Of a stretch of DNA of 64,000 bases, positions 1 through 64,000 are shown piece after piece; positions within the stretch are counted from its first letter, which is position 1; each line of letters opens with the position of its first letter. The position numbers and the translations under genes are program-made. The stretch lies in IMG/VR virus record IMGVR_UViG_3300044712_001463, one strand, 5' to 3'. This DNA comes from a virus. Lineage: Duplodnaviria; Heunggongvirae; Uroviricota; Caudoviricetes. Under the pieces are notes generated by a model. The model worked only from the letters and a program-made list of their open reading frames with translations, was not told the origin of the DNA and made no database searches.

Positions 1-2
1 TC

Positions 3-950
3 TCTTATATAAGAGGAACGATTGAAGGAGTCAAATTAGTAAAGGATGCATTCAGATTTTATACAAACTATTATAGTAATGTTGAAAATGGAAGAGGTCG
101 ATTTTTTGTTAATAGATTCATAGGTGGGTATGCTGAAAATTCAAATGGCAGTAAGAAAAAAATAGAATCAGAAGTCAGTCAAAGAGATTCTGGAGAAATA
201 ACGGCTGGAAAATCTTTGGATTGGGATAAAGAAGATCTAAACCAATGCCTCGTTCAAAACAATTTCGAGAATCTTTGCTTTTCAAAGCAAATCGTAGAAT
301 CTTTTGATTTTATCAAAAGGTGGTATAACTCAAAAGAATGGTACAAAGAAAGGGGCATTCCCTGGAAGATTGGACTTCTTCTTCATGGCAAGCCTGGAAC
401 TGGCAAGTCTTCCTATGTAAGAAGCCTTGGGCAAGAGATAGATGTTCCAGTATTTGTTTTTGATATTGCAACAATGTCCAACTCTGAATTTTCAGAGTTT
501 TGGAGAGAAGCCCAATGTTTTTCTCCTTGTATCTGTTTGATTGAAGACTTTGATAGAGTCTTCGATAAGGATAAGAACACAGTAACAGCAGATCTTATGA
601 AGCAGAAGTTAACCCTAGATTGTATTCTAAATGAAATCTCTGGTGTTGAAAACGGAGATGGAATAGTTACAATCATTACGGCTAACAATGCTGATAGAAT
701 AGATGAATCATTGGGTCAAATAGGAACCGATGGCAAGGTTTCTAGACCAGGTCGTATTGATATGATTCTTGAGTTTGATATACTTGAGGAAGGTTGTAGG
801 AAAACCATTGCCGAAAGAATGCTCAAGGATAGCCCTGAACATATAGATAGGATTGTCAAAGAGGGCGATGGTGACACTGGTGCGCAGTTTGTCAATCGGT
901 GTTCTGTTTTTGCCCTTAATGATTATTGGAAGCACAAGAAACAAAAGTAA
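3..950 (+). CDS. AAA-family ATPase, 5' partial (frame open from window start; listed TTG start at 216 is an artefact)
   Basis: No stop in frame from nt 3; Walker A GKPGTGKSS, Walker B CLIEDFD, RPGRID second-region motif. Confidence 0.75.
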   Translation, partial: SYIRGTIEGVKLVKDAFRFYTNYYSNVENGRGRFFVNRFIGGYAENSNGSKKKIESEVSQRDSGEITAGKSLDWDKEDLNQCLVQNNFENLCFSKQIVESFDFIKRWYNSKEWYKERGIPWKIGLLLHGKPGTGKSSYVRSLGQEIDVPVFVFDIATMSNSEFSEFWREAQCFSPCICLIEDFDRVFDKDKNTVTADLMKQKLTLDCILNEISGVENGDGIVTIITANNADRIDESLGQIGTDGKVSRPGRIDMILEFDILEEGCRKTIAERMLKDSPEHIDRIVKEGDGDTGAQFVNRCSVFALNDYWKHKKQK

Positions 951-953
951 TAC

Positions 954-981
954 TTGACAAGTTTCGCAGAGTGGATATAAT
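954..981 (+). promoter_or_regulatory. consensus sigma70-type promoter TTGACA-16-TATAAT(A)
   Basis: acTTGACAagt...ggaTATAATAgag. Confidence 0.7.
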
Positions 982-1008
982 AGAGTTATATCCGCTCTGG
1001 AGATTACA

Positions 1009-2031
1009 ATGCAAGTGTGTGTAGCCATGAGCGGCGGCGTAGATTCTTCTACGACCGCCGCTTTGCTTAAGAGTCAAGGGCATGAAGTCTTAGGTCTTAC
1101 CATGAAGTTATTTCATGATAAGGACCAAAAGGTTTCTTGTGATAAGAAACTTTGTTGTGGTGATAAGGACCGGGGAGATGCCGTTTCTGTCGCTAGGCGC
1201 ATGGACTTCTCGCATTTCTCGGTCAATTATGAGAAAGAGTTCAAACAATTCGTCATTGATTATTTTATCGAGTCTTACAAGGTTGGAAGGACTCCAAACC
1301 CTTGTGTTCTTTGCAATGATAGGTTGAAGTTTGATTTTTTGCTCAAAAAGGCATTGGAATTGGGCAATGACAAACTTGCTACGGGTCATTATGCAAGGGT
1401 TGTTGAAAAGGATGGTAAGTTTCATCTTTATAAGGCAAAGCATCTTCCCAAGGATCAGTCTTATTTCCTTCATGGTGTAACCCAGGAGCAATTGTCAAAG
1501 ATTCTCTTTCCACTTGGCGAGTTTACCAAGGATGAAGTCAGAAAGATGGCTGAAGAATTTAATCTAGTCAACGCAAACAAGCCAGAGTCAATGGATATTT
1601 GCTTTGTTAGGGATGGAAACTACGCTAACTTGATTGGTTCTGTTGGCGACGGTTTGATTGTAGACAAGAGTGGCAAGGTTCTTGGAAAGCATAATGGTTT
1701 TTATCATTTCACCATTGGTCAGCGCAAGGGACTTGGTTTGAATGCTTTTGTTATTCAAATCATTCCAGACAAGAATATTGTAGTTGTTGGAGAAGAGTCT
1801 GACCTATATAAGAGTGAATGTTCTCTAAAAAGCATCAATTGGATTTCGGGAGAGACTCCTTCTAGTCCAGTTGAGTGTGAAGTTAAGATTAGAAGTGGAG
1901 CAGATGTTGTTCCCGCTATTGTAGATGGAATGACTGTTCGGTTCAAGAATCCAATCAAGTCAATAACACCTGGGCAGTTTGCCGTGTTCTATAATGGTGA
2001 CGAGTGTCTAGGTGGAGGGGAAATACAATGA
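1009..2031 (+). CDS. mnmA: tRNA 2-thiouridylase MnmA (s2U34 synthesis)
   Basis: PP-loop SGGVDSS near N-term; CVLCN, GHYAR and QSYFL motifs characteristic of MnmA/TrmU. Confidence 0.85.
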   Translation: MQVCVAMSGGVDSSTTAALLKSQGHEVLGLTMKLFHDKDQKVSCDKKLCCGDKDRGDAVSVARRMDFSHFSVNYEKEFKQFVIDYFIESYKVGRTPNPCVLCNDRLKFDFLLKKALELGNDKLATGHYARVVEKDGKFHLYKAKHLPKDQSYFLHGVTQEQLSKILFPLGEFTKDEVRKMAEEFNLVNANKPESMDICFVRDGNYANLIGSVGDGLIVDKSGKVLGKHNGFYHFTIGQRKGLGLNAFVIQIIPDKNIVVVGEESDLYKSECSLKSINWISGETPSSPVECEVKIRSGADVVPAIVDGMTVRFKNPIKSITPGQFAVFYNGDECLGGGEIQ

Positions 2032-2399
2032 GTCTAGAGCAATTCCTTAATGGTAAGTATGGAAAGGTTTTGGTTGAGGAACCCCATCCTCAATCAAGAG
2101 CATCTTTAGTTATGCTTAAAAAGCATCTTGCTATGCAGTTTGATCCTAAAGATGAAAAACTCCAGACTGTTAAATGGCTAGTCTTTCGAGATATAGTCTT
2201 AAAAGAGGTTCTTGCCAAGGAAGGGTCTCTTACTTGTCATTATTGCAAGCAAGAGAACCTTCTTATGGAATCTGTTGACTTAGACTTTCTTGCAACCCTT
2301 GACCATGTTGTTCCTGTGTCAAAGGGCGGAAAGGTGTATGATAGGGCGAACCTAGTTGTCGCTTGTCATAATTGCAACAATAACAAAGGAAACAAATAG
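2004..2399 (+). CDS. HNH endonuclease
   Basis: C-terminal HVVPVSKGG...ANLVVACHNCNNNKGN HNH motif; overlaps mnmA 3' end. Confidence 0.7.
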   Translation: MSRWRGNTMSLEQFLNGKYGKVLVEEPHPQSRASLVMLKKHLAMQFDPKDEKLQTVKWLVFRDIVLKEVLAKEGSLTCHYCKQENLLMESVDLDFLATLDHVVPVSKGGKVYDRANLVVACHNCNNNKGNK

Positions 2400-2402
2400 T
2401 AC

Positions 2403-2430
2403 TTGACAAGTTCTCGGACTTAGGTATAAT
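2403..2430 (+). promoter_or_regulatory. consensus promoter
   Basis: acTTGACAagt-16-TATAATgtag. Confidence 0.7.
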
Positions 2431-2503
2431 GTAGTCATGAGCCAGAGTCAACTCAACCGAAAGGAGACCAAAATGCTCGCCTGATTATTAGAACGGAGGA
2501 AAT

Positions 2504-3382
2504 ATGAGTCCTAGGAAGAAACCATCTAATAAACCACCACTATCTGGAGAATCAAAAATGGAAAAGCTCATTGGTTTCGGTATTGCACTGGCAATCGCTC
2601 TTATGCTTGCTTTCAGCACTTTCTTCACCGTTGATCCTGGTGCTGTGGGAGTCACCTTCAACCGCCTCACTGGTAAGACCGAAGTGTGTGAGCAGGGTGT
2701 TCACGGCAAGATTCCCCTTATCACGGCAGTTTGGGAGTATGATGTTCGGACTCAGAAGGACGAGCTTGAGGCTCAGAGTTCTTCCAAGGACTTGCAGAGC
2801 GTCAAGATTTCCCTCGCGGTCAACTACCACCTTCTGTATGACAAGGTGAACGAAATCCACACCAAGGTCGGTCCCGATTACGCTAACAGGGTTATTCATC
2901 CTGCCGTTTTCGAGTCCGTCAAGGCTGCTTCCGCGCTCTTCCCCGTTGAGCAGATTATCGTTCAGCGTGAGACTCTTAAGGGTCTTATCGAGAAGGCGTT
3001 GGGTGAGCGACTCACTGCTTATCACGTTGTTCTTGAGAGCGTCAACCTTGTGAATATCGAGTTCGACCCCGAGTTCTCCAAGGCTGTCGAGAGCAAGCAG
3101 ATTGAGGAGCAGAAGATTAAGACTGCCCAGTATCAGCGCCTCCAGGCAGAGGAATACAAGAAGAAGACCATTCTTGAGGCTGAGGCTGAATCGCAGAGCC
3201 AGAGGCTTCTCGCCTTGGCTACCACCAAGGACGTTATCGCCCTCAAGATGATTGAGAAGTGGGATGGTCAGATGCCGCAGATTATGACTGGTGGCGGCTC
3301 GAACATGCTGATGAACATCGGCAACCTTCCTACGAGGGCTCCGAAGCCAAAGTCGGAGTCTAAGGAAGCCGACAAGGAGTAA
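2504..3382 (+). CDS. SPFH/band-7 (prohibitin-like) protein
   Basis: N-terminal TM helix, SPFH core, coiled-coil QIEEQKIKTAQYQRLQAEE; good RBS. Confidence 0.7.
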   Translation: MSPRKKPSNKPPLSGESKMEKLIGFGIALAIALMLAFSTFFTVDPGAVGVTFNRLTGKTEVCEQGVHGKIPLITAVWEYDVRTQKDELEAQSSSKDLQSVKISLAVNYHLLYDKVNEIHTKVGPDYANRVIHPAVFESVKAASALFPVEQIIVQRETLKGLIEKALGERLTAYHVVLESVNLVNIEFDPEFSKAVESKQIEEQKIKTAQYQRLQAEEYKKKTILEAEAESQSQRLLALATTKDVIALKMIEKWDGQMPQIMTGGGSNMLMNIGNLPTRAPKPKSESKEADKE

Positions 3383-3403
3383 GTAGTTTAATTAAGCAAA
3401 TAA

Positions 3404-3433
3404 AAGCCCATGGCTAACGCTGTGGGCTTTTTT
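3404..3433 (+). terminator. rho-independent terminator
   Basis: agcccatgg...ctgtgggctttttt. Confidence 0.6.
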
Positions 3434-3435
3434 GC

Positions 3436-3463
3436 TTGACAAGTATCGCATCCTGGATATAAT
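3436..3463 (+). promoter_or_regulatory. consensus promoter
   Basis: gcTTGACAagt-16-TATAATAgag. Confidence 0.7.
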
Positions 3464-3497
3464 AGAGTCATGGAAGCAAACTCTCTAGGAGGAAGCC

Positions 3498-3788
3498 ATG
3501 ACTATCTTCTCGAAACTCCGTCAGGAAATGGAAAACACCTATCAATCAAAGCACCTTGCTCTTGTTAGGTTATACAGCCACAAGATAGTCTCAATGCAGG
3601 TGGCTGTATGGTCAATGTTGATTCTAGGAGCCCTTCTAGGGCTCTCTAGCCGCCTTGTAGAGGGCTTTAGCGGTGTTATCCTTATCGTTATCGGGTTTGC
3701 AGCCTGGATAGTAGCCTTCTTCTATCAAAGGGAGTTAGAAGAGGTCTTGGACCGGCTTATCAGGTTTAAGGAGAATTACAATCTTTAA
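3498..3788 (+). CDS. small membrane protein (2 TM helices)
   Basis: RBS aggagg; hydrophobic helices; own promoter and terminator. Confidence 0.5.
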   Translation: MTIFSKLRQEMENTYQSKHLALVRLYSHKIVSMQVAVWSMLILGALLGLSSRLVEGFSGVILIVIGFAAWIVAFFYQRELEEVLDRLIRFKENYNL

Positions 3789-3809
3789 AAACCGCATCGT
3801 GGAACCTAA

Positions 3810-3843
3810 AAAGAGAGGATAAATATCCTCTCTTTTTTTATTT
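3810..3843 (+). terminator. rho-independent terminator
   Basis: aagagaggat-aaat-atcctctcttttttttt. Confidence 0.7.
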
Positions 3844-3878
3844 AAAAATACTAAAAATTTAGTATAGTAGTAACAACC

Positions 3879-4097
3879 ATGGAGGATTTAAAAATGGCAA
3901 ATGATTTTGGTCTAAATGACATCATTTCCCCAATCTTGGAGACGGAGCATGGAAAAACCCAGTATGTTGTTTTTAAGATAGACTTGGTAAACAATGCCTT
4001 CTTCTTAAAAAACATGCATACTCAAGAAATCAAGATTGAATCCCAGGAAACAATGAACGCACAGTATTCAAAAGTATTCTCACGCTATAAGGAGTAA
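3879..4097 (+). CDS. hypothetical protein
   Basis: RBS ggagg upstream; 72 aa. Confidence 0.4.
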   Translation: MEDLKMANDFGLNDIISPILETEHGKTQYVVFKIDLVNNAFFLKNMHTQEIKIESQETMNAQYSKVFSRYKE

Positions 4098-4101
4098 TAA
4101 A

Positions 4102-4464
4102 ATGATTAAAGTAACCGTCGTTGAAAAGGAAGTTGGTAAGGAGTTCAGGATTAGCCTTGGTCTTGTTGACCAGAACACAAATGACATGGTCTGGAAGAAG
4201 GACGTTGTCGTTGTGAGGGTCGATGGAAAGGGTCCAAGGGTTTCTGGTCCCGCATTTGCCGACTTAAAGGTTGTTGAACTTGAAGGCTTCGCCGCCATCT
4301 TCCAGAAGGCTGTTCAAATCATAGAGTCGGATGGACACAACCTTTCTGGTATGCAGGTTGAAGTCGGTGGTGTTCCTAAGTCTGGAGAGGCAACTGCCCC
4401 TGCCGAAACTGCGCCCAAGAAGCGTGGTCGTCCAAAGAAGGTAGTTCTGGATGCCAAGGAGTAG
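4102..4464 (+). CDS. putative DNA-binding protein with C-terminal AT-hook (KKRGRPKK)
   Basis: GRP AT-hook core in basic tail. Confidence 0.5.
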   Translation: MIKVTVVEKEVGKEFRISLGLVDQNTNDMVWKKDVVVVRVDGKGPRVSGPAFADLKVVELEGFAAIFQKAVQIIESDGHNLSGMQVEVGGVPKSGEATAPAETAPKKRGRPKKVVLDAKE

Positions 4465-4467
4465 GAA

Positions 4468-4971
4468 ATGATAAGTTATAGGGAATCATCCTCTAATCCA
4501 ATACCATTGGATAAAAAAGTAGCACGACAACTTTCTAATGATTTATATAATTTGATTTATGAAAGAGTAAGCAAAAATAAATCAGATAAAATAGAAAGCC
4601 ATATCCAAAATGGTGAAACAATTTATACGGAAATAAACCTTAAAAATGTTAAGGGAGAGGATGTTTCCTGTAAGATAATAATCTTTTCAGAAAAAGAAGA
4701 AAGAAATGTTTTTGATGATGAGATTGTAGTTGGTTCTAATTTTTACAAAAAAGACAATGAAAACATAATAACAATAAACTTAAATACAAACAAAACTGGA
4801 AAAGAAATAGAAGACAACAAAGATGAAACAGAGAAACAGATATACTATAAATTACTTCATGAGATGACTCATTTAGTTGATGTTGATGTAAAAAATGACT
4901 ATCAAGATGATGGAAGAATAAACCCAGAGAAATACTTTAAAAATAAGTTTGAACAAAATGCATTTATTTAA
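4468..4971 (+). CDS. MISYRE-leader protein with HExxH (HEMTHLVD) zincin-like motif
   Basis: Starts MISYRE like array family but lacks NLFESLNKQ; HExxH motif. Confidence 0.5.
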   Translation: MISYRESSSNPIPLDKKVARQLSNDLYNLIYERVSKNKSDKIESHIQNGETIYTEINLKNVKGEDVSCKIIIFSEKEERNVFDDEIVVGSNFYKKDNENIITINLNTNKTGKEIEDNKDETEKQIYYKLLHEMTHLVDVDVKNDYQDDGRINPEKYFKNKFEQNAFI

Positions 4972-4989
4972 ACAATAGTTGAAGAGTTT

Positions 4990-5178
4990 TTGGATGAAAT
5001 AAAATTATCAAATGTTAAGTTTTCAGAATTGAGCCAAAATCAAAAGTATGATTTTATAAATAGAATACTATTTAACATTGAAGATTATCAGAATAATTTA
5101 AACATCCTAAATGAAGAAATAAAAAAGAGAATCATACAAGTAATATATCATCAATTGGATAAAAATGAAAAACGGTGA
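4990..5178 (+). CDS. hypothetical protein
   Basis: AT-rich small ORF. Confidence 0.35.
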   Translation: MDEIKLSNVKFSELSQNQKYDFINRILFNIEDYQNNLNILNEEIKKRIIQVIYHQLDKNEKR

Positions 5179-5455
5179 TATTTATAAATCAAAAAATAGC
5201 AATGAGTATATTAGAATAATAGGCTGTAATCCTATTGGCACAACTATTTTATCGAAAAAAACAGCCAAGAAAAACATGATAGAAAATGATGCGGATAGAT
5301 TTCTTCCTCCAAAGATATTGGCTTGTAAAGAGAATGGATCTTTAACATTGATTGGTTTTTCAAAAATGATTGAAGATTATGTTTTCTGCAATGAAAAGTT
5401 TGAAAAAGATTTTTGTTATCCTTCTATTTTTAAAAATGATAAAACTCCTCAATAA
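5165..5455 (+). CDS. hypothetical protein
   Basis: 96 aa ORF coupled to upstream. Confidence 0.4.
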   Translation: MKNGDIYKSKNSNEYIRIIGCNPIGTTILSKKTAKKNMIENDADRFLPPKILACKENGSLTLIGFSKMIEDYVFCNEKFEKDFCYPSIFKNDKTPQ

Positions 5456-5462
5456 AGACATA

Positions 5463-6029
5463 GTGATTACCGAGTTGCAGCATCAGAAATGCAGAGAGTT
5501 TGCAGAACAATCTGCCGCGACTCATTTTCAGCACTATGAAAAGAGGGGTCAGTCAGACCATAATAGGATTGTCGAGCAAATCCTTGTAGGCAAACTCGGA
5601 GAAGTTGCAGTATATAAGTTTCTGAGTCAATACAAGGATTGCTCGAAGCCTGATTTCAATATTTATCCAAGTGGTAAAACATTTGATTCAGATATAAAGT
5701 GGAGACACTATAGAGTTCATGTGAAGACTCAAGACAAAGAGTCCGCTGAACTATTTGGTTTATCTTGGACCTTTCAAAAGTCAAATGCTACTGGAAATGA
5801 CTCGCGTGGGCATAATGACCACGGAGTTTTTAAGAACTATGACAAGGATGATCTCATATTCTTTTGCAATATAAAAAACGATAGGCTTGTTAGAATTTGT
5901 GCATCAGTTGATGCAAAGACCCTCCATGAAAAACACCTGTTTGCCCTCCCAGTCAAACAATCTCTTCAAGAATCCAAACGCTGCGTCTATTATAATATGC
6001 TTGAAGAGTCCCTAAATGAAAAGCAATGA
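5463..6029 (+). CDS. putative PD-(D/E)xK (restriction-endonuclease-fold) nuclease; start uncertain (GTG 5463; alternatives TTG 5370 / ATG 5379)
   Basis: GKLGEVAV...SKPDFNIY...DSDIKW = E / PD / (D)xK spacing like Hjc-type nucleases; 3' end overlaps dam start. Confidence 0.45.
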   Translation: MITELQHQKCREFAEQSAATHFQHYEKRGQSDHNRIVEQILVGKLGEVAVYKFLSQYKDCSKPDFNIYPSGKTFDSDIKWRHYRVHVKTQDKESAELFGLSWTFQKSNATGNDSRGHNDHGVFKNYDKDDLIFFCNIKNDRLVRICASVDAKTLHEKHLFALPVKQSLQESKRCVYYNMLEESLNEKQ

Positions 6030-6825
6030 CCTCGGACATATTTTCCGCTATCCTGGCGGAAAAAAGAAACTCTTCCCTAAAATACAGCCTTTTCTATTTC
6101 CTTTAATAGAGAAGAATAAATCATTTGCCGAGCCATTTGTAGGTGGCGGTTCTGTTATGATTGAAGTTGCTAAGGCTTTCAATGATATCCCTATTTTCAT
6201 TAATGATAAAAACGAAGGAGTGTCTGCGTTTTGGGAAATGATTAATTCACCAGAAGAAGATGTTAACGCATTATTCGAATTAATAAAGAGGCGTCCGACT
6301 ATTGATATATTTAATCAGCTCAGAATAAATAGCCATAAAACGAAAATACAAAAGGCTTATAACCTATTATTCATGAACAGATGTTGTTTCAGTGGTATTG
6401 AAACTGCTGGTCCTATTGGCGGTATGGAGCAATCTAGTAAATGGAAAATTGATTGCAGATATAATGCCGATAAAATAATTGCGAGCATTAATTATCTAAG
6501 AGATTTATTAAAGGGAAGATTAATTGTCTCCAATGATGATGTAATTGATTTTATTAAAAGAAATAAACCGGCATTTTATTTAGATCCTCCCTATTATGAA
6601 AAGGGGGATTCTCTTTATCCAGTTAAAATGGACCATGATGAGCATTTGAAGTTAGCGGATTTACTTAAATCAAAAGAAGACTGGGTATTATCATATGATG
6701 AACATCCTGAAATAAGAAAGATTTATGACTTTGCAACAATAAAAGAAATTAATGCTCGATATTCAATTGACGGCAAAAAAGATAATTGGAAAAATACACA
6801 TGAATTAATTATTTATCGGGGATAA
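6016..6825 (+). CDS. dam: DNA adenine methyltransferase, Dam/D12 class
   Basis: YPGGKKKL, EPFVGGGS (SAM site), DPPY catalytic motif. Confidence 0.85.
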   Translation: MKSNDLGHIFRYPGGKKKLFPKIQPFLFPLIEKNKSFAEPFVGGGSVMIEVAKAFNDIPIFINDKNEGVSAFWEMINSPEEDVNALFELIKRRPTIDIFNQLRINSHKTKIQKAYNLLFMNRCCFSGIETAGPIGGMEQSSKWKIDCRYNADKIIASINYLRDLLKGRLIVSNDDVIDFIKRNKPAFYLDPPYYEKGDSLYPVKMDHDEHLKLADLLKSKEDWVLSYDEHPEIRKIYDFATIKEINARYSIDGKKDNWKNTHELIIYRG

Positions 6826-6827
6826 AT

Positions 6828-7403
6828 ATGAAAAAGATAATCAATGTAGGCTGTGATTTAGATGGTTGTGTATTTGATTTTTCTGATAATTTCAGGAAAA
6901 GCATGCTGAAGTATTATAGTACCGTTGCATTAAGTAGGGACCAGAAGAAATGCAGAGAATTATTAATGGCATTTATTGATGAACACACAAAAGAATGCTT
7001 TGAACTTCCTATTTATTCTGATTGTGATAAAGTATTATCCAAATTAAATAAAATGGGCAAGAAAATAACCTTTATTACGGCTAGGGGAACCCATAACAAG
7101 GGAAAGGTATTAAAAGAAATAAAACAAATTACAAAAAATAGTCTTAATAAAAAAATGAAATTCCCATATAAATTAAAATATAGCGATGAAAAATTCTTGT
7201 TTGCCAAAAATAAAAAGATTGATATAATGATTGAGGATGATATAGACAATGCAATTGCAATGAGTGAGTTTTGCCCAGTTATATTTTTTCCGAGACCGTG
7301 GAATTATGGAGAGAAAATAATAAATAAGAATATAATTCCAGTTACTAATTGGAGAGAGGTTTTATTTCTTTTAGAGAATTGGGAATTAATATATTATGAA
7401 TAG
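6828..7403 (+). CDS. HAD-family 5'(3')-deoxyribonucleotidase-like phosphatase
   Basis: N-terminal DLDGCVFDF (DxDG motif I), downstream ITFITARG and MIEDD motifs. Confidence 0.6.
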   Translation: MKKIINVGCDLDGCVFDFSDNFRKSMLKYYSTVALSRDQKKCRELLMAFIDEHTKECFELPIYSDCDKVLSKLNKMGKKITFITARGTHNKGKVLKEIKQITKNSLNKKMKFPYKLKYSDEKFLFAKNKKIDIMIEDDIDNAIAMSEFCPVIFFPRPWNYGEKIINKNIIPVTNWREVLFLLENWELIYYE

Positions 7404-7596
7404 ATACAAGTTTGTATTAAAAACAAAAAAAGAAGAAACATGTCCTTGGTGTGATGTTGAAATAAAGGACTGTAAGTGCTTTAAAAGAAAACCATTAAAC
7501 ATACCGGATTTAGATAAATACCAAATACCAGAAAATCTTAGAATTAAATTTCCACATACGGAGGAAGGTAATGATAAAGGCAAAAAAGAAGATTAA
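7396..7596 (+). CDS. small Cys-containing protein (CPWC...CKC)
   Basis: 66 aa; overlaps neighbours. Confidence 0.35.
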   Translation: MNRYKFVLKTKKEETCPWCDVEIKDCKCFKRKPLNIPDLDKYQIPENLRIKFPHTEEGNDKGKKED

Positions 7597-7942
7597 TTCT
7601 TATGGAATGAAGAATTATGAGATGATTTCCCTTGACACAATAAAAGGGACTAGCGGAATTACATTTTATTTAATGGACGATGACATTGTTCCTCCAAAGC
7701 CATATACGACCTATAGCGCCATTGAGGAGAGTTCTCAGAAGGCAATAGAGGTTCTTAGGAATAGAATGCTCCTTAATAAGGATGGTTCGGTATTTTTAAT
7801 GCCAGACCATGGTTGGCCTTTAATGGTAACGATGCCATGGCACCAAGAAGCCTGGATGGTTGGGTGTTGGCTTCATAAAGAAGAGTTCGAAAAGTGGGTT
7901 TTAGATGGTAAGATTGAAAAGAAGCAGATAGCGAAGTTTTGA
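7571..7942 (+). CDS. hypothetical protein
   Basis: 123 aa; followed by strong terminator. Confidence 0.4.
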   Translation: MIKAKKKINSYGMKNYEMISLDTIKGTSGITFYLMDDDIVPPKPYTTYSAIEESSQKAIEVLRNRMLLNKDGSVFLMPDHGWPLMVTMPWHQEAWMVGCWLHKEEFEKWVLDGKIEKKQIAKF

Positions 7943-7964
7943 TTGAAAAACAAGCAAAAACATA

Positions 7965-7998
7965 AGAGGGGATTCTTCGGAATCCCCTTATTTTTTTT
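7965..7998 (+). terminator. rho-independent terminator
   Basis: gaggggattc-ttcg-gaatccccttatttttttt. Confidence 0.75.
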
Positions 7999-8087
7999 AT
8001 AAAAAAGTAATAGTAAGAAGCCTTAAAATCTCTCAAAAAGGATTGAAATGAAACGGGAATCTTCCCTCAAGTCTTTAAAAGAGATAA

Positions 8088-8618
8088 ATGAATAAATCAT
8101 ACGAAGAAGAAGAAGTTGCAAGAAATCCAGAAACGCAAGCTTATAAACTCATCGAACTAAGCAGAAGCCTCAAGTCTCATGTTCGTGGGATTATAGCAAA
8201 AAACCCAAGCACCCCAAAGGATGTTCTTGGAAGACTTTCTAAGGACTCTGACTGGACCATTAGGGATGCTGTTGCTTGTAATGTTGAATGTCCGAGCAAG
8301 ATAATACAAGATTTGATTGAAGACGAAAATCTTAGAGTAAGACTTTCAGCTCTTAAGAATCCAAATTGCACAGCGAACATGTTATCAGAGTATGTGAATA
8401 GTGAAAATGTAAGAATAAGGTGTTCGGTCGCTTGCAACAAAAATCTTCTTCCAACTTCCTTGTTAGAACTTAGCAAGGATTCTAACTGGGAAGTCAGATT
8501 GTCGCTTGTTCACAATAAAGGACTTACAAGAGAAGCAATAGAAAATCTTACACAAGATGAATGTGAGTCTGTAAGAGAAGAAGCAAAAATAAAATTATTG
8601 GAGTTTGATAACAAATGA
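8088..8618 (+). CDS. HEAT/LRV-type alpha-helical repeat protein
   Basis: Repeated ~30 aa units (IRDAVACN, VRLSALKNPN, VRIRCSVACN, VRLSLVHN). Confidence 0.5.
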   Translation: MNKSYEEEEVARNPETQAYKLIELSRSLKSHVRGIIAKNPSTPKDVLGRLSKDSDWTIRDAVACNVECPSKIIQDLIEDENLRVRLSALKNPNCTANMLSEYVNSENVRIRCSVACNKNLLPTSLLELSKDSNWEVRLSLVHNKGLTREAIENLTQDECESVREEAKIKLLEFDNK

Positions 8619-9034
8619 TTTCTTACCGAGCAAATCTATTTGATAGTATAAAAAAGCAGATTCCATTGGAGCCTGGTGATTTGGTTATAATTCCTGGTTC
8701 AGATAGAGAATTTCAACACTATATTATTGTCGCTCCCCAAGGAGAATCAGTAGGAAAAAGACAATGTAAAAAAGATGAGATATATGCATACTATTTTAAT
8801 CTCGGATCAAAAGCAAGCGCATGGTTAGAACCGCTCGAAGTAAGAAAAATTAAAAAAGTAAATCCTATAAATATTGGCAGACCAAAATATAGAGTTAGGC
8901 AAAAGATAGGCAAAGAAATAATTCAAGCTCTAACATTTGATAAGGGATGGAAATATCTTTTTTGTACTAATAATAATGAGTCTTGCGAATGGATAAGAGA
9001 ACAGAGCCTAGAATTAGGAGCAAATCCAATATGA
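8615..9034 (+). CDS. MISYRANLF(E/D)S-leader family protein (first array member)
   Basis: N-term MISYRANLFDSIKKQ; ATGA overlap with upstream gene. Confidence 0.65.
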   Translation: MISYRANLFDSIKKQIPLEPGDLVIIPGSDREFQHYIIVAPQGESVGKRQCKKDEIYAYYFNLGSKASAWLEPLEVRKIKKVNPINIGRPKYRVRQKIGKEIIQALTFDKGWKYLFCTNNNESCEWIREQSLELGANPI

Positions 9035-9486
9035 TTTCTTACCGTAATGCAAACCTATTCGAGTCGTTGAATAAACAGCTTTCGGACCCAAAAGAAATTG
9101 GGGCAATATTTGTATTTGATGACGAAGAAGAAGGTTATATTGATTTCATTCAAACTTCTTATAAGGGAGCGAATAACTTTTATAGACTGAACTATGGGAA
9201 AAACATATTTAAGGAAAATGGATTTTATGATGAGGTAAAAACTACCACTGCTCAATTTTCCCAGCAAAACTTATGTAAGCTTTTCAAAATAAAACCATCA
9301 GATGTTGACAGAATTGAATTTGGATGGGATTCGGATACTCATGAGGAATTTTTGAGAGAAATAAGAGAAAAGAATGGAATCATAGAAAAAGCTAAGCATC
9401 TTAAGATGCTTAACAACATATCATTTTATACGAAAAAAGGAAAGAGAATTTATACTAATAAAGGGACGGTCGAAGGAAATGATTAA
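9031..9486 (+). CDS. leader family protein (MISYRNANLFESLNKQ)
   Basis: Start set at internal ATG 9031 with ATGA coupling; listed 8983 start overlaps upstream. Confidence 0.65.
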   Translation: MISYRNANLFESLNKQLSDPKEIGAIFVFDDEEEGYIDFIQTSYKGANNFYRLNYGKNIFKENGFYDEVKTTTAQFSQQNLCKLFKIKPSDVDRIEFGWDSDTHEEFLREIREKNGIIEKAKHLKMLNNISFYTKKGKRIYTNKGTVEGND

Positions 9487-9841
9487 CAAAACTATAAAAA
9501 AAATAAAAGAAACCTCTGATGCGATTGCAGCGATACTAAAAGATTTCGCTAGTATAGTTGCTAGCATAGCTGCTATAGGAACGGCGTCTATAACTGGATA
9601 CATAGAAATTAAGAAACTAACAGTTGTCGCTCTTCAAACAAGAAAAGAAACCAACAAACAAATAAAAGAAATCAGAAGTTCTAGTCCTCTAGGGCACGCA
9701 ACATCTACCACAGAAACCGCTGCGATAGTTGGGATTCCTTCTCCAATCGAAACATATAAGATGGACTACAATACTGGAATACTCGCCTTCTCTCTGCTTG
9801 TCATTCCTGTCATCTGGTTCTTCAAGAAAAAGAAGTCATGA
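9479..9841 (+). CDS. membrane protein (N-amphipathic, C-terminal TM)
   Basis: Hydrophobic C-term LAFSLLVIPVIWFF + KKKK. Confidence 0.45.
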   Translation: MINKTIKKIKETSDAIAAILKDFASIVASIAAIGTASITGYIEIKKLTVVALQTRKETNKQIKEIRSSSPLGHATSTTETAAIVGIPSPIETYKMDYNTGILAFSLLVIPVIWFFKKKKS

Positions 9842-10269
9842 ACTTAATCTCCTTCAGAAAAATTGGAAGTTCTGTTGAGTTATTTTCTTTAGGAGAAAGC
9901 AAGGATACTAGTTGGATTGGCTATGGCGTCTACTTTACAGACAATATTGATAAGATAAAAGAAAAAGGCTTGAGTGACATATTCTCAATTTATATTCCAA
10001 ATAAAGATCGTTTTTTGAACTTAGATAAATCATTAAAAGAACAAAGTGATTATATAAAAGAACTTTTGTCTAAGTTTGATTCAGAAATCTCTGGTAGCCA
10101 ATTATATGATTCGTTTCGCAGGTCTATGGGTAGCGCAGAAAATGTTTCTAAGCATTTGAATGATTTAGGAATTAACGGACTATATACAAGCAGAGATAAT
10201 TCCTTATGGTCCACAATGTTTGTGATATGGGACGATTCAATTCTTGAAAACATGAGGAGAGTAGAATGA
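9838..10269 (+). CDS. hypothetical protein
   Basis: 143 aa coupled ORF. Confidence 0.45.
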   Translation: MNLISFRKIGSSVELFSLGESKDTSWIGYGVYFTDNIDKIKEKGLSDIFSIYIPNKDRFLNLDKSLKEQSDYIKELLSKFDSEISGSQLYDSFRRSMGSAENVSKHLNDLGINGLYTSRDNSLWSTMFVIWDDSILENMRRVE

Positions 10270-11564
10270 GAATTGACCCAATTGTTTTTAAGAACAACCC
10301 ATTGGAGGTTCCTCCAATCAAAGAGATTGAATCTCCTAAGATAAAGAAAAAGAAACAGGATTCAAAAAAACAAAACTTTAAAGATGAATTTCAAGAAGCA
10401 GTTGATAAAATAAAGAAACACTCAAACAGGAAGATAAACAAATACGCTTCGTCAAACAACAAAGGAGAGAATCAAATGAAGAACCAAAGGGATGAAAGAA
10501 TTGAGGAGATGAATAGGATATTTGCGGTGAGCAATATTGAGCACTTGTTTGCTCTTGCTGCCAAGAAAAAAGATGACGACGAAGAAGAGGAAGATACATG
10601 GAGAGAGGAAAAGGATCCTACTGAACTAGAAGACGAAGATGTTGTGATAGAAGATGAAGAAGAGAATCCAGTAGACACTCTTGCTATAGACGCCGACAAA
10701 GAGACTGGAACCGCCGACCCAGTAGATGGCAAAGGAGCGTTTGATGAAGCCGATCATTTTAGCCGCATGCAAGAGAGGCTTGAGACAATAAAGCGTCTTC
10801 TGAACAAGCGCAAGAAGAAGGAAGAGGGAAAGCCAGTTGAGCATGGTCCAGAATCTTCTTTGGAAACCATTCTCAATGAGACTCCAGAAGAAACCAAAAA
10901 GCGTCTTGAAGAACAAGGGCTTACTGTAAAGCCTAAGCGCGATGAGAATGCGATTGAAGAGATGGAAAAGTGGAAGAAGGAAAGATTGGATGCATTTGAT
11001 GCCAAGGTTAAGAGAGAGAAAGAGACAGGAGTGGTAGAAGAACCAAAAGACGAGTTCGATGATAGTATTTTTGAGGAAACTGAGACAGCAGAAGATGAGG
11101 ATGTCTCAGGTAAAAAGAAAAGACAGGAAGTTAACATCCAGTCAAATCTTTTACCAATTGAAGAAGTCATAGAGTTAGCCATTGGAGAAGGAGTTCTAGA
11201 AGACGCAGACGATGCGGTTACGAATGAGTCTAAAGATAAACTAAAAGAAACCCTAGATGAGATTTATGACTTGCTCAAAGAAAACGCAAAAATTTCAAAG
11301 AGACATAAGAGTGAAGAGAGCAAGGGTAAGCACCTAGCACATCTAGATGAAGTGCTTGCCGAAGAAAAAAAGAAAATAGAAGCACAGGTTGACAAAGAAG
11401 ATGTATGTCAATATCTGTTAGCCTACTATCGTAGACAATTAAGATCTCTTAGAATGGAAGAGGACCGAGCATTGCTTATGAGCATAGATGCAGATAAAAA
11501 GACAAAGAAAACCGAAGAGGAGACGGAGCCTCCCAAAGAAGAGGAACCTAAAGAAGAGGAATAA
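10266..11564 (+). CDS. highly acidic KE-rich coiled-coil protein
   Basis: 432 aa, long E/D/K runs (EEEEDTWREEKDPTELEDED). Confidence 0.5.
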   Translation: MRIDPIVFKNNPLEVPPIKEIESPKIKKKKQDSKKQNFKDEFQEAVDKIKKHSNRKINKYASSNNKGENQMKNQRDERIEEMNRIFAVSNIEHLFALAAKKKDDDEEEEDTWREEKDPTELEDEDVVIEDEEENPVDTLAIDADKETGTADPVDGKGAFDEADHFSRMQERLETIKRLLNKRKKKEEGKPVEHGPESSLETILNETPEETKKRLEEQGLTVKPKRDENAIEEMEKWKKERLDAFDAKVKREKETGVVEEPKDEFDDSIFEETETAEDEDVSGKKKRQEVNIQSNLLPIEEVIELAIGEGVLEDADDAVTNESKDKLKETLDEIYDLLKENAKISKRHKSEESKGKHLAHLDEVLAEEKKKIEAQVDKEDVCQYLLAYYRRQLRSLRMEEDRALLMSIDADKKTKKTEEETEPPKEEEPKEEE

Positions 11565-11565
11565 T

Positions 11566-12270
11566 ATGTATTTTGAAATAAAAGACCAAATAAAGATAAT
11601 CGCAGCATTGTCCCTAGCAGATAAAAAGACTGCTAGGGACAATGGCATTTCTTATCGTGAAGCAAATTTATTTGAATCAATTAATAAAATAACCAATACG
11701 TCTAAGAGTGGTGACTATTATTTTAATCCAAAGACTAGAGCTTTTATGATACTCATGCCGCCTAGCAAGGATGCCGAAGCAGAAGATAAAAGCGGTAAGC
11801 CTAAGTGGAAATACATAGAAAGATTGCTAGGAAGAGGTGGAAGAGGTATTTCTGATAACGAGGCGCCGGCAGAGTTTGTTGCTGCTTTAAAAAAACCAGA
11901 ATACTACAAGGGAAATATTATAGAAGCTGGAACCCAAGAAATTAAAGATAAAATTATTCCAGGAAAAGAATATAAATTTAGATTTAAAGAGCCAGATGAG
12001 GAACAGGAAGAAGAAGATTCTATTATAAGAGTAATATTTGAAAGAGTTGGAATGTCAAGAGGCTGGTATAATGCTGGCTCAATATTTTCTCATATAAATG
12101 AACCTGAGAGACTCTACAGATATTTTGGACCAGAATACTATTATAAGTTTAAAACACCAGAAGATGGTATAAAATATAATGCGGTTCCTTTTTCACGGGG
12201 AAATTCATTTGATGGTGGAGTAGACTTAAATGATTACATCTTAAGAGATTATATTGAGGCAGATAAATGA
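11566..12270 (+). CDS. leader family protein with 24-aa N-terminal extension (…GISYREANLFESINK)
   Basis: Leader motif internal at aa ~25; start chosen after upstream stop. Confidence 0.5.
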   Translation: MYFEIKDQIKIIAALSLADKKTARDNGISYREANLFESINKITNTSKSGDYYFNPKTRAFMILMPPSKDAEAEDKSGKPKWKYIERLLGRGGRGISDNEAPAEFVAALKKPEYYKGNIIEAGTQEIKDKIIPGKEYKFRFKEPDEEQEEEDSIIRVIFERVGMSRGWYNAGSIFSHINEPERLYRYFGPEYYYKFKTPEDGIKYNAVPFSRGNSFDGGVDLNDYILRDYIEADK

Positions 12271-12725
12271 TTTCTTATAGAGAAAGAGTTATCAATTTAG
12301 TCAACGATCTCTTGAAAGAAAGAGGAATTAATTATTTGCGCCTTAATGACATTAAATTTGAAGAACCGCCAGCGGTTAGGCTCTCAGAATTTCTTTGGAA
12401 CAAACTTAAATGGGTAGGTAATTCAAAAACAGTCCCAGCTGAAGGCATTCTTTTTATTAAGGGCAACCATAAACTAGAGCCAGGTTGGGAAATTCATGAA
12501 AAAACACATCTTGAGAATCCCGTAGAAGAAGTCACAGACAAATATCCAATAAATGAACAAGAGATAAGACCATTTACAGAACAAATAAAGTTTTATTTAA
12601 CCAAGGGGCTTTCTAAATGGCATATTATTGATTTAATAAAGCAGGATTATGGAAATGATTGGAAAAAAGAATGGGAATCAGTTTTCTCGGATTTAATTGA
12701 TTCAATTAGAGAGGGCTCAAAATGA
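12267..12725 (+). CDS. MISYRE-variant family protein (lacks NLFESLNKQ)
   Basis: N-term MISYRERVINL; ATGA coupling. Confidence 0.6.
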   Translation: MISYRERVINLVNDLLKERGINYLRLNDIKFEEPPAVRLSEFLWNKLKWVGNSKTVPAEGILFIKGNHKLEPGWEIHEKTHLENPVEEVTDKYPINEQEIRPFTEQIKFYLTKGLSKWHIIDLIKQDYGNDWKKEWESVFSDLIDSIREGSK

Positions 12726-13174
12726 TTTCCTATAGAGCAAATCTATTTGAGTCTTTGAATAAGCAAATAGATAATAGCATAAAAATCGGAGACATTTTAT
12801 TTAATAAAGAAAAATGCTCTGTTTTATTTTATCAGGCGCCAGAAAATAGCTACTTTTATTCCTTTGCTATAATCTCTCCAAAAACAAGAAGATTTGTTCC
12901 AGAAGAGACCAATGCAAATAATTTGCTAAATGACAAATCGTATAAAAAAATAGGAAATATATTCCAAATTAAAAACGTTGACATCAATAAATGCGCAGCA
13001 GTTCAGTTCAAATCCCTTATTAATCTTGCTAGTCTTTTAACAAATATAAGTGAGGACACGGAAATAACTCCAGAAATTATAATTAATTATCTTAGACACC
13101 ACTATAAATCGGCTAATTTTATATCAAAAGACCATTTTAAAAAATTAAATGAAATATATGGAGAGAAGAAATGA
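12722..13174 (+). CDS. leader family protein
   Basis: MISYRANLFESLNKQIDNS; ATGA coupling. Confidence 0.7.
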   Translation: MISYRANLFESLNKQIDNSIKIGDILFNKEKCSVLFYQAPENSYFYSFAIISPKTRRFVPEETNANNLLNDKSYKKIGNIFQIKNVDINKCAAVQFKSLINLASLLTNISEDTEITPEIIINYLRHHYKSANFISKDHFKKLNEIYGEKK

Positions 13175-13641
13175 TTTCCCACAGAGCAAATCTATTTGAG
13201 TCTTTGAATAAACAGATTAAAGTTAATATAGGAGAGGACTGGATTGAAATAATAAATCCCTCATCCTTTATTAGTCTTGGAATACATGAGTCACTTGCTG
13301 TAAAATCGGTCCCATTTCTAGTGGGATATAAAGACTTGCGTGAAGTAAATAGCGTTGTCACTCTGATGTCGAATCAAGGGATACATGGAAATTGGAGTAA
13401 TCATCAAATAGATATAGAAGGGTTTTTGAAAATACCATTTTCTTCATATAAAAAAATAAACCCACCAATAAAATATGCTTTTAAAATCAATGAAGAGGTT
13501 ATTTACAAAACCAAGAAACAAAAAACAAAAATCATAAGCCATGTAACTGGAGCCCATGGATGGGGAAATCCAGAATATCTTTTGGATATACAAAATATTG
13601 GCGGTCCCCAGGACGAAGAAAGAATCGAGAGAGTAAAATGA
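13171..13641 (+). CDS. leader family protein, subtype A (WIEII...PIKYAFKINEEV)
   Basis: MISHRANLFESLNKQ; ATGA coupling. Confidence 0.7.
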   Translation: MISHRANLFESLNKQIKVNIGEDWIEIINPSSFISLGIHESLAVKSVPFLVGYKDLREVNSVVTLMSNQGIHGNWSNHQIDIEGFLKIPFSSYKKINPPIKYAFKINEEVIYKTKKQKTKIISHVTGAHGWGNPEYLLDIQNIGGPQDEERIERVK

Positions 13642-14135
13642 TTTCCTACAGAGCAAATCTATTTGAGTCTATAAATAAACAGATTACCATACAGCGCGGC
13701 GCTGTATATGAATGCACAGTATCGTTTTGGGCAAAAGCAGTCAACGAATTGATTACTGGAAATGCTAATAGGTCAATCAATACAAAGGTTTCAGAAAAAT
13801 ATTTATGCATTGGAGGCAAAGACGGAAAGTCATTTTTAAGAGAAAAAATGAATTATGGGCTTGTTCTTTCCGTTGATTCTGTTCAATTAAAAAATAACTT
13901 TAAAAAAATAGGACAATTTAATCTAGATAAATTTAAAAAAGGTGATGAGGTAATTTGGAGTTCTGAAAAGTTTATTTTCTTGGATTATGGATTAAATCCA
14001 GATGGCGAATTAAAAAGTTACTTAATATACAAAAAAGACTATAGAGATAACTCTGACTTATTATTTCTTTCTCCTTCTGCTAATCCAGATGTCAAATATA
14101 TTAAAAAAGAAGGAGATTCAAATGATCTCCTATAG
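13638..14135 (+). CDS. leader family protein
   Basis: Start at internal ATG 13638 (MISYRANLFESINKQ), listed start overlaps upstream. Confidence 0.7.
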   Translation: MISYRANLFESINKQITIQRGAVYECTVSFWAKAVNELITGNANRSINTKVSEKYLCIGGKDGKSFLREKMNYGLVLSVDSVQLKNNFKKIGQFNLDKFKKGDEVIWSSEKFIFLDYGLNPDGELKSYLIYKKDYRDNSDLLFLSPSANPDVKYIKKEGDSNDLL

Positions 14136-14550
14136 AGTCTCAAATCTATTTGAATCACTCAATAAGCAAATGCCGGAAAAAGCACAAGATGCTCCTGGAA
14201 GCATTTATTGGAATGGGTCCAATGGCAGTCTTTATATTAAACTGTATGGTGATGTTTGGGAGACATATCATTACGATTACGATGAACAGTCTTATAGGCA
14301 ATCTGTTAGTTTCGATGGAGTAGATTTGAACGGATTCAAATATATAGGAAATGTTTTTATTCTGAAGAAAACAAAAATCACTAAAGAAATAAAGGGCATA
14401 AATCTTACAGCCGTAGCAGTATTAGAATTAAAAACATTTTTAAATCGAAATAGAAATAAAATGGATATAGAAAATTTGAAGGAAACTATTAAAAATGCTC
14501 TTTTCACAATAGAGTATTTAGATGGAAAAATGGGGAGCTTTAAACAGTGA
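14122..14550 (+). CDS. leader family protein, subtype C (GSIYWNG)
   Basis: MISYRVSNLFESLNKQ; RBS aaggag. Confidence 0.7.
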   Translation: MISYRVSNLFESLNKQMPEKAQDAPGSIYWNGSNGSLYIKLYGDVWETYHYDYDEQSYRQSVSFDGVDLNGFKYIGNVFILKKTKITKEIKGINLTAVAVLELKTFLNRNRNKMDIENLKETIKNALFTIEYLDGKMGSFKQ

Positions 14551-15047
14551 TTTCCTATAGAACCTCAAATCTATTCGATTCTTTGAATAAACAAGTCCCA
14601 AAAATGATTTTTGGACAGACTTGGATTGAAATTATAGATTATAATCCTTTCATTAAAATGCCAGGAGTATCTAGAGTTGCAAATGGAGATATATTCCTTG
14701 TGTCTTATAGAAGAAGGCGCCATATAATAGAGAAACGTCTAGTGCTAATGGGTTTAAAAGAAGAAAATTTCATATGGGATGAGCATGAATTAAGTGTAGA
14801 AGAATTTAATTCATTGCCAAAAACTTCATATAGAATTGTGCCATCTCCGTTGAATTATAAGTTCAAGATAGGTCAAGAAGTAAGGTATGAAGCACTTATG
14901 TATGGAACAGATATAATACCTTATGGAAAAGTAATTAGTTATGCTACTGGTATTGGAAGAGTTGAAGCAAAGTGTTATTTGGTTGAAAAGTCGCCTCAAG
15001 ATGAGCCAATTTTAGAAGATGAATTAATAGCAATGGGTGAAAAATGA
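14547..15047 (+). CDS. leader family protein, subtype A (FGQTWIEIID...NYKFKIGQEV); GTG start
   Basis: GTGA overlap; MISYRTSNLFDSLNKQ. Confidence 0.65.
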   Translation: MISYRTSNLFDSLNKQVPKMIFGQTWIEIIDYNPFIKMPGVSRVANGDIFLVSYRRRRHIIEKRLVLMGLKEENFIWDEHELSVEEFNSLPKTSYRIVPSPLNYKFKIGQEVRYEALMYGTDIIPYGKVISYATGIGRVEAKCYLVEKSPQDEPILEDELIAMGEK

Positions 15048-15499
15048 TCTCCTATAGAACCTCAAATCTATTTGATTCTTTGAATAAACAAATAAGTCCC
15101 TTTAAACTAGGTGACGTATTTACTGTTAAAGAAAATAAAAATGTAACTCTAAATAGTGGTTTCACAGTTTATTCATCAGGAGAATATATTTATTCTCATA
15201 ATGCAAACGGCAAACTTGTATTTCAAATATGTAGAAATTATAAAGATTATGGACTAGTTGATTTATCAGAAGTAAATATGTTTTTTAATAAAATAGGACA
15301 TGCTGAGTTGTATGGCTTCAAGGTTGGAGACCAAATATCTGCTGGTCAAAAAACCGCTAGCATCGATGGTCTATATATAGCGAGAATAGGGTTTACTATT
15401 GATTCAGGACCCAAATTTACTGCTAGAGCATACTTATCTGATACAAAAGACTCAGAAGTCCCAGTTCATGGATGGGATCTTAAGGATGTAAAACGATGA
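15044..15499 (+). CDS. leader family protein, subtype B (LGDVF...FGFKVGD)
   Basis: MISYRTSNLFDSLNKQ. Confidence 0.7.
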   Translation: MISYRTSNLFDSLNKQISPFKLGDVFTVKENKNVTLNSGFTVYSSGEYIYSHNANGKLVFQICRNYKDYGLVDLSEVNMFFNKIGHAELYGFKVGDQISAGQKTASIDGLYIARIGFTIDSGPKFTARAYLSDTKDSEVPVHGWDLKDVKR

Positions 15500-16362
15500 T
15501 TTCCTACAGAGCAAATCTATTTGAGTCTTTGAATAAGCACCTTGGCGGATTTCGGCTTGGGGATATATTTGAAAATAGCGGAAATTCGCATCATTCGCTT
15601 TTTGTATATTCACATAATGTTTCCAATAAAGCAATTTTTATAAGACAGGACCATTCCCAAGACGTTATGGAAATAGATTTAAAAGAAATAAAAGAAGAAT
15701 CCTTAAAAAACCATAATCTTAAATTTGTTAGACATGGAGATTACCAAGGAATAAAAGTTGGTGACCAATATACTTTGAATGAATTAAATTATTTTGTTAT
15801 TGGGCTTGGATTGAATGAATCAGAAGTAGAAAAATTATATCTCAGTTTAGGCAAAATGATTAATATTACAGAAAAAAACACAGTTAGTGTTGCTAGAGAA
15901 GGAATTGAATTCGCGACTTTACCGACTAAAAAAACCGCAAACCTATTTGATTCTATAAATAAGCATCTACAAACTCAAGTGCCGAAGGAGCCACAGGCTG
16001 GCGACATTTTTTGGAATAAGCACTCAGAGAAGATTTGCATATGTTATGCTCCTAAAAATAGATTTTGGTATAGATGGGCAATAATATCGGGTAATGTTCG
16101 CGTTGACCATCAAGATTATAACTCAGACCTAGAAGGATTTACTTATTTGGGAAATATATTCAAAATTCGTCCCGAAGGTGAGAAATTTAAAAAAGAAGGA
16201 TTTGATGCGTGCGGCTTTGAGGACAGTTCCAATGAGGTGCTAGATTGGGTAAGAAGAACAGGAATTGAAAATGTAACAGGTCAAGGTATTATTCAATTTA
16301 TAAAAGATACTGACAAAATTATATGGAAAAATTCCTCAAGCGGAGACATTCAAGAGCCATGA
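15496..16362 (+). CDS. two-module leader family protein (B-like + C-like); internal motif KKTANLFDSINKHL at ~15937
   Basis: Leader core repeated internally after KK. Confidence 0.7.
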   Translation: MISYRANLFESLNKHLGGFRLGDIFENSGNSHHSLFVYSHNVSNKAIFIRQDHSQDVMEIDLKEIKEESLKNHNLKFVRHGDYQGIKVGDQYTLNELNYFVIGLGLNESEVEKLYLSLGKMINITEKNTVSVAREGIEFATLPTKKTANLFDSINKHLQTQVPKEPQAGDIFWNKHSEKICICYAPKNRFWYRWAIISGNVRVDHQDYNSDLEGFTYLGNIFKIRPEGEKFKKEGFDACGFEDSSNEVLDWVRRTGIENVTGQGIIQFIKDTDKIIWKNSSSGDIQEP

Positions 16363-17222
16363 TCTCCTACAGAGCAAACCTATTTGAATCCTTGAATAAG
16401 TTAAATGTTCCACAACTCGGAGACATAGTTGAGACTATTACACCGAATGGAATAAAAATAGCTGGAATAGTTGCGACTGAGGATGGGGCGGACATTGATA
16501 AATCATATGAAGGGAAAAAAGGATATATCTATGTTTATCAGTTTCATTTCTATGATAAGAGTGGATCAGGATTATTTAGAGTTCCAATAAATAGTTTAAA
16601 AAAAATACCAGGAAAACAATTACCAACAAGACCTAAATATTCACCCGGACAGGAAATTGGTCGTGCAAAAATATTAGCAGTAAATTATTCAACAACTGAT
16701 TATCACTATCTTTGTGATGACAGAGGAAATAACAGGATTTGGGTGTATGAAAGTGATTTTGATAAAATCAAATTAAACAAAAAAGCCAATCTATTTGATT
16801 CCTTAAATAAACAAATAAATCCATTTAAGCCAGGCGATGTCTTCGTTCTCAAAAGCTCGAACTTTTTAAATGGAAAAGAATATCCATCTAATTCAATGTG
16901 GATTTATTCTCACAATAATAAATCCACGGGCTTGGCAGTTATGCAAATGAAGCATAGTGAAGAAGATGTTATTGAGATTAGTACTTCAAAAATAGGCTCC
17001 TTATTTAAATTTGTAAGACACTGCGATTTAATGGGATTCGAAATTGGGGATAAGGTAAGGTCTCCGCATGGTGAAGAATATTATATAAAATCCTTTGGCA
17101 TGAACGAAGTCGGAGATGGACAAGCCAAGGCTTATTGTTATAATTCTTTTCGTGGAATTAATCAAAAAGGATATGCGGATTGTGATGCCCAGTTATCCGA
17201 GTTAAAGAAGGTAAAAGAATGA
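16359..17222 (+). CDS. two-module leader family protein (D + B); internal KKANLFDSLNKQI at ~16785
   Basis: Start at ATG 16359; leader repeated internally. Confidence 0.7.
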   Translation: MISYRANLFESLNKLNVPQLGDIVETITPNGIKIAGIVATEDGADIDKSYEGKKGYIYVYQFHFYDKSGSGLFRVPINSLKKIPGKQLPTRPKYSPGQEIGRAKILAVNYSTTDYHYLCDDRGNNRIWVYESDFDKIKLNKKANLFDSLNKQINPFKPGDVFVLKSSNFLNGKEYPSNSMWIYSHNNKSTGLAVMQMKHSEEDVIEISTSKIGSLFKFVRHCDLMGFEIGDKVRSPHGEEYYIKSFGMNEVGDGQAKAYCYNSFRGINQKGYADCDAQLSELKKVKE

Positions 17223-17581
17223 TCTCCTACAGAGCAAATCTATTTGAGTCTCTTCAGAAACAAGTGCCTGTAAAATTTACTACAGGGGATATTATTTATA
17301 TTCCAAACAAAGAAATAGGTGTTTATTATAATGAAAATAGGATGTTTGTTCTTGATAGTGTCTTTGACAATAGAAGACATTCAATTCAAAACTTATTACC
17401 AGGCACTATTGATTCTAGAATAAATTGTCCTAAAGTAGCTTCAAATATAAATCAAAACTATGGCTTTCACTTTACTAACCTTGTTGTGAAATATAATCTA
17501 CATGGAAAAAACGTAGACACAAATATACAAAGATTAAAAGAAATGGCCAAAGACTTTGAAAATGAAAATTTCGAGGCATAA
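17219..17581 (+). CDS. leader family protein (MISYRANLFESLQKQ)
   Basis: ATGA coupling. Confidence 0.7.
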   Translation: MISYRANLFESLQKQVPVKFTTGDIIYIPNKEIGVYYNENRMFVLDSVFDNRRHSIQNLLPGTIDSRINCPKVASNINQNYGFHFTNLVVKYNLHGKNVDTNIQRLKEMAKDFENENFEA

Positions 17582-17583
17582 GA

Positions 17584-18558
17584 ATGATCTCCCATAGAGC
17601 AAATTTATTTGAGTCTATAAATAAACAAATGCCAAAAGTTGTTTTTGGACAAACTTGGATTGAGATAATTGACCCTAAGCCTTTCAATGAAATTTCTGAT
17701 TCTGATAACTACAAATCCAAACAAGTTTATTTACTTGGGTATGCTGGAATCGAATATATTGATGCACATAGAATTCAATTAATGGGAATAACCGATGAGA
17801 CACAACTTTGGGCAGAACATGAGATGGAAGAGGATAATTTTAATAAAATACCAAAAACAGCTTATAGAATAATATCATCACCATTACAATACAAATATAA
17901 AATAGGACAGCTAGTTTATAGTGATAGACAAGGGAACATATGGGAGATAGTAGGTTTTGTAACTGGAGAGCATTCTCCTGAATCAAAGGAATATTTGTGC
18001 AAAGATGTTGTAAGAGATGGTTTAGATACTGTTGTGCGAGAACAAGTAATATATGATCAATTAAAAAAATTAGGTCCAGCCAAAAAAGAGATTCGCAATG
18101 CAAATCTATTTGAATCTCTTAACAAGCATACAAATGCTTATCAGCCTGGGGATGTATTTGAAGCCAAAGGAACAAAGATAGTTAATGGGCTTTGGCATAT
18201 CTCAACAAAATATAGATATGTTTTTTCTCATAAAACTCTCCTAGGTAATATCATAATGCAAAGAGGCGGACACTCAAATGATTGGTCTGTCTTAAGCCTA
18301 GACCAAATAAAAGAATATTTTATTAAAGTTGGTCATGTAGAACTTTATGGATTCAAAGTAGGTGACTTTATACCGAAAGAACCTAATGCCTCCGAATCAG
18401 TATTGAGAAGAGAAATTATTGAAAAGTATCTTATAAGAATAGGTCTTGATTCAAATGACCTTAATTTAGCTAGAGGTTATTTCTCTCCTGAAAAAAATTC
18501 TGATGTGGCTACAGATGGCGTTGCTTTATTATTTATAAAGGACATAAAAAAACAATGA
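17584..18558 (+). CDS. two-module leader family protein (A + B); internal RNANLFESLNKH at ~18100
   Basis: MISHRANLFESINKQ; FGQTWIEIID. Confidence 0.7.
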   Translation: MISHRANLFESINKQMPKVVFGQTWIEIIDPKPFNEISDSDNYKSKQVYLLGYAGIEYIDAHRIQLMGITDETQLWAEHEMEEDNFNKIPKTAYRIISSPLQYKYKIGQLVYSDRQGNIWEIVGFVTGEHSPESKEYLCKDVVRDGLDTVVREQVIYDQLKKLGPAKKEIRNANLFESLNKHTNAYQPGDVFEAKGTKIVNGLWHISTKYRYVFSHKTLLGNIIMQRGGHSNDWSVLSLDQIKEYFIKVGHVELYGFKVGDFIPKEPNASESVLRREIIEKYLIRIGLDSNDLNLARGYFSPEKNSDVATDGVALLFIKDIKKQ

Positions 18559-19034
18559 TCTCCTACAGAGCAAATCTATTTGAGTCACTTCAGAAGCATA
18601 TAAATCTTTATACACCTGGAGATTTATTTGAATCTATTGTTGAATATAAGGAATTCCCACATCAAGGCGATATCGCTGGTAATATTAGAAAGGAAAAAGG
18701 CTACGCTTACCTTTTTTCACATATGAGCGTTGGTAAAATGATTTTAGTTCAAAGAAATCATGGGGCGAATATTATTGACCTAGACCCAAAAGATGTAAAA
18801 AAATATTTAAAGATTATAAGTCATATTGATTTTCTAGGATTCAAGGTTGGTGATGAAATTGTTCAAACTAATTATGAATTAACTGGCAGGCATTATAAAA
18901 TAACCTGCCTAGGACTAAGGTCTGATAATACACCTAAAGCCTATTGTCATGATGCAAGAGATAATGTTTTATATAGATGGGATCCTACTAGAAGTTGCAC
19001 TGAAATAGATCTTTCATTATATAAGAAGGTATAA
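18555..19034 (+). CDS. leader family protein, subtype B
   Basis: MISYRANLFESLQKH; GFKVGDEI. Confidence 0.7.
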   Translation: MISYRANLFESLQKHINLYTPGDLFESIVEYKEFPHQGDIAGNIRKEKGYAYLFSHMSVGKMILVQRNHGANIIDLDPKDVKKYLKIISHIDFLGFKVGDEIVQTNYELTGRHYKITCLGLRSDNTPKAYCHDARDNVLYRWDPTRSCTEIDLSLYKKV

Positions 19035-19038
19035 TCAA

Positions 19039-19491
19039 ATGATTTCTTACAGAACCTCAAATCTATTTGACTCCATTAAGAAACAAATGAATCCATTTAA
19101 GCCTGGAGATGTATTCACGGCTAAAGAAAAATTTCGTTTCCGTGATAGATTTGTTATAGAGCCAGGAATTAATTATATTTTTTCGCATATGAAAGATGAT
19201 AAAATTGTAATGCAAGAACAGGCAGAATGGAGAAGTTGGGGAGAGATTTCTCCTCAAGAAGTCATGAAGTATTTTAATAAAGTAGGAGAAGCAAACTTAT
19301 TTGGCTTTAAGGTAGGAGATAAAGTTGATATTCCTAGTGGAAGTGTAGTAAATCCACGTATAAATGGTTTATATATCATAAGAATAGGGCTTGCTGGTGG
19401 AGAGCCGTTTTCTGCAAGAGGATATTTTAATAGAGGAAAAGAATCAGAAACTCCAGATTATGGATATGATCTTAAGGACATAAAAAAATGA
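19039..19491 (+). CDS. leader family protein, subtype B
   Basis: MISYRTSNLFDSIKKQ; FGFKVGDKV. Confidence 0.7.
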   Translation: MISYRTSNLFDSIKKQMNPFKPGDVFTAKEKFRFRDRFVIEPGINYIFSHMKDDKIVMQEQAEWRSWGEISPQEVMKYFNKVGEANLFGFKVGDKVDIPSGSVVNPRINGLYIIRIGLAGGEPFSARGYFNRGKESETPDYGYDLKDIKK

Positions 19492-19934
19492 TTTCTTACA
19501 GAGCAAATTTATTTGAATCACTTAATAAGCAATTAAATCTCGGTCTTCAAGATGGAGACTTTATAGAATTTAGGGGAAGAACCTATGTTGTCATGCAAAA
19601 TTATATATGGCAACAAGGGAAAGAATTGTTTTTAGAATGTATGGACGATACTGGTAAAAATATTGCGATTAAAAAAGAAGACCTTGAAAAGGAAAAATAT
19701 AAAAAAATAAATCCGCCAATAAAGCCTGCACACAAAGTAGGAGACATGATTGATGGTTGGAAGATAATATCAATTCTATATTCAATTGGTTCTAAAAAAT
19801 TTCAATATGCCGCTATAAATGATGAATTAAAAGAAGCCGTAGAGTTTTATGATTTTGAAGATTTGAAAAGAAAGAAAAGGTCTAATTATAGTAGCCATTA
19901 TTACACAACTTATAAAGAATGGACTTCAAGATGA
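19488..19934 (+). CDS. leader family protein
   Basis: MISYRANLFESLNKQ; PPIKPAHKVGDMI. Confidence 0.7.
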   Translation: MISYRANLFESLNKQLNLGLQDGDFIEFRGRTYVVMQNYIWQQGKELFLECMDDTGKNIAIKKEDLEKEKYKKINPPIKPAHKVGDMIDGWKIISILYSIGSKKFQYAAINDELKEAVEFYDFEDLKRKKRSNYSSHYYTTYKEWTSR

Positions 19935-20374
19935 TTTCCTATAGAGCAAACCTATTTGATTCGATTAGAAAACAAACGTTCTTTAATGGAGAGCCTAAGA
20001 TAGGTGATATATTCTGGGACGGTAAAAATATACATATTTATTTGTGTGAATTGAATGATCATAATTGGACATGGGTTCATTATCTTTATTCAAAAGATCT
20101 TAAAAACTATAGTTATCTTAGCAACGATGAAAAACCACAAAATCTTAAAAATTACAGATTAATAGGAAATGTATATAAGTTAAAAAATATAGAAAGCAGA
20201 AGGGATTCCACCTTCGGCTTAGCGTCATTTCCAGGATTTTCAGATTTTATCGCATGGTTAAATCTAAATGAAGATAAAAATCTAAAAGAACAAGATATAT
20301 TAAACAAAATAAAAGAACTTCCATTTATGATTTGGGCAGCAAAAACACCAAATCGTTATGAGGAAATTAAATGA
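19931..20374 (+). CDS. leader family protein, subtype C (GDIFWDGKN)
   Basis: Start at ATG 19931. Confidence 0.7.
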   Translation: MISYRANLFDSIRKQTFFNGEPKIGDIFWDGKNIHIYLCELNDHNWTWVHYLYSKDLKNYSYLSNDEKPQNLKNYRLIGNVYKLKNIESRRDSTFGLASFPGFSDFIAWLNLNEDKNLKEQDILNKIKELPFMIWAAKTPNRYEEIK

Positions 20375-20874
20375 TTTCTTACAGAGCAAATTTATTTGAG
20401 TCTTTGAATAAACAAATACCAAAGGTCATCTTTGGGCAAACCTGGATTAAGATAATTAATCCTGAATTATTCAATAAATATTCAAATGCCTTGTCTAGTC
20501 TCCAGACTTATAAAGCTGGCGAAGTTTATCTTATCAGTTCTACTGCAAGGCTAAAGAAATCTGGTAAGATAATACTCATGGGTATTGTAAGTACAATGTG
20601 GGCTTCGCATATTTTAAAGGAAGAAGACTTTAATAAAATACCCAAACAAGATTATTTAATAGTACCATCTCCATTAGACTATAAATACAAAATAGGACAA
20701 AAGGTTAGATTCGGTGCCGTAAGAATAGAATATAAGATTATCTATTTCGCCACGGGCAATAAGCGCCCAGGCTCTAAGGATTATGCTATACAATCTGCCG
20801 AGGAAGAGCGTAATAATGATTTTTCTATAACCTCTGAGGAGACTTTAACTCCTTGGGAGGAGAGCGCACAATGA
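20371..20874 (+). CDS. leader family protein, subtype A
   Basis: MISYRANLFESLNKQIPKVIFGQTWIKII. Confidence 0.7.
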   Translation: MISYRANLFESLNKQIPKVIFGQTWIKIINPELFNKYSNALSSLQTYKAGEVYLISSTARLKKSGKIILMGIVSTMWASHILKEEDFNKIPKQDYLIVPSPLDYKYKIGQKVRFGAVRIEYKIIYFATGNKRPGSKDYAIQSAEEERNNDFSITSEETLTPWEESAQ

Positions 20875-21356
20875 TTTCTTACAGAGCCAACCTATTTGAG
20901 TCCCTTAATAAACAAATACCAAGAGTTGTCTTTGGACAAACGTGGATTGAGGTAATTGATCCAAAATCATTTGAACCATTTATCTCAGAGCGATACGCCA
21001 ACAAAGGCGTGCCATTTTTAGTGGGAGCACCATATATAGGTGATTTCCAAAGAAAAAGAATAACACTAATGGCGGCTAGTGGTTCTGCGGCTGATTGGAG
21101 TAATCGTAGTTTATCATTTGAAGATTTCCAAAAAATACCAAAGCAAGCCTACAAAATAGTGCCCTCTCCAATACCATATAAATTTAAAATTGGCGACGAG
21201 GTCATGTCAAATGTAGTTGGCAATAAAGGAAAAGTTGTTGCTTATTATTGTAATGGACAGAAAAGTGAAAACAAGCAAGCATATTGGATACAATTAAATG
21301 ATGGGACTAAGATGCAGAAATATGAAGAACATATTACAGGAGTATCTAATTCATGA
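20871..21356 (+). CDS. leader family protein, subtype A
   Basis: Start at ATG 20871; FGQTWIEVID...PYKFKIGDEV. Confidence 0.7.
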   Translation: MISYRANLFESLNKQIPRVVFGQTWIEVIDPKSFEPFISERYANKGVPFLVGAPYIGDFQRKRITLMAASGSAADWSNRSLSFEDFQKIPKQAYKIVPSPIPYKFKIGDEVMSNVVGNKGKVVAYYCNGQKSENKQAYWIQLNDGTKMQKYEEHITGVSNS

Positions 21357-21817
21357 TTTCCTACAGAGCAAATTTATTTGATTCCTTGAATAAACAAATA
21401 AATCCCTATAAGTCAGGAGATTTATTTAAGGCTATTGATTTTTTTAATATTAATGGCATGATAGATAAAAGAGGTAGAAATGTTAATAAAAATGATATAT
21501 TTATTCTGTCACACAAAATAGGAAATAAGTGTGTAATGCAAAGACAAGACTGTGAAGGTTGTGTTGTTTTATTTGACAAGAAGCAAATAGATGAACATTT
21601 TAAGTTATATAAACATGAGGATTTTGGACAATTTTCCATAGGGCAGAAGGTTTGCCCAAGAGATTTGTCAGATCGTCGCGCAGGAGAAGCAAGATATATC
21701 ATTAGATTTGGATTAACAGGAGAATTAGAACCTAAAGCCTATTTAGCATGGAGTCCTAGCGAAAATACTGCGGATGCTGGAGACTATAAACTTATAGATT
21801 TGAGGATTATAGAATGA
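21353..21817 (+). CDS. leader family protein, subtype B
   Basis: MISYRANLFDSLNKQ. Confidence 0.7.
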   Translation: MISYRANLFDSLNKQINPYKSGDLFKAIDFFNINGMIDKRGRNVNKNDIFILSHKIGNKCVMQRQDCEGCVVLFDKKQIDEHFKLYKHEDFGQFSIGQKVCPRDLSDRRAGEARYIIRFGLTGELEPKAYLAWSPSENTADAGDYKLIDLRIIE

Positions 21818-22479
21818 TTTCCTACAGACATTCAAACCTATTTGAATCCATTAAGAAGCAAATGCCCGCGAATCCAAAAATCGGGGATATTTATTATTGT
21901 CCTACAAGAAAATCCTTTGCTATTTTAAGATCGATAAGGGATATGTCCTGGGCCATCGTATATCGGGTAAGGGATAATAGATATACTACATGGAATAATA
22001 AGTCTTTAAACATCCCGGGTAGTATGTCCAAAATAGGAAATATGTTCGAATTAAAAAATTTGGAAATCCCTGAGCCGCCATATATAATATCATCTTTATC
22101 TTTATCATCTATGGTAAGAAAAATACGACAAGGCCAAGACCCTACAAAAGAATGGGTTCTTGATGAATTTAAAAACCTAACAAGCGCAGAAATCGCAAAA
22201 GAGGTCTTAGGCCAAGAGCATTATGAAAGAGAAGATAAAAAGACAGTAGCCAACCTATTTGAATCTCTTAATAAACATATAAATCATAAATATGTTATTA
22301 TAGGTCGGTATAATCCTAAGTCTCCTGATATATATTACTTTGGAAAAGAAAGAGGAACAAAGACATATACCTACGACATACAACTAGCAAAGGTATTCAA
22401 TAGTAGGGCAGAGGCCGAGAAAATTTTGAACAGTATATCGGATAAAAGATATTACAGAATCATAGAGGTCAATTCATGA
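21814..22479 (+). CDS. two-module leader family protein; internal KKTVANLFESLNKHI at ~22249
   Basis: MISYRHSNLFESIKKQ. Confidence 0.7.
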   Translation: MISYRHSNLFESIKKQMPANPKIGDIYYCPTRKSFAILRSIRDMSWAIVYRVRDNRYTTWNNKSLNIPGSMSKIGNMFELKNLEIPEPPYIISSLSLSSMVRKIRQGQDPTKEWVLDEFKNLTSAEIAKEVLGQEHYEREDKKTVANLFESLNKHINHKYVIIGRYNPKSPDIYYFGKERGTKTYTYDIQLAKVFNSRAEAEKILNSISDKRYYRIIEVNS

Positions 22480-23387
22480 TTTCTTACAGAGCAAACCTAT
22501 TTGAGTCCCTTCAGAAGCAAATGCCTGTCAATCTAGGAGATATAGTTGAAACTACTGCTACTGGTGGATATAGAATAGTTGGAATAGTTGCCACTAGAGA
22601 AGGGCAAGATATAAGTGACAAAAACAAAGGTGAAAAGGGATATGTATATATTTATGGATTTAATACAAAACTCAAGGAAGGTAATGGATTATTTCTAGTG
22701 CCAATAAGTAGTTTGAAAAAAATACCAGGTGAGCAATTGCCAACAAGACCCAAATACTCCCCAGGCCAAACGATTGGGAACAACATAAAAATCATTGCGG
22801 TTAATTATGCAAAAGATGATTATAGTTATCTTTGTGATAGTAGTGAAGATGGTCGGCGTTGGGGTCGGTGTTGGTATGATGAAAAAGAAATCGATCAAAT
22901 GCAATTATCCAAGAAGGCCAACCTATTTGAATCTATTAAGAAACAAATACCTAATGTTATCTTTGGAGAGACTTGGATTGAGATAATCGATCCAAAGCCA
23001 TTTAATTCGGCTAACATGCATAATTCATTTAATAATGGAGATGTATATTTAGTATCTTATCATGATAGAGAAAATATAGAAAGAGGATTGCTTTATTTAA
23101 TGGGAATAACTAGCAGGACATTCTCATGGGGTGAACACGAACTTACAAAAGAGCAATTTAATAAAATTCCTAAATCAGCTTATAAAGTAATACCATCGCC
23201 ATTAGAATATAAATATAAGATAGGCCAAGAGTTTAATGATTATGAACTAACTTTTAAAATAATCGCCCTCGTAACTGGATACAATGGAATAGAGCATCAA
23301 GATTATCTATGCGAGCAAGTAGGCTCTAGGGAAACTAGAATTTACAAACAAGAGGTTATTGATGGGCTTATGGGAGAGAACCAATGA
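22476..23387 (+). CDS. two-module leader family protein (D + A); internal KKANLFESIKKQI at ~22917
   Basis: MISYRANLFESLQKQ; FGETWIEIID. Confidence 0.7.
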   Translation: MISYRANLFESLQKQMPVNLGDIVETTATGGYRIVGIVATREGQDISDKNKGEKGYVYIYGFNTKLKEGNGLFLVPISSLKKIPGEQLPTRPKYSPGQTIGNNIKIIAVNYAKDDYSYLCDSSEDGRRWGRCWYDEKEIDQMQLSKKANLFESIKKQIPNVIFGETWIEIIDPKPFNSANMHNSFNNGDVYLVSYHDRENIERGLLYLMGITSRTFSWGEHELTKEQFNKIPKSAYKVIPSPLEYKYKIGQEFNDYELTFKIIALVTGYNGIEHQDYLCEQVGSRETRIYKQEVIDGLMGENQ

Positions 23388-23848
23388 TATCCTACAGGGC
23401 AAATCTATTCGAATCACTTAATAAGCAAAATCCAGTAATCTTTGGACAGACCTGGATTAAAATAATCGACTCTAAGCCTTTCCTTGAAATTCCAAATGTA
23501 AAGGATATTAGTGATGGAGATATTTTTCTTGTTTCTTATAAAAGTAAAGTTGATATGAGGGATGGTATTATATCACTTATGGGACTGAAGGTCGAAAACC
23601 TTATATGGGATAATCATAGTTTAAGAATAGATAGATTTAAATCTATATCTAGATCCGCATATAGAATCGTGCCATGCCCATTGAATTATAAATACAAAAT
23701 AGGGCAGACGGTTTATACTGGTCGCCCTGACAAGGTAATATCCCTTGCAACTGGCATCGGAGAACCAGAAACAAAATGTTATTTATTAGAACATAGTGCC
23801 CCTTATCCTATCCAAGAAAGTCAATTATCGGAAAGGGCTAGGAAATGA
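23384..23848 (+). CDS. leader family protein, subtype A
   Basis: MISYRANLFESLNKQNPVIFGQTWIKII. Confidence 0.7.
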   Translation: MISYRANLFESLNKQNPVIFGQTWIKIIDSKPFLEIPNVKDISDGDIFLVSYKSKVDMRDGIISLMGLKVENLIWDNHSLRIDRFKSISRSAYRIVPCPLNYKYKIGQTVYTGRPDKVISLATGIGEPETKCYLLEHSAPYPIQESQLSERARK

Positions 23849-24336
23849 TCTCTTACCGAGCAAATCTATTTGAGTCTCTTAATAAGCAAATAAATACCCT
23901 TAGGCCAGGGGACATACTTGAGCCTAAGTCTAATATTATGGAGGCTATTATTTCCAAAAAAGGGATAAGATGGGTTTTAGCTCCTAATGATATGTACAAC
24001 ATATCGCATATAAAAGGGAATTATTCAGTATTCGTAATAAACGGCAGTAGACAGACTTGGATTGAATTAACGCCAGAAGAAATACATAAATACTATAACA
24101 AAATAGGTGAGGCCAACCTATATGGATTTAAGGCAGGGGATAAGATTCCAATTTCTTGTGTTGAGAGAATGACAAATGTTCGGACACCTACAAATGAACT
24201 ATTTTTATATGAAATAATGGTTGTTGGAAAAGAAAGCCCACTATCAATTGGATTATTAGGAGCGGAAAATAGATTAGACCAAGCTTTTGCAACCTATCTT
24301 CCCCTAGAAGATCTAGCAAAGAGGTGTGGTAAATGA
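23845..24336 (+). CDS. leader family protein, subtype B
   Basis: MISYRANLFESLNKQ; YGFKAGDKI. Confidence 0.7.
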   Translation: MISYRANLFESLNKQINTLRPGDILEPKSNIMEAIISKKGIRWVLAPNDMYNISHIKGNYSVFVINGSRQTWIELTPEEIHKYYNKIGEANLYGFKAGDKIPISCVERMTNVRTPTNELFLYEIMVVGKESPLSIGLLGAENRLDQAFATYLPLEDLAKRCGK

Positions 24337-24794
24337 TCTCCTATAGAAATTCAAACCTATTTGAATCTATTAAGAAACAAATACTTCCTACTCCTGGGAT
24401 TATTTATCAGCCTATTGAAGATAAGCCTTGGCCTAACCCCTATTTAAATGTTAGTTTTTCAAAACAATGTTTTTATTTGTTCTCGCATATTAGGGATGGT
24501 AAGATGGTTCTTATTAGGAGAATGGCAGGAGATTGGGTTTTCGAAGTAAGTCATGATGAGATAAATAGTATTTTAAAGCCCGTAGGCCAAGCCGATTTAA
24601 AGGGTTTCAAAGTCGGGGATAAGATTCGCCGTAAAGGATTAAGTGAAATATTTATAATAGTAGGATTCGGCTTGACTGGCGATAATACCCCGAAAGCCTA
24701 TTGTATTCAAGAAGGAGCAGATATTGAACCTATCTGGGACTTCCATTTTACTAGTGCAATTTCATTAATGGTAATGGAAAAGGTATCCCAATGA
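24333..24794 (+). CDS. leader family protein, subtype B (PWPNP)
   Basis: MISYRNSNLFESIKKQ; KGFKVGDKI. Confidence 0.7.
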   Translation: MISYRNSNLFESIKKQILPTPGIIYQPIEDKPWPNPYLNVSFSKQCFYLFSHIRDGKMVLIRRMAGDWVFEVSHDEINSILKPVGQADLKGFKVGDKIRRKGLSEIFIIVGFGLTGDNTPKAYCIQEGADIEPIWDFHFTSAISLMVMEKVSQ

Positions 24795-25267
24795 TCTCCT
24801 ACCGGACCTCAAACCTATTCGATTCTATTAAGAAACAAATACCCTTTAGGTCAGGGGACATACTCAAACCTATTTCACCTACCAAAATGGATTGGAACGG
24901 ATGGGAGATAAATCCCGATAGGCCATACAATGTTTCGCATATAACGGAGAATGGATTAGTAGTCGTTCAAAATGGATTCTTATCTAGTGATTTCGCCAAA
25001 CTAACACTAGAAGATGCAAAATTGCTATTTGAAAAAATAGGTGAGTCCAACCTCTATGGTTTCAAGGTAGGGGATATGGTCTGTCCTGAATATGTTCGCG
25101 GGGTAAGGCAAACTGAAAAGACTTGTTATTACCTAAATAAAATACTTGTCAACGCAGCAGGTAAAGCATTTGGATTCTTTACTAAAGATAATAATAATGA
25201 TGCTAAGAAATTTGATTCATATTGTGAATTATCTAAATTGCAAAAACAAGGCGGTTCTGTCCAGTAA
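24791..25267 (+). CDS. leader family protein, subtype B
   Basis: MISYRTSNLFDSIKKQ; YGFKVGDMV. Confidence 0.7.
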   Translation: MISYRTSNLFDSIKKQIPFRSGDILKPISPTKMDWNGWEINPDRPYNVSHITENGLVVVQNGFLSSDFAKLTLEDAKLLFEKIGESNLYGFKVGDMVCPEYVRGVRQTEKTCYYLNKILVNAAGKAFGFFTKDNNNDAKKFDSYCELSKLQKQGGSVQ

Positions 25268-25584
25268 TCGGGTTTTACCCCGTAGGCCAAAGCATTAATT
25301 TTGTCCGGCGATTGGAAACATTGTAAAACTTTATAAGAAACTAGTAGTGTGTGGTAAAGTAATAAAAGCCCATAGGCCAAAGGATAAATTGAGTAATTGT
25401 TGCAAATGGTCTATTGTGGTTTATTGTGGGTAGGAATAGGATAGATTGGATAAGAGGGGAGGTGTAGTGTCATTCACCTCTCTTAATAAGATCTACAAAT
25501 CACCACCCTACCCTGGTTTGTTAAGTCATATTAAGTTTTGTCTATCGTTAATTAATAAATCTTAATAAGAAGGATTTATACAAC

Positions 25585-26118
25585 ATGATAAGTTATAGGA
25601 ATGCAAATATATTTGAATCATTAAAGAAGCAGATGTATCCTCTTGTTGGAGGCATATATATTTGTTTAGAGGATAAGCCCTGGCCTAACCCACGGAACAG
25701 GCATTTGGCTATTATAGAAGGTGAGAGATATATCTTTTCACATGTAAGAGATGGCAAGATGGTTCTAGTGCAAAAGATGCAGGGTGGGAATGTTTTCGAG
25801 GTAGGTCCAGGGGATATAAAAAAATACTTTAGTTTTCTTGACCAGGGTGATTTAAGAGGTTTCAAAGTAGGAGACATGGTTGTAAGGGGAGACGTTGAGG
25901 TTCTTGAAGTTCCAGGTAGAATGCATGAGGCCGGCAGGTCAATTCCTAGATATAAAATAATGGCATTCGGATTAGGAATAAGACTAGCACCCAAGGCATA
26001 TTGTTTAAGAGAGGGCTCTGGAACTGAAGAGGGAATTGGACTAGAATATTTGAAATGGAGTTTCGCCCATTGCGACTCAGAACTTCTTTTAGAACAGATA
26101 AAGAAGGCTGACAAATGA
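25585..26118 (+). CDS. leader family protein, subtype B (PWPNP); first gene after internal non-coding gap
   Basis: MISYRNANIFESLKKQ. Confidence 0.7.
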   Translation: MISYRNANIFESLKKQMYPLVGGIYICLEDKPWPNPRNRHLAIIEGERYIFSHVRDGKMVLVQKMQGGNVFEVGPGDIKKYFSFLDQGDLRGFKVGDMVVRGDVEVLEVPGRMHEAGRSIPRYKIMAFGLGIRLAPKAYCLREGSGTEEGIGLEYLKWSFAHCDSELLLEQIKKADK

Positions 26119-26591
26119 TCTCTTACAGAGCAAATCTATTCGAATCTATTAATAAGATAAATGCGCCTAGGCCCGGGGTTGTTTATGAAGGTATTGTGAA
26201 TAAGGATTGGCCTAACCCGAGGCACAATGATATTGGGATTACAGAAGGGGAGCAATATATTTTCTCTCATATGAGAAATGGCAAGATGGTTCTTGTTAGA
26301 AAAATGGCTGGTTCTTGGATTTTTGAAGTAAGTCCTAACGAGATAAATAAATACTTTAAACCCATAGGCCAAGCAAACTTACAGGGGTATGAAATAGGAG
26401 ATAAGATATATAGTGAAATGTATGGCAATGGAACCATAACAGGGTTCGGCCTAGCGGATATTGAAAGAATAAAAGCATATATAATTAGAGAAGGGATTGT
26501 TGAGGATGAGGATGACAAATGGGATTTTATATCTGGTAACGGTCACGATGATCCTTTATTGAGCAGAGTAGAAAAAGGATGGAAGAAATGA
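26115..26591 (+). CDS. leader family protein, subtype B
   Basis: MISYRANLFESINKI; KPIGQANLQGYEIGDKI. Confidence 0.7.
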   Translation: MISYRANLFESINKINAPRPGVVYEGIVNKDWPNPRHNDIGITEGEQYIFSHMRNGKMVLVRKMAGSWIFEVSPNEINKYFKPIGQANLQGYEIGDKIYSEMYGNGTITGFGLADIERIKAYIIREGIVEDEDDKWDFISGNGHDDPLLSRVEKGWKK

Positions 26592-27073
26592 TTTCTTATC
26601 GTAAGTCCAACTTATTTGAATCCTTAAACAAAATGAACATCTGTAGTCCAGGTGATATTTTTGAAGGCATTGCAAATATGCCCTGGCCTCATAGCGAAAA
26701 GCAGGTATGGATATGGAAGGGAACTCGTTATATATTTTCACATATGTATAATGGTAAGATGGTTCTCATACAGAAGAACGAAGGTAGCAGGATTTTCTTT
26801 GTATCACCTAGCGAATTAAATAAATATTTTAAGCGCATAGGCCATGCTGATTTTCAAGGACTTAAAGTAGGGGATTATGTTTATACTGAGAGCAGGGAGA
26901 CTGGGACTTTCAGGCATTATATAATAACTGCCCTGGGCCTATACGATGATGACAGTCCGATGCCCTGGTGTAGGTGGATACATGATTCAGTTCCATTTAA
27001 TCCAGAGAGGCCAACAAACAGAGCAGAAAGATTTTACTTAAAAGAGATTATTAAGAATCCACATCAGGGGTAG
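26588..27073 (+). CDS. leader family protein, subtype B
   Basis: Start at ATG 26588; MISYRKSNLFESLNKM. Confidence 0.7.
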   Translation: MISYRKSNLFESLNKMNICSPGDIFEGIANMPWPHSEKQVWIWKGTRYIFSHMYNGKMVLIQKNEGSRIFFVSPSELNKYFKRIGHADFQGLKVGDYVYTESRETGTFRHYIITALGLYDDDSPMPWCRWIHDSVPFNPERPTNRAERFYLKEIIKNPHQG

Positions 27074-27078
27074 GCCAA

Positions 27079-27618
27079 ATGATTTCTTATCGTGCAAATT
27101 TATTTGAATCCTTGAACAAGGTTGTCAAAAAGATTACTGAGTCTGGGCAATACTGCGTAGGCCCAGACGGAATTGTTTATTTTGTTAATGCTGGCGAAAA
27201 CATAGGGGACTTTTATTTAATGTCCGAAAAGGGTAATGTTACTAAGACCACGAACCTTGATGAGATTAATAAGAATTATCAATATACGACACCTAGGCCA
27301 GGGTGGGTAACTAAGAAAGTCAAAGACGGAACTCGATATGCTCATTATCCTCATAGGGCTGGGGATAAATATGAGGCAAGAGGTGCTGACGGAAGCTATA
27401 GGCTTATATGGATTTCATGCGGTTGCTATATAACTTCATTTAAGAATTTTTCTAAGATGATGTTAAGTTATAGAGCTGCAACTATGCCAAATCCGGAAGC
27501 AAGGAAGCCAGAAAGAAAACCTAGTTCGATAACGCACGAAGATGTTCTCATCAAAGATATATTGGATGATAATAATCAATGGGTTAATAATGATACAAGA
27601 GGCCCAGGGGGATACTGA
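27079..27618 (+). CDS. leader family protein
   Basis: MISYRANLFESLNKV; internal MMLSYRAA echo. Confidence 0.65.
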   Translation: MISYRANLFESLNKVVKKITESGQYCVGPDGIVYFVNAGENIGDFYLMSEKGNVTKTTNLDEINKNYQYTTPRPGWVTKKVKDGTRYAHYPHRAGDKYEARGADGSYRLIWISCGCYITSFKNFSKMMLSYRAATMPNPEARKPERKPSSITHEDVLIKDILDDNNQWVNNDTRGPGGY

Positions 27619-27621
27619 TAA

Positions 27622-28059
27622 ATGATTTCTTATCGTGCAAATTTATTTGAATCCTTAAAGAAGCAAATCAACCCTGGGCCTCCTAGGGTTGGTGATTTCT
27701 TTTGGGATAGCGAGAACCAGGTATTTATTCTCAAGACATGTGACCAGAACAATTCAAAATATGTTTTCGGACAGGCTTATAAAGATAGGGAAGATGGTGA
27801 GTTCCTATATAAATTCAGAGATAATGCTACTATCACTGGCAGACGTTTGGGCAATGTTCTAGATATGAATCCTAAAGCGGCTGAGGCTTTTAAAAGGAAT
27901 GAGATAAATTGCATAGAAACATTCAAGTTCATACAAAACCTTTGTGAATGGCTTGACAAGGCAAATATAACCGAGCGTGGTATCATAGAATATGTAAGAG
28001 CCTATAAGTTCGGCTGGATTAAAATAACTGCTGGTGGTGAAGCAGGAGTAGAACTATGA
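27622..28059 (+). CDS. leader family protein, subtype C (GDFFWDSEN)
   Basis: MISYRANLFESLKKQ. Confidence 0.7.
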   Translation: MISYRANLFESLKKQINPGPPRVGDFFWDSENQVFILKTCDQNNSKYVFGQAYKDREDGEFLYKFRDNATITGRRLGNVLDMNPKAAEAFKRNEINCIETFKFIQNLCEWLDKANITERGIIEYVRAYKFGWIKITAGGEAGVEL

Positions 28060-28502
28060 TTTCTTACCGGGCAAACTTATTTGAATCCTTGAACAGGGTG
28101 GTGGCTAAACAGTATCAGCCTGGGGATGTATTTAAGGAAAGTGGTATTGCTGATAGTTTTTCCATCTTAATGATTGAACGGGTAGGTAGAGAAAGAGGTG
28201 GACAAACTCTTTATTGGCTTCATAGAAAAGGTCTTCCCGATCAGAACATAAAGCTTACCCAGAAACAATTAGATGACAAGGCTAGTTTTAATTATATTAG
28301 GCACTTGGACTTGGGTGACTGGAAGGTAGGAGACTTTTGTAAATTAAACGAATCCTTCCAGGGAGATCAAGAAACATATAAAATAGAAACAATATTCCTA
28401 GATAACTTCGATATGGTCAGGGTAGGCTTAAATAAAAACTGGAGTTATCATAATGTTGCTGAAAAAACCGTGCTGCTTGTCCATATAAAAAAGCCTTCCT
28501 AG
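28056..28502 (+). CDS. leader family protein (last array member)
   Basis: MISYRANLFESLNRV; ATGA coupling. Confidence 0.7.
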   Translation: MISYRANLFESLNRVVAKQYQPGDVFKESGIADSFSILMIERVGRERGGQTLYWLHRKGLPDQNIKLTQKQLDDKASFNYIRHLDLGDWKVGDFCKLNESFQGDQETYKIETIFLDNFDMVRVGLNKNWSYHNVAEKTVLLVHIKKPS

Positions 28503-28646
28503 TTCTTGGTAAGATTTTTTAGCACAGGCTAAAGGCTTTTTCGGACTAGAACCTGACATAATACATATAATATGCACACAAAGAAGACTGCTCTGTAACA
28601 GCAGTCTTTTTCTTTGTCTGGGGATCTTCTGGGGATCATATTAGAA

Positions 28647-28666
28647 CCTACTTAAATATAAGTAGA
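28647..28666. repeat. inter-cassette palindrome CCTACTTA-AATA-TAAGTAGa (imperfect right arm)
   Basis: Member of 14-copy family. Confidence 0.7.
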
Positions 28667-28691
28667 ATGCGGATAGCCTAGGCTAGGTGTC

Positions 28692-28719
28692 TTGACATGT
28701 GTCCTAGGGCGAGTATAAT
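28692..28719 (+). promoter_or_regulatory. promoter (TTGACAtgt variant)
   Basis: -35/-10 consensus. Confidence 0.6.
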
Positions 28720-28889
28720 CAGGGTATGAATCAACCACTTCTCAGGAGGCTCTCATGGCGACTTTTAGGAAAGTTCATAAGAAGGGGACTTGGCGATAAA
28801 AGGTGTTTATTTATTACTCCTTTTTTGATATAATTTGATCCAGGAGGTAGTTCTCCATTTCGGAGGACGGATCAAAAAGGGGCAATCAA

Positions 28890-29141
28890 ATGAGAAACCT
28901 ATATCGCTGGGTTCTAGAAAAGGAGATAAAGAGGATAGGCTTGCATGAGGGCTCGGTCTGCATTGTTCCTTTGGGCAAGGATGTCTATCTAGTTGGGGAC
29001 GGCAACAGATTCATTGAAGCCAAGGGGCATAAGATTCTTAGAATCCTTAAGAAGGTGCCTAATAAGGCTGGATACGATTTTCTGTGGCAGTCATTGAAGC
29101 CACTGCGGAAGCCAAAGAAAGTAGCTGACAAAACAAGATAA
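28890..29141 (+). CDS. hypothetical small basic protein (first GC-rich cassette)
   Basis: Promoter 28692; terminator downstream. Confidence 0.5.
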   Translation: MRNLYRWVLEKEIKRIGLHEGSVCIVPLGKDVYLVGDGNRFIEAKGHKILRILKKVPNKAGYDFLWQSLKPLRKPKKVADKTR

Positions 29142-29152
29142 TTGAGTATAAT

Positions 29153-29192
29153 AAGGGGTGAGGCTATTCGGCTTTCACCCCTTCTTATTTTA
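29153..29192 (+). terminator. rho-independent terminator
   Basis: aaggggtgaggc...gctttcaccccttcttatttt. Confidence 0.6.
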
Positions 29193-29203
29193 GGAGTACA
29201 TAT

Positions 29204-29512
29204 ATGGGAACCGCAACTGAGACTTTGAGGAACATCATCTACAGGTGGAGGATCTCCCGGGATGAGGCTGATGCCATCAACCTGGTAGACAAGGGCGACG
29301 AGTTTGGGGCTCCTCAGACCACCTACATTCTGATGACCGACGAAGAGAATGGCGCTGCTGTTTGGATCGGAACTGAGAGGGGCGAGATCAGACGCTTCCT
29401 CAGGTTCTATGATGACAAGACACGAGCCATACGTTGGGCTGTCCGCGAAGCCGAGAAGTATGTTAGAGAGCGGAACATCCCTGAAGCCTCACCAGATGCA
29501 ACGAACGACTAA
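29204..29512 (+). CDS. hypothetical protein
   Basis: RBS taggag; terminator downstream. Confidence 0.5.
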   Translation: MGTATETLRNIIYRWRISRDEADAINLVDKGDEFGAPQTTYILMTDEENGAAVWIGTERGEIRRFLRFYDDKTRAIRWAVREAEKYVRERNIPEASPDATND

Positions 29513-29537
29513 GATTCACACAGGGAATTAGGAATTA

Positions 29538-29573
29538 AAGAGCCGCTCTCTTTACGGGAGTGGCTCTTTTTTC
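29538..29573 (+). terminator. rho-independent terminator
   Basis: agagccgctctc...gagtggctctttttt. Confidence 0.6.
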
Positions 29574-29602
29574 TTGACAAGATGGGTAGGCTTATGCATA
29601 AT
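29574..29602 (+). promoter_or_regulatory. cassette promoter (-10 CATAAT)
   Basis: ctTGACAaga...tgCATAATg. Confidence 0.6.
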
Positions 29603-29621
29603 GTAGGCAAGGAGGTGTGAT

Positions 29622-29846
29622 ATGAGACGCAAGCGTTGTCCTGTATGTGGAGACCTTCCCGAGTATTGTTGCAGTGGAGATAAGATCGGTTTCTATGGTC
29701 ACTTCTTGGAGTGCCCTAGACATAGGTGTAGGCTCAGGACCCAGTATTATGATCATCCAGACAAAGCATTGCAAGCCTGGAACGAACGACTCGCACTCTG
29801 TTATGCAGGAAAGTTAGCTGACCTGAAGCCTAAGAGGAAGTCATGA
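29622..29846 (+). CDS. Cys-rich zinc-finger-like protein (CPVCG...CPRHRC)
   Basis: Promoter 29574, RBS aaggagg; ATGA coupled to tilS. Confidence 0.55.
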   Translation: MRRKRCPVCGDLPEYCCSGDKIGFYGHFLECPRHRCRLRTQYYDHPDKALQAWNERLALCYAGKLADLKPKRKS

Positions 29847-30475
29847 TCCGTTTTGAAAAGCGACTAGTGGATAAGAGCAAGCATGTGCACGTAGCGTGCT
29901 CAGGTGGAGTTGACTCCATGGCAGTGTGTGACTTCCTGAAGAGGGGTGGCTTCAATGTCCGCCCCGTCTTCTTCAACCATGGCACTGAGACGAGTCGTGC
30001 GGCGGAGATCTTCCTGGAGAACTATTTCACTGTAGGCTTCACCAAAGGCAAGTTGTATGGCGAGAAGCCTAAGGATAAGTCCTGGGAGGAATACTGGCGC
30101 GATGAGCGCTATAAGTTCTTCAACAGCCTAGGCTTGGAGACAATTGTCACTGCGCATCACCTAGATGACTGTGTCGAATCTTACGTCTTCAGTGCACTGC
30201 ATGGGAATGCCAAACTTCCCATGGTTCACCGTAGGCTCGGGCGCAGTATCGTCGTCCGCCCCTTCATGATGACCTCGAAGAGCGACCTAGTCGCCTGGGC
30301 TAAGCAGCATAATGTGCCCTGGATGGAAGATGCTAGCAACTTCGATGTCTCAGTGGGAACCCGGAACTACGTGCGGCATGCGTTGATGCCTGGCATCCTT
30401 CGAGTCAACCCTGGTATTTCCAAGGTGGTGGCTAAGAAGGTTAGAGAATTATACTTGACAAGTTTGGCGAAGTGA
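29843..30475 (+). CDS. tilS: tRNA(Ile)-lysidine synthetase TilS-like (N-terminal catalytic domain only, 210 aa)
   Basis: PP-loop ACSGGVDSMAV; FNHGT; TAHHLDDCVESYVFSALHG; RPFMM..K.DLVAWAK.H..PWMEDASN. Confidence 0.75.
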   Translation: MIRFEKRLVDKSKHVHVACSGGVDSMAVCDFLKRGGFNVRPVFFNHGTETSRAAEIFLENYFTVGFTKGKLYGEKPKDKSWEEYWRDERYKFFNSLGLETIVTAHHLDDCVESYVFSALHGNAKLPMVHRRLGRSIVVRPFMMTSKSDLVAWAKQHNVPWMEDASNFDVSVGTRNYVRHALMPGILRVNPGISKVVAKKVRELYLTSLAK

Positions 30476-30482
30476 GTATAAT
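30455..30482 (+). promoter_or_regulatory. cassette promoter driving tRNA(CAT)
   Basis: Overlaps tilS 3' end. Confidence 0.7.
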
Positions 30483-30493
30483 AGTAAGTGTTC

Positions 30494-30570
30494 GGGAACC
30501 TAGCTCAATTGGTTAGAGCAAGCGACTCATAATCGCTAGGTTCAGGGTTCAAGTCCCTGGGTTCCCACCA
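30494..30570 (+). tRNA. tRNA with CAT anticodon (Met elongator or Ile2/lysidine substrate)
   Basis: Cloverleaf, acceptor GGGAACC/GGTTCCC, loop CTCATAA, CCA encoded; directly downstream of tilS and promoter 30455. Confidence 0.8.
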
Positions 30571-30595
30571 CCTTTTCTTCTTCTAGGAGTCCGCA

Positions 30596-30739
30596 ATGCG
30601 CAAGTATTCTGCAAACAAGGGTCGGGAAGCCGCACTGAAGGCGTGGAAGACCATCCGCCGCAAGAAGGCTGCTGAAGCCAAGAAGTGGCGTGAGGCTGGG
30701 CTCAAGGCATGGAAGACCCGCAAGCGCAACGGCAACTAA
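30596..30739 (+). CDS. small basic protein (47 aa) with AALKAWKT / AGLKAWKT internal repeat
   Basis: RBS taggagt; not in ORF track (<60 aa); terminator follows. Confidence 0.45.
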   Translation: MRKYSANKGREAALKAWKTIRRKKAAEAKKWREAGLKAWKTRKRNGN

Positions 30740-30758
30740 AGAAGGCAAATCAAGGCAG

Positions 30759-30797
30759 AAAAGACCAGGGGCTAGCAACCTCTGGTCTTTTTGTTTG
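30759..30797 (+). terminator. rho-independent terminator
   Basis: aagaccagg...cctctggtctttttgtttg. Confidence 0.65.
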
Positions 30798-30800
30798 GGC

Positions 30801-30828
30801 TTGACAAGTGGTCTGGGAAGTGTATAAT
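30801..30828 (+). promoter_or_regulatory. cassette promoter
   Basis: consensus. Confidence 0.7.
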
Positions 30829-30856
30829 AGAGCCATACCTACTTTAGGAGGAAGTC

Positions 30857-31063
30857 ATGGACAACAAGATGAATAAGTTGCTTGAAAGGGTCAAGAAGGA
30901 ACTGAAGGAAGAGAAGGTGAAATACGCTGACAGGACCAAGCAACGCGAAGAGGACCCTGAGTTGGACTGCGACCACGAATTCATGGACTCCTACATCGCT
31001 CAAGAGGGCTACATCGTCGCCCTCGAAGAGATGATCAAGTGGATTCGCTACTACGGGAGGTAG
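30857..31063 (+). CDS. hypothetical protein
   Basis: Promoter 30801; RBS taggagg. Confidence 0.5.
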   Translation: MDNKMNKLLERVKKELKEEKVKYADRTKQREEDPELDCDHEFMDSYIAQEGYIVALEEMIKWIRYYGR

Positions 31064-31065
31064 TC

Positions 31066-31266
31066 ATGGCTGGTAAATACGGCAACTATACCTTCACCAT
31101 TACCATCGGAGCATATGGCAATGGACCTGACGACGCCTTCAACAGCGCCGTCCAGATGCTCTGCGAGGACCCTGGAGCCACCCCTGAGGACTACGAGTTT
31201 GAGGAAGATGAAGAGAGTGACGAGGACGACGAGGAGACCGAAGACGGGGAGGACGACCATGACTAA
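31066..31266 (+). CDS. small protein with poly-acidic C-terminus
   Basis: Start at ATG 31066 (ggagg upstream). Confidence 0.5.
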   Translation: MAGKYGNYTFTITIGAYGNGPDDAFNSAVQMLCEDPGATPEDYEFEEDEESDEDDEETEDGEDDHD

Positions 31267-31576
31267 GCCCTATAAGCCTAAGATGTTTTTCCGATACAGA
31301 ATCGTTGGGATGTCTAATTCCCCTTGGTTTGCCACTCTCGTTCAAAAGATTGAGCGGCAATGGGGAAAGTTTGATTCAAAGAGTAAAGAAAAGCGCTATG
31401 GGCAGTGGCTAGCGGATGAAGAGGGACACAATATCGAATGGCAGTTTACCAATAAACTCCCAAAGAAAGAATGGGAGCAACTTAAGGACCAACTTAAAGA
31501 TAGAATGGAAGATGCCAAGTCTGACTATAACGCAATCATGGACCACAAACTTTATGGAAAGGTGGTGAAGTCATGA
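31259..31576 (+). CDS. hypothetical protein
   Basis: Start at ATG 31259 overlapping upstream stop. Confidence 0.45.
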   Translation: MTKPYKPKMFFRYRIVGMSNSPWFATLVQKIERQWGKFDSKSKEKRYGQWLADEEGHNIEWQFTNKLPKKEWEQLKDQLKDRMEDAKSDYNAIMDHKLYGKVVKS

Positions 31577-32007
31577 CTAGGGATGAAGCCAAGAAGGTTT
31601 ACGACGAGGCTGAGGCACTCCTGACTGCCCTTGCTGCAAAGCATGGGTTTCAACTAGACCGTGGTGTTGGTGGCACGTTCGGCATCGATGAACTGAACCT
31701 GCGTGCCAGGTTTACTTCTGCGGTCAGTCCTGAACAGAAGGAAGAGAAGCGCAAGAGGGACTTCGAATTCAACTGCTTCCATTATGGGGTTGACAAGAAG
31801 CATTACCGTGCGACTCTGCTGTATGGTGGAAAGAGGTATCTCCTGGTGGGATTCAATACTCGGAAGCCGAAGTATTGCGTCATGGCTGAGGATGTTGCGA
31901 CAGGCAAGGTCTGGGGTCTTCCCGAGTTAGCGCTCGGCAAACTTCAGAAGAAGGGTTTCCGTGACCTCGATGACGAGGCTTGGAAGGCAGAGGGAAAGGC
32001 ATCTTAG
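31573..32007 (+). CDS. hypothetical protein
   Basis: ATGA coupling; 144 aa. Confidence 0.5.
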   Translation: MTRDEAKKVYDEAEALLTALAAKHGFQLDRGVGGTFGIDELNLRARFTSAVSPEQKEEKRKRDFEFNCFHYGVDKKHYRATLLYGGKRYLLVGFNTRKPKYCVMAEDVATGKVWGLPELALGKLQKKGFRDLDDEAWKAEGKAS

Positions 32008-32010
32008 CCC

Positions 32011-32038
32011 TTGACAAGTTTTACGAATCGGATATAAT
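32011..32038 (+). promoter_or_regulatory. cassette promoter
   Basis: consensus. Confidence 0.7.
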
Positions 32039-32073
32039 AGGTCTATCAGACTTCTCTCTTTAAGAGGTGTGTC

Positions 32074-32340
32074 ATGGCGAAGACCAAGGTCAACATCGAC
32101 ATCTACTACACACTGAATTCGGGCTCCTTGGCTGATTCACGCGCCAAGAAGATCTTGAAGGAGTTCCTGTTCTTCAAGGGTCTGGGAAAGCCCAGGCTCC
32201 TGGAGCAGGGCTCTGGCTTCTGCTTCCTGAACAAGGAGCGGGACATCTCGTTCTGCACCACGGTCAACAAGTCCCTCCCTCGGAACATCGTCGGCAAGAC
32301 CTACAAGAACCTGCGCATCTACATAAGGAAGGCGGTCTAG
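32074..32340 (+). CDS. hypothetical protein
   Basis: Promoter 32011; leader ctctttaagaggtgtgtcATG. Confidence 0.5.
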   Translation: MAKTKVNIDIYYTLNSGSLADSRAKKILKEFLFFKGLGKPRLLEQGSGFCFLNKERDISFCTTVNKSLPRNIVGKTYKNLRIYIRKAV

Positions 32341-32342
32341 CC

Positions 32343-32519
32343 ATGATGCGCAAAGCGAAAGTCGGAGATGTTGTCCAGGTCTCTGGCTATGTAGATACTG
32401 CTACTGTCGTTGATGTCCTCAAGGATGTTCCTGGCGGGGTTCGTCTCGACAAGTACATCGGTGATTTCAGGTATTGGAACATCGATGAACTTACTCTTGT
32501 GTGGAGGAAGAGGTCATGA
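32343..32519 (+). CDS. small protein (58 aa)
   Basis: ATG follows upstream stop; not in ORF track. Confidence 0.4.
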   Translation: MMRKAKVGDVVQVSGYVDTATVVDVLKDVPGGVRLDKYIGDFRYWNIDELTLVWRKRS

Positions 32520-32746
32520 TGAAACAGGAACTCTACGATGTTTGCTTTGGCTCTGGTGTCATGGCGGTCGCCGTCATCAACATAAACGATGATAAGCCCT
32601 TTGATTGGGGAGCCTATATCGGAGTCCAGGCTACTGGGGACCAGATGCTCGACAGGGAGCACATTGCGAAACACGGAGTCAAGCTGACCAAGAAGGTGGC
32701 TGAGGCTATCTTTCCTTTCGGCGGAATCGTGAAATACCGCGATTAG
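32516..32746 (+). CDS. hypothetical protein
   Basis: ATGA overlap. Confidence 0.45.
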   Translation: MMKQELYDVCFGSGVMAVAVININDDKPFDWGAYIGVQATGDQMLDREHIAKHGVKLTKKVAEAIFPFGGIVKYRD

Positions 32747-32749
32747 CTC

Positions 32750-32777
32750 TTGACAAGTTTCCCAAAAGGCATATAAT
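32750..32777 (+). promoter_or_regulatory. cassette promoter
   Basis: consensus. Confidence 0.7.
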
Positions 32778-32815
32778 ATACCTTGACAGACAAAACTCTC
32801 TCTAAGAGGTCGGTC

Positions 32816-33073
32816 ATGGCGAAGAAAAAGGTCGAGAAGGTCAAGAAGTATGTCCCAGGTCGCCACATCAAGAGGGGCTTCTCGGTCCTGAAGCAGGCTG
32901 AGGGCGGTCCCTGCCTGACCAACGCTGACCTCAAGTGCTTCGCTCGCATCACCAAGGGCATCGTGTCCATCAAGCGGGTTTACTCCTGCTACGTCGGGCA
33001 CACGGGTATCGAGGTCTGCGGGACCCCCAAGGCTGTCAACAAGTGGGCTCTCGACTACCTCGGCTTCAACTAA
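32816..33073 (+). CDS. hypothetical basic protein
   Basis: Promoter 32750; leader ctctctaagaggtcggtcATG. Confidence 0.5.
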   Translation: MAKKKVEKVKKYVPGRHIKRGFSVLKQAEGGPCLTNADLKCFARITKGIVSIKRVYSCYVGHTGIEVCGTPKAVNKWALDYLGFN

Positions 33074-33080
33074 CATCTTC

Positions 33081-33157
33081 GTCCCTGTAGCTCAGTTGGA
33101 TAGAGTACTGGTTTCCTAAACCGGGGGTCGCGTGTTCGAATCACGCCGGGGACACCA
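33081..33157 (+). tRNA. tRNA-Arg (anticodon CCT)
   Basis: Cloverleaf; acceptor GTCCCTG/CGGGGAC; TTCGAAT T-loop; CCA encoded. Confidence 0.75.
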
Positions 33158-33175
33158 TCTTCTAAGAGGTCTCAG

Positions 33176-33436
33176 ATGAAGGATGTCAAGTGGGTCATCG
33201 AGAACGTCATCAACCAGGGCAAACACGCCTGCTACGATGGTGAGGACATCAAGGGCGGCTTCCACAGCGCTCTTGAGGCTGAACTCAGGCGCCAAGGCTG
33301 GACGTATCACGAGACGGGATCGTATTGCACCAAGGCTTCGGGCGAGACGCATCTTCAGAAGGATGGGTTGGCTGTCGAGATTATCTCAGCCAGTTTCCTG
33401 GGCTCCTTCACTCAGATTCATACGGTGCGTATCTAG
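33176..33436 (+). CDS. hypothetical protein
   Basis: RBS aagagg; abuts next tRNA. Confidence 0.5.
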   Translation: MKDVKWVIENVINQGKHACYDGEDIKGGFHSALEAELRRQGWTYHETGSYCTKASGETHLQKDGLAVEIISASFLGSFTQIHTVRI

Positions 33437-33511
33437 GCTCTTGTAGGCTAATGGATAAACCTGGGGGCTCCGAACCTCCGATTCCAAGTTCGATTCTTGG
33501 CAAGAGCACCA
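33437..33511 (+). tRNA. tRNA-Arg (anticodon CCG), somewhat non-canonical D-arm
   Basis: Acceptor GCTCTTG/CAAGAGC, T-arm CCAAG-TTCGATT-CTTGG, CCA. Confidence 0.6.
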
Positions 33512-33519
33512 AATAAAGC

Positions 33520-33547
33520 TTGACAAGTTCCTGAAAGTAAGTATAAT
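33520..33547 (+). promoter_or_regulatory. cassette promoter
   Basis: consensus. Confidence 0.7.
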
Positions 33548-33615
33548 GAAGACAAAGGGTAAGGCTTTCCCCTTCTAACGAAAGCCAACAAAGAACATCT
33601 CTCTACGAGGCAGTC

Positions 33616-33852
33616 ATGTCGAACGAGACCCCCCGCAAGGCAGGTCGTCCCGCTGAGTGGACGGAGACCGAGGTCAACGCGGTTCTCACGCTCAGCACCG
33701 ATCGCAACATCTCCTGCAAGAAGGCTTGCGCGATGGCGCACAAGTCCTACCCCTCCTTCGTCTCCGCTGCGCATCGGCTGAACATCGCCCTCCCCAAGCG
33801 CGGTCGGCGTCCGGTGGTCAAGGCTGAGAAGACCCCCGAGGTCGCAGCCTGA
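33616..33852 (+). CDS. small putative DNA-binding protein, paralog of 40785
   Basis: Shared GRP...RNISC(K/Q)KACAM.HKSY...SAAHR...LP.RGRR with 40785..41027. Confidence 0.55.
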   Translation: MSNETPRKAGRPAEWTETEVNAVLTLSTDRNISCKKACAMAHKSYPSFVSAAHRLNIALPKRGRRPVVKAEKTPEVAA

Positions 33853-33882
33853 AGATCCAACACAACTGAATATAGACAAGTT

Positions 33883-33920
33883 CAAGCCCTTGGAGAAATC
33901 CGAGGGCTTTCTTGTTTTTG
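33883..33920 (+). terminator. rho-independent terminator (duplicate of 44802)
   Basis: aagcccttggagaaatccgagggctttcttgtttttg. Confidence 0.6.
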
Positions 33921-33974
33921 CTATGCATCTCCAGGAGGATCAATACGATCGATCATATGTCCCTGGGTATATAA

Positions 33975-33998
33975 AACCTACTTAAATATAAGTAGGTT
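33975..33998. repeat. inter-cassette palindrome AACCTACTTA-AATA-TAAGTAGGTT
   Basis: 10 bp perfect arms. Confidence 0.8.
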
Positions 33999-34040
33999 CT
34001 GAAGAGGCGCCGCTGTAACTTCAACATCTTAAAATAGTAG

Positions 34041-34068
34041 CTGACAAGCACAAGAATCTGCGTATAAT
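34041..34068 (+). promoter_or_regulatory. degenerate cassette promoter (CTGACA -35)
   Basis: gctgacaagc-16-TATAATA. Confidence 0.45.
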
Positions 34069-34112
34069 ATAAGGGAATCGATGATGACGAAACTCCACAT
34101 ATGAGGTGTAAC

Positions 34113-34349
34113 ATGCACATCCTTCAGGCACTAGAACTTAAGAAGAGTTACGACGCAGGAAAGCCATCACCAGAGGTGTGGTATCTTGGGCAGCCAGGGG
34201 AGATTACCGATGCTGACCAGGACGGAAATACCGTATCCTTCTGGTGGGTATCCAAGAATGGGCTCAAATTCGGTCAATATTCATATAAAGAACTCACTTT
34301 GTATGACGAAAATAGTCCTAGGAAACAACCTAAACCAGTAATTGACTAG
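34113..34349 (+). CDS. hypothetical protein
   Basis: Start ATG 34113 with GAGGTG SD. Confidence 0.45.
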   Translation: MHILQALELKKSYDAGKPSPEVWYLGQPGEITDADQDGNTVSFWWVSKNGLKFGQYSYKELTLYDENSPRKQPKPVID

Positions 34350-34380
34350 GAATAAAACCCCATACATTGAGGAGAATACA

Positions 34381-34491
34381 ATGGCAAAGGCTAATACAAC
34401 TAAGAACATTTACGTGTATGTGAACATTCGACCAGGTTACAACAAGACTTCCAAACGCAAACCCATCACGGAACTTGAAAACAAGAAATAA
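34381..34491 (+). CDS. small protein (36 aa)
   Basis: RBS gaggag; not in ORF track. Confidence 0.35.
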   Translation: MAKANTTKNIYVYVNIRPGYNKTSKRKPITELENKK

Positions 34492-34494
34492 ATC

Positions 34495-34522
34495 TTGACA
34501 AGTTCCCTAATGTGAGTATAAT
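34495..34522 (+). promoter_or_regulatory. cassette promoter driving tRNA cluster
   Basis: consensus; 14 nt upstream of tRNA-Lys. Confidence 0.7.
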
Positions 34523-34535
34523 AAAGCTCACAGAT

Positions 34536-34611
34536 GGGTGTGTAGCTCAGTTGGTAGAGTAGCGGACTTTTAATCCGTTTGTCGTGAGTTCGATCCTCAC
34601 CGCACCCACCA
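34536..34611 (+). tRNA. tRNA-Lys (anticodon TTT)
   Basis: Cloverleaf, loop CTTTTAA, CCA; own promoter 34495. Confidence 0.8.
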
Positions 34612-34937
34612 TATCTTTGAACCAGGGAATCCCTCCTGGTAATCAGTCCTAGGGGAGACCATCGAGTTCGTCGTCGTAAGAGGTGCGGTGGGAGACCAAA
34701 TAAGCCTTTCAAGCTCTGGGTATGAGAAGTGATATCCCTCATATCATAGCCTTGATAGCATGTGTCCTCCCACCCACAGCCCATGGTGTAATACTCTCCA
34801 AGAGTAGCAAGTAAAACGCGGCGTCGGTACACGCCGACCCTAGGACAGGGTGAATAGATTTACCCAGGACTCGGTTCTTTAAGGCAGCGAGTTGGTGCCT
34901 ACGAGGAATCGGTGCTTCTGAGTCTTGGGCGTATTTT

Positions 34938-35012
34938 GCAGGCTTAATTCAGTGGTAGAATGTCTCGTTGCCAACGAGAATGTCACCGGTTCGAGCCCGG
35001 TAGCCTGCTCCA
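34938..35012 (+). tRNA. tRNA-Gly (anticodon GCC)
   Basis: Acceptor GCAGGCT/AGCCTGC, loop TTGCCAA, CCA. Confidence 0.75.
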
Positions 35013-35020
35013 ATAGTTTC

Positions 35021-35096
35021 GCCGCGATAGCTCAGTTGGTAGAGCACCTGCCTGAAGAGCAGGGTGTCGGGGGTTCGACTCCCTCTTGCGGCACCA
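35021..35096 (+). tRNA. tRNA-Phe (anticodon GAA)
   Basis: Acceptor GCCGCGA/TTGCGGC, loop CTGAAGA, CCA. Confidence 0.75.
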
Positions 35097-35106
35097 AAAG
35101 TTATGA

Positions 35107-35183
35107 TGCGGGATAGAGCAGCCCGGTAGCTCGTCAGGTTCATACCCTGAAGGTCGCTGGTTCAAATCCAGCTCCCGCACCCA
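35107..35183 (+). tRNA. tRNA with CAT anticodon (Met or Ile2), U1-A72
   Basis: Acceptor TGCGGGA/TCCCGCA, loop TTCATAC, T-loop TTCAAAT, CCA. Confidence 0.65.
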
Positions 35184-35477
35184 ATATTCCAAGAAGTAAA
35201 ACACATACTCGTTTTCATAGGTGCTCACATGGGATGCATGCCACATTTTAATTAGTAAGGTGCCCTTAGAGTTCTCTTCCAGAGCCTGGGGACCAAAGTC
35301 AGCGACCGCCCCTGAAGCGACGGTATCGGGACAGAGGTTCTAGTCAGGGACAGTGAAGAGAGTGTCAACGGTGTCGAGCCGGGGTAAAATCCGTAGAGAC
35401 GCAACCGCTTTGAGAGGGAGTCCTGCCCCAATAGGTATAGTATCAAAAATTAGGTCTAGGAAGACTTTCTTAGACGA

Positions 35478-35556
35478 GACTCCCTGGTAGTTTAGTGGCA
35501 AAACGCCCGCATTATAAGCGGGAAACGTCCGGCATCGAAGCCGAACCCTAGGAGTA
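35478..35556 (+). pseudogene. tRNA-like remnant with TAT anticodon loop (possible degenerate tRNA-Ile UAU)
   Basis: Good D-arm (GTTT/AAAC) and anticodon arm (CCCGC-ATTATAA-GCGGG) but defective T-arm and acceptor; embedded in long hairpin. Confidence 0.3.
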
Positions 35557-35671
35557 GTCTTAGAAAGCACAACACCTAGAAGCCTTATGGCTCTTCGAGT
35601 CGTTGAGAGACGGAGAGAAGTCCTAAGTTTTGATACTCAATTATGTTTATATATAATACTATGGAAGACAA

Positions 35672-35712
35672 TAAGCCCTCGGACGCATTAGCGACTGTGG
35701 GCTTTTATTTTG
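35672..35712 (+). terminator. rho-independent terminator ending tRNA-cluster transcript
   Basis: aagccctcgg...ctgtgggcttttatttt. Confidence 0.55.
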
Positions 35713-35715
35713 CCC

Positions 35716-35743
35716 TTGACAAGTAGGCTAGGATATGTATAAT
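35716..35743 (+). promoter_or_regulatory. cassette promoter
   Basis: consensus. Confidence 0.7.
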
Positions 35744-35768
35744 AGAGCCATCACTCAAGGAGGCTGCG

Positions 35769-36095
35769 ATGTCAGACCGTCGAATCATCGAGTATGAAGA
35801 CTTGCTTCACCCTGGCACTCTTGTTCGGCTCTATTACAAGGGTTCGGTTCTTCAGAACATGACCGAGATGGTGAAACTCGATGCGCCTGGCACCGATTGG
35901 GTGGTTCGCAGGACGAACTCCAATTCCTACCAGCGGCGCAGGGTTGCAGACAATGCTCGCAGGAAGCATGAGGCTGAGGTCTACGGGGATCAGACGCCCC
36001 CGAAGAAGAAGGAGATGCCATTGGATGCGGCTGAGATCATGAAGGCTTTTGAGGCGGCGGGTTCGCCTCCTCCAACCCCAGAGGTTGCGGCATAA
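35769..36095 (+). CDS. hypothetical protein
   Basis: Promoter 35716; RBS aaggagg. Confidence 0.5.
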   Translation: MSDRRIIEYEDLLHPGTLVRLYYKGSVLQNMTEMVKLDAPGTDWVVRRTNSNSYQRRRVADNARRKHEAEVYGDQTPPKKKEMPLDAAEIMKAFEAAGSPPPTPEVAA

Positions 36096-36116
36096 AAGGG
36101 GGTAGAAAGGTAAGTC

Positions 36117-36482
36117 GTGAAAAACTTCATTGACTACAAAATGGATCCCTACGTTGAGTATGACTACTCCCATAATTTCTTTAAGACAGATGGGATGGAT
36201 AGTTTTTTGAAAAGTATCCCAACTAGGGAGGCTAAGATGAACAGGAAATCGGGCAAGGCTGTCAGGGCTACGGTTAGCGGCACGGTTCCGCTGACCTTGA
36301 CCGAGAGCATCAACAAGATCACCAAGTCGGTGGGAAAGAAACATCCCAACGTCAAGGTCCAGGTGGTTCTTGAGGGAATCGTCACCGTGACCTACAAGGT
36401 TATCGGGACGAGCCTTGACAAGGCAGAGGTCGAAGCCTTTACCCAGGACTTGGTTGGCAAAATTAAGTCAGCCATCGCCTAA
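36117..36482 (+). CDS. hypothetical protein (start uncertain: GTG 36117, ATG 36141 or ATG 36237 with AGGGAGG SD)
   Basis: 121 aa frame. Confidence 0.4.
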   Translation: MKNFIDYKMDPYVEYDYSHNFFKTDGMDSFLKSIPTREAKMNRKSGKAVRATVSGTVPLTLTESINKITKSVGKKHPNVKVQVVLEGIVTVTYKVIGTSLDKAEVEAFTQDLVGKIKSAIA

Positions 36483-36489
36483 AAAAGAC

Positions 36490-36517
36490 TTGACAAGTTC
36501 CGAGAAACAGGTATAAT
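36490..36517 (+). promoter_or_regulatory. cassette promoter
   Basis: consensus. Confidence 0.7.
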
Positions 36518-36536
36518 AGTATCATCACCTTCATTC

Positions 36537-36782
36537 ATGGAGAACATCGTGGCAGATGTGTTGGCTACTCCGGCTACGGAGCAGAAGAAAGAACCGAAGC
36601 AGTCGTGGAACGCCCCCAAGGTGGCTGTCTATCCAGGCTACCGCAACACCAAGTTCGACAAGATCTTGATCGGAGCCAAGGGCGACAAGAACCGCAAGGG
36701 CTGGTATCGCCTGATGAACCAGGGTTGGGGTGAGGCTATCCCTGCCCGCAGGCGTGGTCCGGGTCAGCGCAGGACTGTGTAA
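36537..36782 (+). CDS. hypothetical basic protein
   Basis: Promoter 36490; weak SD. Confidence 0.45.
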   Translation: MENIVADVLATPATEQKKEPKQSWNAPKVAVYPGYRNTKFDKILIGAKGDKNRKGWYRLMNQGWGEAIPARRRGPGQRRTV

Positions 36783-36986
36783 GTTGGGAGTAGACCAGAT
36801 AGGATGTCCGAGACCGGGCACCTGAGCGCGAATGCTGGCTACCGTGCGCTACATTCTGAAAGCGCCACATCTTCGAGTCCTCGTAGGGAAACGGTCCAAC
36901 CCTGTTAAGAGCAGGTATCGAAAAATGCGGAAGCCCTCCGTTCCCTTCGGGGCGATAATAGAGGAAACCACTACGAGAGATAGGGA

Positions 36987-37016
36987 GAGGAGCCATTAGA
37001 GGCTCCTCTTCTTTGT
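36987..37016 (+). terminator. rho-independent terminator
   Basis: agaggagccattagaggctcctcttctttg. Confidence 0.6.
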
Positions 37017-37018
37017 AC

Positions 37019-37046
37019 TTGACAAGTTAGCGAGTCCGTGCATAAT
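37019..37046 (+). promoter_or_regulatory. cassette promoter (-10 CATAAT) driving ORF-less RNA
   Basis: acTTGACAagt...tgCATAATg. Confidence 0.6.
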
Positions 37047-37290
37047 GGAGTTGTAAGCACACAGGCTCCCTCGGGCTCAACTAGGCGAATCGCTGAGGGC
37101 ATTGAAGGGAGCCATTCGATACTGAGGCTCGTCATGAGCATAATTCGGAAAGCCAAAGGAGTCAAAGTCAAGGTGCGGTCTGGCGGACGCCCTTTACTTA
37201 TCTCCAAGTAAAGTCTTCGAGGGGCTACCTTCGGAGTGGTGCGCGAGGCGCTAGAGCCCTGGGAAATACTCCTGGGGCTCTATGCTTTTG
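37047..37290 (+). ncRNA. candidate small structured RNA (promoter + terminator unit with no ORF)
   Basis: Promoter 37019, terminator 37253-37290, no +-strand ORF >=60 aa, multiple UUCG-loop hairpins. Confidence 0.4.
37253..37290 (+). terminator. rho-independent terminator of ORF-less RNA unit
   Basis: agagccctgggaaatactcctggggctctatgcttttg. Confidence 0.6.
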
Positions 37291-37292
37291 TC

Positions 37293-37320
37293 TTGACAAG
37301 TAGCCCTAGATATGTATAAT
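37293..37320 (+). promoter_or_regulatory. cassette promoter
   Basis: consensus. Confidence 0.7.
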
Positions 37321-37349
37321 AGAGTCATCCTTCTTCTAAGAGGCTAGCC

Positions 37350-37811
37350 ATGTTCTTCAAGGACCTGCCAGGCGATGTCAAAGCCATCGTGGGTATCGCC
37401 AAGACCAACCTTGAAAGCGACGGTGAGTTGGTTCCTGTTGTCTTCTTGGGATGTAGGGGCTCCGTCAAGATTGTCCCTCTTGACATGTTCAATGATGAAA
37501 CCAAGTCTCTGATGGTCAGGACGGTCAGCATGCTCTACAAGGAGTCCAAGCCTGAGTGGGCTCTGCACATCTCTGAGTGCTGGATGAAGAAGTTCGAGAA
37601 GGATGAGGCTGTCCCTGAAAATGGTCGGGTCAGGGATGTCCCTGGTCGCATCGAGGCTGTCCTGTTTCATCTGAAGGTGAAAGACAAGTGCTACTTGGCT
37701 ACGGCTCCTATCATCGAAAACGCTGGCGAAAAGACCTTCACCATCGATGACATCGAGTTCATCGATGCCGATGGAATGGGTGGCAACTTTGCCGACATGT
37801 TTAAGGAGTAG
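37350..37811 (+). CDS. hypothetical protein
   Basis: Promoter 37293; leader ttcttctaagaggctagccATG. Confidence 0.55.
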   Translation: MFFKDLPGDVKAIVGIAKTNLESDGELVPVVFLGCRGSVKIVPLDMFNDETKSLMVRTVSMLYKESKPEWALHISECWMKKFEKDEAVPENGRVRDVPGRIEAVLFHLKVKDKCYLATAPIIENAGEKTFTIDDIEFIDADGMGGNFADMFKE

Positions 37812-37814
37812 GTC

Positions 37815-38006
37815 ATGACCAAACAGGAGATGGAGAAGGAACTTCAGGAACAAGCAAGGCTCCTCGGCATCAGCGGGAGTCGGGAAGCGGCTTTGATGGC
37901 AAAGAACGACGAACTCAGAAAGGCTCTTAGGCAGATTGCCAAATTGGATGCGAAGGTTCACCCGACATCCGTGGCAATCCTCATTGCTGAAGAGGCGCTT
38001 AAGTAG
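37815..38006 (+). CDS. small coiled-coil protein
   Basis: RBS aaggag; terminator follows. Confidence 0.5.
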   Translation: MTKQEMEKELQEQARLLGISGSREAALMAKNDELRKALRQIAKLDAKVHPTSVAILIAEEALK

Positions 38007-38027
38007 AATACTTCCCTCCCTGTGAAC

Positions 38028-38069
38028 AAAGAGAGCCCTGGGCGTAATAGCCTGGGGCTCTTTTGTTTG
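38028..38069 (+). terminator. rho-independent terminator
   Basis: agagccctgggcgtaatagcctggggctcttttgtttg. Confidence 0.65.
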
Positions 38070-38113
38070 TACTGGCGGAGGTCAGGACATTCTGCTGTGG
38101 CGCCTTCAATAGA

Positions 38114-38133
38114 ACTACTTATATATAAGTAGG
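38114..38133. repeat. inter-cassette palindrome aCTACTTA-TATA-TAAGTAGG
   Basis: Flank agaactactt identical to copy at 53464. Confidence 0.75.
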
Positions 38134-38166
38134 ATTAAGATCCTAGCTCTCCGGGAAGCTTTCTTC

Positions 38167-38194
38167 TTGACAAGCCAGGCTATTTGTGTATAAT
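38167..38194 (+). promoter_or_regulatory. cassette promoter
   Basis: consensus. Confidence 0.7.
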
Positions 38195-38212
38195 ATACCT
38201 AGGAGGTTAGCC

Positions 38213-38968
38213 ATGGAACTCAACATCTTCCATACATCGGACAATCACGGCAAGATGAAGAAGGGTGTGTCTTCCAAGTGGGAGGCTAAGCCCATTGACC
38301 TTGCTCTCCTTTCCGGGGATCACTGTCCGAACTATGTCCGGAACTTCTCCTTTGACCAGCACTACCTGCGCCATGTGAATCGCGATGAGGAGAAGATCCT
38401 TCAGCGCTCCTGGAACAAGAAGGTTCTGAAGTCATGGTTAGCCAGGAAGGGATGGCTTGATAAGACGGTCATCTGTCCGGGAAATCATGACTTCGCTGCC
38501 TTCCATGAGTTCCCAAACACTGTTGCTACTGGATCCAAGACCATCACCCTGGATATCAAAGGCGTGCAGGTGAAGATTGGCATCCTGGTGGGGACTAACA
38601 TCATCCCCACAGGAGGCATAGCCGGTGGCTGGTATGAGGAAGTTGATGAGTCGGAGTTCGAGCGTCGGATCTACGCGCTTGATTCCGATATCGATATCCT
38701 GCTGAGTCATCGCCCTCCATATGGCATCCTGGATATGGGATACGGCGAGCACATCGGTAGCCAACATCTGACTCGTGCCATCTTCGGCGGTGTCTTTGGA
38801 TCTACAGCACCGCACTTCAGCAAGTTGAAGTTGCACTGTTTTGGGCACGCACATGAATCCGGTGCCCAGAGGTTGCATCACAGCTTTGCCGGAGATGACC
38901 GGAGAAAGGGATCCATACTCTTCAGTAACGCTGCGTGCAGTTATGAGTTCCTGAGCATCGAAGTGTAG
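38213..38968 (+). CDS. calcineurin-like metallophosphoesterase
   Basis: FHTSDNHG, GDHCPNY, GNHDFAAF, GHAHE motifs; start ATG 38213 with aggagg SD. Confidence 0.7.
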   Translation: MELNIFHTSDNHGKMKKGVSSKWEAKPIDLALLSGDHCPNYVRNFSFDQHYLRHVNRDEEKILQRSWNKKVLKSWLARKGWLDKTVICPGNHDFAAFHEFPNTVATGSKTITLDIKGVQVKIGILVGTNIIPTGGIAGGWYEEVDESEFERRIYALDSDIDILLSHRPPYGILDMGYGEHIGSQHLTRAIFGGVFGSTAPHFSKLKLHCFGHAHESGAQRLHHSFAGDDRRKGSILFSNAACSYEFLSIEV

Positions 38969-38990
38969 TTCAATAAAATCAAGGCAATCC

Positions 38991-39027
38991 AAGAAGACCA
39001 TCTCCTAACCGAGGTGGTCTTCTTACG
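38991..39027 (+). terminator. terminator-like hairpin (weak U-tract)
   Basis: aagaagaccatctcctaaccgaggtggtcttctt. Confidence 0.4.
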
Positions 39028-39057
39028 TACGTGAACGATCATTTATGGGTCCTAATT

Positions 39058-39083
39058 AAACCTACTTAAATATAAGTAGGTTT
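39058..39083. repeat. inter-cassette palindrome AAACCTACTTA-AATA-TAAGTAGGTTT
   Basis: 11 bp perfect arms. Confidence 0.8.
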
Positions 39084-39135
39084 GATGTCCGGGCAGCCCA
39101 GTAACCCAGAACTTCTGGGGAGATGAGAGTTCTCC

Positions 39136-39163
39136 TTGACAAGTTCCAGAGAATATGTATAAT
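39136..39163 (+). promoter_or_regulatory. cassette promoter
   Basis: consensus. Confidence 0.7.
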
Positions 39164-39191
39164 AGGGTTACACTCACTCAAGAGGTTTATC

Positions 39192-39746
39192 ATGAAGGCT
39201 AGAGTTATGGTTACTCTTAACTGCAATCGGAAGTGTGATGGATGTTGCAATAAAGGTCCAGTCTTTAATTTACACCAAGTTGCCGAGAATCTTGATGAGA
39301 TTCTGAAGGCAGATGAAATTATGATTACTGGTGGTGAACCCATGCTTTTACCGATTAAGGTTTTTGAATTCATCAAGATGTTGCGCTATCATAGGCAATA
39401 CAAGGGAAAGATTTATCTCTACTCTGCCTACTATCCTTCAACGGATAGAGAAAAAGAACACTTCTGGTATTGTGCAGACCTTTGCGATGGTGTGCATTTT
39501 ACCTTGCACGCTGAGGCTACGGACAGGGATGTGGCGGACCTTAAAAGGCTGTCAGAAGATTTAGGGGAGTGGGATAAAAAGCACCGCTCTTTCCGTCTTG
39601 CCATTGACAAGCGCCTCTATGAAAAGTTTGATTTCTCCAACATTGATTTCACCTTTTGGGATGTGGTCAGAAAGTTAGTTTGGATGACTGACTGCCCTCT
39701 GCCTAAAGATGAGAAACTATTCCTTTATGACTTGACAAGTCTTTAA
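39192..39746 (+). CDS. small radical-SAM domain protein (NrdG- or QueE-like)
   Basis: CNRKCDGC = CxxxCxxC; ITGGEPML glycine-rich SAM motif; start ATG 39192. Confidence 0.6.
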   Translation: MKARVMVTLNCNRKCDGCCNKGPVFNLHQVAENLDEILKADEIMITGGEPMLLPIKVFEFIKMLRYHRQYKGKIYLYSAYYPSTDREKEHFWYCADLCDGVHFTLHAEATDRDVADLKRLSEDLGEWDKKHRSFRLAIDKRLYEKFDFSNIDFTFWDVVRKLVWMTDCPLPKDEKLFLYDLTSL

Positions 39747-39759
39747 GAATATGTATAAT
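39732..39759 (+). promoter_or_regulatory. cassette promoter (unit near-identical to 54441)
   Basis: consensus; overlaps upstream stop. Confidence 0.7.
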
Positions 39760-39788
39760 AAAGTTACACTCAAACAAAGGAGGCTGTC

Positions 39789-40160
39789 ATGCGCGGTGCG
39801 GTCGTAGTCACCATCAAGCAGGAAGGCATGGTTGCAGAGAACGAGGTCTTCCTAGTCGGTCATCGCGGTCGTGGCTCGAAGGCGACCTGGAACAAGGCTA
39901 TGGGATACTTCATCCACAGCATCGAGTTCGCCTTCAAGAACGCTGACGACCTTTCTGGTCTTCGGGAGTTTCGGAAGCAGTTGAAGGCGAAGACCGAAAT
40001 GACTTCCGAGTTCGAGGAGTCAGAGGACGGTGGATGGCACAAGGTCGTCAAGCCTCTCTACGCTAGCGAGGATGAGTGGTTCGAGGACATCTTTGGGGAT
40101 GGCTTGTATGAACTCCCCAACGGTGAGGAAATCACCATCGCTTGGGCTAGCGTCAAGTAA
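39789..40160 (+). CDS. hypothetical protein
   Basis: Promoter 39732; RBS aaggagg. Confidence 0.5.
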   Translation: MRGAVVVTIKQEGMVAENEVFLVGHRGRGSKATWNKAMGYFIHSIEFAFKNADDLSGLREFRKQLKAKTEMTSEFEESEDGGWHKVVKPLYASEDEWFEDIFGDGLYELPNGEEITIAWASVK

Positions 40161-40179
40161 CCCTATTCAGGAGTCTGTC

Positions 40180-40689
40180 ATGGGCTGGATCAAGATGGGT
40201 GAGTTTGAGGTTGCTTCCAAGCGAGTCATGATCAGTGACCCCTGCTATGAGTCAGGGCAATCCCTCACGGCACTCAACGGAACCTACGATGCCTACATCT
40301 TCAAGAACAAGGAAGGTCGGGTCATGAAGTTGAAGGCGGTCAGGAAGGGATCCAAGGTCGTGGGTGGAATGCAGGAGGCTAGGATTGCAGGCGTGGACTC
40401 AGGTCAGATGAGCATCACGGACTACCTGCAATACCGCGAGAGCAACCCCAATGACCTGCGCCTGGTCACTTCGCTCTGGCAGGACACGCTCAAGGATCCT
40501 GATGGTGGTCAGTTCTACGCCGTGTGTTGCTCCCTGACCTGTGGCGATGACAACGGTCAGACCCAGCAGGGAGGCGTCTTCGCTAGTGGGTGCGTTTCGC
40601 AGTCAGGCTATGGGGATGGGGGATATCCCATTTTCTATGGTGAGGATGAGAACGGCGATTCGGTGGCTTTTGAGGTCAGGTTCAAATAA
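40180..40689 (+). CDS. hypothetical Gly/Cys-rich protein
   Basis: Start ATG 40180 with caggag SD. Confidence 0.45.
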   Translation: MGWIKMGEFEVASKRVMISDPCYESGQSLTALNGTYDAYIFKNKEGRVMKLKAVRKGSKVVGGMQEARIAGVDSGQMSITDYLQYRESNPNDLRLVTSLWQDTLKDPDGGQFYAVCCSLTCGDDNGQTQQGGVFASGCVSQSGYGDGGYPIFYGEDENGDSVAFEVRFK

Positions 40690-40692
40690 AGC

Positions 40693-40720
40693 TTGACAAG
40701 TTTCCAAAAGTAAGTATAAT
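40693..40720 (+). promoter_or_regulatory. cassette promoter
   Basis: consensus. Confidence 0.7.
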
Positions 40721-40784
40721 CATACTTACAAGAGGCAAGGGTTCCCCTCTCCACAAGTGAATCCACTCTCTCTAGGAGGTCGTC

Positions 40785-41027
40785 ATGTCCGAGAACACCC
40801 CGCAGGTCGAGCAGGCTCCCCGCAAGGTCGGTCGTCCCGTCACCATGACCAAGGAGGAGGTCGAGAAGATCCTCTCCCTGGGCGCCGAGCGCAACATCTC
40901 GTGTCAGAAGGCGTGCGCCATGGTCCACAAGAGCTACAGCACCTTCATCAGCGCGGCTCACCGCTACGGCGTGGCTCTCCCCGCCCGTGGTCGCCGGTCG
41001 AGCAAGAAGGATGAGGTCGCCGCCTAA
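40785..41027 (+). CDS. small putative DNA-binding protein, paralog of 33616
   Basis: Promoter 40693; shared motifs with 33616. Confidence 0.55.
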   Translation: MSENTPQVEQAPRKVGRPVTMTKEEVEKILSLGAERNISCQKACAMVHKSYSTFISAAHRYGVALPARGRRSSKKDEVAA

Positions 41028-41054
41028 CAACCGGTCACAGCCGAGAAACACCCA

Positions 41055-41090
41055 AAGGGAGGCAGAGAAATCTGCCTCTCTTTATTTTAT
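41055..41090 (+). terminator. rho-independent terminator
   Basis: gggaggcagagaaatctgcctctctttatttt. Confidence 0.6.
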
Positions 41091-41111
41091 AAATAAGTAA
41101 TTAAATAGGGC

Positions 41112-41139
41112 TTGACAAGTCCTAGGGAATAGATATAAT
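41112..41139 (+). promoter_or_regulatory. cassette promoter
   Basis: consensus. Confidence 0.7.
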
Positions 41140-41157
41140 AGAATCAGGAGGAAAGTC

Positions 41158-41982
41158 ATGAGTCTTTTTGACGCGCTCAACAAACATCTGAAACCCACGT
41201 TCGAGGTCGGAACCTTCTTTGTCTGGGAGGGCTCCGTATTCTTTATTTGCGGCAAACAGAATACGCAGTATTTGATTGAGTTGGTTGACAAGGGAGAAAA
41301 CAGAAGGGTTCATATCTGCAATTGTGAATCTTCGAATGGATTTGCCTGGTATATCAACGAAGGCACACATGAAAGCATAGACATTGTAAAGAAAGACGGA
41401 ACCGAGATTCGTAAAACTATTAAAGAGATAAAAGCAGATAACACCAAGACATATCCGCATTCCCTTCCAGCATTTAAGATTGGCGAAAAAGCAATGCGTG
41501 GTCGTGCAGGAAAGAAAACTATTGTAATAGTAAAATACAATCCTGCTGATGACTCTTTCTATTATGGTGATGGAGTTGAGAGCACTTTCGGCAGTCATAA
41601 CGACAGATTTAATTATGGGCGTAACGAATACAAGGAATCTGAATACTCGAAGATAGAGGAACCAAAGCCCGAGGCTCCAGCCGCCGTAACTCCAATGCGT
41701 GTAATATCTCCCATGGCTGTGACCCCCATTTCGCATAGGGAAACTCCTGACCATGGTGCAGGAGCAGGTTACAGGCGTGACGCCATATCAGGACTTGGTC
41801 GTTACGAAATGACTGAGAATGGTCATAACAAGTTCTGGTCTATCCGCCAACTTCCTTCAGGAAACTACGAAGCCACCTGGGGAAGGATTGGAACGGCTGG
41901 TCAGTCTATTATTTATTCAGCCGTAGAAGCAGCAAAGAAAATCAGAGAGAAAATAGCCAAAGGCTATGTTTTCGTGGAGTAA
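41158..41982 (+). CDS. MSLFDALNKH-leader protein with C-terminal WGR domain
   Basis: Leader variant; PAFKIGEKA; C-term FWSIRQL...YEATWGRIGTAGQ...AKKIREKIAKGY = WGR. Confidence 0.6.
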   Translation: MSLFDALNKHLKPTFEVGTFFVWEGSVFFICGKQNTQYLIELVDKGENRRVHICNCESSNGFAWYINEGTHESIDIVKKDGTEIRKTIKEIKADNTKTYPHSLPAFKIGEKAMRGRAGKKTIVIVKYNPADDSFYYGDGVESTFGSHNDRFNYGRNEYKESEYSKIEEPKPEAPAAVTPMRVISPMAVTPISHRETPDHGAGAGYRRDAISGLGRYEMTENGHNKFWSIRQLPSGNYEATWGRIGTAGQSIIYSAVEAAKKIREKIAKGYVFVE

Positions 41983-42478
41983 TGCCGTGAGCCTATTTGA
42001 TGCTATTAACAAACAACTTAAGCCTGTCATTGAAGCAGGGAACATGTTTTCCATAGATGGAAACGTGTTTCTTATTTGCTATATGCCAGAAAACGATACC
42101 GTTTTATTGCAGATAGTCGAAAGGAAAAGTCAAGACCTTGCTATGTATAGGCACAATCCTAATCCTGGAGACGCATGGTATAGCGGCGATTGTTCGAATA
42201 GAATGTATTGGTTTAGGATTGATGGCAAACAGTATTTCTATAAGGACGTAAAGCAACAGGCAAAACCAGTCTTTAATTATCCGAAATCCCCTTTCAAGAT
42301 TGGGGAAAGGGTAAGGGTTAAAAATCCTAAAAAGGTTAACAGCAATCGTGAGGAATTTGTTATTGTATCCTGCCACTTCGAAAATGGTAAATACTACTAT
42401 TCAGCGGGCGACTTTAACACCCATGTCGCCAACTATCCCCATCACTATAATTCCCAAGATGAGTTAGAAAAGGCTTGA
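41966..42478 (+). CDS. MSLFDAINKQ-leader protein (GC-rich family homologue); probable GTG start at 41987
   Basis: VSLFDAINKQLKP; PFKIGERVRV SH3-like motif. Confidence 0.5.
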   Translation: MFSWSNAVSLFDAINKQLKPVIEAGNMFSIDGNVFLICYMPENDTVLLQIVERKSQDLAMYRHNPNPGDAWYSGDCSNRMYWFRIDGKQYFYKDVKQQAKPVFNYPKSPFKIGERVRVKNPKKVNSNREEFVIVSCHFENGKYYYSAGDFNTHVANYPHHYNSQDELEKA

Positions 42479-42502
42479 CAAGTTCCAGTTATTCGGTATA
42501 AT
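42475..42502 (+). promoter_or_regulatory. cassette promoter
   Basis: consensus; -35 overlaps upstream TGA. Confidence 0.7.
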
Positions 42503-42544
42503 AGGATACATGAGAAGTTTCAAACCCATTCTTATGAGGCGGTC

Positions 42545-42934
42545 ATGGACGAGAAGGAGATGGTGAAGTTCCTGGATCAGCGCATCGTGGAGATCAAGGC
42601 GCTCACGGACGACAGCCCCCAGGGTGTCAACAAGTTCCTTGAGTTGGCTCAGGCGGTCGGCACGGAGCACATCCTGCGGGCAACCTTCTTCAAGGACAAG
42701 GAAGTGGTCATGAAGGCGGCGGAGTATCTCTGCGAGGTCGCTGACATGATGAACCGCTTCGAACTCGATGCTCGGATGCAGCAGGTCGGTCCGGGCGTCC
42801 TCGCCCTCGCGGTTGGCAAGAAGGGTGCCTTCGATGCCCAGCCCAAGGAGCCCGTCAAGGCAACGGACGAGGCGCTCAGGGCTCTCCTCGCCCAGGCGCT
42901 CAAGGAGAACGAGAAGCCCGACACGGCTGCTTAA
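42545..42934 (+). CDS. hypothetical protein
   Basis: Promoter 42475; leader cttatgaggcggtcATG. Confidence 0.5.
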   Translation: MDEKEMVKFLDQRIVEIKALTDDSPQGVNKFLELAQAVGTEHILRATFFKDKEVVMKAAEYLCEVADMMNRFELDARMQQVGPGVLALAVGKKGAFDAQPKEPVKATDEALRALLAQALKENEKPDTAA

Positions 42935-42956
42935 GAACCAAATCCCAAGCGAGAAC

Positions 42957-42997
42957 GAGAAGACCCAGGTGCAACTAGCCTGGGTCTTTTTGTTTGT
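42957..42997 (+). terminator. rho-independent terminator
   Basis: agacccaggtgcaactagcctgggtctttttgtttg. Confidence 0.65.
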
Positions 42998-43036
42998 CAC
43001 GACGGAGGACTTCTGACTCAGTCGGGTACCTACTCG

Positions 43037-43056
43037 CCTACTTAAAAATAAGTAGG
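43037..43056. repeat. inter-cassette palindrome CCTACTTA-AAAA-TAAGTAGG
   Basis: Lies inside a shadow ORF; partial extra half-site upstream (acctactcg). Confidence 0.75.
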
Positions 43057-43090
43057 TCTGAAGTACCCCAGCCCTGTAGATCAAAAGAGC

Positions 43091-43118
43091 TTGACAAGTA
43101 TCCAGGTTTATATATAAT
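43091..43118 (+). promoter_or_regulatory. cassette promoter
   Basis: consensus. Confidence 0.7.
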
Positions 43119-43137
43119 AGAGTCATGGAGGAAAGCC

Positions 43138-43659
43138 ATGAGTCTCTTTGATGCCATAGCCAAACATACCAAGAAAGAGGTTGATTGGAATAAGGCTGGC
43201 GAGTTTTTCGAACTCGATGGCGTTATCTTTTCAATCAATCATATTTCTGACATTGGCAGTCACAACCAATCTGCGTATGTAGGCGTTCATTCCAATCCCC
43301 TTAAGAAAAAGGTCATGGTTGGGAGGTTCAGGTCTGGAGATTTTTCAGGACAACATGATTTGACTAGGATTACGGCAGGCGAAGGTAATTGCCATATGTA
43401 TAAAAGCGCATCGGATGGACCCAACGCCATTCAGGTTGATGGGAAAGTCTTTGTTATTGGCAGAGACATGTTCACTTCCTGCACTAAAAGGTTCCCTCTG
43501 TTTGGGCTCTTCGGCAAGACAATGAGGATCAAGGGAGGCGGCTACGGCGACTTTAAGGTTCAGACTGCCTGGTTGATGCCTGATGGCACTTGGCTGTGTT
43601 CAGCGGGACAGCATCCTAGGCGCTCACATAAAGTCAGCGATCTTGAAGTTATAGATTGA
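43138..43659 (+). CDS. MSLFDAIAKH-leader protein
   Basis: Promoter 43091; SD ggagga; start at ATG 43138. Confidence 0.55.
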   Translation: MSLFDAIAKHTKKEVDWNKAGEFFELDGVIFSINHISDIGSHNQSAYVGVHSNPLKKKVMVGRFRSGDFSGQHDLTRITAGEGNCHMYKSASDGPNAIQVDGKVFVIGRDMFTSCTKRFPLFGLFGKTMRIKGGGYGDFKVQTAWLMPDGTWLCSAGQHPRRSHKVSDLEVID

Positions 43660-43683
43660 CAAGTAAAGGGATTTAGATATAAT
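43656..43683 (+). promoter_or_regulatory. cassette promoter (ATTGACA)
   Basis: -35 overlaps upstream stop. Confidence 0.65.
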
Positions 43684-43701
43684 AGAGTCATGGAGGAAGT
43701 C

Positions 43702-44211
43702 ATGAGTCTTTTTGATGCACTCGCCAAACAACTTGTTTTGCCCTTCTCTACGAAAGAGAGTGAAGGGCGTATTCTGACCATCCCTGGAACGAAAATCAAG
43801 TTCCTTTTTCGTGTTTATGACCATAGCGATAACACCTGCTATCTTCAAATTTACAAGATGCCCGAAGATGTGAAATATATTCATGGCTTTATTAAGGGTA
43901 GTGATGACAATGTGGTTTGCAAGTGGGATGAAGAAGGGGAATGCCAATGGGTTAATCTTGCTCAAACAGACCTTGCTATTGTTTACAAGAACAAGAAGGT
44001 TAAAAAACTCTCGATTCAGGATGGCAGAGAAGGGTTTATTGTTGACCTGCAAGACCCGAAACCCAAGTTTTGGCACCAGAAGGTCAAGTTTGTCAATTCA
44101 AAGAAGCGGGCTTTTAAGATTGAAGAATATCGGATTAATGACGGAGTGTTTGAATACAGGGACTTCGATGGAAACTGGCAACAGGAAGAAAACCTCAAGG
44201 CGGCGGAGTAG
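43702..44211 (+). CDS. MSLFDALAKQ-leader protein
   Basis: Promoter 43656; SD ggaggaag; start ATG 43702. Confidence 0.55.
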   Translation: MSLFDALAKQLVLPFSTKESEGRILTIPGTKIKFLFRVYDHSDNTCYLQIYKMPEDVKYIHGFIKGSDDNVVCKWDEEGECQWVNLAQTDLAIVYKNKKVKKLSIQDGREGFIVDLQDPKPKFWHQKVKFVNSKKRAFKIEEYRINDGVFEYRDFDGNWQQEENLKAAE

Positions 44212-44214
44212 GTC

Positions 44215-44490
44215 ATGGGTAAGTTAAAGGTTGGCAAGCCCATCATCATTCAGCGTCCCATCTACGCAATCCTGCCGCCTAATGCCACACCTGAACAGTC
44301 TAGGCGATACCAGGAGGCTCTTGCCGCCCTTCGCAAGAGATACCCGAAGCCCTTTGAACCTAGCCTGAATCAAAAGTATCATCCTGATGCCATCGAAAAT
44401 ACACATGATACATTCGAGGAATATGTAAGCGCCTTAACTAAAGCCGCAATCAAAGAAGGAAAGATTCTATTCCCGTATCTTTGCTCTTGA
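44215..44490 (+). CDS. hypothetical protein
   Basis: SD ggagtagg; 91 aa. Confidence 0.45.
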   Translation: MGKLKVGKPIIIQRPIYAILPPNATPEQSRRYQEALAALRKRYPKPFEPSLNQKYHPDAIENTHDTFEEYVSALTKAAIKEGKILFPYLCS

Positions 44491-44514
44491 CAAGTTTCCT
44501 GAAATAGATATAAT
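44487..44514 (+). promoter_or_regulatory. cassette promoter
   Basis: consensus. Confidence 0.7.
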
Positions 44515-44545
44515 AACATCATCACCCATTCATAGGAGGTCGGTC

Positions 44546-44773
44546 ATGAAGCATTTGACACCGCCAGAGATGGTGGCGCGGAAGATGGTGCTGGACCAGA
44601 TCAAGGAGTTGACCGCCACGGTCGCCTCCAAGCCCGAGAACGAGAAGTTCATGATCGCCCTGCACTACGCCGCCTTCATCGGGTTCGTCCGCGAACAGCA
44701 GGACAAGGAAGCGGAGCAGGTCGGCATCGCCCTCTACAAGGAACTCGGCGTCGAGATCCCCGCCGAACTCTGA
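44546..44773 (+). CDS. hypothetical protein
   Basis: Promoter 44487; leader cataggaggtcggtcATG. Confidence 0.5.
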   Translation: MKHLTPPEMVARKMVLDQIKELTATVASKPENEKFMIALHYAAFIGFVREQQDKEAEQVGIALYKELGVEIPAEL

Positions 44774-44801
44774 GATCCTCCACAACTCATGAAAGACCCT
44801 T

Positions 44802-44835
44802 GAAGCCCTCGGAGAAATCCGGGGGCTTTCTGTTG
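44802..44835 (+). terminator. rho-independent terminator (duplicate of 33883)
   Basis: gaagccctcggagaaatccgggggctttctgttg. Confidence 0.55.
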
Positions 44836-44880
44836 TACTCTTCAGAACTCTCCGGCAACTACTTGCGGCGCCTGGATAGT

Positions 44881-44900
44881 TCTACTTATATATAAGTAGG
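44881..44900. repeat. inter-cassette palindrome tCTACTTA-TATA-TAAGTAGG
   Basis: family member. Confidence 0.75.
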
Positions 44901-44944
44901 TCTTAATATGATCGTACGATGAGTGCATCTCCGGCAAAACACTG

Positions 44945-44973
44945 CTTTAAAAACCCCTATATTTTGGTATAAT
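44945..44973 (+). promoter_or_regulatory. weaker promoter (TATAAT -10 at 44968, poor -35)
   Basis: ggTATAATAaaatag. Confidence 0.35.
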
Positions 44974-45004
44974 AAAATAGACCATAAACTCAAAGGAGCC
45001 CCAT

Positions 45005-45544
45005 ATGTTTAGAGATATCGCATTCTTCACGAGCATGTCATCGCACGATAAGAACATCCAGAAGGTAATCGATGACAGCTTCATAAACTACCTTACGAAG
45101 AGAGTTGTTGATGTGAAGAACTCGAAGGAGATCTTCCTCATCTTGTCCATGATTGAGATGCAGAACAAATACACGCGTGCGATGGAGTTGCTCAGGTCTA
45201 TCGAACTCGCAGTGCCGATGCTAGCAACTGTTCTCATCATGGCAGCAGGTGGCAAAAGTCTTCCGTTCTGGTTGTTCTTGCCTCTAGTGCTTGCCATCTT
45301 CTGGTCGTTCGATTTCTTTATCATGCGCCCAATCAAAATCCAGGTCATCCAGGGCTACCAGTTCAGGTTGATGTGCGATCTCACGCAGCAAGAAGACGCA
45401 GTCATCTGCCGGGAAGACTCAACTGATGACAGCAAGATTATAGTCAATAAAGACCCTGAGAAATCAGTGTATCTCCAGGAGTTCATTTCCAATGGTGAGA
45501 AGCTCCTCGAACAGTTCCGGCAAGACCTACTTAAAGGTAAGTAG
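45005..45544 (+). CDS. membrane protein (2 TM)
   Basis: RBS aaaggagcc; weaker promoter (-10 at 44968). Confidence 0.5.
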   Translation: MFRDIAFFTSMSSHDKNIQKVIDDSFINYLTKRVVDVKNSKEIFLILSMIEMQNKYTRAMELLRSIELAVPMLATVLIMAAGGKSLPFWLFLPLVLAIFWSFDFFIMRPIKIQVIQGYQFRLMCDLTQQEDAVICREDSTDDSKIIVNKDPEKSVYLQEFISNGEKLLEQFRQDLLKGK

Positions 45545-45653
45545 GCAGTCAATCTGCATTCACGGGCGCACACTGAGCAATGTCTGCAAAGCTTGCTTTG
45601 ACTCAGTGTGGCGTTCGGGGGAAGTTGCTGGATTCAAATATGATTTCACCAAG

Positions 45654-45830
45654 ATGGGCATCCCCAAAACATTCATGTGGGGTATGCGGTTGGTGTACGA
45701 AGAGAGTTCGGGTATAACCTGGACGATTAATACTGAGCGTTTGGATTCAGCCCCGGCGGATGTCGGGACTAATCATTTAGATGTCATCCTGGAAATCATT
45801 AAACTCTACTTGACAAGTTTGCGAGAATAG
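45654..45830 (+). CDS. possible small ORF (start unclear; GTG 45606 alternative)
   Basis: No SD; low support. Confidence 0.25.
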   Translation: MGIPKTFMWGMRLVYEESSGITWTINTERLDSAPADVGTNHLDVILEIIKLYLTSLRE

Positions 45831-45837
45831 ATATAAT
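45810..45837 (+). promoter_or_regulatory. cassette promoter
   Basis: consensus. Confidence 0.7.
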
Positions 45838-45860
45838 AGGAACTGTGAGATGCAGCAGGT

Positions 45861-45954
45861 GGTAGGGAGAAACGCTAGCGGTTATCACGGTCGAAGAACA
45901 TTCTCCGCCGACGGGAGACAAGGATAACCAAGACCTAGATTCCCTACCACCATC
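45861..45954 (+). promoter_or_regulatory. structured 5' leader: 11 bp inverted repeat GGTGGTAGGGA ... TCCCTACCACC enclosing ~72 nt, upstream of Cys-rich protein gene
   Basis: Between promoter 45810 and ATG 45974; no ORF. Confidence 0.4.
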
Positions 45955-45973
45955 CAAAACATTGAGGTTTCAA

Positions 45974-46261
45974 ATGTATAACTGTTGCAAGTGTGGGCGC
46001 AAGGGCATCACCTACGATGAAGATGTTCTTCGTGAAAACTGTCATGACTGTGGGGCAAAGGTCGGTCGGTGCCATAAGGCGGGATGCGATGTTGAGCGTT
46101 GTTCGGTCTGCAAGGGTCAGCGCCTCGGATGCGACTGTAAGGGTCATTCCCGCAAAGCCTCCAAGTGGACAGGTTTTTGGCCAGGAACCAAGGAAGCCGC
46201 CGCCAAGAAAATCTGTCTGAACTGCCTGACCATTGATGAAATGACAGGAGCCCAATCATGA
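45974..46261 (+). CDS. Cys-rich putative zinc-binding protein
   Basis: 14 Cys in CxxC-like pairs; structured 5' leader. Confidence 0.5.
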   Translation: MYNCCKCGRKGITYDEDVLRENCHDCGAKVGRCHKAGCDVERCSVCKGQRLGCDCKGHSRKASKWTGFWPGTKEAAAKKICLNCLTIDEMTGAQS

Positions 46262-46626
46262 AATCCCTTCGCATCGGTCTGACCATCCTGAATTGGCTCA
46301 TCATCATTGGCATTGTCGCCCTGCACAGGCATTACAATGTCCCTGCTAGCATTGGCTTTTTTAGCATCATGGCTGGCATGGCTATTCTTGGTTTAGGGAT
46401 GGTCATTGATGATTGTAAAAAGCAGGAGAGGAATGACAAGAAACAGTTATACATTAACGCCTACCATGCGGCAAAGGAACGGGTTCAGAAGGAAATGGCT
46501 GAATTTCCGAGACCTACTACTCCAGAAAAGTGTGAATGGGCGCAGGTTTCACATATTCATGATACTAATCTTGTCACACTCCTTCACAAGAAGGCGTGTG
46601 AACTTCAAGACAAGAAGGAGGATTAG
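46258..46626 (+). CDS. membrane protein
   Basis: ATGA coupling; 2 TM helices. Confidence 0.5.
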   Translation: MKSLRIGLTILNWLIIIGIVALHRHYNVPASIGFFSIMAGMAILGLGMVIDDCKKQERNDKKQLYINAYHAAKERVQKEMAEFPRPTTPEKCEWAQVSHIHDTNLVTLLHKKACELQDKKED

Positions 46627-46628
46627 CC

Positions 46629-47015
46629 ATGCTGGTCCAGCGTATCATCGCCCTTTCCTTTCTTGGTCTTATCATCTGGTTCTTTGTTTGGGTCTTCAAG
46701 AGCGCGGCAAAAGATAGGAGTAAGGCGATTGCCGACTTCAACCTTCAGGTTGCAGAATTCGCCGCTGAAGCAAGGATTATTCTTGCCAAGGCAAACATCA
46801 GTCTTTACGAAGTCTCTGAACCGAGCAAGATTCTTGGCGATGCCCCCATCGATTACTTCAAGGTTAACATTACTCCGAAAACCAGCCGCATGTTTCGGAA
46901 GGACAGGATAGGGCTCTTTTCTTTCAAGGCGTATGTATATGGCGTGGCTGATGCCCTGCAAACCCAAGAGCAACGCGATGATTTGGAAGAGCAAAAGAAG
47001 TCTCTTGACAAGTAA
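46629..47015 (+). CDS. membrane-anchored protein
   Basis: N-terminal TM; RBS aggagg. Confidence 0.5.
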   Translation: MLVQRIIALSFLGLIIWFFVWVFKSAAKDRSKAIADFNLQVAEFAAEARIILAKANISLYEVSEPSKILGDAPIDYFKVNITPKTSRMFRKDRIGLFSFKAYVYGVADALQTQEQRDDLEEQKKSLDK

Positions 47016-47032
47016 ACGGATATAGATATAAT
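47005..47032 (+). promoter_or_regulatory. cassette promoter
   Basis: consensus. Confidence 0.7.
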
Positions 47033-47060
47033 AGAGCCATACCCCAACTTAGAGGGCGTC

Positions 47061-47225
47061 ATGGTTGCCTTTCTCTCACTCGTAGTCGGTCTGCTCGTTG
47101 GCGCTGGGAGCACTTTCATCTTCGTTCTCCGTCCGCCTCGCCATCAGGTCAAGGCGACAGCCCCCATCGGTTTCGTGCCTGTGGCGGCAACGACAGCCTC
47201 CCGCAAGTCTACCATCGGTTTCTGA
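47061..47225 (+). CDS. small hydrophobic peptide (54 aa)
   Basis: Promoter 47005; leader cttagagggcgtcATG; not in ORF track. Confidence 0.4.
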   Translation: MVAFLSLVVGLLVGAGSTFIFVLRPPRHQVKATAPIGFVPVAATTASRKSTIGF

Positions 47226-47268
47226 GGTAGCCATGACCCGTCCATTCTATGATGGTGAGAGGTAATTC

Positions 47269-47769
47269 ATGAAAAAGATCCGTCCCATGACCATGAAGCA
47301 ATACAAGAAGATGGAAGCCTCTTCCATGCGGGTTCACGAAACCTTCCATGGGCTCTATGCCTATTTGAAGCGTTTCCCTGAATACTGCGATCTGCAACAT
47401 GGCACGCTTTGCAAGACGGTCTTCACCAAGAATCCCATTCCCACCAAGCGGCAATACCGAGTCCTGAACCCTGCCAAGATTCACGGCTACAGGGCAATGC
47501 TCCGTGTCAAGCGCTACGCCCAGAAGCACCCGAAGGAAGTCATCGAATGCCATGTGGATGATGCCTTTCATGCAGGTTCGAGCGTCTTTCTCATCGCTCA
47601 TCGGGACAGGAAGTCTAGGAAGGGTCATTGGATGGGCGTCACTGCTCTTTACATCCCGCAGTGCACTACCCAACAGAATGAGTTCTTCCTCTACCCTGGT
47701 GATCTTCAGGGGCTCATTGCTGGTCTTCAGCAGATGCAGAAGTTGCAAGGCAAGGATGAAGATGTCTAG
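47269..47769 (+). CDS. hypothetical protein
   Basis: SD gagagg; 166 aa. Confidence 0.5.
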   Translation: MKKIRPMTMKQYKKMEASSMRVHETFHGLYAYLKRFPEYCDLQHGTLCKTVFTKNPIPTKRQYRVLNPAKIHGYRAMLRVKRYAQKHPKEVIECHVDDAFHAGSSVFLIAHRDRKSRKGHWMGVTALYIPQCTTQQNEFFLYPGDLQGLIAGLQQMQKLQGKDEDV

Positions 47770-47806
47770 AATCCGAATCAAATCAAAGAGAAAAATGCGC
47801 TAGCCC

Positions 47807-47846
47807 AAAGGAGCCACCTCTAACCCAGGTGGCTCTTCTGTTTTCC
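47807..47846 (+). terminator. rho-independent terminator
   Basis: ggagccacctctaacccaggtggctcttctgttttcc. Confidence 0.6.
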
Positions 47847-47877
47847 GGCGACCGCCAGTCGGGTACCCGATGTCTAG

Positions 47878-47897
47878 CCTACTTACTTTTAAGTAGG
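47878..47897. repeat. inter-cassette palindrome CCTACTTA-CTTT-TAAGTAGG
   Basis: family member. Confidence 0.75.
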
Positions 47898-47942
47898 TGG
47901 TCACAGATCGTTACCGGCTAGCCAGGCGCCTTGAGTTCACTC

Positions 47943-47970
47943 TTGACAAGTCGCTCGCTTTGGATATAAT
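47943..47970 (+). promoter_or_regulatory. cassette promoter
   Basis: consensus. Confidence 0.7.
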
Positions 47971-47994
47971 AGAGATACACTCAAGGAGGCGGTC

Positions 47995-48159
47995 ATGGAA
48001 AAGTTATGGGTTTGGATTTCGCTTTACGGCTGCACTTTTTGCGGAATACTCATCGGGTTGGGCGTAGCCAAGTCCAATCCCAGGTTGGTTTTGTGCGGTA
48101 TCTTCATGGCGCTGATTTACTCTTTGATTGCTTTATTCAACCTGAACAAACTCAAGTAA
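47995..48159 (+). CDS. small TM peptide (54 aa)
   Basis: Promoter 47943; RBS aaggagg. Confidence 0.4.
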   Translation: MEKLWVWISLYGCTFCGILIGLGVAKSNPRLVLCGIFMALIYSLIALFNLNKLK

Positions 48160-48170
48160 GGAGAGTCGTC

Positions 48171-48365
48171 ATGCACCTCATCTGCCCCAAGAACAAGAAA
48201 CACAAGTTGTTCAGTGTCACGGCGCACGAAGTTCACGACTGGACCGTGGATGAAGATGGCGAGTTCGTTGCCGACATGGGCTGTTCCGAGATGGCTCACC
48301 GCCCTGATGCCAACGACTCCTACCATTGCCTCAAATGTGGGGCGGTGGCTAAAGTTCGCTCTTGA
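48171..48365 (+). CDS. small zinc-ribbon-like protein (CPKNKKH...CLKCG)
   Basis: RBS aaggag. Confidence 0.45.
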   Translation: MHLICPKNKKHKLFSVTAHEVHDWTVDEDGEFVADMGCSEMAHRPDANDSYHCLKCGAVAKVRS

Positions 48366-48389
48366 CAAGTTCTCCCGAATAGATATAAT
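48362..48389 (+). promoter_or_regulatory. cassette promoter
   Basis: consensus. Confidence 0.7.
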
Positions 48390-48421
48390 AAAGTCATAAC
48401 CCTTCACTCAAGAGGTCGGTC

Positions 48422-48613
48422 ATGGCTCGGAACAAGAAGATCCGCATCTCGGAACAGGACTTCAAGCGGTATGTGCGGGTTCAGATGAGCGGCGTCACCA
48501 ACATGTTCGCCATCGACACCGTGCGGCGTCTGACGGGTCTGACCGAGCAGAAGATCAAGTCCATCATGGACAACTACGACTCCCTCTGCGATGCCTACCC
48601 TTCGGTCGGGTAA
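48422..48613 (+). CDS. hypothetical protein
   Basis: Promoter 48362; leader ctcaagaggtcggtcATG. Confidence 0.5.
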   Translation: MARNKKIRISEQDFKRYVRVQMSGVTNMFAIDTVRRLTGLTEQKIKSIMDNYDSLCDAYPSVG

Positions 48614-48656
48614 GTCAGCACCTCGTTCTAGTTCCGAGGATACCAAGCAACTAGCA

Positions 48657-48697
48657 AGAAAGACCTCTCTTAACCGAGAGGTCTTTTTGTTTGTCTT
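48657..48697 (+). terminator. rho-independent terminator
   Basis: agacctctcttaaccgagaggtctttttgtttg. Confidence 0.65.
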
Positions 48698-48753
48698 CAG
48701 TTATCTGGAATTTCCGGATACCTGCCACCTCCGTCGTAACCCCGGTCTCATCT

Positions 48754-48776
48754 AACCTACTTATTTTTAAGTAGGT
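48754..48776. repeat. inter-cassette palindrome ACCTACTTA-TTTT-TAAGTAGGT
   Basis: family member. Confidence 0.8.
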
Positions 48777-48828
48777 GCCTGCTAGCGACGCGCTCTTCAG
48801 AATTCTGGAGCAATTGTTGTATAAACCC

Positions 48829-48856
48829 TTGACAGGTTTTCATATCTATGTATAAT
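48829..48856 (+). promoter_or_regulatory. cassette promoter (TTGACAggt)
   Basis: consensus hexamers. Confidence 0.65.
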
Positions 48857-48900
48857 ACAACTATCAGCCCTGAATCACTTCTCTCTAAAGAGGCATCGTC

Positions 48901-49749
48901 ATGGCAAAGGACAGGTTCAACAGCGGGGACGAAGGAAAGAAGATGGACTGGCGGGCTCTTGAGTTGATTCAGGTCGAGAAGGTTCTCGGTTCCATTCCCA
49001 AGGGTCAGGTGTATGTGAGCCTCACCCACAAGTTCATGAAGCACGGCAAGATTGACCCCAAGTCGGAAGTCGGCATGGGGATTCGCCTTGGCATCTTCAG
49101 CCCCAAGCAGGTTGTGAGCGTGGATATGAATCCCTCTATCTGCGTTCTCAATCACCTTGGCAACCGTCAGGGAGTCAGCATCAAGCAGGGCGACCTCGCT
49201 CATGTGGTCAAGCGTCTTGTCGCGCAGGGCGTCAAGATTGCTTGGGTGTCGGCAGACCTCATGGCAATGCCCAAGAAGGTTGCTCCGTGGATTGCTTCCA
49301 TCATGGAGAGCCTGAACACCAAGGGACAGCCCGAAAAGGCAGGGCTGTTCGTCAACGCGGTGTCGCAGTCCCATGCCTACGATGTTCGGCACACCACCAT
49401 CCACAAGGTCATGGTGGCAGAGAGCGAAGAATTCAGGGCGGCATACCGCAAGTCGTCCTGCAAGCCCTCGGAGTGGCAGGAAGAAGATTGTCTGCTCTCC
49501 CACATCAACCACAGGACGGCAAAGGAGTGGATGCAGTCAGCCCTCTACATCAAGACACCCAACAAGGGATACAATCCCAACAAGAAGGTCGAACCCCCCA
49601 AGGCATCCGTTTACGCCATGCTCAAGAACGGGCAAAAGAAGCGCTACACGCGCATCGTCAACGAAATCGAGTGCCTCCGTTCTTCGGGCAAGAAAGCCGC
49701 CCGCCGCAGGTATCTCAACAGCCTCGTTGCAGGTTGGCTCGGCAAGTAA
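48901..49749 (+). CDS. hypothetical protein (282 aa, largest cassette gene)
   Basis: Promoter 48829; leader ctctctaaagaggcatcgtcATG; terminator. Confidence 0.55.
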   Translation: MAKDRFNSGDEGKKMDWRALELIQVEKVLGSIPKGQVYVSLTHKFMKHGKIDPKSEVGMGIRLGIFSPKQVVSVDMNPSICVLNHLGNRQGVSIKQGDLAHVVKRLVAQGVKIAWVSADLMAMPKKVAPWIASIMESLNTKGQPEKAGLFVNAVSQSHAYDVRHTTIHKVMVAESEEFRAAYRKSSCKPSEWQEEDCLLSHINHRTAKEWMQSALYIKTPNKGYNPNKKVEPPKASVYAMLKNGQKKRYTRIVNEIECLRSSGKKAARRRYLNSLVAGWLGK

Positions 49750-49769
49750 GCCCCAAACATCCTGAAGCA

Positions 49770-49810
49770 AACCAAGACCTTCCTAAATCGGGAAGGTCTT
49801 TTTCTTTCCC
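49770..49810 (+). terminator. rho-independent terminator
   Basis: agaccttcctaaatcgggaaggtctttttctttcc. Confidence 0.65.
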
Positions 49811-49847
49811 GGTCATCGCTGCGACTGGAGTGGCGCCTGGTCTCATC

Positions 49848-49872
49848 TGACCTACTTAAATATAAGTAGGTC
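49848..49872. repeat. inter-cassette palindrome GACCTACTTA-AATA-TAAGTAGGTC
   Basis: family member. Confidence 0.8.
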
Positions 49873-50038
49873 TTATCCGGGCAGCCCGCTGCAACTGATG
49901 TCCCAGGTGAGTAGTACTTTATTCTGAGGGCTCCCCTAATCTAGGTTCAAAACCTACTATAGATAGTTAGGGAATAATGTCCTACCCCTGCCCTTTATAT
50001 ATCAGGAAGACAAAACAACCCATTCTCTGAGGTGAGTC

Positions 50039-50353
50039 ATGTGGCACTACTCCATCAAGCAGTTCAACTACCAGACGGGGCAGTTCGAGTTTTACTCCCA
50101 CGGAGTCTCGACAGAGCACGAGGGGTGGGAGGTCGTCTTTGCCAATGCCGAGCAGTTCAGGTTGGTGGAGGCACCCCGGAAGTTCGGGCAGGTGCGACAC
50201 GGTATGCGTGCCACACTGACGGATAGGGCAACGCGGGAGGTAGTCTTTGTCGCACGGGTCTTTGAGGACGGAAACCCTGAGCAGCACGAACCCCTTCCTG
50301 GCGAGCCGCTCGAATACGAAGACCTCGCATCTCCCCTGGATTCTGAAGACTAG
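50039..50353 (+). CDS. hypothetical protein
   Basis: SD gaggtgag; no consensus promoter upstream. Confidence 0.45.
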   Translation: MWHYSIKQFNYQTGQFEFYSHGVSTEHEGWEVVFANAEQFRLVEAPRKFGQVRHGMRATLTDRATREVVFVARVFEDGNPEQHEPLPGEPLEYEDLASPLDSED

Positions 50354-50362
50354 TAGTCAAGT

Positions 50363-50397
50363 AAAAGAAGCCCCTAGAAATAGGGGCTTTTCTTTTG
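50363..50397 (+). terminator. rho-independent terminator
   Basis: gaagcccctagaaataggggcttttcttttg. Confidence 0.65.
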
Positions 50398-50444
50398 CGC
50401 AAACAACCAGGCGTCAGTTTGCCGGAGCTCCTGGGGACTCATAT

Positions 50445-50466
50445 ACCTACTTATATATAAGTAGGT
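50445..50466. repeat. inter-cassette palindrome ACCTACTTA-TATA-TAAGTAGGT
   Basis: family member. Confidence 0.8.
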
Positions 50467-50520
50467 CAGATGTCTCCTCCGCCAGCTAGCCGGGATCGAT
50501 CTGACTGGCGTCATCTCTTC

Positions 50521-50548
50521 TTGACAAGTTCTCATATTCATGTATAAT
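50521..50548 (+). promoter_or_regulatory. cassette promoter
   Basis: consensus. Confidence 0.7.
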
Positions 50549-50577
50549 AGACTTACACCCAAACCAAGGAGTAAGTC

Positions 50578-50751
50578 ATGGGATGCGATAACTGCAAATA
50601 CCTTAAGAGGCAGATATACGGTCTTCGCATGGATGGAACTGTTGATACTATCGGTTCCTGTATGTTCCTCGTCAATGGCATCAAGATTCGTGGCGCTAAG
50701 AAAGAAACCGACACCTGCGCCGACTTCGAAGAAACCCCAACCAAGGAGTAA
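50578..50751 (+). CDS. small Cys-containing protein (57 aa)
   Basis: Promoter 50521; SD aaggagtaag. Confidence 0.4.
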   Translation: MGCDNCKYLKRQIYGLRMDGTVDTIGSCMFLVNGIKIRGAKKETDTCADFEETPTKE

Positions 50752-50754
50752 GTC

Positions 50755-50991
50755 ATGAACAATCAAGAGCGCCAAGCCCTCATCAACGAACTGAACGCCA
50801 ACCTCAAGTCCATCCACAAGTGCTCCCGCCACACCCGCCGTGAACGGGCAGTCAGCGCAATGAAGGTCTGCCTTGCGCTCGGCAAGGACACGGACAACCG
50901 TGAGGATGGCGTCATCGACCTCTGCAAGAGCATCGTCAAGGCATCGGGGTATGCCTACGAGCGAATCGTCAACCTCGCCTTCATCCTCTGA
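50755..50991 (+). CDS. hypothetical protein
   Basis: SD aaggagtaag. Confidence 0.5.
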   Translation: MNNQERQALINELNANLKSIHKCSRHTRRERAVSAMKVCLALGKDTDNREDGVIDLCKSIVKASGYAYERIVNLAFIL

Positions 50992-50998
50992 GCAGGTC

Positions 50999-51175
50999 AT
51001 GGAAATCGTCATCCTCGAAAAATACACAGGCGGCAACCTCGTCAAGAAAGAACTTGCCGCCTTGAAGCAGGGGAAGAATCCGTGGAAGGGAGTAAGCGGA
51101 TTGAGCCCCTTGGTTAAGAAGATACAAAAGAGGAATGAAAAACTTCAGAACTTCAAAAAGCAATTCTCTTACTAG
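50999..51175 (+). CDS. small protein (58 aa)
   Basis: ATG after upstream stop. Confidence 0.35.
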   Translation: MEIVILEKYTGGNLVKKELAALKQGKNPWKGVSGLSPLVKKIQKRNEKLQNFKKQFSY

Positions 51176-51185
51176 GAGCGCCATC

Positions 51186-51425
51186 ATGCAAATCCACCTG
51201 TTGGTCATGGAAGAGATGAAACCCATCCCCAAGAACATCAAGGTTCTGTTTGACTGGGATGAAGTGGGCATCGTCACGGACAAGAAAACCACCGTCTCGG
51301 GGACGCACATGATGGTGGAAGGCACCGAGGAAGCGCTCAAGGCATGGCTGTCGCCGTTCGATGCTGTCTGGGTGGGCAAGGGAGCGCCCCAACTTCAGAA
51401 CTTCCAAGTCATGCACATCGCCTAG
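51186..51425 (+). CDS. hypothetical protein
   Basis: SD taggag. Confidence 0.45.
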   Translation: MQIHLLVMEEMKPIPKNIKVLFDWDEVGIVTDKKTTVSGTHMMVEGTEEALKAWLSPFDAVWVGKGAPQLQNFQVMHIA

Positions 51426-51436
51426 GGAGCCCTGTC

Positions 51437-51712
51437 ATGGAAATTACCAACATCGAGCAGTTGTATGACACCATGAGGGATTGCGGCATCTGCACCCCTG
51501 GTGAACGTTGGGCAGGTGGTCTTTCCCATCATCCCAAGTCCATCGCACTGTTCAATGCGCTTTCCGTCATCGATATGGTGACGAACAAGGGCGAAGGGGA
51601 TTGGACCTCTGGTGGTGACGGAGACAACGGAGAGCAGTTGATGTATCTTTTCGACATCATTTTCGAACTCGAAGGACTCGGATATACCGTCAGCAAAGAT
51701 GCGTGGATGTAG
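51437..51712 (+). CDS. hypothetical acidic protein
   Basis: SD tagggag. Confidence 0.45.
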   Translation: MEITNIEQLYDTMRDCGICTPGERWAGGLSHHPKSIALFNALSVIDMVTNKGEGDWTSGGDGDNGEQLMYLFDIIFELEGLGYTVSKDAWM

Positions 51713-51759
51713 TCATGGCACATATCCGACTTAGGTCAACCCGAAAAATGCGCTGAACT

Positions 51760-51800
51760 AAAAGAGGGCTCTCTTAACTGGGAGCCCTCTTCAGTTTTCC
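51760..51800 (+). terminator. rho-independent terminator
   Basis: agagggctctcttaactgggagccctcttcagttttcc. Confidence 0.6.
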
Positions 51801-51831
51801 GGTCATCTCCTCCCGGGGATCACCGGTAATA

Positions 51832-51854
51832 GACCTACTTACTTTTAAGTAGGT
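51832..51854. repeat. inter-cassette palindrome GACCTACTTA-CTTT-TAAGTAGGT
   Basis: family member. Confidence 0.8.
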
Positions 51855-51896
51855 ATAGCCTACCTAGCCAGGGAACCCGACCTGGTCATCTCGAGC

Positions 51897-51924
51897 TTGA
51901 CAAGTTCAAAGATTTCGGTATAAT
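51897..51924 (+). promoter_or_regulatory. cassette promoter
   Basis: consensus. Confidence 0.7.
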
Positions 51925-51944
51925 AGAATCAAGGAGATAGCCCA

Positions 51945-52352
51945 ATGCAAATCCACCAAACAATCGGCAAGGTGCGTAGCGCTCTAGAGATTTATGCTAG
52001 CCGCCATCATCTGCTCGGAGCAGACGAAAGTCTGACCTGCTGGTGTGCCATTGGGTCATCCGTTCTCAAGCGCATCCTGAAGGAAAAGCACAATCTCAAT
52101 CCCAAGTTTGTCCGAGGTGCGTGTCTCAATGGCAATCACTGCTGGATTGAATTAGAGGAATACGCGATTGATATAACCGCGTCGCAGTTCTTCAATCAGA
52201 AGGTAAAGATATTCAAGACCAAGAAATACAACAAGGATGAATACGACCCTATCGAAGTCCTAGAGAACGAATACAAACTTGATTGGGGAGACCAAGCACC
52301 CAAACCCAAGCACCTCAAGGCAGTAAAGGCAATCCTCAAAACCCTCTCTTAA
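51945..52352 (+). CDS. hypothetical protein
   Basis: Promoter 51897; SD aaggag. Confidence 0.5.
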   Translation: MQIHQTIGKVRSALEIYASRHHLLGADESLTCWCAIGSSVLKRILKEKHNLNPKFVRGACLNGNHCWIELEEYAIDITASQFFNQKVKIFKTKKYNKDEYDPIEVLENEYKLDWGDQAPKPKHLKAVKAILKTLS

Positions 52353-52375
52353 TCGGAGAGGGTTTTCTCTTTCCC
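52339..52375 (+). terminator. rho-independent terminator
   Basis: aaccctctcttaatcggagagggttttctctttcc. Confidence 0.65.
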
Positions 52376-52411
52376 GGCGATCTCTTCCGGTACGCGTGCA
52401 GCACTGCCAAA

Positions 52412-52433
52412 ACCTACTTATCTTTAAGTAGGT
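52412..52433. repeat. inter-cassette palindrome ACCTACTTA-TCTT-TAAGTAGGT
   Basis: family member. Confidence 0.8.
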
Positions 52434-52476
52434 GCCTGCCACCACCAGGATGTCCTCCCAGCGGGCGACTTTCTCC

Positions 52477-52504
52477 TTGACAAGTTCGCCTATTTATGTA
52501 TAAT
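52477..52504 (+). promoter_or_regulatory. cassette promoter (unit near-identical to 53528)
   Basis: consensus. Confidence 0.7.
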
Positions 52505-52534
52505 ATAATCATACCCAAACAAAGAGGTGCTCAA

Positions 52535-52756
52535 ATGAATCCGTGGGTTTCCTCAATCATCTTCCTCTCCTTCATCCTCATCTGCGCCAAGGACAAGATT
52601 CTTGCTCTGTTCTGTATCCTGCTCTTCATCGCAGAGAACACCTACTTCGGGTGGAACCTGCATCCTTCCTGCACAGGGGAAGAGGTCTGCGACTTGTTCG
52701 TTCTCATCGTTGGCATCTTTGCCCTCTTCCACGAACCCAAGACAAAGGAGAATTAA
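52535..52756 (+). CDS. small membrane protein
   Basis: Promoter 52477; start ATG 52535. Confidence 0.5.
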   Translation: MNPWVSSIIFLSFILICAKDKILALFCILLFIAENTYFGWNLHPSCTGEEVCDLFVLIVGIFALFHEPKTKEN

Positions 52757-52758
52757 CC

Positions 52759-53169
52759 ATGTCCATCCTCAAGCAAGCGCTCGACCTGTCAGGCGTCATC
52801 GACAAGAACGAAACAGCGAAGCAGGTGAATGAAGTCATCGACACCCTCGACCTTCACAGCAAGGAAGGAACCGCTGTCGGCAAGAACCTCGGTGTCCTGC
52901 TCTCGGCAACCAAGTTCGCTCATCACCTCGGAACCTTCAAGGCACTCTTCATCGTCATCCTCAACCTCGCTCTCTACAACAACATCCCTAATCACCTGCT
53001 CGCCATCTCTCTCGCCGTCCTCATCGACTTCCTCTTTCTCAGGTCTATGAAGTCCGTCCAAGAACGGTTCATGGTGGTCTGCATGGCATGGACTACCGAC
53101 TTCACCCTCGGCAGGTTCGACATGGAAGGCAATTCAGTCAAGACCTACACGAAGTTGATTCGGAAGTAG
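52759..53169 (+). CDS. membrane protein
   Basis: SD aaggag; start ATG 52759. Confidence 0.5.
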   Translation: MSILKQALDLSGVIDKNETAKQVNEVIDTLDLHSKEGTAVGKNLGVLLSATKFAHHLGTFKALFIVILNLALYNNIPNHLLAISLAVLIDFLFLRSMKSVQERFMVVCMAWTTDFTLGRFDMEGNSVKTYTKLIRK

Positions 53170-53382
53170 GACCATCGCAGTTCAGGTGTCCCTTCACAGG
53201 GTAAGACGACAAAAGGGTTCGCGTTTCATGGTAACGTCGAAGGATGTGGGTTCCTATTAGGAATTGCTAGGGACCAAGGTTAGAACCCCATTACCTACTT
53301 CACATCCGCAAGGGTAAGATAATCCCTGCATCTGACAAGCGTAATCTCATTCCCGTTCTGAGAAAACCAAGCAACGGGCAAT

Positions 53383-53420
53383 AATGAAACCCTCTCCTGC
53401 AAGAGAGGGTTTTTTGTTTG
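53383..53420 (+). terminator. rho-independent terminator
   Basis: aaaccctctcctgcaagagagggttttttgtttg. Confidence 0.7.
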
Positions 53421-53463
53421 TCAGCAGTCCCCACTGGTACCGGACATCTCCGACGGCAATAGA

Positions 53464-53483
53464 ACTACTTATATATAAGTAGG
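53464..53483. repeat. inter-cassette palindrome aCTACTTA-TATA-TAAGTAGG
   Basis: family member. Confidence 0.75.
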
Positions 53484-53527
53484 TAGGACATCCCAAGAAG
53501 TTCTCCTCCCAGGGGACTACTTCGCCC

Positions 53528-53555
53528 TTGACAAGTATTCGAATTTATGTATAAT
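53528..53555 (+). promoter_or_regulatory. cassette promoter
   Basis: consensus. Confidence 0.7.
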
Positions 53556-53585
53556 ATAATCATACCCACCAAACAGGAGACTTCC

Positions 53586-53825
53586 ATGACCAAGAACATC
53601 TTCAATGCAATCGTCATCACCTACATGCTCATCGCCATCGCTGTCTCCTGCTACTGCAATATCATCAAGGGGTTCCGAATCTTCGACCTGCCCATGCAGT
53701 TTCGGGAAGAGGTCTACACCGCTTCAGGTCTGCTGTGGAACCACATCACCACCGATTTCGCCCTGCTCTGCCTGATTCCCACCCTGCTTGTTGGGGTCTA
53801 CATCATCTTCTTTGTGAAGGACTAG
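53586..53825 (+). CDS. small membrane protein
   Basis: Promoter 53528 with leader near-identical to 52477 unit; start ATG 53586. Confidence 0.5.
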   Translation: MTKNIFNAIVITYMLIAIAVSCYCNIIKGFRIFDLPMQFREEVYTASGLLWNHITTDFALLCLIPTLLVGVYIIFFVKD

Positions 53826-53827
53826 TC

Positions 53828-54046
53828 ATGTTGACCTTCAAGGAAAACGTCAAGAAGTTCGGCAAACCCATTCAGGGCAAGGTCTATGACTGCAAACTCC
53901 AAAGTTTCACCTCGGGCAAGATTGTCGAGGAAAAGTTAGTCGCGGTCTTCAAGGATGACTGTGCGTGGAGAACGGCAGATGACTTCTCGGAAATCAACGA
54001 GATGAATTGGAACGTCATCGAATGGCATCTTGCCAAGGAGAAGTAG
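53828..54046 (+). CDS. hypothetical protein
   Basis: SD gaagga. Confidence 0.4.
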   Translation: MLTFKENVKKFGKPIQGKVYDCKLQSFTSGKIVEEKLVAVFKDDCAWRTADDFSEINEMNWNVIEWHLAKEK

Positions 54047-54048
54047 TC

Positions 54049-54294
54049 ATGAGCAATCCTCTGCGACAGGACAGACTTCCCAAGGACAAGAAGACCAAGC
54101 GGTGCCCTGCTTACATCCGTGAGAAGTATGGACTTGACAGGAGGGGCAAGGGGAAGAACGGGGAACTCTCCCTGCTTCAGGCATCCCACATCCTCGCTCA
54201 CCGCCCTGAACCTACCCTGCGTGAACACATCGAAACCTTCATCGCCAAGGTTTTCGGATATGAAGGCAACCTTCCTTGGAATGAGAGGATGTAA
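54049..54294 (+). CDS. hypothetical basic protein
   Basis: SD aaggag. Confidence 0.45.
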   Translation: MSNPLRQDRLPKDKKTKRCPAYIREKYGLDRRGKGKNGELSLLQASHILAHRPEPTLREHIETFIAKVFGYEGNLPWNERM

Positions 54295-54437
54295 TGACTA
54301 CCTTCGTTCTTATCCTCATAGTGTTTGCTTCCCTTACCTTCCTCTTTGGCATGATTGGTCTTGCCTTGTGGGGAATGGGGTTCATCAAGGGAACCATGCC
54401 CCTAACCAAAGCAAACACTGTTGGTCTTCGCCTTTAA
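54294..54437 (+). CDS. small TM peptide (47 aa)
   Basis: TAATG overlap; hydrophobic. Confidence 0.3.
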   Translation: MTTFVLILIVFASLTFLFGMIGLALWGMGFIKGTMPLTKANTVGLRL

Positions 54438-54440
54438 TCC

Positions 54441-54468
54441 TTGACAAGTCTTTAAGAATAGATATAAT
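54441..54468 (+). promoter_or_regulatory. cassette promoter
   Basis: consensus. Confidence 0.7.
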
Positions 54469-54498
54469 AAAGATACACCCCAACAAAGGAAGTCAGTC

Positions 54499-54744
54499 AT
54501 GAAACTCACGTGGACAGTCTCTAAGGTTCCTGGGTGCTCCTCCAAACACTACATCTCCAATCCGCACCCCATGGTCAAGTTCGTCATCACCACTGCCTGT
54601 GGTTCATCCAAGGAAGGAAGGGTCTACATGTTCGGGGGTTGCATTCCCCACATCGGGTTCGGCAGTCTAGACAACTGCAAGAAAGCATGCGAAGATTTCT
54701 ACAACGGTCTCCTCGCTCTCTCTTCCCCTCCCTCAGGAGTCTAA
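54499..54744 (+). CDS. Cys-containing hypothetical protein
   Basis: Promoter 54441 (near-identical to 39732 unit); SD aaggaag. Confidence 0.5.
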   Translation: MKLTWTVSKVPGCSSKHYISNPHPMVKFVITTACGSSKEGRVYMFGGCIPHIGFGSLDNCKKACEDFYNGLLALSSPPSGV

Positions 54745-54815
54745 CATGTCCGTCGTCCGAGTCACTTCCCATCGCAAGATGCACTAGAATCCTGGAAAAC
54801 CCTTGTAACTCAAGC

Positions 54816-54846
54816 ACAAAGCCCCAGAAATGGGGCTTTTTTGCGT
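54816..54846 (+). terminator. rho-independent terminator
   Basis: aaagccccagaaatggggcttttttgcg. Confidence 0.65.
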
Positions 54847-54912
54847 GCCATAGACTGCCATAAGGCGCCTTATGACCTGTACCGGCTAGAAATGCGGGCA
54901 AAATACTTCATT

Positions 54913-54932
54913 TCTACTTAAATATAAGTAGT
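54913..54932. repeat. inter-cassette palindrome tCTACTTA-AATA-TAAGTAGt (last copy, at GC-rich/AT-rich boundary)
   Basis: family member. Confidence 0.7.
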
Positions 54933-55028
54933 TTTAACTGGAGAAAAAGGGCTTGATCTGGATAAGAAATTCGAGTTTTCTGAGGAAAGCGAGCCAGGTC
55001 CCCATATCCACGCTTTATAACTTTTCGT

Positions 55029-55158
55029 CAAAAGTTTTGTCCAATGCAAATCAATAAATGTACTTGGCTATTTAAAAAATTTTGCCATTAGAAATCAAAA
55101 CCTTTTGTCCAAAAAGTAGTTCGCTATTTTTTTATTGGGAAAATTTCGCGCCAAAACC
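55029..55158. repeat. four iteron-like direct repeats aaa(N)TTTTG(T/C)CCAa in AT-rich non-coding DNA
   Basis: caaaagttttgtccaa; aaaaaattttgccatt; aaaaccttttgtccaaaaa; gaaaatttcgcgccaaaacc. Confidence 0.5.
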
Positions 55159-55209
55159 CTTTTATAATAGCACCTAGTCCAAACCCCGTCCTTATCAGTT
55201 CTTGGCAAA

Positions 55210-55253
55210 GTGTGACACCAGTACTGTTATGGGTAGTATGTATGGTGTCACAC
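55210..55253. repeat. 10 bp perfect inverted repeat GTGTGACACC-N24-GGTGTCACAC
   Basis: Read directly; at boundary between cassette array and AT-rich operon. Confidence 0.7.
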
Positions 55254-55329
55254 TAATTAAAAATCTTTTAAAAGGTAAGAAAATTGAGTATAGTAGAAAG
55301 CGAGAACTTCTAACTTTCGGGGGCTACAG

Positions 55330-55650
55330 ATGGTTATTGCATTTGCATATGTATTGTTTTTAATAGTGATGTCCATTATAACCAAGGTATGGTATAAATG
55401 GTATAAAATGAAGTTGGATAGTTCGAATTCATTTTATATGGACATGCCTAGGATACATAGGCAGATTTATTCTGTGCTTGAGGATATAGCAGATGACATG
55501 TTCATTATATATGTTTTGCTTATGCCTATTTTTTTAATAGGCTTTTTGGTTATTGGTATCTTTGTATTATTCGTTTATGTAATAGATTTATTATCAGAAA
55601 AGATTTTTATTATAGCGACATCTAAAAATAAATTAAATAAGAAGGGGTAG
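55330..55650 (+). CDS. small membrane protein
   Basis: 2 TM helices. Confidence 0.45.
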   Translation: MVIAFAYVLFLIVMSIITKVWYKWYKMKLDSSNSFYMDMPRIHRQIYSVLEDIADDMFIIYVLLMPIFLIGFLVIGIFVLFVYVIDLLSEKIFIIATSKNKLNKKG

Positions 55651-55652
55651 AC

Positions 55653-55901
55653 ATGCATTTGCCGTATAAGGGCAAAATCCTAGCCTTCGATTCTGACGGG
55701 TTTGTTTATAGGACCGACCAAGAGGGCGAGTTTAGTATAATAAAGGGTTTAAAGGGCAACTGGATGCCAAATAGCGTGTATGTGGAAGGGGATTGGACGG
55801 TCTATTTATCAGAAGGAATAACAATAAATCAAGTAACAGAATGGCAGGGGACTTGGATACTTGAAAACTTAAGAAATCCACCTGGGACTAGCAATGGCTA
55901 A
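55653..55901 (+). CDS. hypothetical protein
   Basis: Coupled ORF. Confidence 0.45.
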   Translation: MHLPYKGKILAFDSDGFVYRTDQEGEFSIIKGLKGNWMPNSVYVEGDWTVYLSEGITINQVTEWQGTWILENLRNPPGTSNG

Positions 55902-56106
55902 GCGTGTATATCGAAAGGTTATTGGCAAGACATTTGTTATCAAGAAAAAGCATCGTAGTAAAATCATTGATTTTACTACTGGGGATGTTATTAATAGAAT
56001 AAAGATTATAGGTTTTCTAGACAATGGTTATGAAGGGTTTTTTAAAAGAAACCTTATTTACAAGATGACCTACTATCAATTGAAAAAGTATTATAAAGAG
56101 GTCTAG
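55894..56106 (+). CDS. hypothetical protein
   Basis: Overlap coupling. Confidence 0.4.
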   Translation: MAKRVYRKVIGKTFVIKKKHRSKIIDFTTGDVINRIKIIGFLDNGYEGFFKRNLIYKMTYYQLKKYYKEV

Positions 56107-56109
56107 ACC

Positions 56110-56349
56110 ATGCGCATACTTGGCGAGATGTTTAAATGCAGGATGAATGTAGATGAATTATCTGATTGTATGCCTAAGTATGTTCTTGTCATGCGTCGAG
56201 AGACCCATGCATCTAGAGGCAAGGCATATCATATTCTTTTTGCCGATGACAAGCAAACGCTTTTAAAGCGAACCCATCGTCGGGATTTTCTTTACGCTCG
56301 GATATCGCCATATATCCTAAAGACTTACTATGATAGGGTCAAAAGGTGA
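56110..56349 (+). CDS. hypothetical protein
   Basis: Coupled ORF. Confidence 0.4.
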   Translation: MRILGEMFKCRMNVDELSDCMPKYVLVMRRETHASRGKAYHILFADDKQTLLKRTHRRDFLYARISPYILKTYYDRVKR

Positions 56350-56367
56350 GAAAATTTTTAATTTTTT

Positions 56368-56604
56368 GTGTTTCGGATGAATTTGTATATACCCCGACCC
56401 TCGGATGATATAACAATGGCTTCCAAGAGACACATTAGAAGAAAGATGTGCAACGGCAAGACCGCATACAAAGAGCAGCAATTTGCTGTGCTAGCGCTTA
56501 TTAATATGAAACGTAATGACGATTGCGAAAATATGTGCTCCTATAAATGTTCATTTTGCAAACAATGGCACATTGGACATTTTGATCCAAAGAGAAGGCA
56601 ATGA
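56368..56604 (+). CDS. small Cys4 zinc-ribbon-like protein
   Basis: CENMCSYKCSFCKQWH. Confidence 0.4.
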   Translation: MFRMNLYIPRPSDDITMASKRHIRRKMCNGKTAYKEQQFAVLALINMKRNDDCENMCSYKCSFCKQWHIGHFDPKRRQ

Positions 56605-56834
56605 AGATAATCGGAAAAGTATTCAAAAGAGTCGGTGGCTCCCATAGATGGAAGTATATGAAGGTTCAATCAAGAACCTTCTATGGAGGTTTGGGAGCCG
56701 CTGCCGGATACAGTGCAGGGAAATACAGCTATAATGTTCGTTGCTCTGATAAGATCAGTGAACTTAATGAAGTCGATGGCTCATGGGATTTTCTTTCATA
56801 TTACGAACTAAAAAGAGATTACATACCAGTATAG
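56601..56834 (+). CDS. hypothetical protein
   Basis: ATGA coupling. Confidence 0.4.
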   Translation: MKIIGKVFKRVGGSHRWKYMKVQSRTFYGGLGAAAGYSAGKYSYNVRCSDKISELNEVDGSWDFLSYYELKRDYIPV

Positions 56835-56933
56835 GAGAATTGAAAATGATAAGAGAATTCCTGGAAGCAATCGGCAAAACCAAAGAACAGCATTATCAAG
56901 AATGCTTTGATAATTTTCACTTAGAGGTCTCGT

Positions 56934-57155
56934 GTGAATAAGCTAATGTTAGCATTTGCTTTGGTTCTGATGCTGAGAGTGACCTGGACCGACAGTCCTC
57001 CCATCGGGAAAAATTCAGACATGGATGGCGTGGTTGTTGGGTCGCTTGCCATTGCAAATGTGCCTCATTTTCTAGTCAGAACTGATGATGGCAAGATTCA
57101 TCAGGTTGTTGTTGATTATATTTATAGTAGCAAATGGGCGGAGGTAAAGCAATGA
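56934..57155 (+). CDS. secreted small protein (signal peptide), paralog of 61360
   Basis: LMLRVTWT signal segment; shared motifs with 61360. Confidence 0.45.
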   Translation: MNKLMLAFALVLMLRVTWTDSPPIGKNSDMDGVVVGSLAIANVPHFLVRTDDGKIHQVVVDYIYSSKWAEVKQ

Positions 57156-57367
57156 AGAAACTATTGAAGAAGTTTGATGGCGACTTATGGATATATAACG
57201 ATGACTTTGTTAATAAGAACTTCAATGAGGCCGACAAGCGGGATATTATCTTTTGGCGCTGGGAGATTAGAGTTCTCAAACTTATATTTTTTGTTACTAT
57301 GACTGCATCTGTATTAGGAATGATCTATTGCCTTTACAAACTTTTCAAGGGGATGATTCATGGATAA
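57134..57367 (+). CDS. membrane protein
   Basis: TM helix. Confidence 0.4.
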   Translation: MGGGKAMKKLLKKFDGDLWIYNDDFVNKNFNEADKRDIIFWRWEIRVLKLIFFVTMTASVLGMIYCLYKLFKGMIHG

Positions 57368-57629
57368 TAAAGAAATTCAAGAGTTGTCAAGAATCTTCGC
57401 ATTCGAAATTATTAATAAAATGAATGAACGAAGCAGATGGGGATGGGATTATCTAAACTTTGAAATTGGACCCCTTATTCCAGAAGAAGCCATCAAGGGC
57501 GTTGTTGCTTTCTTAAATGACCCTGGAAGATGCGAACACCTAGCAACAGGAAAAGAAATCGCCTATCGTGGCGTTCACTATACCAATGGTGAAACAAAGA
57601 ATTGGCTGATAAGTATTTCCTGGGCTTAA
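57360..57629 (+). CDS. hypothetical protein
   Basis: Coupled ORF. Confidence 0.4.
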   Translation: MDNKEIQELSRIFAFEIINKMNERSRWGWDYLNFEIGPLIPEEAIKGVVAFLNDPGRCEHLATGKEIAYRGVHYTNGETKNWLISISWA

Positions 57630-57646
57630 CCTAAAGGAGAAATTAA

Positions 57647-57946
57647 ATGAATATGTGCGCCGTTAAAAAGACTGCAAGGGATTTTGGTGTTTTTTTTGGA
57701 ATAACTGCTGGGATTTTTTTATTTGGCGGGCTATTAGTTTCCTGGGTCAATTTTTGCGTCGAACATAAATGGGGTCCATTTATTGGGCTTATTCCCATGT
57801 ATCCAATTTGTGCTTTTCTTTGTTTTATGGTTATTAAAGCTGAATATAATCACAATGTTATGTTATGCGAATGTGCCGCTGAACGAGAAAAGCAATATGC
57901 AGAACGAGAGAAGAAGGCAAACAAAAAGAAGAGGAGTAAGCGATGA
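57647..57946 (+). CDS. membrane protein
   Basis: RBS aaggag; 2 TM. Confidence 0.45.
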   Translation: MNMCAVKKTARDFGVFFGITAGIFLFGGLLVSWVNFCVEHKWGPFIGLIPMYPICAFLCFMVIKAEYNHNVMLCECAAEREKQYAEREKKANKKKRSKR

Positions 57947-58425
57947 AGAATTTTAAAGTTTTAGGTATATCTATATTGGCTATTTTTTTAATTTTATTAT
58001 CTGTAATATTGTTTAATAAAACTCACAAGAAAATGTTTGATGTAAAACTTATCGACAGTCCTTTTGTAGACGAAGCCATGGATGCCCAAAAGCATAAACT
58101 GACTTACACCGAACGGCTTGGCGATATCTATGGTGGAAAAATTATTGGAAAGTATTACGACAGAGGAGACCAGGACTCATGTATGATGGTAACTGATAGG
58201 CGTTGGGGAATAGTGGCTAGTGATAAGAACTTCTTGATTGATACCAATGTTGGCGATAAGGTCTGGTTTCACTATGACTACAGCAGAAACATCTGGTATA
58301 CCAAAACAGAGAAAAGTGCAATCGAATACAAACATCCAATTATGAATGGAATTGATGGCGGAGCTGGGATATCCGAAATTACAAAAGAACAATTCAATAA
58401 GATTAAAGCAAAAACGGAGAAATAA
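57943..58425 (+). CDS. signal-anchored protein
   Basis: N-terminal TM; ATGA coupling. Confidence 0.45.
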   Translation: MKNFKVLGISILAIFLILLSVILFNKTHKKMFDVKLIDSPFVDEAMDAQKHKLTYTERLGDIYGGKIIGKYYDRGDQDSCMMVTDRRWGIVASDKNFLIDTNVGDKVWFHYDYSRNIWYTKTEKSAIEYKHPIMNGIDGGAGISEITKEQFNKIKAKTEK

Positions 58426-58426
58426 G

Positions 58427-58651
58427 ATGAATAAGACTATTAAAACCAGCATCAGTGGACCTCGCTGGGCAAATATTACTAACTTCCTTTTTCAAGCCAG
58501 TGTTGCTTATGGTTTTGATTTAGAGATACTTTATCGTGACAAAGGCTGGTTTAGGGAAGAAGTATTTTTTAAGATGAGTGGAGAGAGGAATATGGTAGAA
58601 GGTGCTTATAATGAAATAGTCAGACAACTTGAGGAGCATAACAAATCATGA
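58427..58651 (+). CDS. hypothetical protein
   Basis: Start ATG 58427. Confidence 0.4.
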   Translation: MNKTIKTSISGPRWANITNFLFQASVAYGFDLEILYRDKGWFREEVFFKMSGERNMVEGAYNEIVRQLEEHNKS

Positions 58652-58869
58652 GTAAACTAGATGCGCTTATATCAGAAATAGAGAAAAAAGGTTTTGATTG
58701 GAAATATGATTCCTTACATGGATGTGCTGAAATATGTAAATATAATAAAACTAGTTGTACATATTATGATGGTGAAGGCAAGAGTTGTTTAGAAGCCCTA
58801 GAAGATGCTTATAAAAAGTATAAGCAAAAAAAGGGAATCAAATCAGGTCCAGGAGATTGGGCGTTATAA
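58648..58869 (+). CDS. small Cys-containing protein
   Basis: ATGA coupling. Confidence 0.4.
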   Translation: MSKLDALISEIEKKGFDWKYDSLHGCAEICKYNKTSCTYYDGEGKSCLEALEDAYKKYKQKKGIKSGPGDWAL

Positions 58870-58882
58870 AAGGAAAATCAAA

Positions 58883-59074
58883 ATGAAAACCATCCTATTA
58901 GTATTGTCTTTAGTTCTGCTTTCTGGCTGTGTTACAGTGAAGCCAGTCCAGCCAATTACTAGACAACAACTGGTTTCCAATATGGTTGCTGAGATGATTT
59001 ATTGTTGGGACCGTGGATATCTAGATCAATGTCAGTGTTATAAAAACCTATTGAACAAACCATGCTCGGAGTAG
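58883..59074 (+). CDS. putative lipoprotein (lipobox LLSGC)
   Basis: Signal peptide + Cys lipobox. Confidence 0.45.
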   Translation: MKTILLVLSLVLLSGCVTVKPVQPITRQQLVSNMVAEMIYCWDRGYLDQCQCYKNLLNKPCSE

Positions 59075-59078
59075 TAAA

Positions 59079-59297
59079 ATGAAAGCCATCATTTGTAAGT
59101 GCGGACATGAGGAATGGAAACACGATGATGGTTTTATAGATCAAGAATGTGGGGTTATTTATCAGGAAAAAGGTTGTAGGGAGTGTGATTGCAAAGAAGG
59201 TTATGAACAACTTATTATCGAGCGCCTTGAATCACTTGAAACCGAAAACGAAGAACTCAAGACTAAATTAAATACAAAGCAAGGAGTAGCAAAATGA
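59079..59297 (+). CDS. zinc-ribbon + coiled-coil protein, paralog of 60838
   Basis: MKAIICKCGHEEWKHDD...GCRECDCKEG. Confidence 0.5.
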   Translation: MKAIICKCGHEEWKHDDGFIDQECGVIYQEKGCRECDCKEGYEQLIIERLESLETENEELKTKLNTKQGVAK

Positions 59298-59536
59298 AAA
59301 TTATCCTACTAGCACTCCTATTATCACTTGGCATTGGTCTAGCCGCTCAAGATGTTAAAGTAGTTTGTTCCACTGGATCATTTTTTGGGCTAGAGGATGA
59401 ATTAAATAACAAATTAGTTAAGCTTATTAAATCTGGATATAAAGCGCAGGGAGGCGTTTCGGTTTCAGTATGCAATCTTGATCTAGGTGGTGGTTTTAGA
59501 TATATAATCTGCCAAACAATGGTAAAGGAGAAATAA
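59294..59536 (+). CDS. secreted small protein
   Basis: Signal peptide. Confidence 0.45.
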   Translation: MKIILLALLLSLGIGLAAQDVKVVCSTGSFFGLEDELNNKLVKLIKSGYKAQGGVSVSVCNLDLGGGFRYIICQTMVKEK

Positions 59537-59537
59537 A

Positions 59538-59876
59538 ATGGGATTCCTATCAAAACTATTCCCTCCAGATCCGCCACATGTTCCGAAGTGGTATGCTATG
59601 TCAAGGAAGCGATATGAAGAATATGATAAAAGGCATTTGGAGGAATGCGGGAGTGTCATTAAAAAGAATATATATACAATTTCTAGAAATCAATCATTCG
59701 TAATATATTTCAATGGAAGTAAGGAGATTGATCGTGGATATATTACAGACATAAGTAATATGGACTTTGAAGAAGTAACTGACAAAGAGGCTATAAAGAG
59801 ACTAGATAAGATTTATGCTGATTTTAAAAAGAAGACAGAGCAGGAATATAGAAAACACATGCTTGCGGAGGATTGA
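59538..59876 (+). CDS. hypothetical protein
   Basis: Coupled ORF. Confidence 0.4.
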   Translation: MGFLSKLFPPDPPHVPKWYAMSRKRYEEYDKRHLEECGSVIKKNIYTISRNQSFVIYFNGSKEIDRGYITDISNMDFEEVTDKEAIKRLDKIYADFKKKTEQEYRKHMLAED

Positions 59877-60245
59877 GTGACGCCAAAATTTACAGCAACT
59901 ATAGGTAATATACGTTTTGGACAGACTCCTATGGGAACCGGTCCACATGGAGGTCATGCCGGAGATCAATGGATGGGTGACGTTTTTATAAGGAAAGATA
60001 AAAAAACAGTTAAGGTAATTAAAAATGTAGTCATTGATTATAATAGCGACGAGACTATTGCGCCTTCGGAAAGCAAGTTAAAAAGCAGGTGCGCCGACAA
60101 ACTACATGATTACATTCGAAACATTGAGTCTGAAAAACTAGAAGAACAATTTGAAGTCGATTATAAACGAAAGAAGAGGATGGCAAAACAGAAGGCTAAT
60201 GATATCGCAAAAACAGTAAAAGTTGAAATCGGAGGATTAAAATGA
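59877..60245 (+). CDS. hypothetical protein (GTG start)
   Basis: TGAGTG junction. Confidence 0.35.
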   Translation: MTPKFTATIGNIRFGQTPMGTGPHGGHAGDQWMGDVFIRKDKKTVKVIKNVVIDYNSDETIAPSESKLKSRCADKLHDYIRNIESEKLEEQFEVDYKRKKRMAKQKANDIAKTVKVEIGGLK

Positions 60246-60652
60246 ATAATAAATATGTACTAATTTTGATTTTTATTACTGTCGCTATTTTAGCCATCGG
60301 TTTAAATTATTATAAGAATCATCCAAAAGTTCAAACCATATCAATCATGAAAGACGAAAACTCCACACCATTGCCAAACCTAGAAGCCCTTAAGTGGTAT
60401 TGTGTAGGGCTCAATCAAGCCGCATGTTATGTTGTAGACGATAAAAAGAAGTATAAGGACTTGTCAATTATATTCATCAATGATGGTCCTGGATTTAACT
60501 TTGATAGAAAAGAAATACAGGAAATCATTGAGTTAGGTCGTTATGATATCTCAAGAACAGTTGAGGCTCCAGTAAAGCTTAACGACTACACCGTAAATGC
60601 GACTGGATACTTTCTTAAGGAGAAAAAAAATGAACATAGAAACCGTCGTTAG
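60242..60652 (+). CDS. signal-anchored protein
   Basis: N-terminal TM. Confidence 0.45.
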   Translation: MNNKYVLILIFITVAILAIGLNYYKNHPKVQTISIMKDENSTPLPNLEALKWYCVGLNQAACYVVDDKKKYKDLSIIFINDGPGFNFDRKEIQEIIELGRYDISRTVEAPVKLNDYTVNATGYFLKEKKNEHRNRR

Positions 60653-60836
60653 TGTAAGCAACAAGGATTTGAAAGATTCTGCAAAAGATAAGCAAGTTGG
60701 AGATGTTTCATTTTTTGACTTTACAGTTCCAATTGAACTTTTTGAAAAAGCAGACAGGGTAATATATGAAGGAGATAATTTTAGAAAGATTATAAAGGAT
60801 AGACGCAATTCAGTTGGTGTTATTTTTAGGAGTTGA
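60630..60836 (+). CDS. hypothetical protein
   Basis: SD aaggag; start ATG 60630. Confidence 0.4.
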   Translation: MNIETVVSVSNKDLKDSAKDKQVGDVSFFDFTVPIELFEKADRVIYEGDNFRKIIKDRRNSVGVIFRS

Positions 60837-60837
60837 A

Positions 60838-61194
60838 ATGAAACCGATTATCTGTAAGTGCGGGCATGATTGGTGGCGACATGATGAAGCCAACTCTGAT
60901 CTTGAGCAGAAAAAAGGTTGCAGAAAATGTGATTGTAAAAAAGGAGACGATGAACTTATCTTTGAAAGAATAGAGTCTCTAGAAAATAGAGTAAGGGCTT
61001 ATAGAAAGGCTTGGGCTGACAAACGGTTACATTGGAAAATTGCCGATAACTGTGCAAAACAATTCGTTAAATCAAATATGAACCTTATTGATAAAAATAG
61101 TAAATTAGAAGCAAAGTTAAATCCTAAATGCACTTGTCAAAAGTGTTCGGGTCTACCAGAAGAACTTAGTGATGCCAATCTTTACAAGGAGTAG
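60838..61194 (+). CDS. zinc-ribbon + coiled-coil protein, paralog of 59079
   Basis: MKPIICKCGHDWWRHDE...GCRKCDCKKG. Confidence 0.5.
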   Translation: MKPIICKCGHDWWRHDEANSDLEQKKGCRKCDCKKGDDELIFERIESLENRVRAYRKAWADKRLHWKIADNCAKQFVKSNMNLIDKNSKLEAKLNPKCTCQKCSGLPEELSDANLYKE

Positions 61195-61198
61195 TAAG

Positions 61199-61360
61199 GT
61201 GAAATATATTTATATTGTCAAAAATAAACATAATCCCTTGGCTTATTTTACTACAAAAGAATTAGCTGAAGAATTCATCGAAATGAATGACTGGGCTTGC
61301 AATATGTGGATTACCAAAGAAGAAATTGATGCACCAATTGAAAAAATGGAGTTGGCGTAA
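61199..61360 (+). CDS. hypothetical protein (GTG start)
   Basis: SD aaggag. Confidence 0.35.
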   Translation: MKYIYIVKNKHNPLAYFTTKELAEEFIEMNDWACNMWITKEEIDAPIEKMELA

Positions 61361-61584
61361 TGAAAACTCTGCTTTCAGTTCTCTTACTGACTGTTATGCT
61401 TCGTGTTTGGTGGACAGAGCACGACCACTTAGGAATGCATTACAAAGCTGGTAGTGGTATTTTGATAAATGTAGGAGGCTATGGTCTTCTTTATGTGGTA
61501 AATGATAGTGGTGGTCTTATAACAATAAAATCAAAGGTTATTAATAAAATGAAATGGGTTGAAGTTAATGCTGAGAAGTCATAA
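61360..61584 (+). CDS. secreted small protein, paralog of 56934
   Basis: VMLRVWWT signal segment. Confidence 0.45.
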   Translation: MKTLLSVLLLTVMLRVWWTEHDHLGMHYKAGSGILINVGGYGLLYVVNDSGGLITIKSKVINKMKWVEVNAEKS

Positions 61585-61867
61585 AGTTTTGAAAAGGAGT
61601 AGTTATGCATTTTGGACACTTTAGTTTTACGCACTTCTTTGAGTTCCTGGCGGCTATCATTGCTTCGAGGATTGTCTGGCATTATATCAGAAAGTATCTA
61701 CCATAGGAGAATAAAATGTACGTATTCGTTGTTATAGGAAAGCCATGGGAAGAGCCAGTCGTATTTGCCGAAAGGGAAAAGGCTGAAATGTATTGCGAAG
61801 ATGCAAATGGATATGAAGAATTGAATGATGGTTTCGAATATAAAGTCTTTCCTTGTGAGGTGATAAA

Positions 61868-62152
61868 ATGAAATGGTCATACGAGGCTCCGCAGCAAGCA
61901 AATCCAAAATACTTTCCAGGTTGCCATTGGTTTAGCGTGGAAGACAAGAAGTTTCATATCTCCTTTCTAGTAGAAGTCCTTGTGTTTCCCAAAGAGGTCT
62001 ATAAAGCAAATGTTGGTTTTAAATCTCCAGAACATATTGAAAGTATTTATCAAAAGCAGTTTAAAGATTTGAACGCCGCAAAGAAATGGTGTGAAAGCAA
62101 AGTTCGTAGCACTATTGCCAATATGTTAAAACAGGTCCCGAAGACATTATGA
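61868..62152 (+). CDS. hypothetical protein
   Basis: 94 aa. Confidence 0.4.
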   Translation: MKWSYEAPQQANPKYFPGCHWFSVEDKKFHISFLVEVLVFPKEVYKANVGFKSPEHIESIYQKQFKDLNAAKKWCESKVRSTIANMLKQVPKTL

Positions 62153-62391
62153 TTAAGTCGATAAGACAATTCTTTTCAGGATGTCTTACTCCGATTTTAT
62201 TTTCGGCAGTATTTGTTATTGTATTTAACATTGGCGATATAGCAAAAAACCCCATGGTTTTCTTTAAAAGGTTTATAGAGCTTTGGGTAATCATAATAAC
62301 GGTTCTTTGGAAGTTCGTTTCTTTCTATTCAGTTTGGATTGTAACACATTTAGATGATATTCAAAATTGGTTAAGGAGCGCATTCCTATGA
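62149..62391 (+). CDS. membrane protein
   Basis: 2 TM. Confidence 0.4.
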   Translation: MIKSIRQFFSGCLTPILFSAVFVIVFNIGDIAKNPMVFFKRFIELWVIIITVLWKFVSFYSVWIVTHLDDIQNWLRSAFL

Positions 62392-62648
62392 ACAGGTTCG
62401 CAATGCTAAATAAAACAAAAGAAAGTGAATTAATAATTGCCCTAAAGACAAGAGTTGCTGAATTGGAAAAAGAAATACTGATTTTAAAAAATGAAAAAAG
62501 AGAATTAGAAGTAGCAAGGATAATAAATAGAGCTAGCACCAATAGGGCAACTTATGAATACAAACAAAGTGACGCCATGTCATCAAGGGATGATATGTCA
62601 AATCCTTTCAGTAATTTTAATGGAGGTCAAAATGAAGACGGTAGATGA
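62388..62648 (+). CDS. coiled-coil protein
   Basis: Start ATG 62388 (ATGA). Confidence 0.4.
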   Translation: MNRFAMLNKTKESELIIALKTRVAELEKEILILKNEKRELEVARIINRASTNRATYEYKQSDAMSSRDDMSNPFSNFNGGQNEDGR

Positions 62649-62898
62649 ACTCTGGAAGTCTTTTGAGAAGGCAATTATACCAGAAGGTGCGCCTGATTTA
62701 CAAAGGCGTGAAATGAAGAAGGCTTTCTATGGTGGTGCCTGGAGCATGATGCATACTTTTCTTGCAATGACTGAGATTGCGGAGAAGCTTGAAAAAGAAA
62801 ATAAGGGACAAGAAGCAAAGGAACAAGCAATGAATCAATTGGATGCAATAATGAAAGAGATGGAAGAATACATTTCATCTGAATCAAAGGGAGCATAG
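62632..62898 (+). CDS. hypothetical protein
   Basis: SD ggaggt; start ATG 62632. Confidence 0.4.
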   Translation: MKTVDELWKSFEKAIIPEGAPDLQRREMKKAFYGGAWSMMHTFLAMTEIAEKLEKENKGQEAKEQAMNQLDAIMKEMEEYISSESKGA

Positions 62899-62899
62899 A

Positions 62900-63133
62900 A
62901 TGATAACAAAAGATGATATCGTTCCAGGCGCAAGACTATATCTAGAGACAGATGAGATTAAGACCATCATATCTGTTAGCGAAATAACAGATGATGGTAA
63001 GGTTAATGGTGGAGTCATAACAAACTATAAGACTGGCAGATATGCTGGGGCTCATAGAATGTCTATGCTCGGTGCTGAAAACACCGTTGAGGAATGCGCT
63101 GAAATTTGGAAGGATTTCTCAAAGGGTGATTGA
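62900..63133 (+). CDS. hypothetical protein
   Basis: 77 aa. Confidence 0.4.
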   Translation: MITKDDIVPGARLYLETDEIKTIISVSEITDDGKVNGGVITNYKTGRYAGAHRMSMLGAENTVEECAEIWKDFSKGD

Positions 63134-63744
63134 TGCAAGCCAATAGAATTTACGATGTTTTTAATCGAGATTATGTCAAGAGGCTTTTTACAAAGAAAAA
63201 GTCTAGACAATTTTTATTGCCGCAAGGCTGTGTTTCTCCAAACGATGTAAAGGTGTATTCTCGTACATTTTCTATTACAGTAGCACGATTTATGCCCATG
63301 TCAGATTGGCAATTCAAAAGATGGTTTTATAAAAAAGTAAATAAACTTATAGATGCCGTTCATAGCGATAAGAATGCTGACACCTTTTATCATCGCGGTC
63401 TTTTAAATATTGAAACTAGGAATAATGTAAAATCCTTTAAGATACACTTTCAAATATATATAATTGGAGAATGGGCTCCAAAAGGATTCATTAAGAGAAA
63501 TAATAGGAAAATTAAGAACCAAGTTTTTACAGATGTTAATGGAAAGGTAATCAAGATTGTTGGCTACGATAATGGTTATTACATTACAGAACAAAAAGAG
63601 ATGATAAGCAGAAAAGACTTTAAACATTACCATAACATAACTCCTATTGTCAACGCACTTAAGAAACCATTGATGCGAGAAGTTTTATATCCCTCCGTCT
63701 CTAGGATTTTAAATGAAAATCATATCAAACAAAGTAAATCATAG
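63130..63744 (+). CDS. hypothetical protein
   Basis: 204 aa. Confidence 0.45.
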   Translation: MMQANRIYDVFNRDYVKRLFTKKKSRQFLLPQGCVSPNDVKVYSRTFSITVARFMPMSDWQFKRWFYKKVNKLIDAVHSDKNADTFYHRGLLNIETRNNVKSFKIHFQIYIIGEWAPKGFIKRNNRKIKNQVFTDVNGKVIKIVGYDNGYYITEQKEMISRKDFKHYHNITPIVNALKKPLMREVLYPSVSRILNENHIKQSKS

Positions 63745-64000
63745 TTTCAGGCGTGATGAGATTGTATGTCCTTATTGTCATAGTAAAAAGCATACCTATT
63801 CTCAATCTCATACACAAACTTTAGTTGGCGGAACTCCAGATCCAAATCATCACACTTTGATTTGCTTTTGTTCTTTTTGTGCCAAAAAGTTTGTAATGGA
63901 ATACAAGCATGCTAATGTTTGGTATTCAGAGCAGATGCCTGGTAGCAAGGATTTAAAACTACTTGCTGGTATCCCAAACTGTTTCGAAGATTGGGTTTAT
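63713..64000 (+). CDS. zinc-ribbon-like protein, 3' partial (runs off window)
   Basis: CPYCH...CFCSFC. Confidence 0.35.
   Translation, partial: MKIISNKVNHSFRRDEIVCPYCHSKKHTYSQSHTQTLVGGTPDPNHHTLICFCSFCAKKFVMEYKHANVWYSEQMPGSKDLKLLAGIPNCFEDWVY

Follow-up and report, generated by a model that had tools for sequence, protein, structure and literature searches.

T4-type phages have mobile regulatory cassettes, the promoter-early stem-loop (PeSL) elements (Arbiol et al. 2010, PMC2839356; Comeau et al. 2014, PMC4122927), and with this model the idea of mobile regulatory modules is already known. The exchange mechanism has been shown experimentally in these phages (PMC2839356, PMC4122927), with crossovers mapped to the interval from -10 box to ATG (PMC2839356). 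The locus described here lies in a window of 64,000 nucleotides, the whole stretch of DNA that was analysed, which belongs to an uncultivated large phage, probably a jumbo phage. It shares with PeSL regions the dense arrays of near-perfect sigma-70 promoters, with a stem-loop terminator on the 5' side and a Shine-Dalgarno (SD) sequence and start codon on the 3' side, the hyperplastic character, rich in ORFans and tRNAs, and the similarity of modules whose flanking ORFs are unrelated. The break of identity between -10 box and ATG corresponds to the mapped PeSL crossovers. For the jumbo phage PA5oct, 36 stem-loop terminators are reported, as well as 32 promoters with TTGAC and TATAATA motifs (Lood et al. 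2020, PMC7318152). Phages of its group carry the cultured homologue nearest to the short TilS of the window (42.7% identity), although PA5oct and the window are only distantly related, with no DNA similarity, and neither module reuse nor a palindrome was reported in that study (PMC7318152).

The early-gene island and its promoter family

The early-gene island (28647..54932, + strand) is GC-rich (~50% GC vs ~33% for the genome), and palindromes stand first and last in it, at both borders. Its ~26 kb consist of ~30 small gene units, each opened by a near-identical promoter and leader and encoding mostly ORFans and tRNAs; 29 promoter modules, 15 palindromes, 8 tRNA genes and ~58 small ORFs are present, all on the + strand. 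Perfect TTGACA-N16-TATAAT sites number 32 in the window, on the + strand only and in GC-rich DNA only; such 12/12 matches, all with 16-bp spacing, compare with a chance expectation of ~0.01. The extended family consensus is cTTGACAAGT-N12-(g/a)TATAATAgag-leader-SD-(g)tcATG, and that of the leader is ..CAcTCAAnAGGAG..ATG. Downstream of every perfect promoter are found either tRNAs or an SD and ATG 18-45 nt past the -10 box; the leaders are short, CA-rich and unstructured, and are followed by a strong Shine-Dalgarno and (G)TCATG. Promoter activity, expression timing and termination are predicted from consensus, according to which the host RNA polymerase would fire all units immediately after infection. 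The members of the family, together with weaker sites, are the following (the promoters at 39732 and 54441 are given further below):

954..981, +, perfect promoter outside the island, drives MnmA-like gene
2403..2430, +, perfect promoter, drives SPFH gene
3436..3463, +, perfect promoter
28692..28719, +, perfect promoter, first in island; palindrome 28647 upstream
30455..30482, +, perfect promoter, drives tRNA-Met(CAT)
30801..30828, +, perfect promoter
32011..32038, +, perfect promoter, partner of module 32750
32750..32777, +, perfect promoter, partner of module 32011
33520..33547, +, perfect promoter with long leader, copied along with its ORF; partner 40693
34495..34522, +, perfect promoter, drives tRNA cluster
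35716..35743, +, perfect promoter
36490..36517, +, perfect promoter
37293..37320, +, perfect promoter
38167..38194, +, perfect promoter, drives Metallophos gene; palindrome 38114 upstream
39136..39163, +, perfect promoter; palindrome 39061 upstream
40693..40720, +, perfect promoter, partner 33520; ORF 40785-41027
41112..41139, +, perfect promoter, AATAGA subfamily, drives MSLFDA paralogue fused to WGR domain
42475..42502, +, perfect promoter; TGA within the TTGACA box is the stop of the upstream ORF
43091..43118, +, perfect promoter, drives MSLFDA paralogue; palindrome 43037 upstream
43656..43683, +, perfect promoter, drives MSLFDA paralogue
44487..44514, +, perfect promoter, AATAGA subfamily
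45810..45837, +, perfect promoter, AATAGA subfamily, 137-nt leader
47005..47032, +, perfect promoter, TATAGA
47943..47970, +, perfect promoter; palindrome 47878 upstream
48362..48389, +, perfect promoter, AATAGA subfamily
48829..48856, +, perfect promoter; palindrome 48756 upstream
50521..50548, +, perfect promoter; palindrome 50446 upstream; leader subfamily that of pair 1
51897..51924, +, perfect promoter; palindrome 51834 upstream
52477..52504, +, perfect promoter, pair 2
53528..53555, +, perfect promoter, pair 2
37019..37046, +, decayed family member, cTTGACAAGT-N13-CATAAT
34041..34068, +, near-consensus promoter, CTGACA-N16-TATAAT; palindrome 33977 upstream
44946..44973, +, weaker promoter-like site, TTTAAA-N16-TATAAT with TG; palindrome 44881 upstream

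Since there is an abrupt GC step at 54.8-55.3 kb (0.47 to 0.31), the island could be taken for an assembly chimera in which a GC-rich phage was joined to an AT-rich one. This is hardly credible, as an independent Logan assembly contig, 100% identical to 35038-59228, crosses the right island border, four island genes (MSLFDALNKH..) repeat the motif ..NLFESLNKQ found at the N-terminus in the AT-rich paralogue array, and the promoter family is also present beyond the AT-rich block, at 954-3463.

Promoter similarity decreases with genomic distance (Mantel p=0.011), and the junction DNA is a patchwork, in which 12-22-nt blocks are common to differing partners. GC3 is strongly heterogeneous among the island ORFs (chi2=458, df=57), and its jumps across promoters are not larger than those within units (p=0.12). 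No close relative was found in any collection searched. The distant relative L035, with proteins 35-59% identical, has the same leader consensus (CAcTCAAnAGGAG..ATG) and promoters of the flavour TTGACAAGn with 17-bp spacing, and the five genes that it has in common with the window differ in order and agree in orientation; the promoter flavour of L036 and L040 is TTGACAATAATTCA. The junction layout is conserved in the relatives. As the promoters of each relative are homogenised to a flavour of their own, concerted evolution is indicated, and as the leader similarity is partly a functional consensus, kept in L035, selection is implied as well as recent exchange.

Promoter-leader modules and the ORFs behind them

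On balance, it seems probable that the island is a hyperplastic early-gene region whose promoter-leader modules would offer portable homology to recombination or gene conversion, in a PeSL-like manner. The clearest case is a pair of modules, at 39732 and 54441 (pair 1), which a sequence-only reading had described as matching through the leader in front of unrelated proteins; the match is confirmed, with coordinates and sequences as given there, and no relationship between the proteins was detected.

39722..39791, +, pair 1 module A: -35 box at 39732, -10 box ending at 39759, 29-nt leader, SD GGAGG, ATG at 39789
54431..54501, +, pair 1 module B: TTGACA at 54441, ATG at 54499; upstream ORF ends at 54437
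39789..40160, +, Cys-free ORFan of 123 aa, driven by module A
54499..54744, +, Cys-rich ORFan of 81 aa, driven by module B

From 10 nt 5' of the -35 box through the ATG, 60 of the 71 aligned columns are identical (85%; 39722-39791 vs 54431-54501), and the flanks, 60 nt on each side, are at the background of the same scoring (46-47%). Module A forms a 'tight' junction, where the upstream ORF (39192-39746) terminates within the promoter spacer. Because the promoters of pair 1 come from a 32-member family, significance was assessed with column shuffles that preserve the family consensus (1000 shuffles, 54 variable columns). Matches were found in 37 of the 54 variable columns, against a null family-wise maximum of 28.7 +/- 1.4, with 35 in the top shuffle of the 1000 (family-wise P<0.001). 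The 13-nt spacer by itself (11/13) is not significant (family-wise P=0.25); the signal is that of spacer and leader jointly. The drop of identity to the background level comes exactly at the ATG; by the similarity of their first 90 nt, the two ORFs take rank 52 of 57. BLASTP gives no hit for the downstream proteins, and the Smith-Waterman z is 2.3 in pair 1 and 2.1 in pair 2 (52477/53528), compared with 42 for a true paralogue pair. No homologue was detected for ORF 39789 among 5.8 billion proteins, nor for ORF 54499 among 1.8 billion; the AF2 model of the former has an alpha/beta fold (pLDDT 72) and is without PDB match. As the weakly constrained spacer and leader positions are ~85% identical, little neutral divergence is implied for pair 1, and a cassette duplicate this little diverged would be expected to keep recognisably similar ORFs, which supports separate histories for module and ORF.

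It could be argued that promoters and leaders have simply converged on one optimum for host transcription and translation, the closest pairs being the tail of a distribution. The perfection of all 32 promoters, the leader consensus found in L035 despite the low protein identity, and the non-significant spacer-only test would agree with such a view. Pure convergence is already disfavoured and must be considered very improbable, since shuffles keeping the column composition peak at 35 (n=1000) where 37/54 were observed, pair 2 is alike in non-consensus DNA far 5' of the promoter, and similarity is clustered by position.

The behaviour of pair 1 had also been attributed to pair 2, whose features are as follows:

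52339..52537, +, pair 2 junction A: terminator hairpin 52339, palindrome 52413, promoter 52477, leader, ATG 52535
53385..53588, +, pair 2 junction B: terminator 53386-53413, palindrome 53464, promoter 53528, leader, ATG 53586
52535..52756, +, small membrane protein of 73 aa behind junction A
53586..53825, +, small membrane protein of 79 aa behind junction B

The similarity of these modules is borne out, with 33/54 variable columns matching, which exceeds the shuffle null. It begins at the terminator hairpin (52339/53385), takes in palindrome and promoter and stops ~12 nt before the ATG (~200 nt in all), is uneven (53-83% per block), and reaches ~130 nt 5' of the promoter through non-consensus DNA. 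That the ORFs are unrelated cannot be upheld in the same way: the cassettes are adjacent, and the ORFs 52535-52756 and 53586-53825 may be diverged paralogues or remote homologues, because both encode ~75-aa two-TM proteins and, within the island, each has the other as its closest match over the first 90 nt, though narrowly.

A third group had been proposed from the modules at 44487, 45810, 47005 and 48362. It is a real promoter subfamily, with AATAGA immediately 5' of TATAAT in 5 promoters vs 0.59 expected (reached in 3/5000 shuffles), although its membership had to be revised: 44487, 45810 and 48362 belong to it, 41112 and 54441 had been missed, and 47005, with TATAGA, is a near-member. The general conclusion drawn there, that modules and ORFs recombine independently, suits pair 1 but goes too far, as module and ORF were copied together elsewhere. 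Modules 33520 and 40693 precede paralogues that are 59% identical (33616-33852 vs 40785-41027), and modules 41112, 43091 and 43656 precede the MSLFDA paralogue family, whose genes are 20-29% identical outside a conserved N-terminus; modules 43656 and 41112 are 78% identical over 78 nt, 30 nt of ORF included. Whole-cassette duplication followed by fast ORF divergence thus clearly also happens in the island.

These copied cassettes, together with the adjacency, ORF type and 5' mutual best match of pair 2 and with Smith-Waterman z values above zero (2.1-2.3), would fit a history in which whole cassettes were duplicated and the ORFs diverged under diversifying selection, with promoter and leader held by purifying selection and no exchange between module and ORF. 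Such a history is unlikely, given that in pair 1 the low-information positions are so similar and the ORF DNA is at background from codon 1, that the two proteins are of unequal length (123 vs 81 aa) and cysteine content, and that modules 32011 and 32750 share the module and the first 6 codons, and then nothing (z=-0.5), the proteins being otherwise unrelated.

Exchange between promoter-leader modules, the explanation preferred here, is read from mosaic joints, because no close relative exists. Dozens of direct repeats of the same 60-200-nt module could supply portable homology. Through recombination or short-patch gene conversion among them, one module would come to stand before unrelated ORFs (39732/54441), the modules would be kept uniform within the genome, and the intervening ORFs could be moved or deleted. 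Palindrome and terminator would be unnecessary for this exchange, because pair 1, the pair of highest identity, lacks both, as do the 12 'tight' junctions to which it belongs.

The palindrome and the terminators

In about half of the units, an intrinsic terminator is followed after ~50 nt by a palindrome of 20-22 bp, CCTACTTA-N4-TAAGTAGG, and after another 25-55 nt by the promoter, so that terminator and -35 box are ~100-130 nt apart. The palindrome occurs at 15 sites (30 strand-hits vs 0.11 strand-hits expected), 14 of them with an upstream terminator, and the sequence of its arms is itself conserved, beyond mere pairing ability. The palindromes (no strand assigned) and a number of terminators are:

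28647..28666, palindrome CCTACTTA-N4-TAAGTAGa, left island border
33977..33996, palindrome
38114..38133, palindrome
39061..39080, palindrome
43037..43056, palindrome
44881..44900, palindrome
45526..45545, palindrome, sole copy without upstream terminator; overlaps 3' end of ORF 45005-45544
47878..47897, palindrome
48756..48775, palindrome
49851..49870, palindrome
50446..50465, palindrome
51834..51853, palindrome
52413..52432, palindrome, pair 2 junction A
53464..53483, palindrome, pair 2 junction B
54913..54932, palindrome, right island border, at the GC drop
38029..38064, +, intrinsic terminator, 50 nt 5' of palindrome 38114
47809..47837, +, intrinsic terminator, 5' of palindrome 47878
48657..48688, +, intrinsic terminator, 5' of palindrome 48756
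49774..49800, +, intrinsic terminator, 5' of palindrome 49851
41054..41083, +, intrinsic terminator, 29 nt 5' of promoter 41112, no palindrome between (classic PeSL layout)

The palindrome core, ACTTAA-N2-TTAAGT, lies 5' of TTGACA promoters in L035, L036 and L040 and at 16 metagenome loci, which also carry homologues of window genes. In the island, the distances from palindrome centre to -35 box fall at 35, 43-44, 53-55 and 63-65 nt, a helical phasing with Rayleigh R=0.88 at 10.1 bp (p ~1.5e-4; 11 junctions, partly related by descent); in the pooled relatives phasing was not seen (R=0.10). Such phasing relative to the promoter speaks for a role in transcription, and most likely the palindrome is bound by a dimeric DNA-binding protein, which would act on the downstream promoter from one helix face. 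The terminator would insulate about half of the units from the preceding one.

It might also be proposed that crossover or cleavage takes place at the palindromes, in an integron-like system of site- or structure-specific recombination that mobilises cassettes from terminator to terminator, with the promoter modules as passengers. The 15 copies do lie at cassette boundaries, the first and last at the island borders, and the element is conserved over a clade with shuffled gene order. The proposal is nevertheless quite improbable: the 64-kb window yielded no recombinase, and as sole nuclease an HNH gene at a distance of 26 kb, the palindrome is missing from pair 1 and the 12 'tight' junctions, its phasing suggests transcription, and the cassettes have their own promoters, which integron cassettes do not.

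Comparison with known systems

The host-takeover module of the Bacillus phage SPO1 is said to consist of many small early genes in one orientation and in short operons, for each of which the host-sigma promoter is reportedly very strong and the ribosome-binding site strong, and to sit in the terminal redundancy. The island resembles it in these features of gene size, orientation, operon length, host-sigma promoter and ribosome-binding site, with no sequence relationship; SPO1 is not known to show modular exchange or a conserved palindrome. Lambdoid morons are reportedly autonomous promoter-gene-terminator units that interrupt the series of other genes and in many cases deviate in base composition. 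The island units are likewise autonomous inserts of this kind, but morons are single scattered insertions with unrelated promoters, whereas the island is an array that reuses one promoter module. For phi29 p4 and class I CRP-type activators, as at the island promoters, an inverted repeat is centred ~70-100 bp 5' of the sigma-70/sigma-A start site, at a position that depends on the helix face; these sites may offer an analogy for the palindrome alone, their sequences being unrelated.

As for the PeSL elements, their hosts are T4-type, whereas the phage of the island is without demonstrated T4 kinship. In PeSL the terminator is immediately adjacent to the -35 box, which in the island is ~100-130 nt away, and twelve island junctions, the best pair included, are without any stem-loop. 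The island is further distinguished by its 32/32 perfect promoters with 16-bp spacer, by a GC content ~17 points above the rest of the genome, and by the conserved 20-22-bp palindrome that about half of the junctions have between terminator and promoter. What is new here is this conserved palindrome, helically phased to the promoter, with its core similarly placed in distant relatives.

A uniform promoter family in a GC-rich island

A regular-expression scan of the 64-kb window finds 32 perfect TTGACA-N16-TATAAT sites, all on the + strand, against about 0.01 perfect (12/12) matches expected; three of them lie at 0.9-3.5 kb, the other 29 in the stretch 28.7-54.5 kb. Looser promoters (at least 9/12) number 47 between 38 and 57 kb, compared with 22.5 in shuffles, and 19 of these 47 are perfect. 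Aligned on the -35 box, the sites have the extended consensus c-TTGACA-AGT-t..c..a..Ta.g-TATAAT-AgagtcAt, and the spacer is exactly 16 bp in 32/32 promoters of this genome, whereas 17 bp predominates in all relatives examined (contigs L033, L035, L036 and L040 of distant relatives, and further metagenome loci). Early expression by the host RNA polymerase is what this consensus suggests. In most modules (promoter plus leader up to the ATG) the SD sequence and ATG stand 18-45 nt 3' of the -10 box, and (G)TCATG is a very frequent start context; two perfect promoters are followed by tRNA genes instead. A few modules have leaders of 65-135 nt, and long leaders lie downstream of three promoters:

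33548-33615, long leader
40721-40784, long leader
45838-45973, long leader

The leaders of promoters 33520 (AAGGG..CCCTT) and 40693 (GAGG..CCTC) contain GC hairpins, and the long leaders could be attenuators, stabilisers or small RNAs. Among Rfam covariance models, only tRNAs matched the window at gathering score, leaving both the shared and the long leaders unmatched; the shared leaders are therefore no known RNA element.

All perfect promoters lie in DNA of ~45-52% GC, and the remaining window, at ~32-38% GC, has zero such promoters. The large GC-rich block (the island, from ~28.65 to 54.93 kb) has an abrupt right border, at which GC falls from 0.47 to 0.31 in 500 nt; this border is not an assembly join, since a contig from an independent Logan assembly matches window 35038-59228 at 100% identity. 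Composition borders near 3.8, 28.6 and 54.9 kb make this one genome bimodal, with promoter blocks of ~50% GC against ~33%, and GC3 of the ORFs is 0.63 +/- 0.14 in the island versus 0.31 +/- 0.07 outside. This bimodality could stem from foreign DNA, or from highly expressed early genes whose codon use has adapted to a GC-richer host. GC3 often reaches 0.8-0.9 in the first ORF downstream of a promoter; a coincidence of GC3 jumps with promoter boundaries is unsupported (p=0.12).

The island holds ~58 small + strand ORFs in units of 1-4 genes, nearly all without a Pfam or PHROG match, together with 7-8 tRNA genes. Those with annotation encode a short TilS-like PP-loop protein, a metallophosphoesterase, a DUF4241 protein and a WGR domain, and there is one weak radical-SAM and one weak Lar-like domain match. 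No core phage genes are found in the window, which is part of a genome, and no recombinase domain in any window ORF scanned. Genes for an MnmA-like 2-thiouridylase and the short (210-aa) TilS-like lysidine synthase adjoin phage tRNA genes (1009-2031, 29843-30475, 30494-35554), and directly downstream of the TilS-like gene is a tRNA with a CAT anticodon, possibly tRNA-Ile2.

The AT-rich block 8615-28502 is a tandem array of ~33 paralogous genes of ~150 aa each (some doubled, 288-324 aa), in which the stop codon of one gene overlaps the start codon of the next. The common N-terminus is MISYR(A)NLF(E/D)S(L/I)NKQ, and the proteins are up to 100% identical over their first 15-25 residues and 25-50% identical or unrecognisable thereafter; the members tested have no Pfam or PHROG match. 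Their 10-residue leader MISYRANLFE, ending L-x-E, resembles the 10-aa leader MKTYQEFIAE, which is the capsid-targeting sequence of T4 internal proteins (PMC8442874), and because of this resemblance the array proteins may, by analogy, be injected or encapsidated. Four island genes start with MSLFDALNK(H/Q), which is the array motif without its prefix. Other features outside the island are as follows, the first of which may serve to regulate the AT-rich gene block:

55209-55252, inverted repeat GTGTGACACC-N24-GGTGTCACAC in a ~900-nt non-coding stretch just outside the right island border
2028-2399, HNH endonuclease gene between the MnmA-like and SPFH genes
6016-6825, Dam-type N6-adenine methyltransferase gene in AT-rich DNA

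Modules and the ORFs behind them

The sequence-only reading had quoted near-identical modules in front of unrelated ORFs, and these sequences are present exactly where it placed them; they are members of the 32-promoter family. Pairs were therefore compared over 54 variable columns, those left between -10 and +60 (counted from the -35 start) once fixed positions were dropped, against 1000 shuffles that kept the composition of each column. The modules at 39732 and 54441 match in 37/54 columns, as do 41112 and 43656, and the family-wise maximum of the null is 28.7 +/- 1.4 and never above 35. In a gapped alignment, 39732 and 54441 are identical at 60/71 positions (85%), from 10 nt 5' of the -35 box through the ATG, while the 60-nt flanks on either side show 46-47%, which equals background. 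Their spacer alone (11/13 variable positions) is not family-wise significant (P=0.25), the signal coming from spacer and leader matching jointly. Both junctions are tight, with neither terminator nor palindrome: ORF 39192-39746, which precedes 39732, runs past the -35 box and stops at a TAA in the spacer, and ORF 54294-54437 stops 3 nt before the -35 box of 54441. In four further cases (-35 boxes 42475, 43656, 44487 and 48362) the TGA inside TTGACA is the stop codon of the upstream ORF. Where upstream ORFs end in TTGACA or the spacer, the promoter module thus provides the stop codon of the preceding gene.

On its right side, this similarity ends exactly at the ATG. Over their first 90 nt, the downstream ORFs 39789 and 54499 rank 52/57 in similarity among island ORFs, all-against-all BLASTP gives no match between them (nor between the ORFs of the second pair discussed below), and Smith-Waterman comparison against shuffles gives z=2.3, compared with z=42 for the true paralogues 33616/40785. 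The 123-aa protein 39789 has itself as sole match among 5.8 billion sequences, and the 81-aa Cys-rich protein 54499 has only itself and weak repeat-like matches among 1.84 billion representatives. Single-sequence AlphaFold models, with pLDDT of 72 and 47, respectively, are too low in confidence for fold comparison, and Foldseek of the 39789 model against PDB returned no match at E<0.001. As the modules have diverged by ~15% at weakly constrained sites while ORF identity is at background from the first codon, the claim that these two modules precede apparently unrelated proteins is accepted on sequence grounds.

The second pair, the junctions 52477 and 53528, stands only in part. The likeness of the modules is real, with 33/54 matching columns, above the 28.7 +/- 1.4 of the null. 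It begins at a terminator hairpin (52339/53385), takes in a palindrome and the promoter and reaches ~18 nt beyond the -10 box, in blocks of 70, 53, 79, 61, 82 and 83% identity, and fades ~12 nt before the ATG. Breakpoint mapping relative to ATG and palindromes, as had been proposed, places the first pair up to the ATG without a palindrome and the second across one. The downstream ORFs 52535 and 53586 (z=2.1) lie in adjacent cassettes and both encode two-TM proteins of ~75 aa; within the island, the 5' end of each is most like that of the other (score 6, next best 5), which may be caused by composition; "unrelated", as judged from these sequences, is not accepted for them. The third proposed group likewise proved to be a real subfamily with partly different membership. 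In five promoters, versus 0.59 expected (3/5000 shuffles), the hexamer AATAGA immediately precedes the -10 box; 47005 has TATAGA instead, and 41112 and 54441 belong. The members, all on the + strand, are:

41112, +, AATAGA promoter
44487, +, AATAGA promoter
45810, +, AATAGA promoter
48362, +, AATAGA promoter
54441, +, AATAGA promoter

Other cassettes have been copied whole. Modules 33520 and 40693 resemble each other in their upstream DNA and long leaders too, and their ORFs are paralogues of 59% identity, while modules 41112, 43091 and 43656 precede a fast-diverging family, MSLFDA(L/I)xK.., with a nearly invariant N-terminus, 20-29% identity overall and one member fused to a WGR domain. Duplication of a cassette followed by divergence of its ORF, the main rival explanation for shared modules, certainly operates for some island cassettes, but as the general explanation it is judged rather unlikely. 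At 32011 and 32750, the leader and first six codons are common (87% over 38 nt) and the proteins are then unrelated (z=-0.5). Because of the copied sets and of joints of this type, two processes are visible in the island: duplication of a module along with its ORF, and joining at the ORF start or slightly within it. The proposal that modules and ORFs recombine independently therefore agrees with the 39732/54441 and 32011/32750 joints, but not with 33520/40693 or the MSLFDA modules, which were copied with their ORFs. Promoter similarity also declines with genomic distance (Spearman -0.145, Mantel p=0.011).

The terminator-palindrome-promoter junction and its relatives

The alignment of 52477 and 53528 exposed a palindrome, (A)CCTACTTA-N4-TAAGTAGG(T), a short (20-22 bp), perfect repeat. 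Its 15 sites all fall within the island (30 strand-hits versus 0.11 expected), with the first and last copies at the island borders. At 14 of these sites a strong terminator hairpin with a T-run precedes the palindrome by 40-60 nt, and 12 have a perfect or near-perfect promoter 25-55 nt downstream, so that half of the junctions are three-part: terminator, palindrome and promoter. This layout is found at 10 perfect promoters, with the hairpin ~100-130 nt from the -35 box; promoter 41112 directly follows a terminator, and 12 promoters, 39732 and 54441 among them, lie against the upstream ORF or overlap it and have no hairpin. The DNA between terminator, palindrome and promoter is a patchwork of 12-22-nt blocks common to different partners.

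The arms of the palindrome are conserved in sequence and do not covary, its centre is AT-rich and variable, and it lies outside the predicted transcripts; these properties point to a candidate protein-binding site and not to an RNA structure. An RNA hairpin or RNase III site was considered and rejected, the stem being 7-10 bp, the arms conserved without covariation and the position downstream of terminators. From the palindrome centre to the -35 box the distances fall into classes of 35, 43-44, 53-55 and 63-65 nt, with helical phasing at a 10.1-bp period (Rayleigh R=0.88, p ~1.5e-4 after scanning 9-12 bp, which is optimistic because the junctions are partly related by descent). This is the pattern that would be expected of a factor held to one helix face relative to RNA polymerase. 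A literature search for the palindrome sequence returned no paper.

The island gene most widely common to palindrome-bearing relatives, often adjoining a palindrome, encodes a small protein family (83-96 aa):

28890-29141, window
9162-9443, contig L035
15970-16230, contig L036
739-1029, contig L044
2471-2755, contig L054

Profile search of this 28890 family (83 aa in the window) gave no Pfam family and only a weak match (E=0.04) to the helix-hairpin-helix DNA-binding domain of DisA; it is at most a candidate palindrome-binding protein.

Close relatives are absent from the phage records, IMG/VR, metagenomes and protein collections searched. Neither 38-56 kb nor 5-25 kb had a megablast match among 50,697 phage records, protein-seeded IMG/VR scans with the Metallophos and WGR proteins gave no relative, and IMG/VR scans for the extended promoter and the window-form palindrome gave single matches per contig, at chance level. 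A first metagenome scan with the window-specific palindrome and TTGACAAGT matched nothing, the source contig included. Metallophosphoesterase homologues occur at 56% on the small AT-rich contigs L033 and L034 and at 35% on L035, a 90-kb Logan contig of 51% GC which also has TilS-like, DUF4241, 28890-like, WGR and 53828-like genes, in a different order and the same orientation. L035 carries 17 promoters TTGACAAGn-(17-bp spacing)-TAnnnT followed by ..CAcTCAAGGAG..ATG leaders, and nine palindromes TACTTAA(A/C)TTTAAGTA. Every one of these palindromes stands 26-55 nt 5' of a -35 box, in most cases with a terminator ahead of it. The short TilS family numbers 959 metagenomic members at ~50% identity, and its nearest cultured carriers are PA5oct-group Pseudomonas jumbo phages (42.7%). 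The TilS-linked contigs L036 and L040 show this layout too; their promoters are homogenised to a flavour of their own, TTGACAATAATTCAnCnATAGG, and their palindromes are aTACTTAAATTTAAGTAt and cAACTTAAATTTAAGTTg. These TTGACAATAATTCAnCnATAGG promoters, at L036 7288-16414 and L040 10523-14909, precede GP88, MoxR-like AAA, CobT_C and ligase genes; their almost invariant spacer points to either a factor that reads the spacer or strong concerted evolution within that lineage.

Scanning metagenomes for ACTTAAATTTAAGT-N19-49-TTGACAA-N16-TA yielded 16 loci, and a single 6.9-kb contig carries as many as three copies. Most have an upstream terminator, although none was in the query, and several encode homologues of window genes (TilS, 28890 family, Metallophos, WGR, 33616-like and 37350-like). 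The recurrence of the layout in L035, L036, L040 and these loci marks the three-part junction as a clade-wide feature, and within each genome the promoter modules have evolved in concert.

Module reuse compared with PeSL cassettes and integrons

The central idea of reused regulatory modules is already published. Promoter-early stem-loop (PeSL) cassettes of T4-type phages consist of a near-consensus sigma-70 promoter, an upstream stem-loop and a downstream SD and ATG, and are concentrated in ORFan-rich hyperplastic regions; PeSLs recombine together, leading to ORF deletion, insertion or swap, with crossovers mapped between -10 box and ATG (PMC2839356, PMC4122927). Recombination or gene conversion between modules would, in the same manner, place one module before unrelated ORFs. 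This explanation predicts what is observed: a joint at the ATG for 39732/54441 and six codons in for 32011/32750, genome-specific homogenisation of modules, and shuffled, co-oriented gene order in relatives. It is regarded as the probable explanation of module reuse, and no more than probable because selection on the functional consensus contributes to leader similarity.

What is noteworthy here is the clade-conserved, phased palindrome between terminator and promoter, the 16-bp spacer shared by 32 uniformly perfect promoters, and the confinement of the system to a GC-rich island in a lineage without cultured close relatives. Early-gene islands are a store of fast-evolving host-takeover and anti-defence genes; this locus, with its 32 perfect promoters and sharp mosaic joint at an ATG, is an unusually clean natural example of the PeSL strategy. 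The palindrome is an easily testable new cis-element and, as a DNA signature, retrieves related islands from metagenomes (16 loci in one scan), and the promoter-leader modules are ready-made strong expression parts.

A much bolder idea, considered a long shot, is that the junction is a dedicated "cassette socket" of an uncultivated phage clade, where a phage protein acting on ACTTAA-N2-TTAAGT would promote cassette exchange between genomes. If true, the socket would insulate any captured ORF and automatically give it a perfect early promoter, making it the phage equivalent of an integron, but with expression signals that move together with the site. Integrons differ in having an adjacent tyrosine-recombinase integrase and attI, whereas no recombinase domain is found in the window ORFs scanned; their cassettes are promoterless, whereas every unit here has its own perfect promoter; and attC is an imperfect palindrome of ~57-141 bp in each cassette, unlike the perfect 20-22-bp repeat, which is absent from half of the junctions.

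The PeSL promoter, near TTGACA-N17-TATAAT, corresponds to the 12/12 matches here, with a 16-bp spacer instead of 17; the SD and start codon at the 3' end are shared, as is the setting among ORFan-rich, non-essential genes (~58 small ORFs). The PeSL stem-loop lies just upstream of the promoter; here a terminator directly precedes promoter 41112, the hairpin is ~100-130 nt off at 10 promoters, and 12 have none. In PeSL phages, indels and replacements between close genomes end at the elements, and recombination of flanking elements yields mini-circles; here only distant relatives are available, with gene order shuffled and orientation kept. PeSL carriers are T4-type myoviruses; the nearest cultured TilS homologues of this phage are in PA5oct-group jumbo phages. 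The locus suggests that the PeSL strategy, a reusable module that both expresses ORFans and helps to shuffle them, reaches well beyond cultured T4-type phages.

Follow-up and report, generated by a model that had tools for sequence, protein, structure and literature searches.

Leader-Bearing Genes in the GC-Rich Block

The window, the whole 64-kb (64,000-nt) stretch of DNA under analysis, probably originates from an uncultivated jumbo phage; the nearest relatives of its TilS-like protein are in PA5oct-type phages and in a 635-kb phage. Four plus-strand genes were borne out as beginning with a common leader motif, with starts at 41158, 41987 (GTG), 43138 and 43702, and the same starts were picked in a separate gene call on a Logan contig. 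The genes and their principal features are as follows.

41158–41982, plus strand: gene 1, 274 amino acids, starting MSLFDALNKH
41161–41187, plus strand: gene 1 leader core, S-L-F-D-A-L-N-K-H
41815–41967, plus strand: WGR domain (PF05406), gene 1 residues 220–270, Pfam profile match
41987–42478, plus strand: gene 2, 163 amino acids, GTG start, MSLFDAINKQ
41990–42016, plus strand: gene 2 leader core, S-L-F-D-A-I-N-K-Q
42545–42934, plus strand: unrelated, non-family gene between genes 2 and 3, with its own promoter at 42475–42502
43138–43659, plus strand: gene 3, 173 amino acids, MSLFDAIAKH, with core S-L-F-D-A-I-A-K-H at 43141–43167
43702–44211, plus strand: gene 4, 169 amino acids, MSLFDALAKQ, with core S-L-F-D-A-L-A-K-Q at 43705–43731

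The initial annotation gave the shared start as MSLFDA(L/I)NK(H/Q). The first part, MSLFDA(L/I), is present in all four genes, but the N-K pair occurs only in genes 1 and 2 and is A-K in genes 3 and 4. Similarly, the FKIGE motif ascribed to the entire set is found in genes 1 and 2 only, the corresponding segment of gene 4 being AFKIEE and gene 3 having nothing comparable. The gene 1 product comprises, in order, the leader helix, a Pro-containing tether, a beta-rich body with AFKIGE, a P/A-rich linker and the C-terminal WGR domain, which was matched at 25.2 bits against a gathering cut-off of 22 (E = 1.8e-5). Gene 2, which contains PFKIGE, is paralogous to gene 1 over the first 165 residues of the latter (BLASTP without the leader, E = 5e-7). 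Similarity of the gene 3 body to other family members was sought and none was detectable. The GC contents of genes 1 to 4 are 43.9, 39.2, 46.0 and 42.0%, respectively, and not 52% as claimed previously; ~50% is the mean of the block that surrounds them. The intervening non-family gene has a GC content of 61.5% and a GC3 of 0.85.

Promoters and Predicted Expression of the Four Genes

The signals that flank the genes are listed below.

41054–41083, plus strand: terminator-like hairpin with T-run that ends the upstream transcription unit
41112–41139, plus strand: promoter of genes 1 and 2, TTGACA-N16-TATAAT, 12/12 matches
41146–41151, plus strand: gene 1 Shine-Dalgarno sequence AGGAGG, read directly from the sequence
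41976–41979, plus strand: gene 2 Shine-Dalgarno sequence GGAG, within the 3′ end of gene 1
43038–43055, no strand assigned: palindrome CTACTTA-N4-TAAGTAG, upstream of the gene 3 promoter
43091–43118, plus strand: gene 3 promoter, 12/12 matches
43656–43683, plus strand: gene 4 promoter, 12/12 matches, overlapping the gene 3 stop codon

Each gene had been credited with its own promoter and Shine-Dalgarno sequence. The latter is present in all four cases, and a perfect TTGACA-N16-TATAAT promoter lies ahead of genes 1, 3 and 4, but not of gene 2. No promoter was found between genes 1 and 2; the GTG codon of gene 2 lies 4 nt past the gene 1 stop codon and its GGAG is inside gene 1, and the two genes therefore are co-transcribed. 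Genes 1, 3 and 4 are near-identical from the promoter through the start codon (TATAATAGAGTCATGGAGGAAAGYCATGAGTCT). The palindrome at 43038–43055 is one of 15 copies across the GC-rich block, which also houses tRNA genes and accessory genes. Early expression of the four genes is suggested by the sigma-70 promoters combined with this neighborhood. By sequence, the promoters of genes 1, 3 and 4 are early-like and of host type, and expression of the four genes probably falls early in infection.

The Leader Core Recurs in 41 Modules

The leader is not confined to the four genes. The six-frame translation of the window was examined with the regular expression [NS][LI]F[ED][SA][LI]x[KR], which yielded 41 matches, all on the plus strand and all in frame, of which 37 are in an AT-rich array and four in the GC-rich genes. 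Block-wise shuffles produced a mean of 0.03 matches and a maximum of 1, compared to the 41 observed. The array and the gene at its head are as follows.

8088–8618, plus strand: HEAT/LRV-repeat protein, overlapping the first array gene by ATGA
8615–28502, plus strand: AT-rich array, 32 family genes equivalent to 37 modules

The array genes are joined mainly by ATGA start/stop overlaps, and four non-family genes (at 9479, 9838, 10266 and 12267) are scattered among them. The gene for the HEAT/LRV-repeat protein is the first past a terminator at 7966–7989, and its product is, speculatively, a candidate receptor of the helix. The leader of array modules conforms to (MISYR)(x)NLF(E/D)S(L/I)xK(Q/H) and consists of two parts, a MISYR segment and a helix core, the former of which is missing from the four GC-rich genes. 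Six of the motif copies are internal: five lie where two modules are fused in a single gene and one is in g11488. The five fused genes retain the helix core at the module junction without MISYR, which indicates from sequence that the helix functions away from the N-terminus.

Selection on the Leader Peptide

Codon usage in the two sets of genes differs, as had been proposed, with GC3 of 0.42–0.48 for the four genes versus 0.27 for the array. Nucleotide similarity to the array likewise was absent in blastn comparisons, with the sole exception of the gene 2 core (25 nt, 88%, E = 0.015), a match to array leaders that is largely forced by the amino acids in common. Values for the core in the array are dN = 0.15 and dS = 0.94; synonymous sites are near saturation and the residues nonetheless are kept. 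The conserved Ala codons of the four genes all differ (GCG, GCT, GCC and GCA), and array Ser residues are encoded by TCN as well as AGY codons. The dN and dS values and the synonymous codons, scrambled inside the array as well as between it and the four genes, uphold the earlier proposal that the motif is a functional peptide acting at the protein level instead of a recombination scar. The codon data indicate that the leader peptide is maintained by selection on the protein.

It might be argued instead that the conservation operates on the nucleic acid, as a translation-initiation region, a recombination site or the outcome of gene conversion among copies. The near-identical promoter-to-start stretch of genes 1, 3 and 4 and the ATGA coupling junction common to the array genes would accord with this view. 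However, the promoter and 5′ untranslated consensus is generic and is carried by ~30 unrelated cassettes, the coding part has fixed amino acids with synonymous positions free to vary, and the peptide is kept in internal copies that do not have start-codon context. This explanation is already largely refuted by the codon data and is scarcely credible.

Module Architecture and Predicted Fold

The helix core, (N/S)-L-F-(E/D)-(S/A)-(L/I)-x-K-(Q/H)-hydrophobic, reads as an N-capped amphipathic alpha-helix in which N/S supplies the cap, an i/i+4 salt bridge may link E/D (position 3) to K (position 7), and one face is lined by L, F, L/I and the next hydrophobic residue. A tether of 6–16 residues follows, with Pro in 33 of the 41 modules, and then a first strand with the pattern G-(D)-hydrophobic-hydrophobic in 40 of 41. 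All three elements, the core, the 6–16 residue tether and the G-x-hydrophobic-hydrophobic strand, are present in each of the four GC-rich genes. The tether is 6–8 residues long in 28 of 40 modules; tethers of this length would still let the helix pack on its own barrel.

The bodies are far less uniform than the leader. With the leader removed, BLASTP separated the bodies into clusters of 14, 7, 4, 3 and 2 members and 11 singletons, and hhalign probabilities between body clusters were ≤69% and mostly <10%. As the bodies are unrelated in sequence without the leader, the helix therefore is the single constant element. Of the eight best-conserved columns of subfamily A, six fall in the leader. Genes 1 and 2 align to subfamilies B and D via a P-x-x-Y-x-FKIG hairpin; in comparisons with the array family without the leader, the hhalign probability was <10%.

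AlphaFold models predict an SH3/Tudor-like small beta-barrel for subfamily A, with five strands and superposable on SH3-type domains. The AlphaFold2 model of g15044 has a mean pLDDT of 86.9 with body blocks mostly >90, whereas residues 1–20 have values of 52–65 and residues 7–15 are predicted to be helical. The elements are arranged likewise in the model of g41987 (pLDDT 63), in which a helix at residues 3–10 gives way to strands. In these two models the helix region has pLDDT values of 52–69 and adjoins a Pro-rich tether, as expected of a flexible terminus. The g15044 pattern is, as modeled, the usual picture of a tethered helix unpacked from its own domain, although the low values for the helix could alternatively stem from a shallow alignment of 15 paralogs. 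Foldseek searches of the PDB and BFVD gave no significant match, and the SH3/Tudor-like bodies correspond to no Pfam family.

The helix might, alternatively, be integral to the fold, either packing on its own barrel or mediating homo-oligomerization, in which case it would be conserved only for the sake of folding or assembly and would have no signal or docking function directed at a shared partner. Folds in which an SH3-like barrel comes after a helix are known (Sm/Hfq). In 40 of 41 modules the homologous unit runs past the helix into the G-(D)-hydrophobic-hydrophobic strand, and the tethers mostly are 6–8 residues, from which common descent of the entire N-terminal 25–30 residues, and not a transplantable tag, would follow. 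We regard this possibility as real but distinctly the less likely one.

MISYR Segments on Putative Metallopeptidases

The MISYR segment also occurs without the helix core at the start of two other genes.

4468–4971, plus strand: MISYRE-start gene with LHEMTHL (HExxH)
12267–12725, plus strand: MISYRE-start gene inside the array with IHEKTHL (HExxH)

The leader thus could be conceived as a recognition or processing site of these two HExxH proteins, with the family members as precursors matured by metallopeptidases. Both non-family MISYR proteins contain (L/I)HE(M/K)THL, whereas the chance occurrence of HExxH is estimated at ~0.4% per protein of this size. Moreover, both genes are in the same operons as the family, that at 12267 lies inside the array, and the product of 4468–4971 weakly matches Peptidase_M91, with an E-value of 0.005 that is under the Pfam cut-off. 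However, neither protein has a significant family assignment, the two share nothing more at the BLASTP level, no cleavage motif is definable and the four GC-rich genes are distant from both candidate peptidases. A maturation role is very unlikely.

The Leader as a Proposed Capsid-Targeting Peptide

The initial annotation likened the leader to the capsid targeting sequence (CTS) of T4 internal proteins and proposed cleavage after LFE. More broadly, the leader would be a capsid or prohead-core targeting peptide, cleaved or not after LF(E/D), that loads an ejected arsenal into the virion. The overall logic fits this proposal, in that many small, diversified proteins begin with one short peptide that stays constant; the family proteins are mildly basic (median pI 8.6), and a jumbo-phage context is probable. 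In addition, LFE agrees with the (L/I)xE rule, and MISYR of the array resembles the MKTFK start of T4 IPI and the MKTYQ start of IPIII. The likeness to MKT(Y/F)(Q/K)EF nevertheless is loose (T4 IPI is MKTFKEF).

The analogy is unsupported on several grounds. It rests on MISYRANLFE (M1, Y4 and E10), and the four genes do not have MISYRA at all, so that a cut after LFD would take off only five residues (MSLFD); the T4 CTS is an extreme N-terminal propeptide of 10–19 residues. Its targeting is determined by residues 4 and 7, both before the cut, and conservation does not extend into the mature part, whereas S/A, L/I, K and Q/H beyond the proposed cut in the family are as conserved as L and F before it, for five residues further. 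At the would-be P1 position, Asp is found in every one of the GC-rich genes and in nine of the 37 array copies, with Glu in the other 28. In T4, Asp at P1 blocks processing, but not targeting (PMC9026906). The motif also is found inside proteins, in six of its 41 copies. Genes 1, 3 and 4 each have a consensus sigma-70 promoter, gene 2 is co-transcribed with gene 1, and the neighbors of all four are tRNA and accessory genes. The recommended search for a prohead protease was negative in the 64-kb window and ~3.5 kb beyond, within which capsid and scaffold genes also were not found. As judged from the window and this flank, a targeting peptide of this type is unlikely, though packaging as such may occur; a shared partner-docking helix is a more probable reading of the leader than a T4-style capsid-packaging tag.

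Resemblance to Sliding Clamp-Interacting Peptides

A specific version of docking would have the helix as a T4/RB69-type PIP-like clamp-interacting peptide that tethers the barrels to the phage or host clamp on DNA. The clamp-binding C-terminus of RB69 gp43 is KKASLFDMFDF, against which MSLFDAL and ANLFDSL of the window may be set; the T4 gp43 terminus is EKASLDFLFG. The pocket of the gp45 clamp receives both the C-termini of gp43 and the LDFLF peptide of T4 ligase, the latter as an amphipathic alpha-helix (PMC6212786), and these interactions are a structurally solved example of such a docking handle. The leader pattern (A/M)-(N/S)-L-F-(D/E)-x-hydrophobic, its location on a flexible tether, its use at a terminus or internally in the manner of clamp motifs, and the WGR domain of gene 1, a type that is usually nucleic acid-associated, are consistent with this version. 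However, the likeness comprises four identical residues (S-L-F-D) picked out from among many known short motifs, and bacterial acyl-CoA-ligase-like proteins, by chance, start with a near-identical MSLFDAIAKH. Furthermore, the conserved K and Q/H past the motif are without counterpart in clamp peptides, there is no clamp gene within the window, and 41 clamp binders in one phage would be without known precedent. Clamp binding is improbable.

Discussion

The four GC-rich genes are best viewed, tentatively and with a little less than an even chance of being correct, as diverged members of one phage-specific family of 41 modules in the window for which the helix is a common docking handle. A fast-evolving SH3/Tudor-type beta-barrel body would sit behind the helix and tether, and the hydrophobic face of the helix would plug into a pocket of one shared partner, thereby bringing many different barrel modules to one place. 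The GC-rich members would be made from host-type promoters, probably early in infection, and the array members from long, translationally coupled operons. The analysis demonstrates the motif, its statistics, selection on the protein, the common helix-tether-strand unit and the predicted fold of subfamily A; docking itself and the choice of partner are what we infer. Candidate partners include the HEAT-repeat protein encoded at the array head, a pocket of the sliding-clamp type and a prohead core.

In an extended form of the docking proposal, which may be summarized as ‘one handle, many heads’ and is possible but rather doubtful, the ~20-kb array and the four early cassettes would supply ~40 proteins with one docking helix and differing SH3/Tudor-like barrels to a single hub, as a host-takeover or counter-defense arsenal. 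The hub might be the clamp, the HEAT-repeat receptor or another machine. If correct, this would constitute a combinatorial arsenal without homologue in the public data searched.

A peptide that is near-constant over 41 modules whose bodies have diverged past profile detection would mark a strongly selected interaction surface. It offers an experimental entry to the partner and to the purpose of the array, which occupies approximately one-third of the 64-kb window. Searches of protein and contig collections revealed no homologue of the leader family, which so may represent uncharted biology. Were the partner the capsid core, the leader would be a second, independent packaging tag of use in protein delivery; were it a clamp or other hub, it would reveal a new way in which phages multiplex many effectors via one port.

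Each of the known systems that the family recalls differs from it. The T4 CTS, like the leader of the family, is a short N-terminal stretch that stays constant across small, rapidly evolving phage proteins with no other relationship; both have an L-x-E tripeptide, and MISYR in the array shows M-x-(S/T)-(Y/F)-(basic or polar), as do MKTFK and MKTYQ. However, the T4 set comprises 3–4 proteins compared to 41 modules here, no gp21-like protease or scaffold lies in the stretch covered, and there is no sequence homology. The gp45-interacting peptides similarly are short, amphipathic and acidic/hydrophobic on a flexible tether, but they sit on replication enzymes, whereas the peptide in the window is N-terminal, has a K-(Q/H) extension and is borne by 41 SH3-like modules; the likeness may be due to chance. 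Among SH3/Tudor/KOW barrels, no named system is known to combine tandem modules with a helix tethered at the N-terminus. Finally, T4-type phages reportedly possess early-promoter cassettes termed PeSL. As in the GC-rich block, many small genes are each placed behind a near-identical sigma-70 early promoter in these cassettes, often with a conserved hairpin nearby, but the sequences differ from the promoters and hairpin described here. Unlike in PeSL, the CTACTTA-N4-TAAGTAG hairpin of the window precedes the -35 box by 50–75 nt and is present at just one of the three promoters of the four genes.

The four GC-rich genes and the leader core

The leader family occupies the following positions in the window.

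41158-41982, + strand: gene 1, N-terminus MSLFDALNKH, with a WGR domain at the C-terminus
41987-42478, + strand: gene 2, GTG start, N-terminus MSLFDAINKQ
43138-43659, + strand: gene 3, N-terminus MSLFDAIAKH
43702-44211, + strand: gene 4, N-terminus MSLFDALAKQ
8615-28502, + strand: AT-rich array, 32 family genes with 37 modules

An independent gene call agrees with the starts assigned to genes 1-4 in the initial annotation. The regular expression [NS][LI]F[ED][SA][LI]x[KR] matched the six-frame translation 41 times, always in frame on the + strand (37 matches in the array plus genes 1-4), compared to a mean of 0.03 matches in shuffled sequence. Other parts of the original description required correction. 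The GC content of the four genes, given as 52%, is 39-46%. Asn-Lys was attributed to all four but is present in two, the other two carrying Ala-Lys, and the FKIGE motif is confined to genes 1 and 2. Individual promoters of the consensus sigma-70 type precede genes 1, 3 and 4, whereas gene 2 has none and is coupled to gene 1, with its GTG start 4 nt past the gene 1 stop codon and GGAG inside the end of gene 1. The claimed difference in codon usage held (GC3 of 0.42-0.48 in the four genes vs 0.27 in the array), as did the lack of nucleotide similarity to the array with the exception of one 25-nt match in the gene 2 leader. Overall the observation was partly confirmed.

Selection on the leader peptide

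The nine-codon core in the array has a mean pairwise dN of 0.15 and dS of 0.94. Leucine is specified there by CTA or TTA, serine by TCT, TCC, TCA, TCG or AGT, and glutamate by GAA or GAG. Among genes 1-4 the conserved alanine is spelled by all four codons and Leu3 by CTT, CTA and CTC, and both serine and both arginine codon families are in use in the MISYR prefix that precedes the core in array genes. The likeness of genes 1, 3 and 4 between promoter and ATG is the generic cassette consensus, common to unrelated genes. Because dN is so low relative to dS, the codons vary and the upstream likeness is generic, the leader is selected as a peptide. The earlier proposal of a functional peptide signal kept at the protein level is thereby borne out, and a nucleic-acid-level cause of the conservation is scarcely credible. 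A recombination scar or gene conversion is ruled out by the variation at synonymous sites.

Modular organization and predicted structure

The leader comprises two separable parts, a MIS(Y/H)R(x) prefix and the core (N/S)LF(E/D)(S/A)(L/I)xK(Q/H), the latter followed by a hydrophobic residue. The prefix begins 31 array genes and two non-family genes (4468 and 12267); genes 1-4 and the five modules that lie internally in fused genes lack it. Judged from sequence, the core substitutions (N/S, E/D, S/A, L/I and Q/H) appear to be exactly those that would retain an N-cap, the acid-Lys pairing at i/i+4 and, at i, i+1, i+4 and i+8, a hydrophobic face. A tether of 6-16 residues, with proline in 33 of the 41 modules, then leads in 40 modules, genes 1-4 among these, to a G-(D)-hydrophobic-hydrophobic strand.

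Five array genes are two-module fusions (15496-16362, 16359-17222, 17584-18558, 21814-22479 and 22476-23387). Their junctions read ...KK(A/T/V)-ANLF(E/D)S..., which implies that the downstream gene's stop codon and MISYR were lost and the helix core kept. In the gene at 11488-12270 the leader (ISYREANLFESINK) lies ~55 residues into the ORF behind a Lys/Arg-rich N-terminus, or ~30 residues in if the start is MYFEIK; the end of the gene for a 432-aa Glu/Lys-rich protein (10266-11564) runs into this ORF.

When the leader was removed, BLASTP left 11 of the 41 modules as singletons, genes 3 and 4 included; the others formed clusters of 14, 7, 4 and 3 and a pair made up of genes 1 and 2 (body match E 5e-7). 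Profile-profile comparison between clusters reached at most 69% probability, for array subfamilies B and D, and usually <10%. The AlphaFold2 model of array subfamily A is confident (pLDDT 86.9, pTM 0.79) and consists of two small beta-barrels with a helix at residues 7-15, and the first 20 residues have a pLDDT of just 52-65. The gene 2 model, based on an alignment that included gene 1, subfamily B and subfamily D, has a pLDDT of 63, and its elements follow in the same order (helix 3-10, strands, helix, strands). The main rival to the docking role proposed below holds that this helix just belongs to the fold or serves oligomerisation, which is possible but rather unlikely. An Sm/Hfq-like fold was dropped, as fold searches gave no such matches and the tether is long.

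The two non-family proteins that start with MISYRE (4468-4971 and, inside the array, 12267-12725) are without the helix core, and both contain (L/I)HE(M/K)THL, a HExxH metallopeptidase-like motif. Neither yielded anything significant in Pfam, NCBIfam, PADLOC or PDB sequence searches, and the 4468 protein has no homologue in a 5.8-billion-protein index. It is very doubtful that these HExxH proteins of the operon process the leader.

Searches for relatives

No relatives of the family were found in phage GenBank by megablast and tblastn, or in Pfam, PHROGs, NCBIfam and PADLOC. When queried with a profile of genes 1-4, the 5.8-billion-protein index returned those four alone. The subfamily A profile, run exhaustively with HMMER against 1.84 billion representatives, matched just the window's own proteins and one SH3-repeat outsider (E 6e-4). 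A 45-residue N-terminal profile gave no matches, even to the window's own proteins, and carries no weight either way. IMG/VR contained no relatives by family profile or degenerate DNA pattern, the latter producing 81 single matches in no clusters, which is chance level. The pattern MISYRANLF(E/D) had 0 matches in JGI metagenome contigs and GTDB genomes. For genes 1-4, subfamily A and the HExxH protein 4468, no relative was found across the protein indexes, phage GenBank, IMG/VR, JGI metagenome contigs and GTDB genomes.

Outside the window, MSLFDA matched only the N-termini of bacterial acyl-CoA-ligase-like proteins. These proteins (loci L086-L093 on metagenome contigs; 498 aa, 62% GC) start MSLFDAIAKHA and were rejected as relatives, being an unrelated enzyme family matched by chance. 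Such short identities therefore arise easily.

Genomic setting

All recognisable genes in the window are on the + strand. GC content is ~32% from roughly 4 to 28.5 kb and ~50% in a block at 29-55 kb, after which the sequence is AT-rich again. The block consists of ~30 small transcription units, each with a perfect or near-perfect promoter, and includes eight tRNA genes. The cassette consensus reads cTTGACAAGT-N13-TATAATAGAGTCAT, with a Shine-Dalgarno sequence and gtcATG after it. Promoters of the form TTGACA-N16-18-TA(T/A/G)AAT number 32 in the window (954-54468), are on the + strand in every case, and in two instances (30455 and 34495) drive tRNA genes directly. Sigma-70-like sites are not in excess in the AT-rich region (33 vs 29.9 expected in the scanned stretch, 3.3-12.4 kb). 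A weaker promoter-like element, TTTAAAA...N...AGTATAGTAG, opens both AT-rich blocks (3841-3870 and 55268-55296).

The palindrome CTACTTA-N4-TAAGTAG occurs at 15 sites vs 0.09 expected by chance (28648-54931; e.g. 28648, 33978, 39062, 43038, 49852 and 54914). Copies are confined to the GC-rich block, both borders included, usually 50-75 nt upstream of a cassette promoter -35 box. The element is reminiscent of PeSL elements and may be a regulatory or recombination hairpin. In the 5'UTRs of cassettes (that at 43123-43141 and others), the self-complementary hexamer TCATGA directly follows the -10 box and recurs spanning the start codon, so the short 5'UTR can fold into a hairpin that holds the Shine-Dalgarno sequence and ATG; that of gene 3 is TCATGG-AGGAAAG-CCATGA. 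GC3 is an extreme mosaic among adjoining cassettes (38000-46300), at 0.85-0.90 in genes 40785, 42545 and 44546, with genes 39189 and 44215 in the range of family genes 1-4, a pattern suggesting that cassettes sharing a single type of promoter differ greatly in origin or age.

The annotatable genes are all accessory: MnmA- and TilS-like tRNA modifiers, Dam methylase, Lar, HNH, Band-7, an AAA+ protein, a metallophosphatase and a radical-SAM-like protein. Nothing within the 64-kb window was recognised as a capsid, protease, scaffold or clamp gene. The TilS-like protein has its nearest counterparts in jumbo phages (PA5oct and a 635-kb uncultured phage). The AAA+ ATPase (216-950) has an FtsH/PAN-like module and probably starts upstream of the window because its match covers the C-terminal half of phrog_7485 alone. 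The sequence is known solely from one JGI contig of 94.8 kb and a Logan assembly of SRR26046407.

Candidate functions of the leader

The leader had been likened to the capsid-targeting sequence of T4, a 10-19 residue N-terminal propeptide in which residues 4 and 7 mainly direct targeting and residues 8 and 10 processing; when position 10 is Asp, targeting persists but processing is blocked, and gp21 cleaves the sequence inside the scaffolding core (PMC9026906, PMC10229621). T4 IPI begins MKTFKEF. However, the four genes lack any segment of this kind and have Asp at the would-be P1 position, strong conservation continues downstream of the would-be cut, and six family copies are internal. Furthermore, genes 1, 3 and 4 are each preceded by a consensus sigma-70 promoter, gene 2 is co-transcribed with gene 1, and the neighbors of all four are tRNA and accessory genes, which suggests that they are expressed early, before proheads exist. 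As these five features count against it, the core was not assigned to the T4 type and such a role is improbable, although the MISYR part in the array may act in a comparable manner or targeting may occur uncleaved. The initial interpretation is partly supported: the functional peptide stands, the T4-like packaging leader lacks support. Genuine and under strong selection, the leader peptide is carried by an orphan family of 41 modules.

Constant, amphipathic and tethered to binding-type barrels that differ greatly, the helix is best interpreted as a common docking handle, a reading that is plausible while somewhat short of probable. Many different barrels would thereby be brought to one shared partner. 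Candidates include a prohead core and the HEAT/LRV-repeat protein encoded at the start of the array operon. The latter (8088-8618), with repeats that are weakly NblB/CpcF-like, is encoded by the first gene past a strong terminator (7966-7989) and has an ATGA overlap with the first array gene. A membrane-targeting amphipathic helix was dropped in view of the net charge of 0 and the invariant acidic residue, and a ClpX-type N-degron in view of the internal copies and lack of resemblance.

A solved precedent for a docking handle of this kind is the clamp-binding peptide of T4 and RB69 (PMC6212786). The LDFLF segment of T4 ligase is an amphipathic helix when bound to gp45, and the C-terminus of T4 gp43 reads EKASLDFLFG (PMC6212786). 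The C-terminal end of RB69 gp43 was confirmed as KKASLFDMFDF and has S-L-F-D followed by a hydrophobic residue in common with the leader. This likeness is best regarded as a lead rather than a result, because the acyl-CoA-ligase-like proteins, matched by chance, illustrate how easily short identities arise. Clamp binding specifically is highly improbable. The bacterial beta-clamp motif QL(S/D)LF was also dropped, as the Gln is missing and the fit is limited to SLF. Compared to known phage systems in which a constant tag is borne by variable proteins, the leader family is alike in logic and a member of none.
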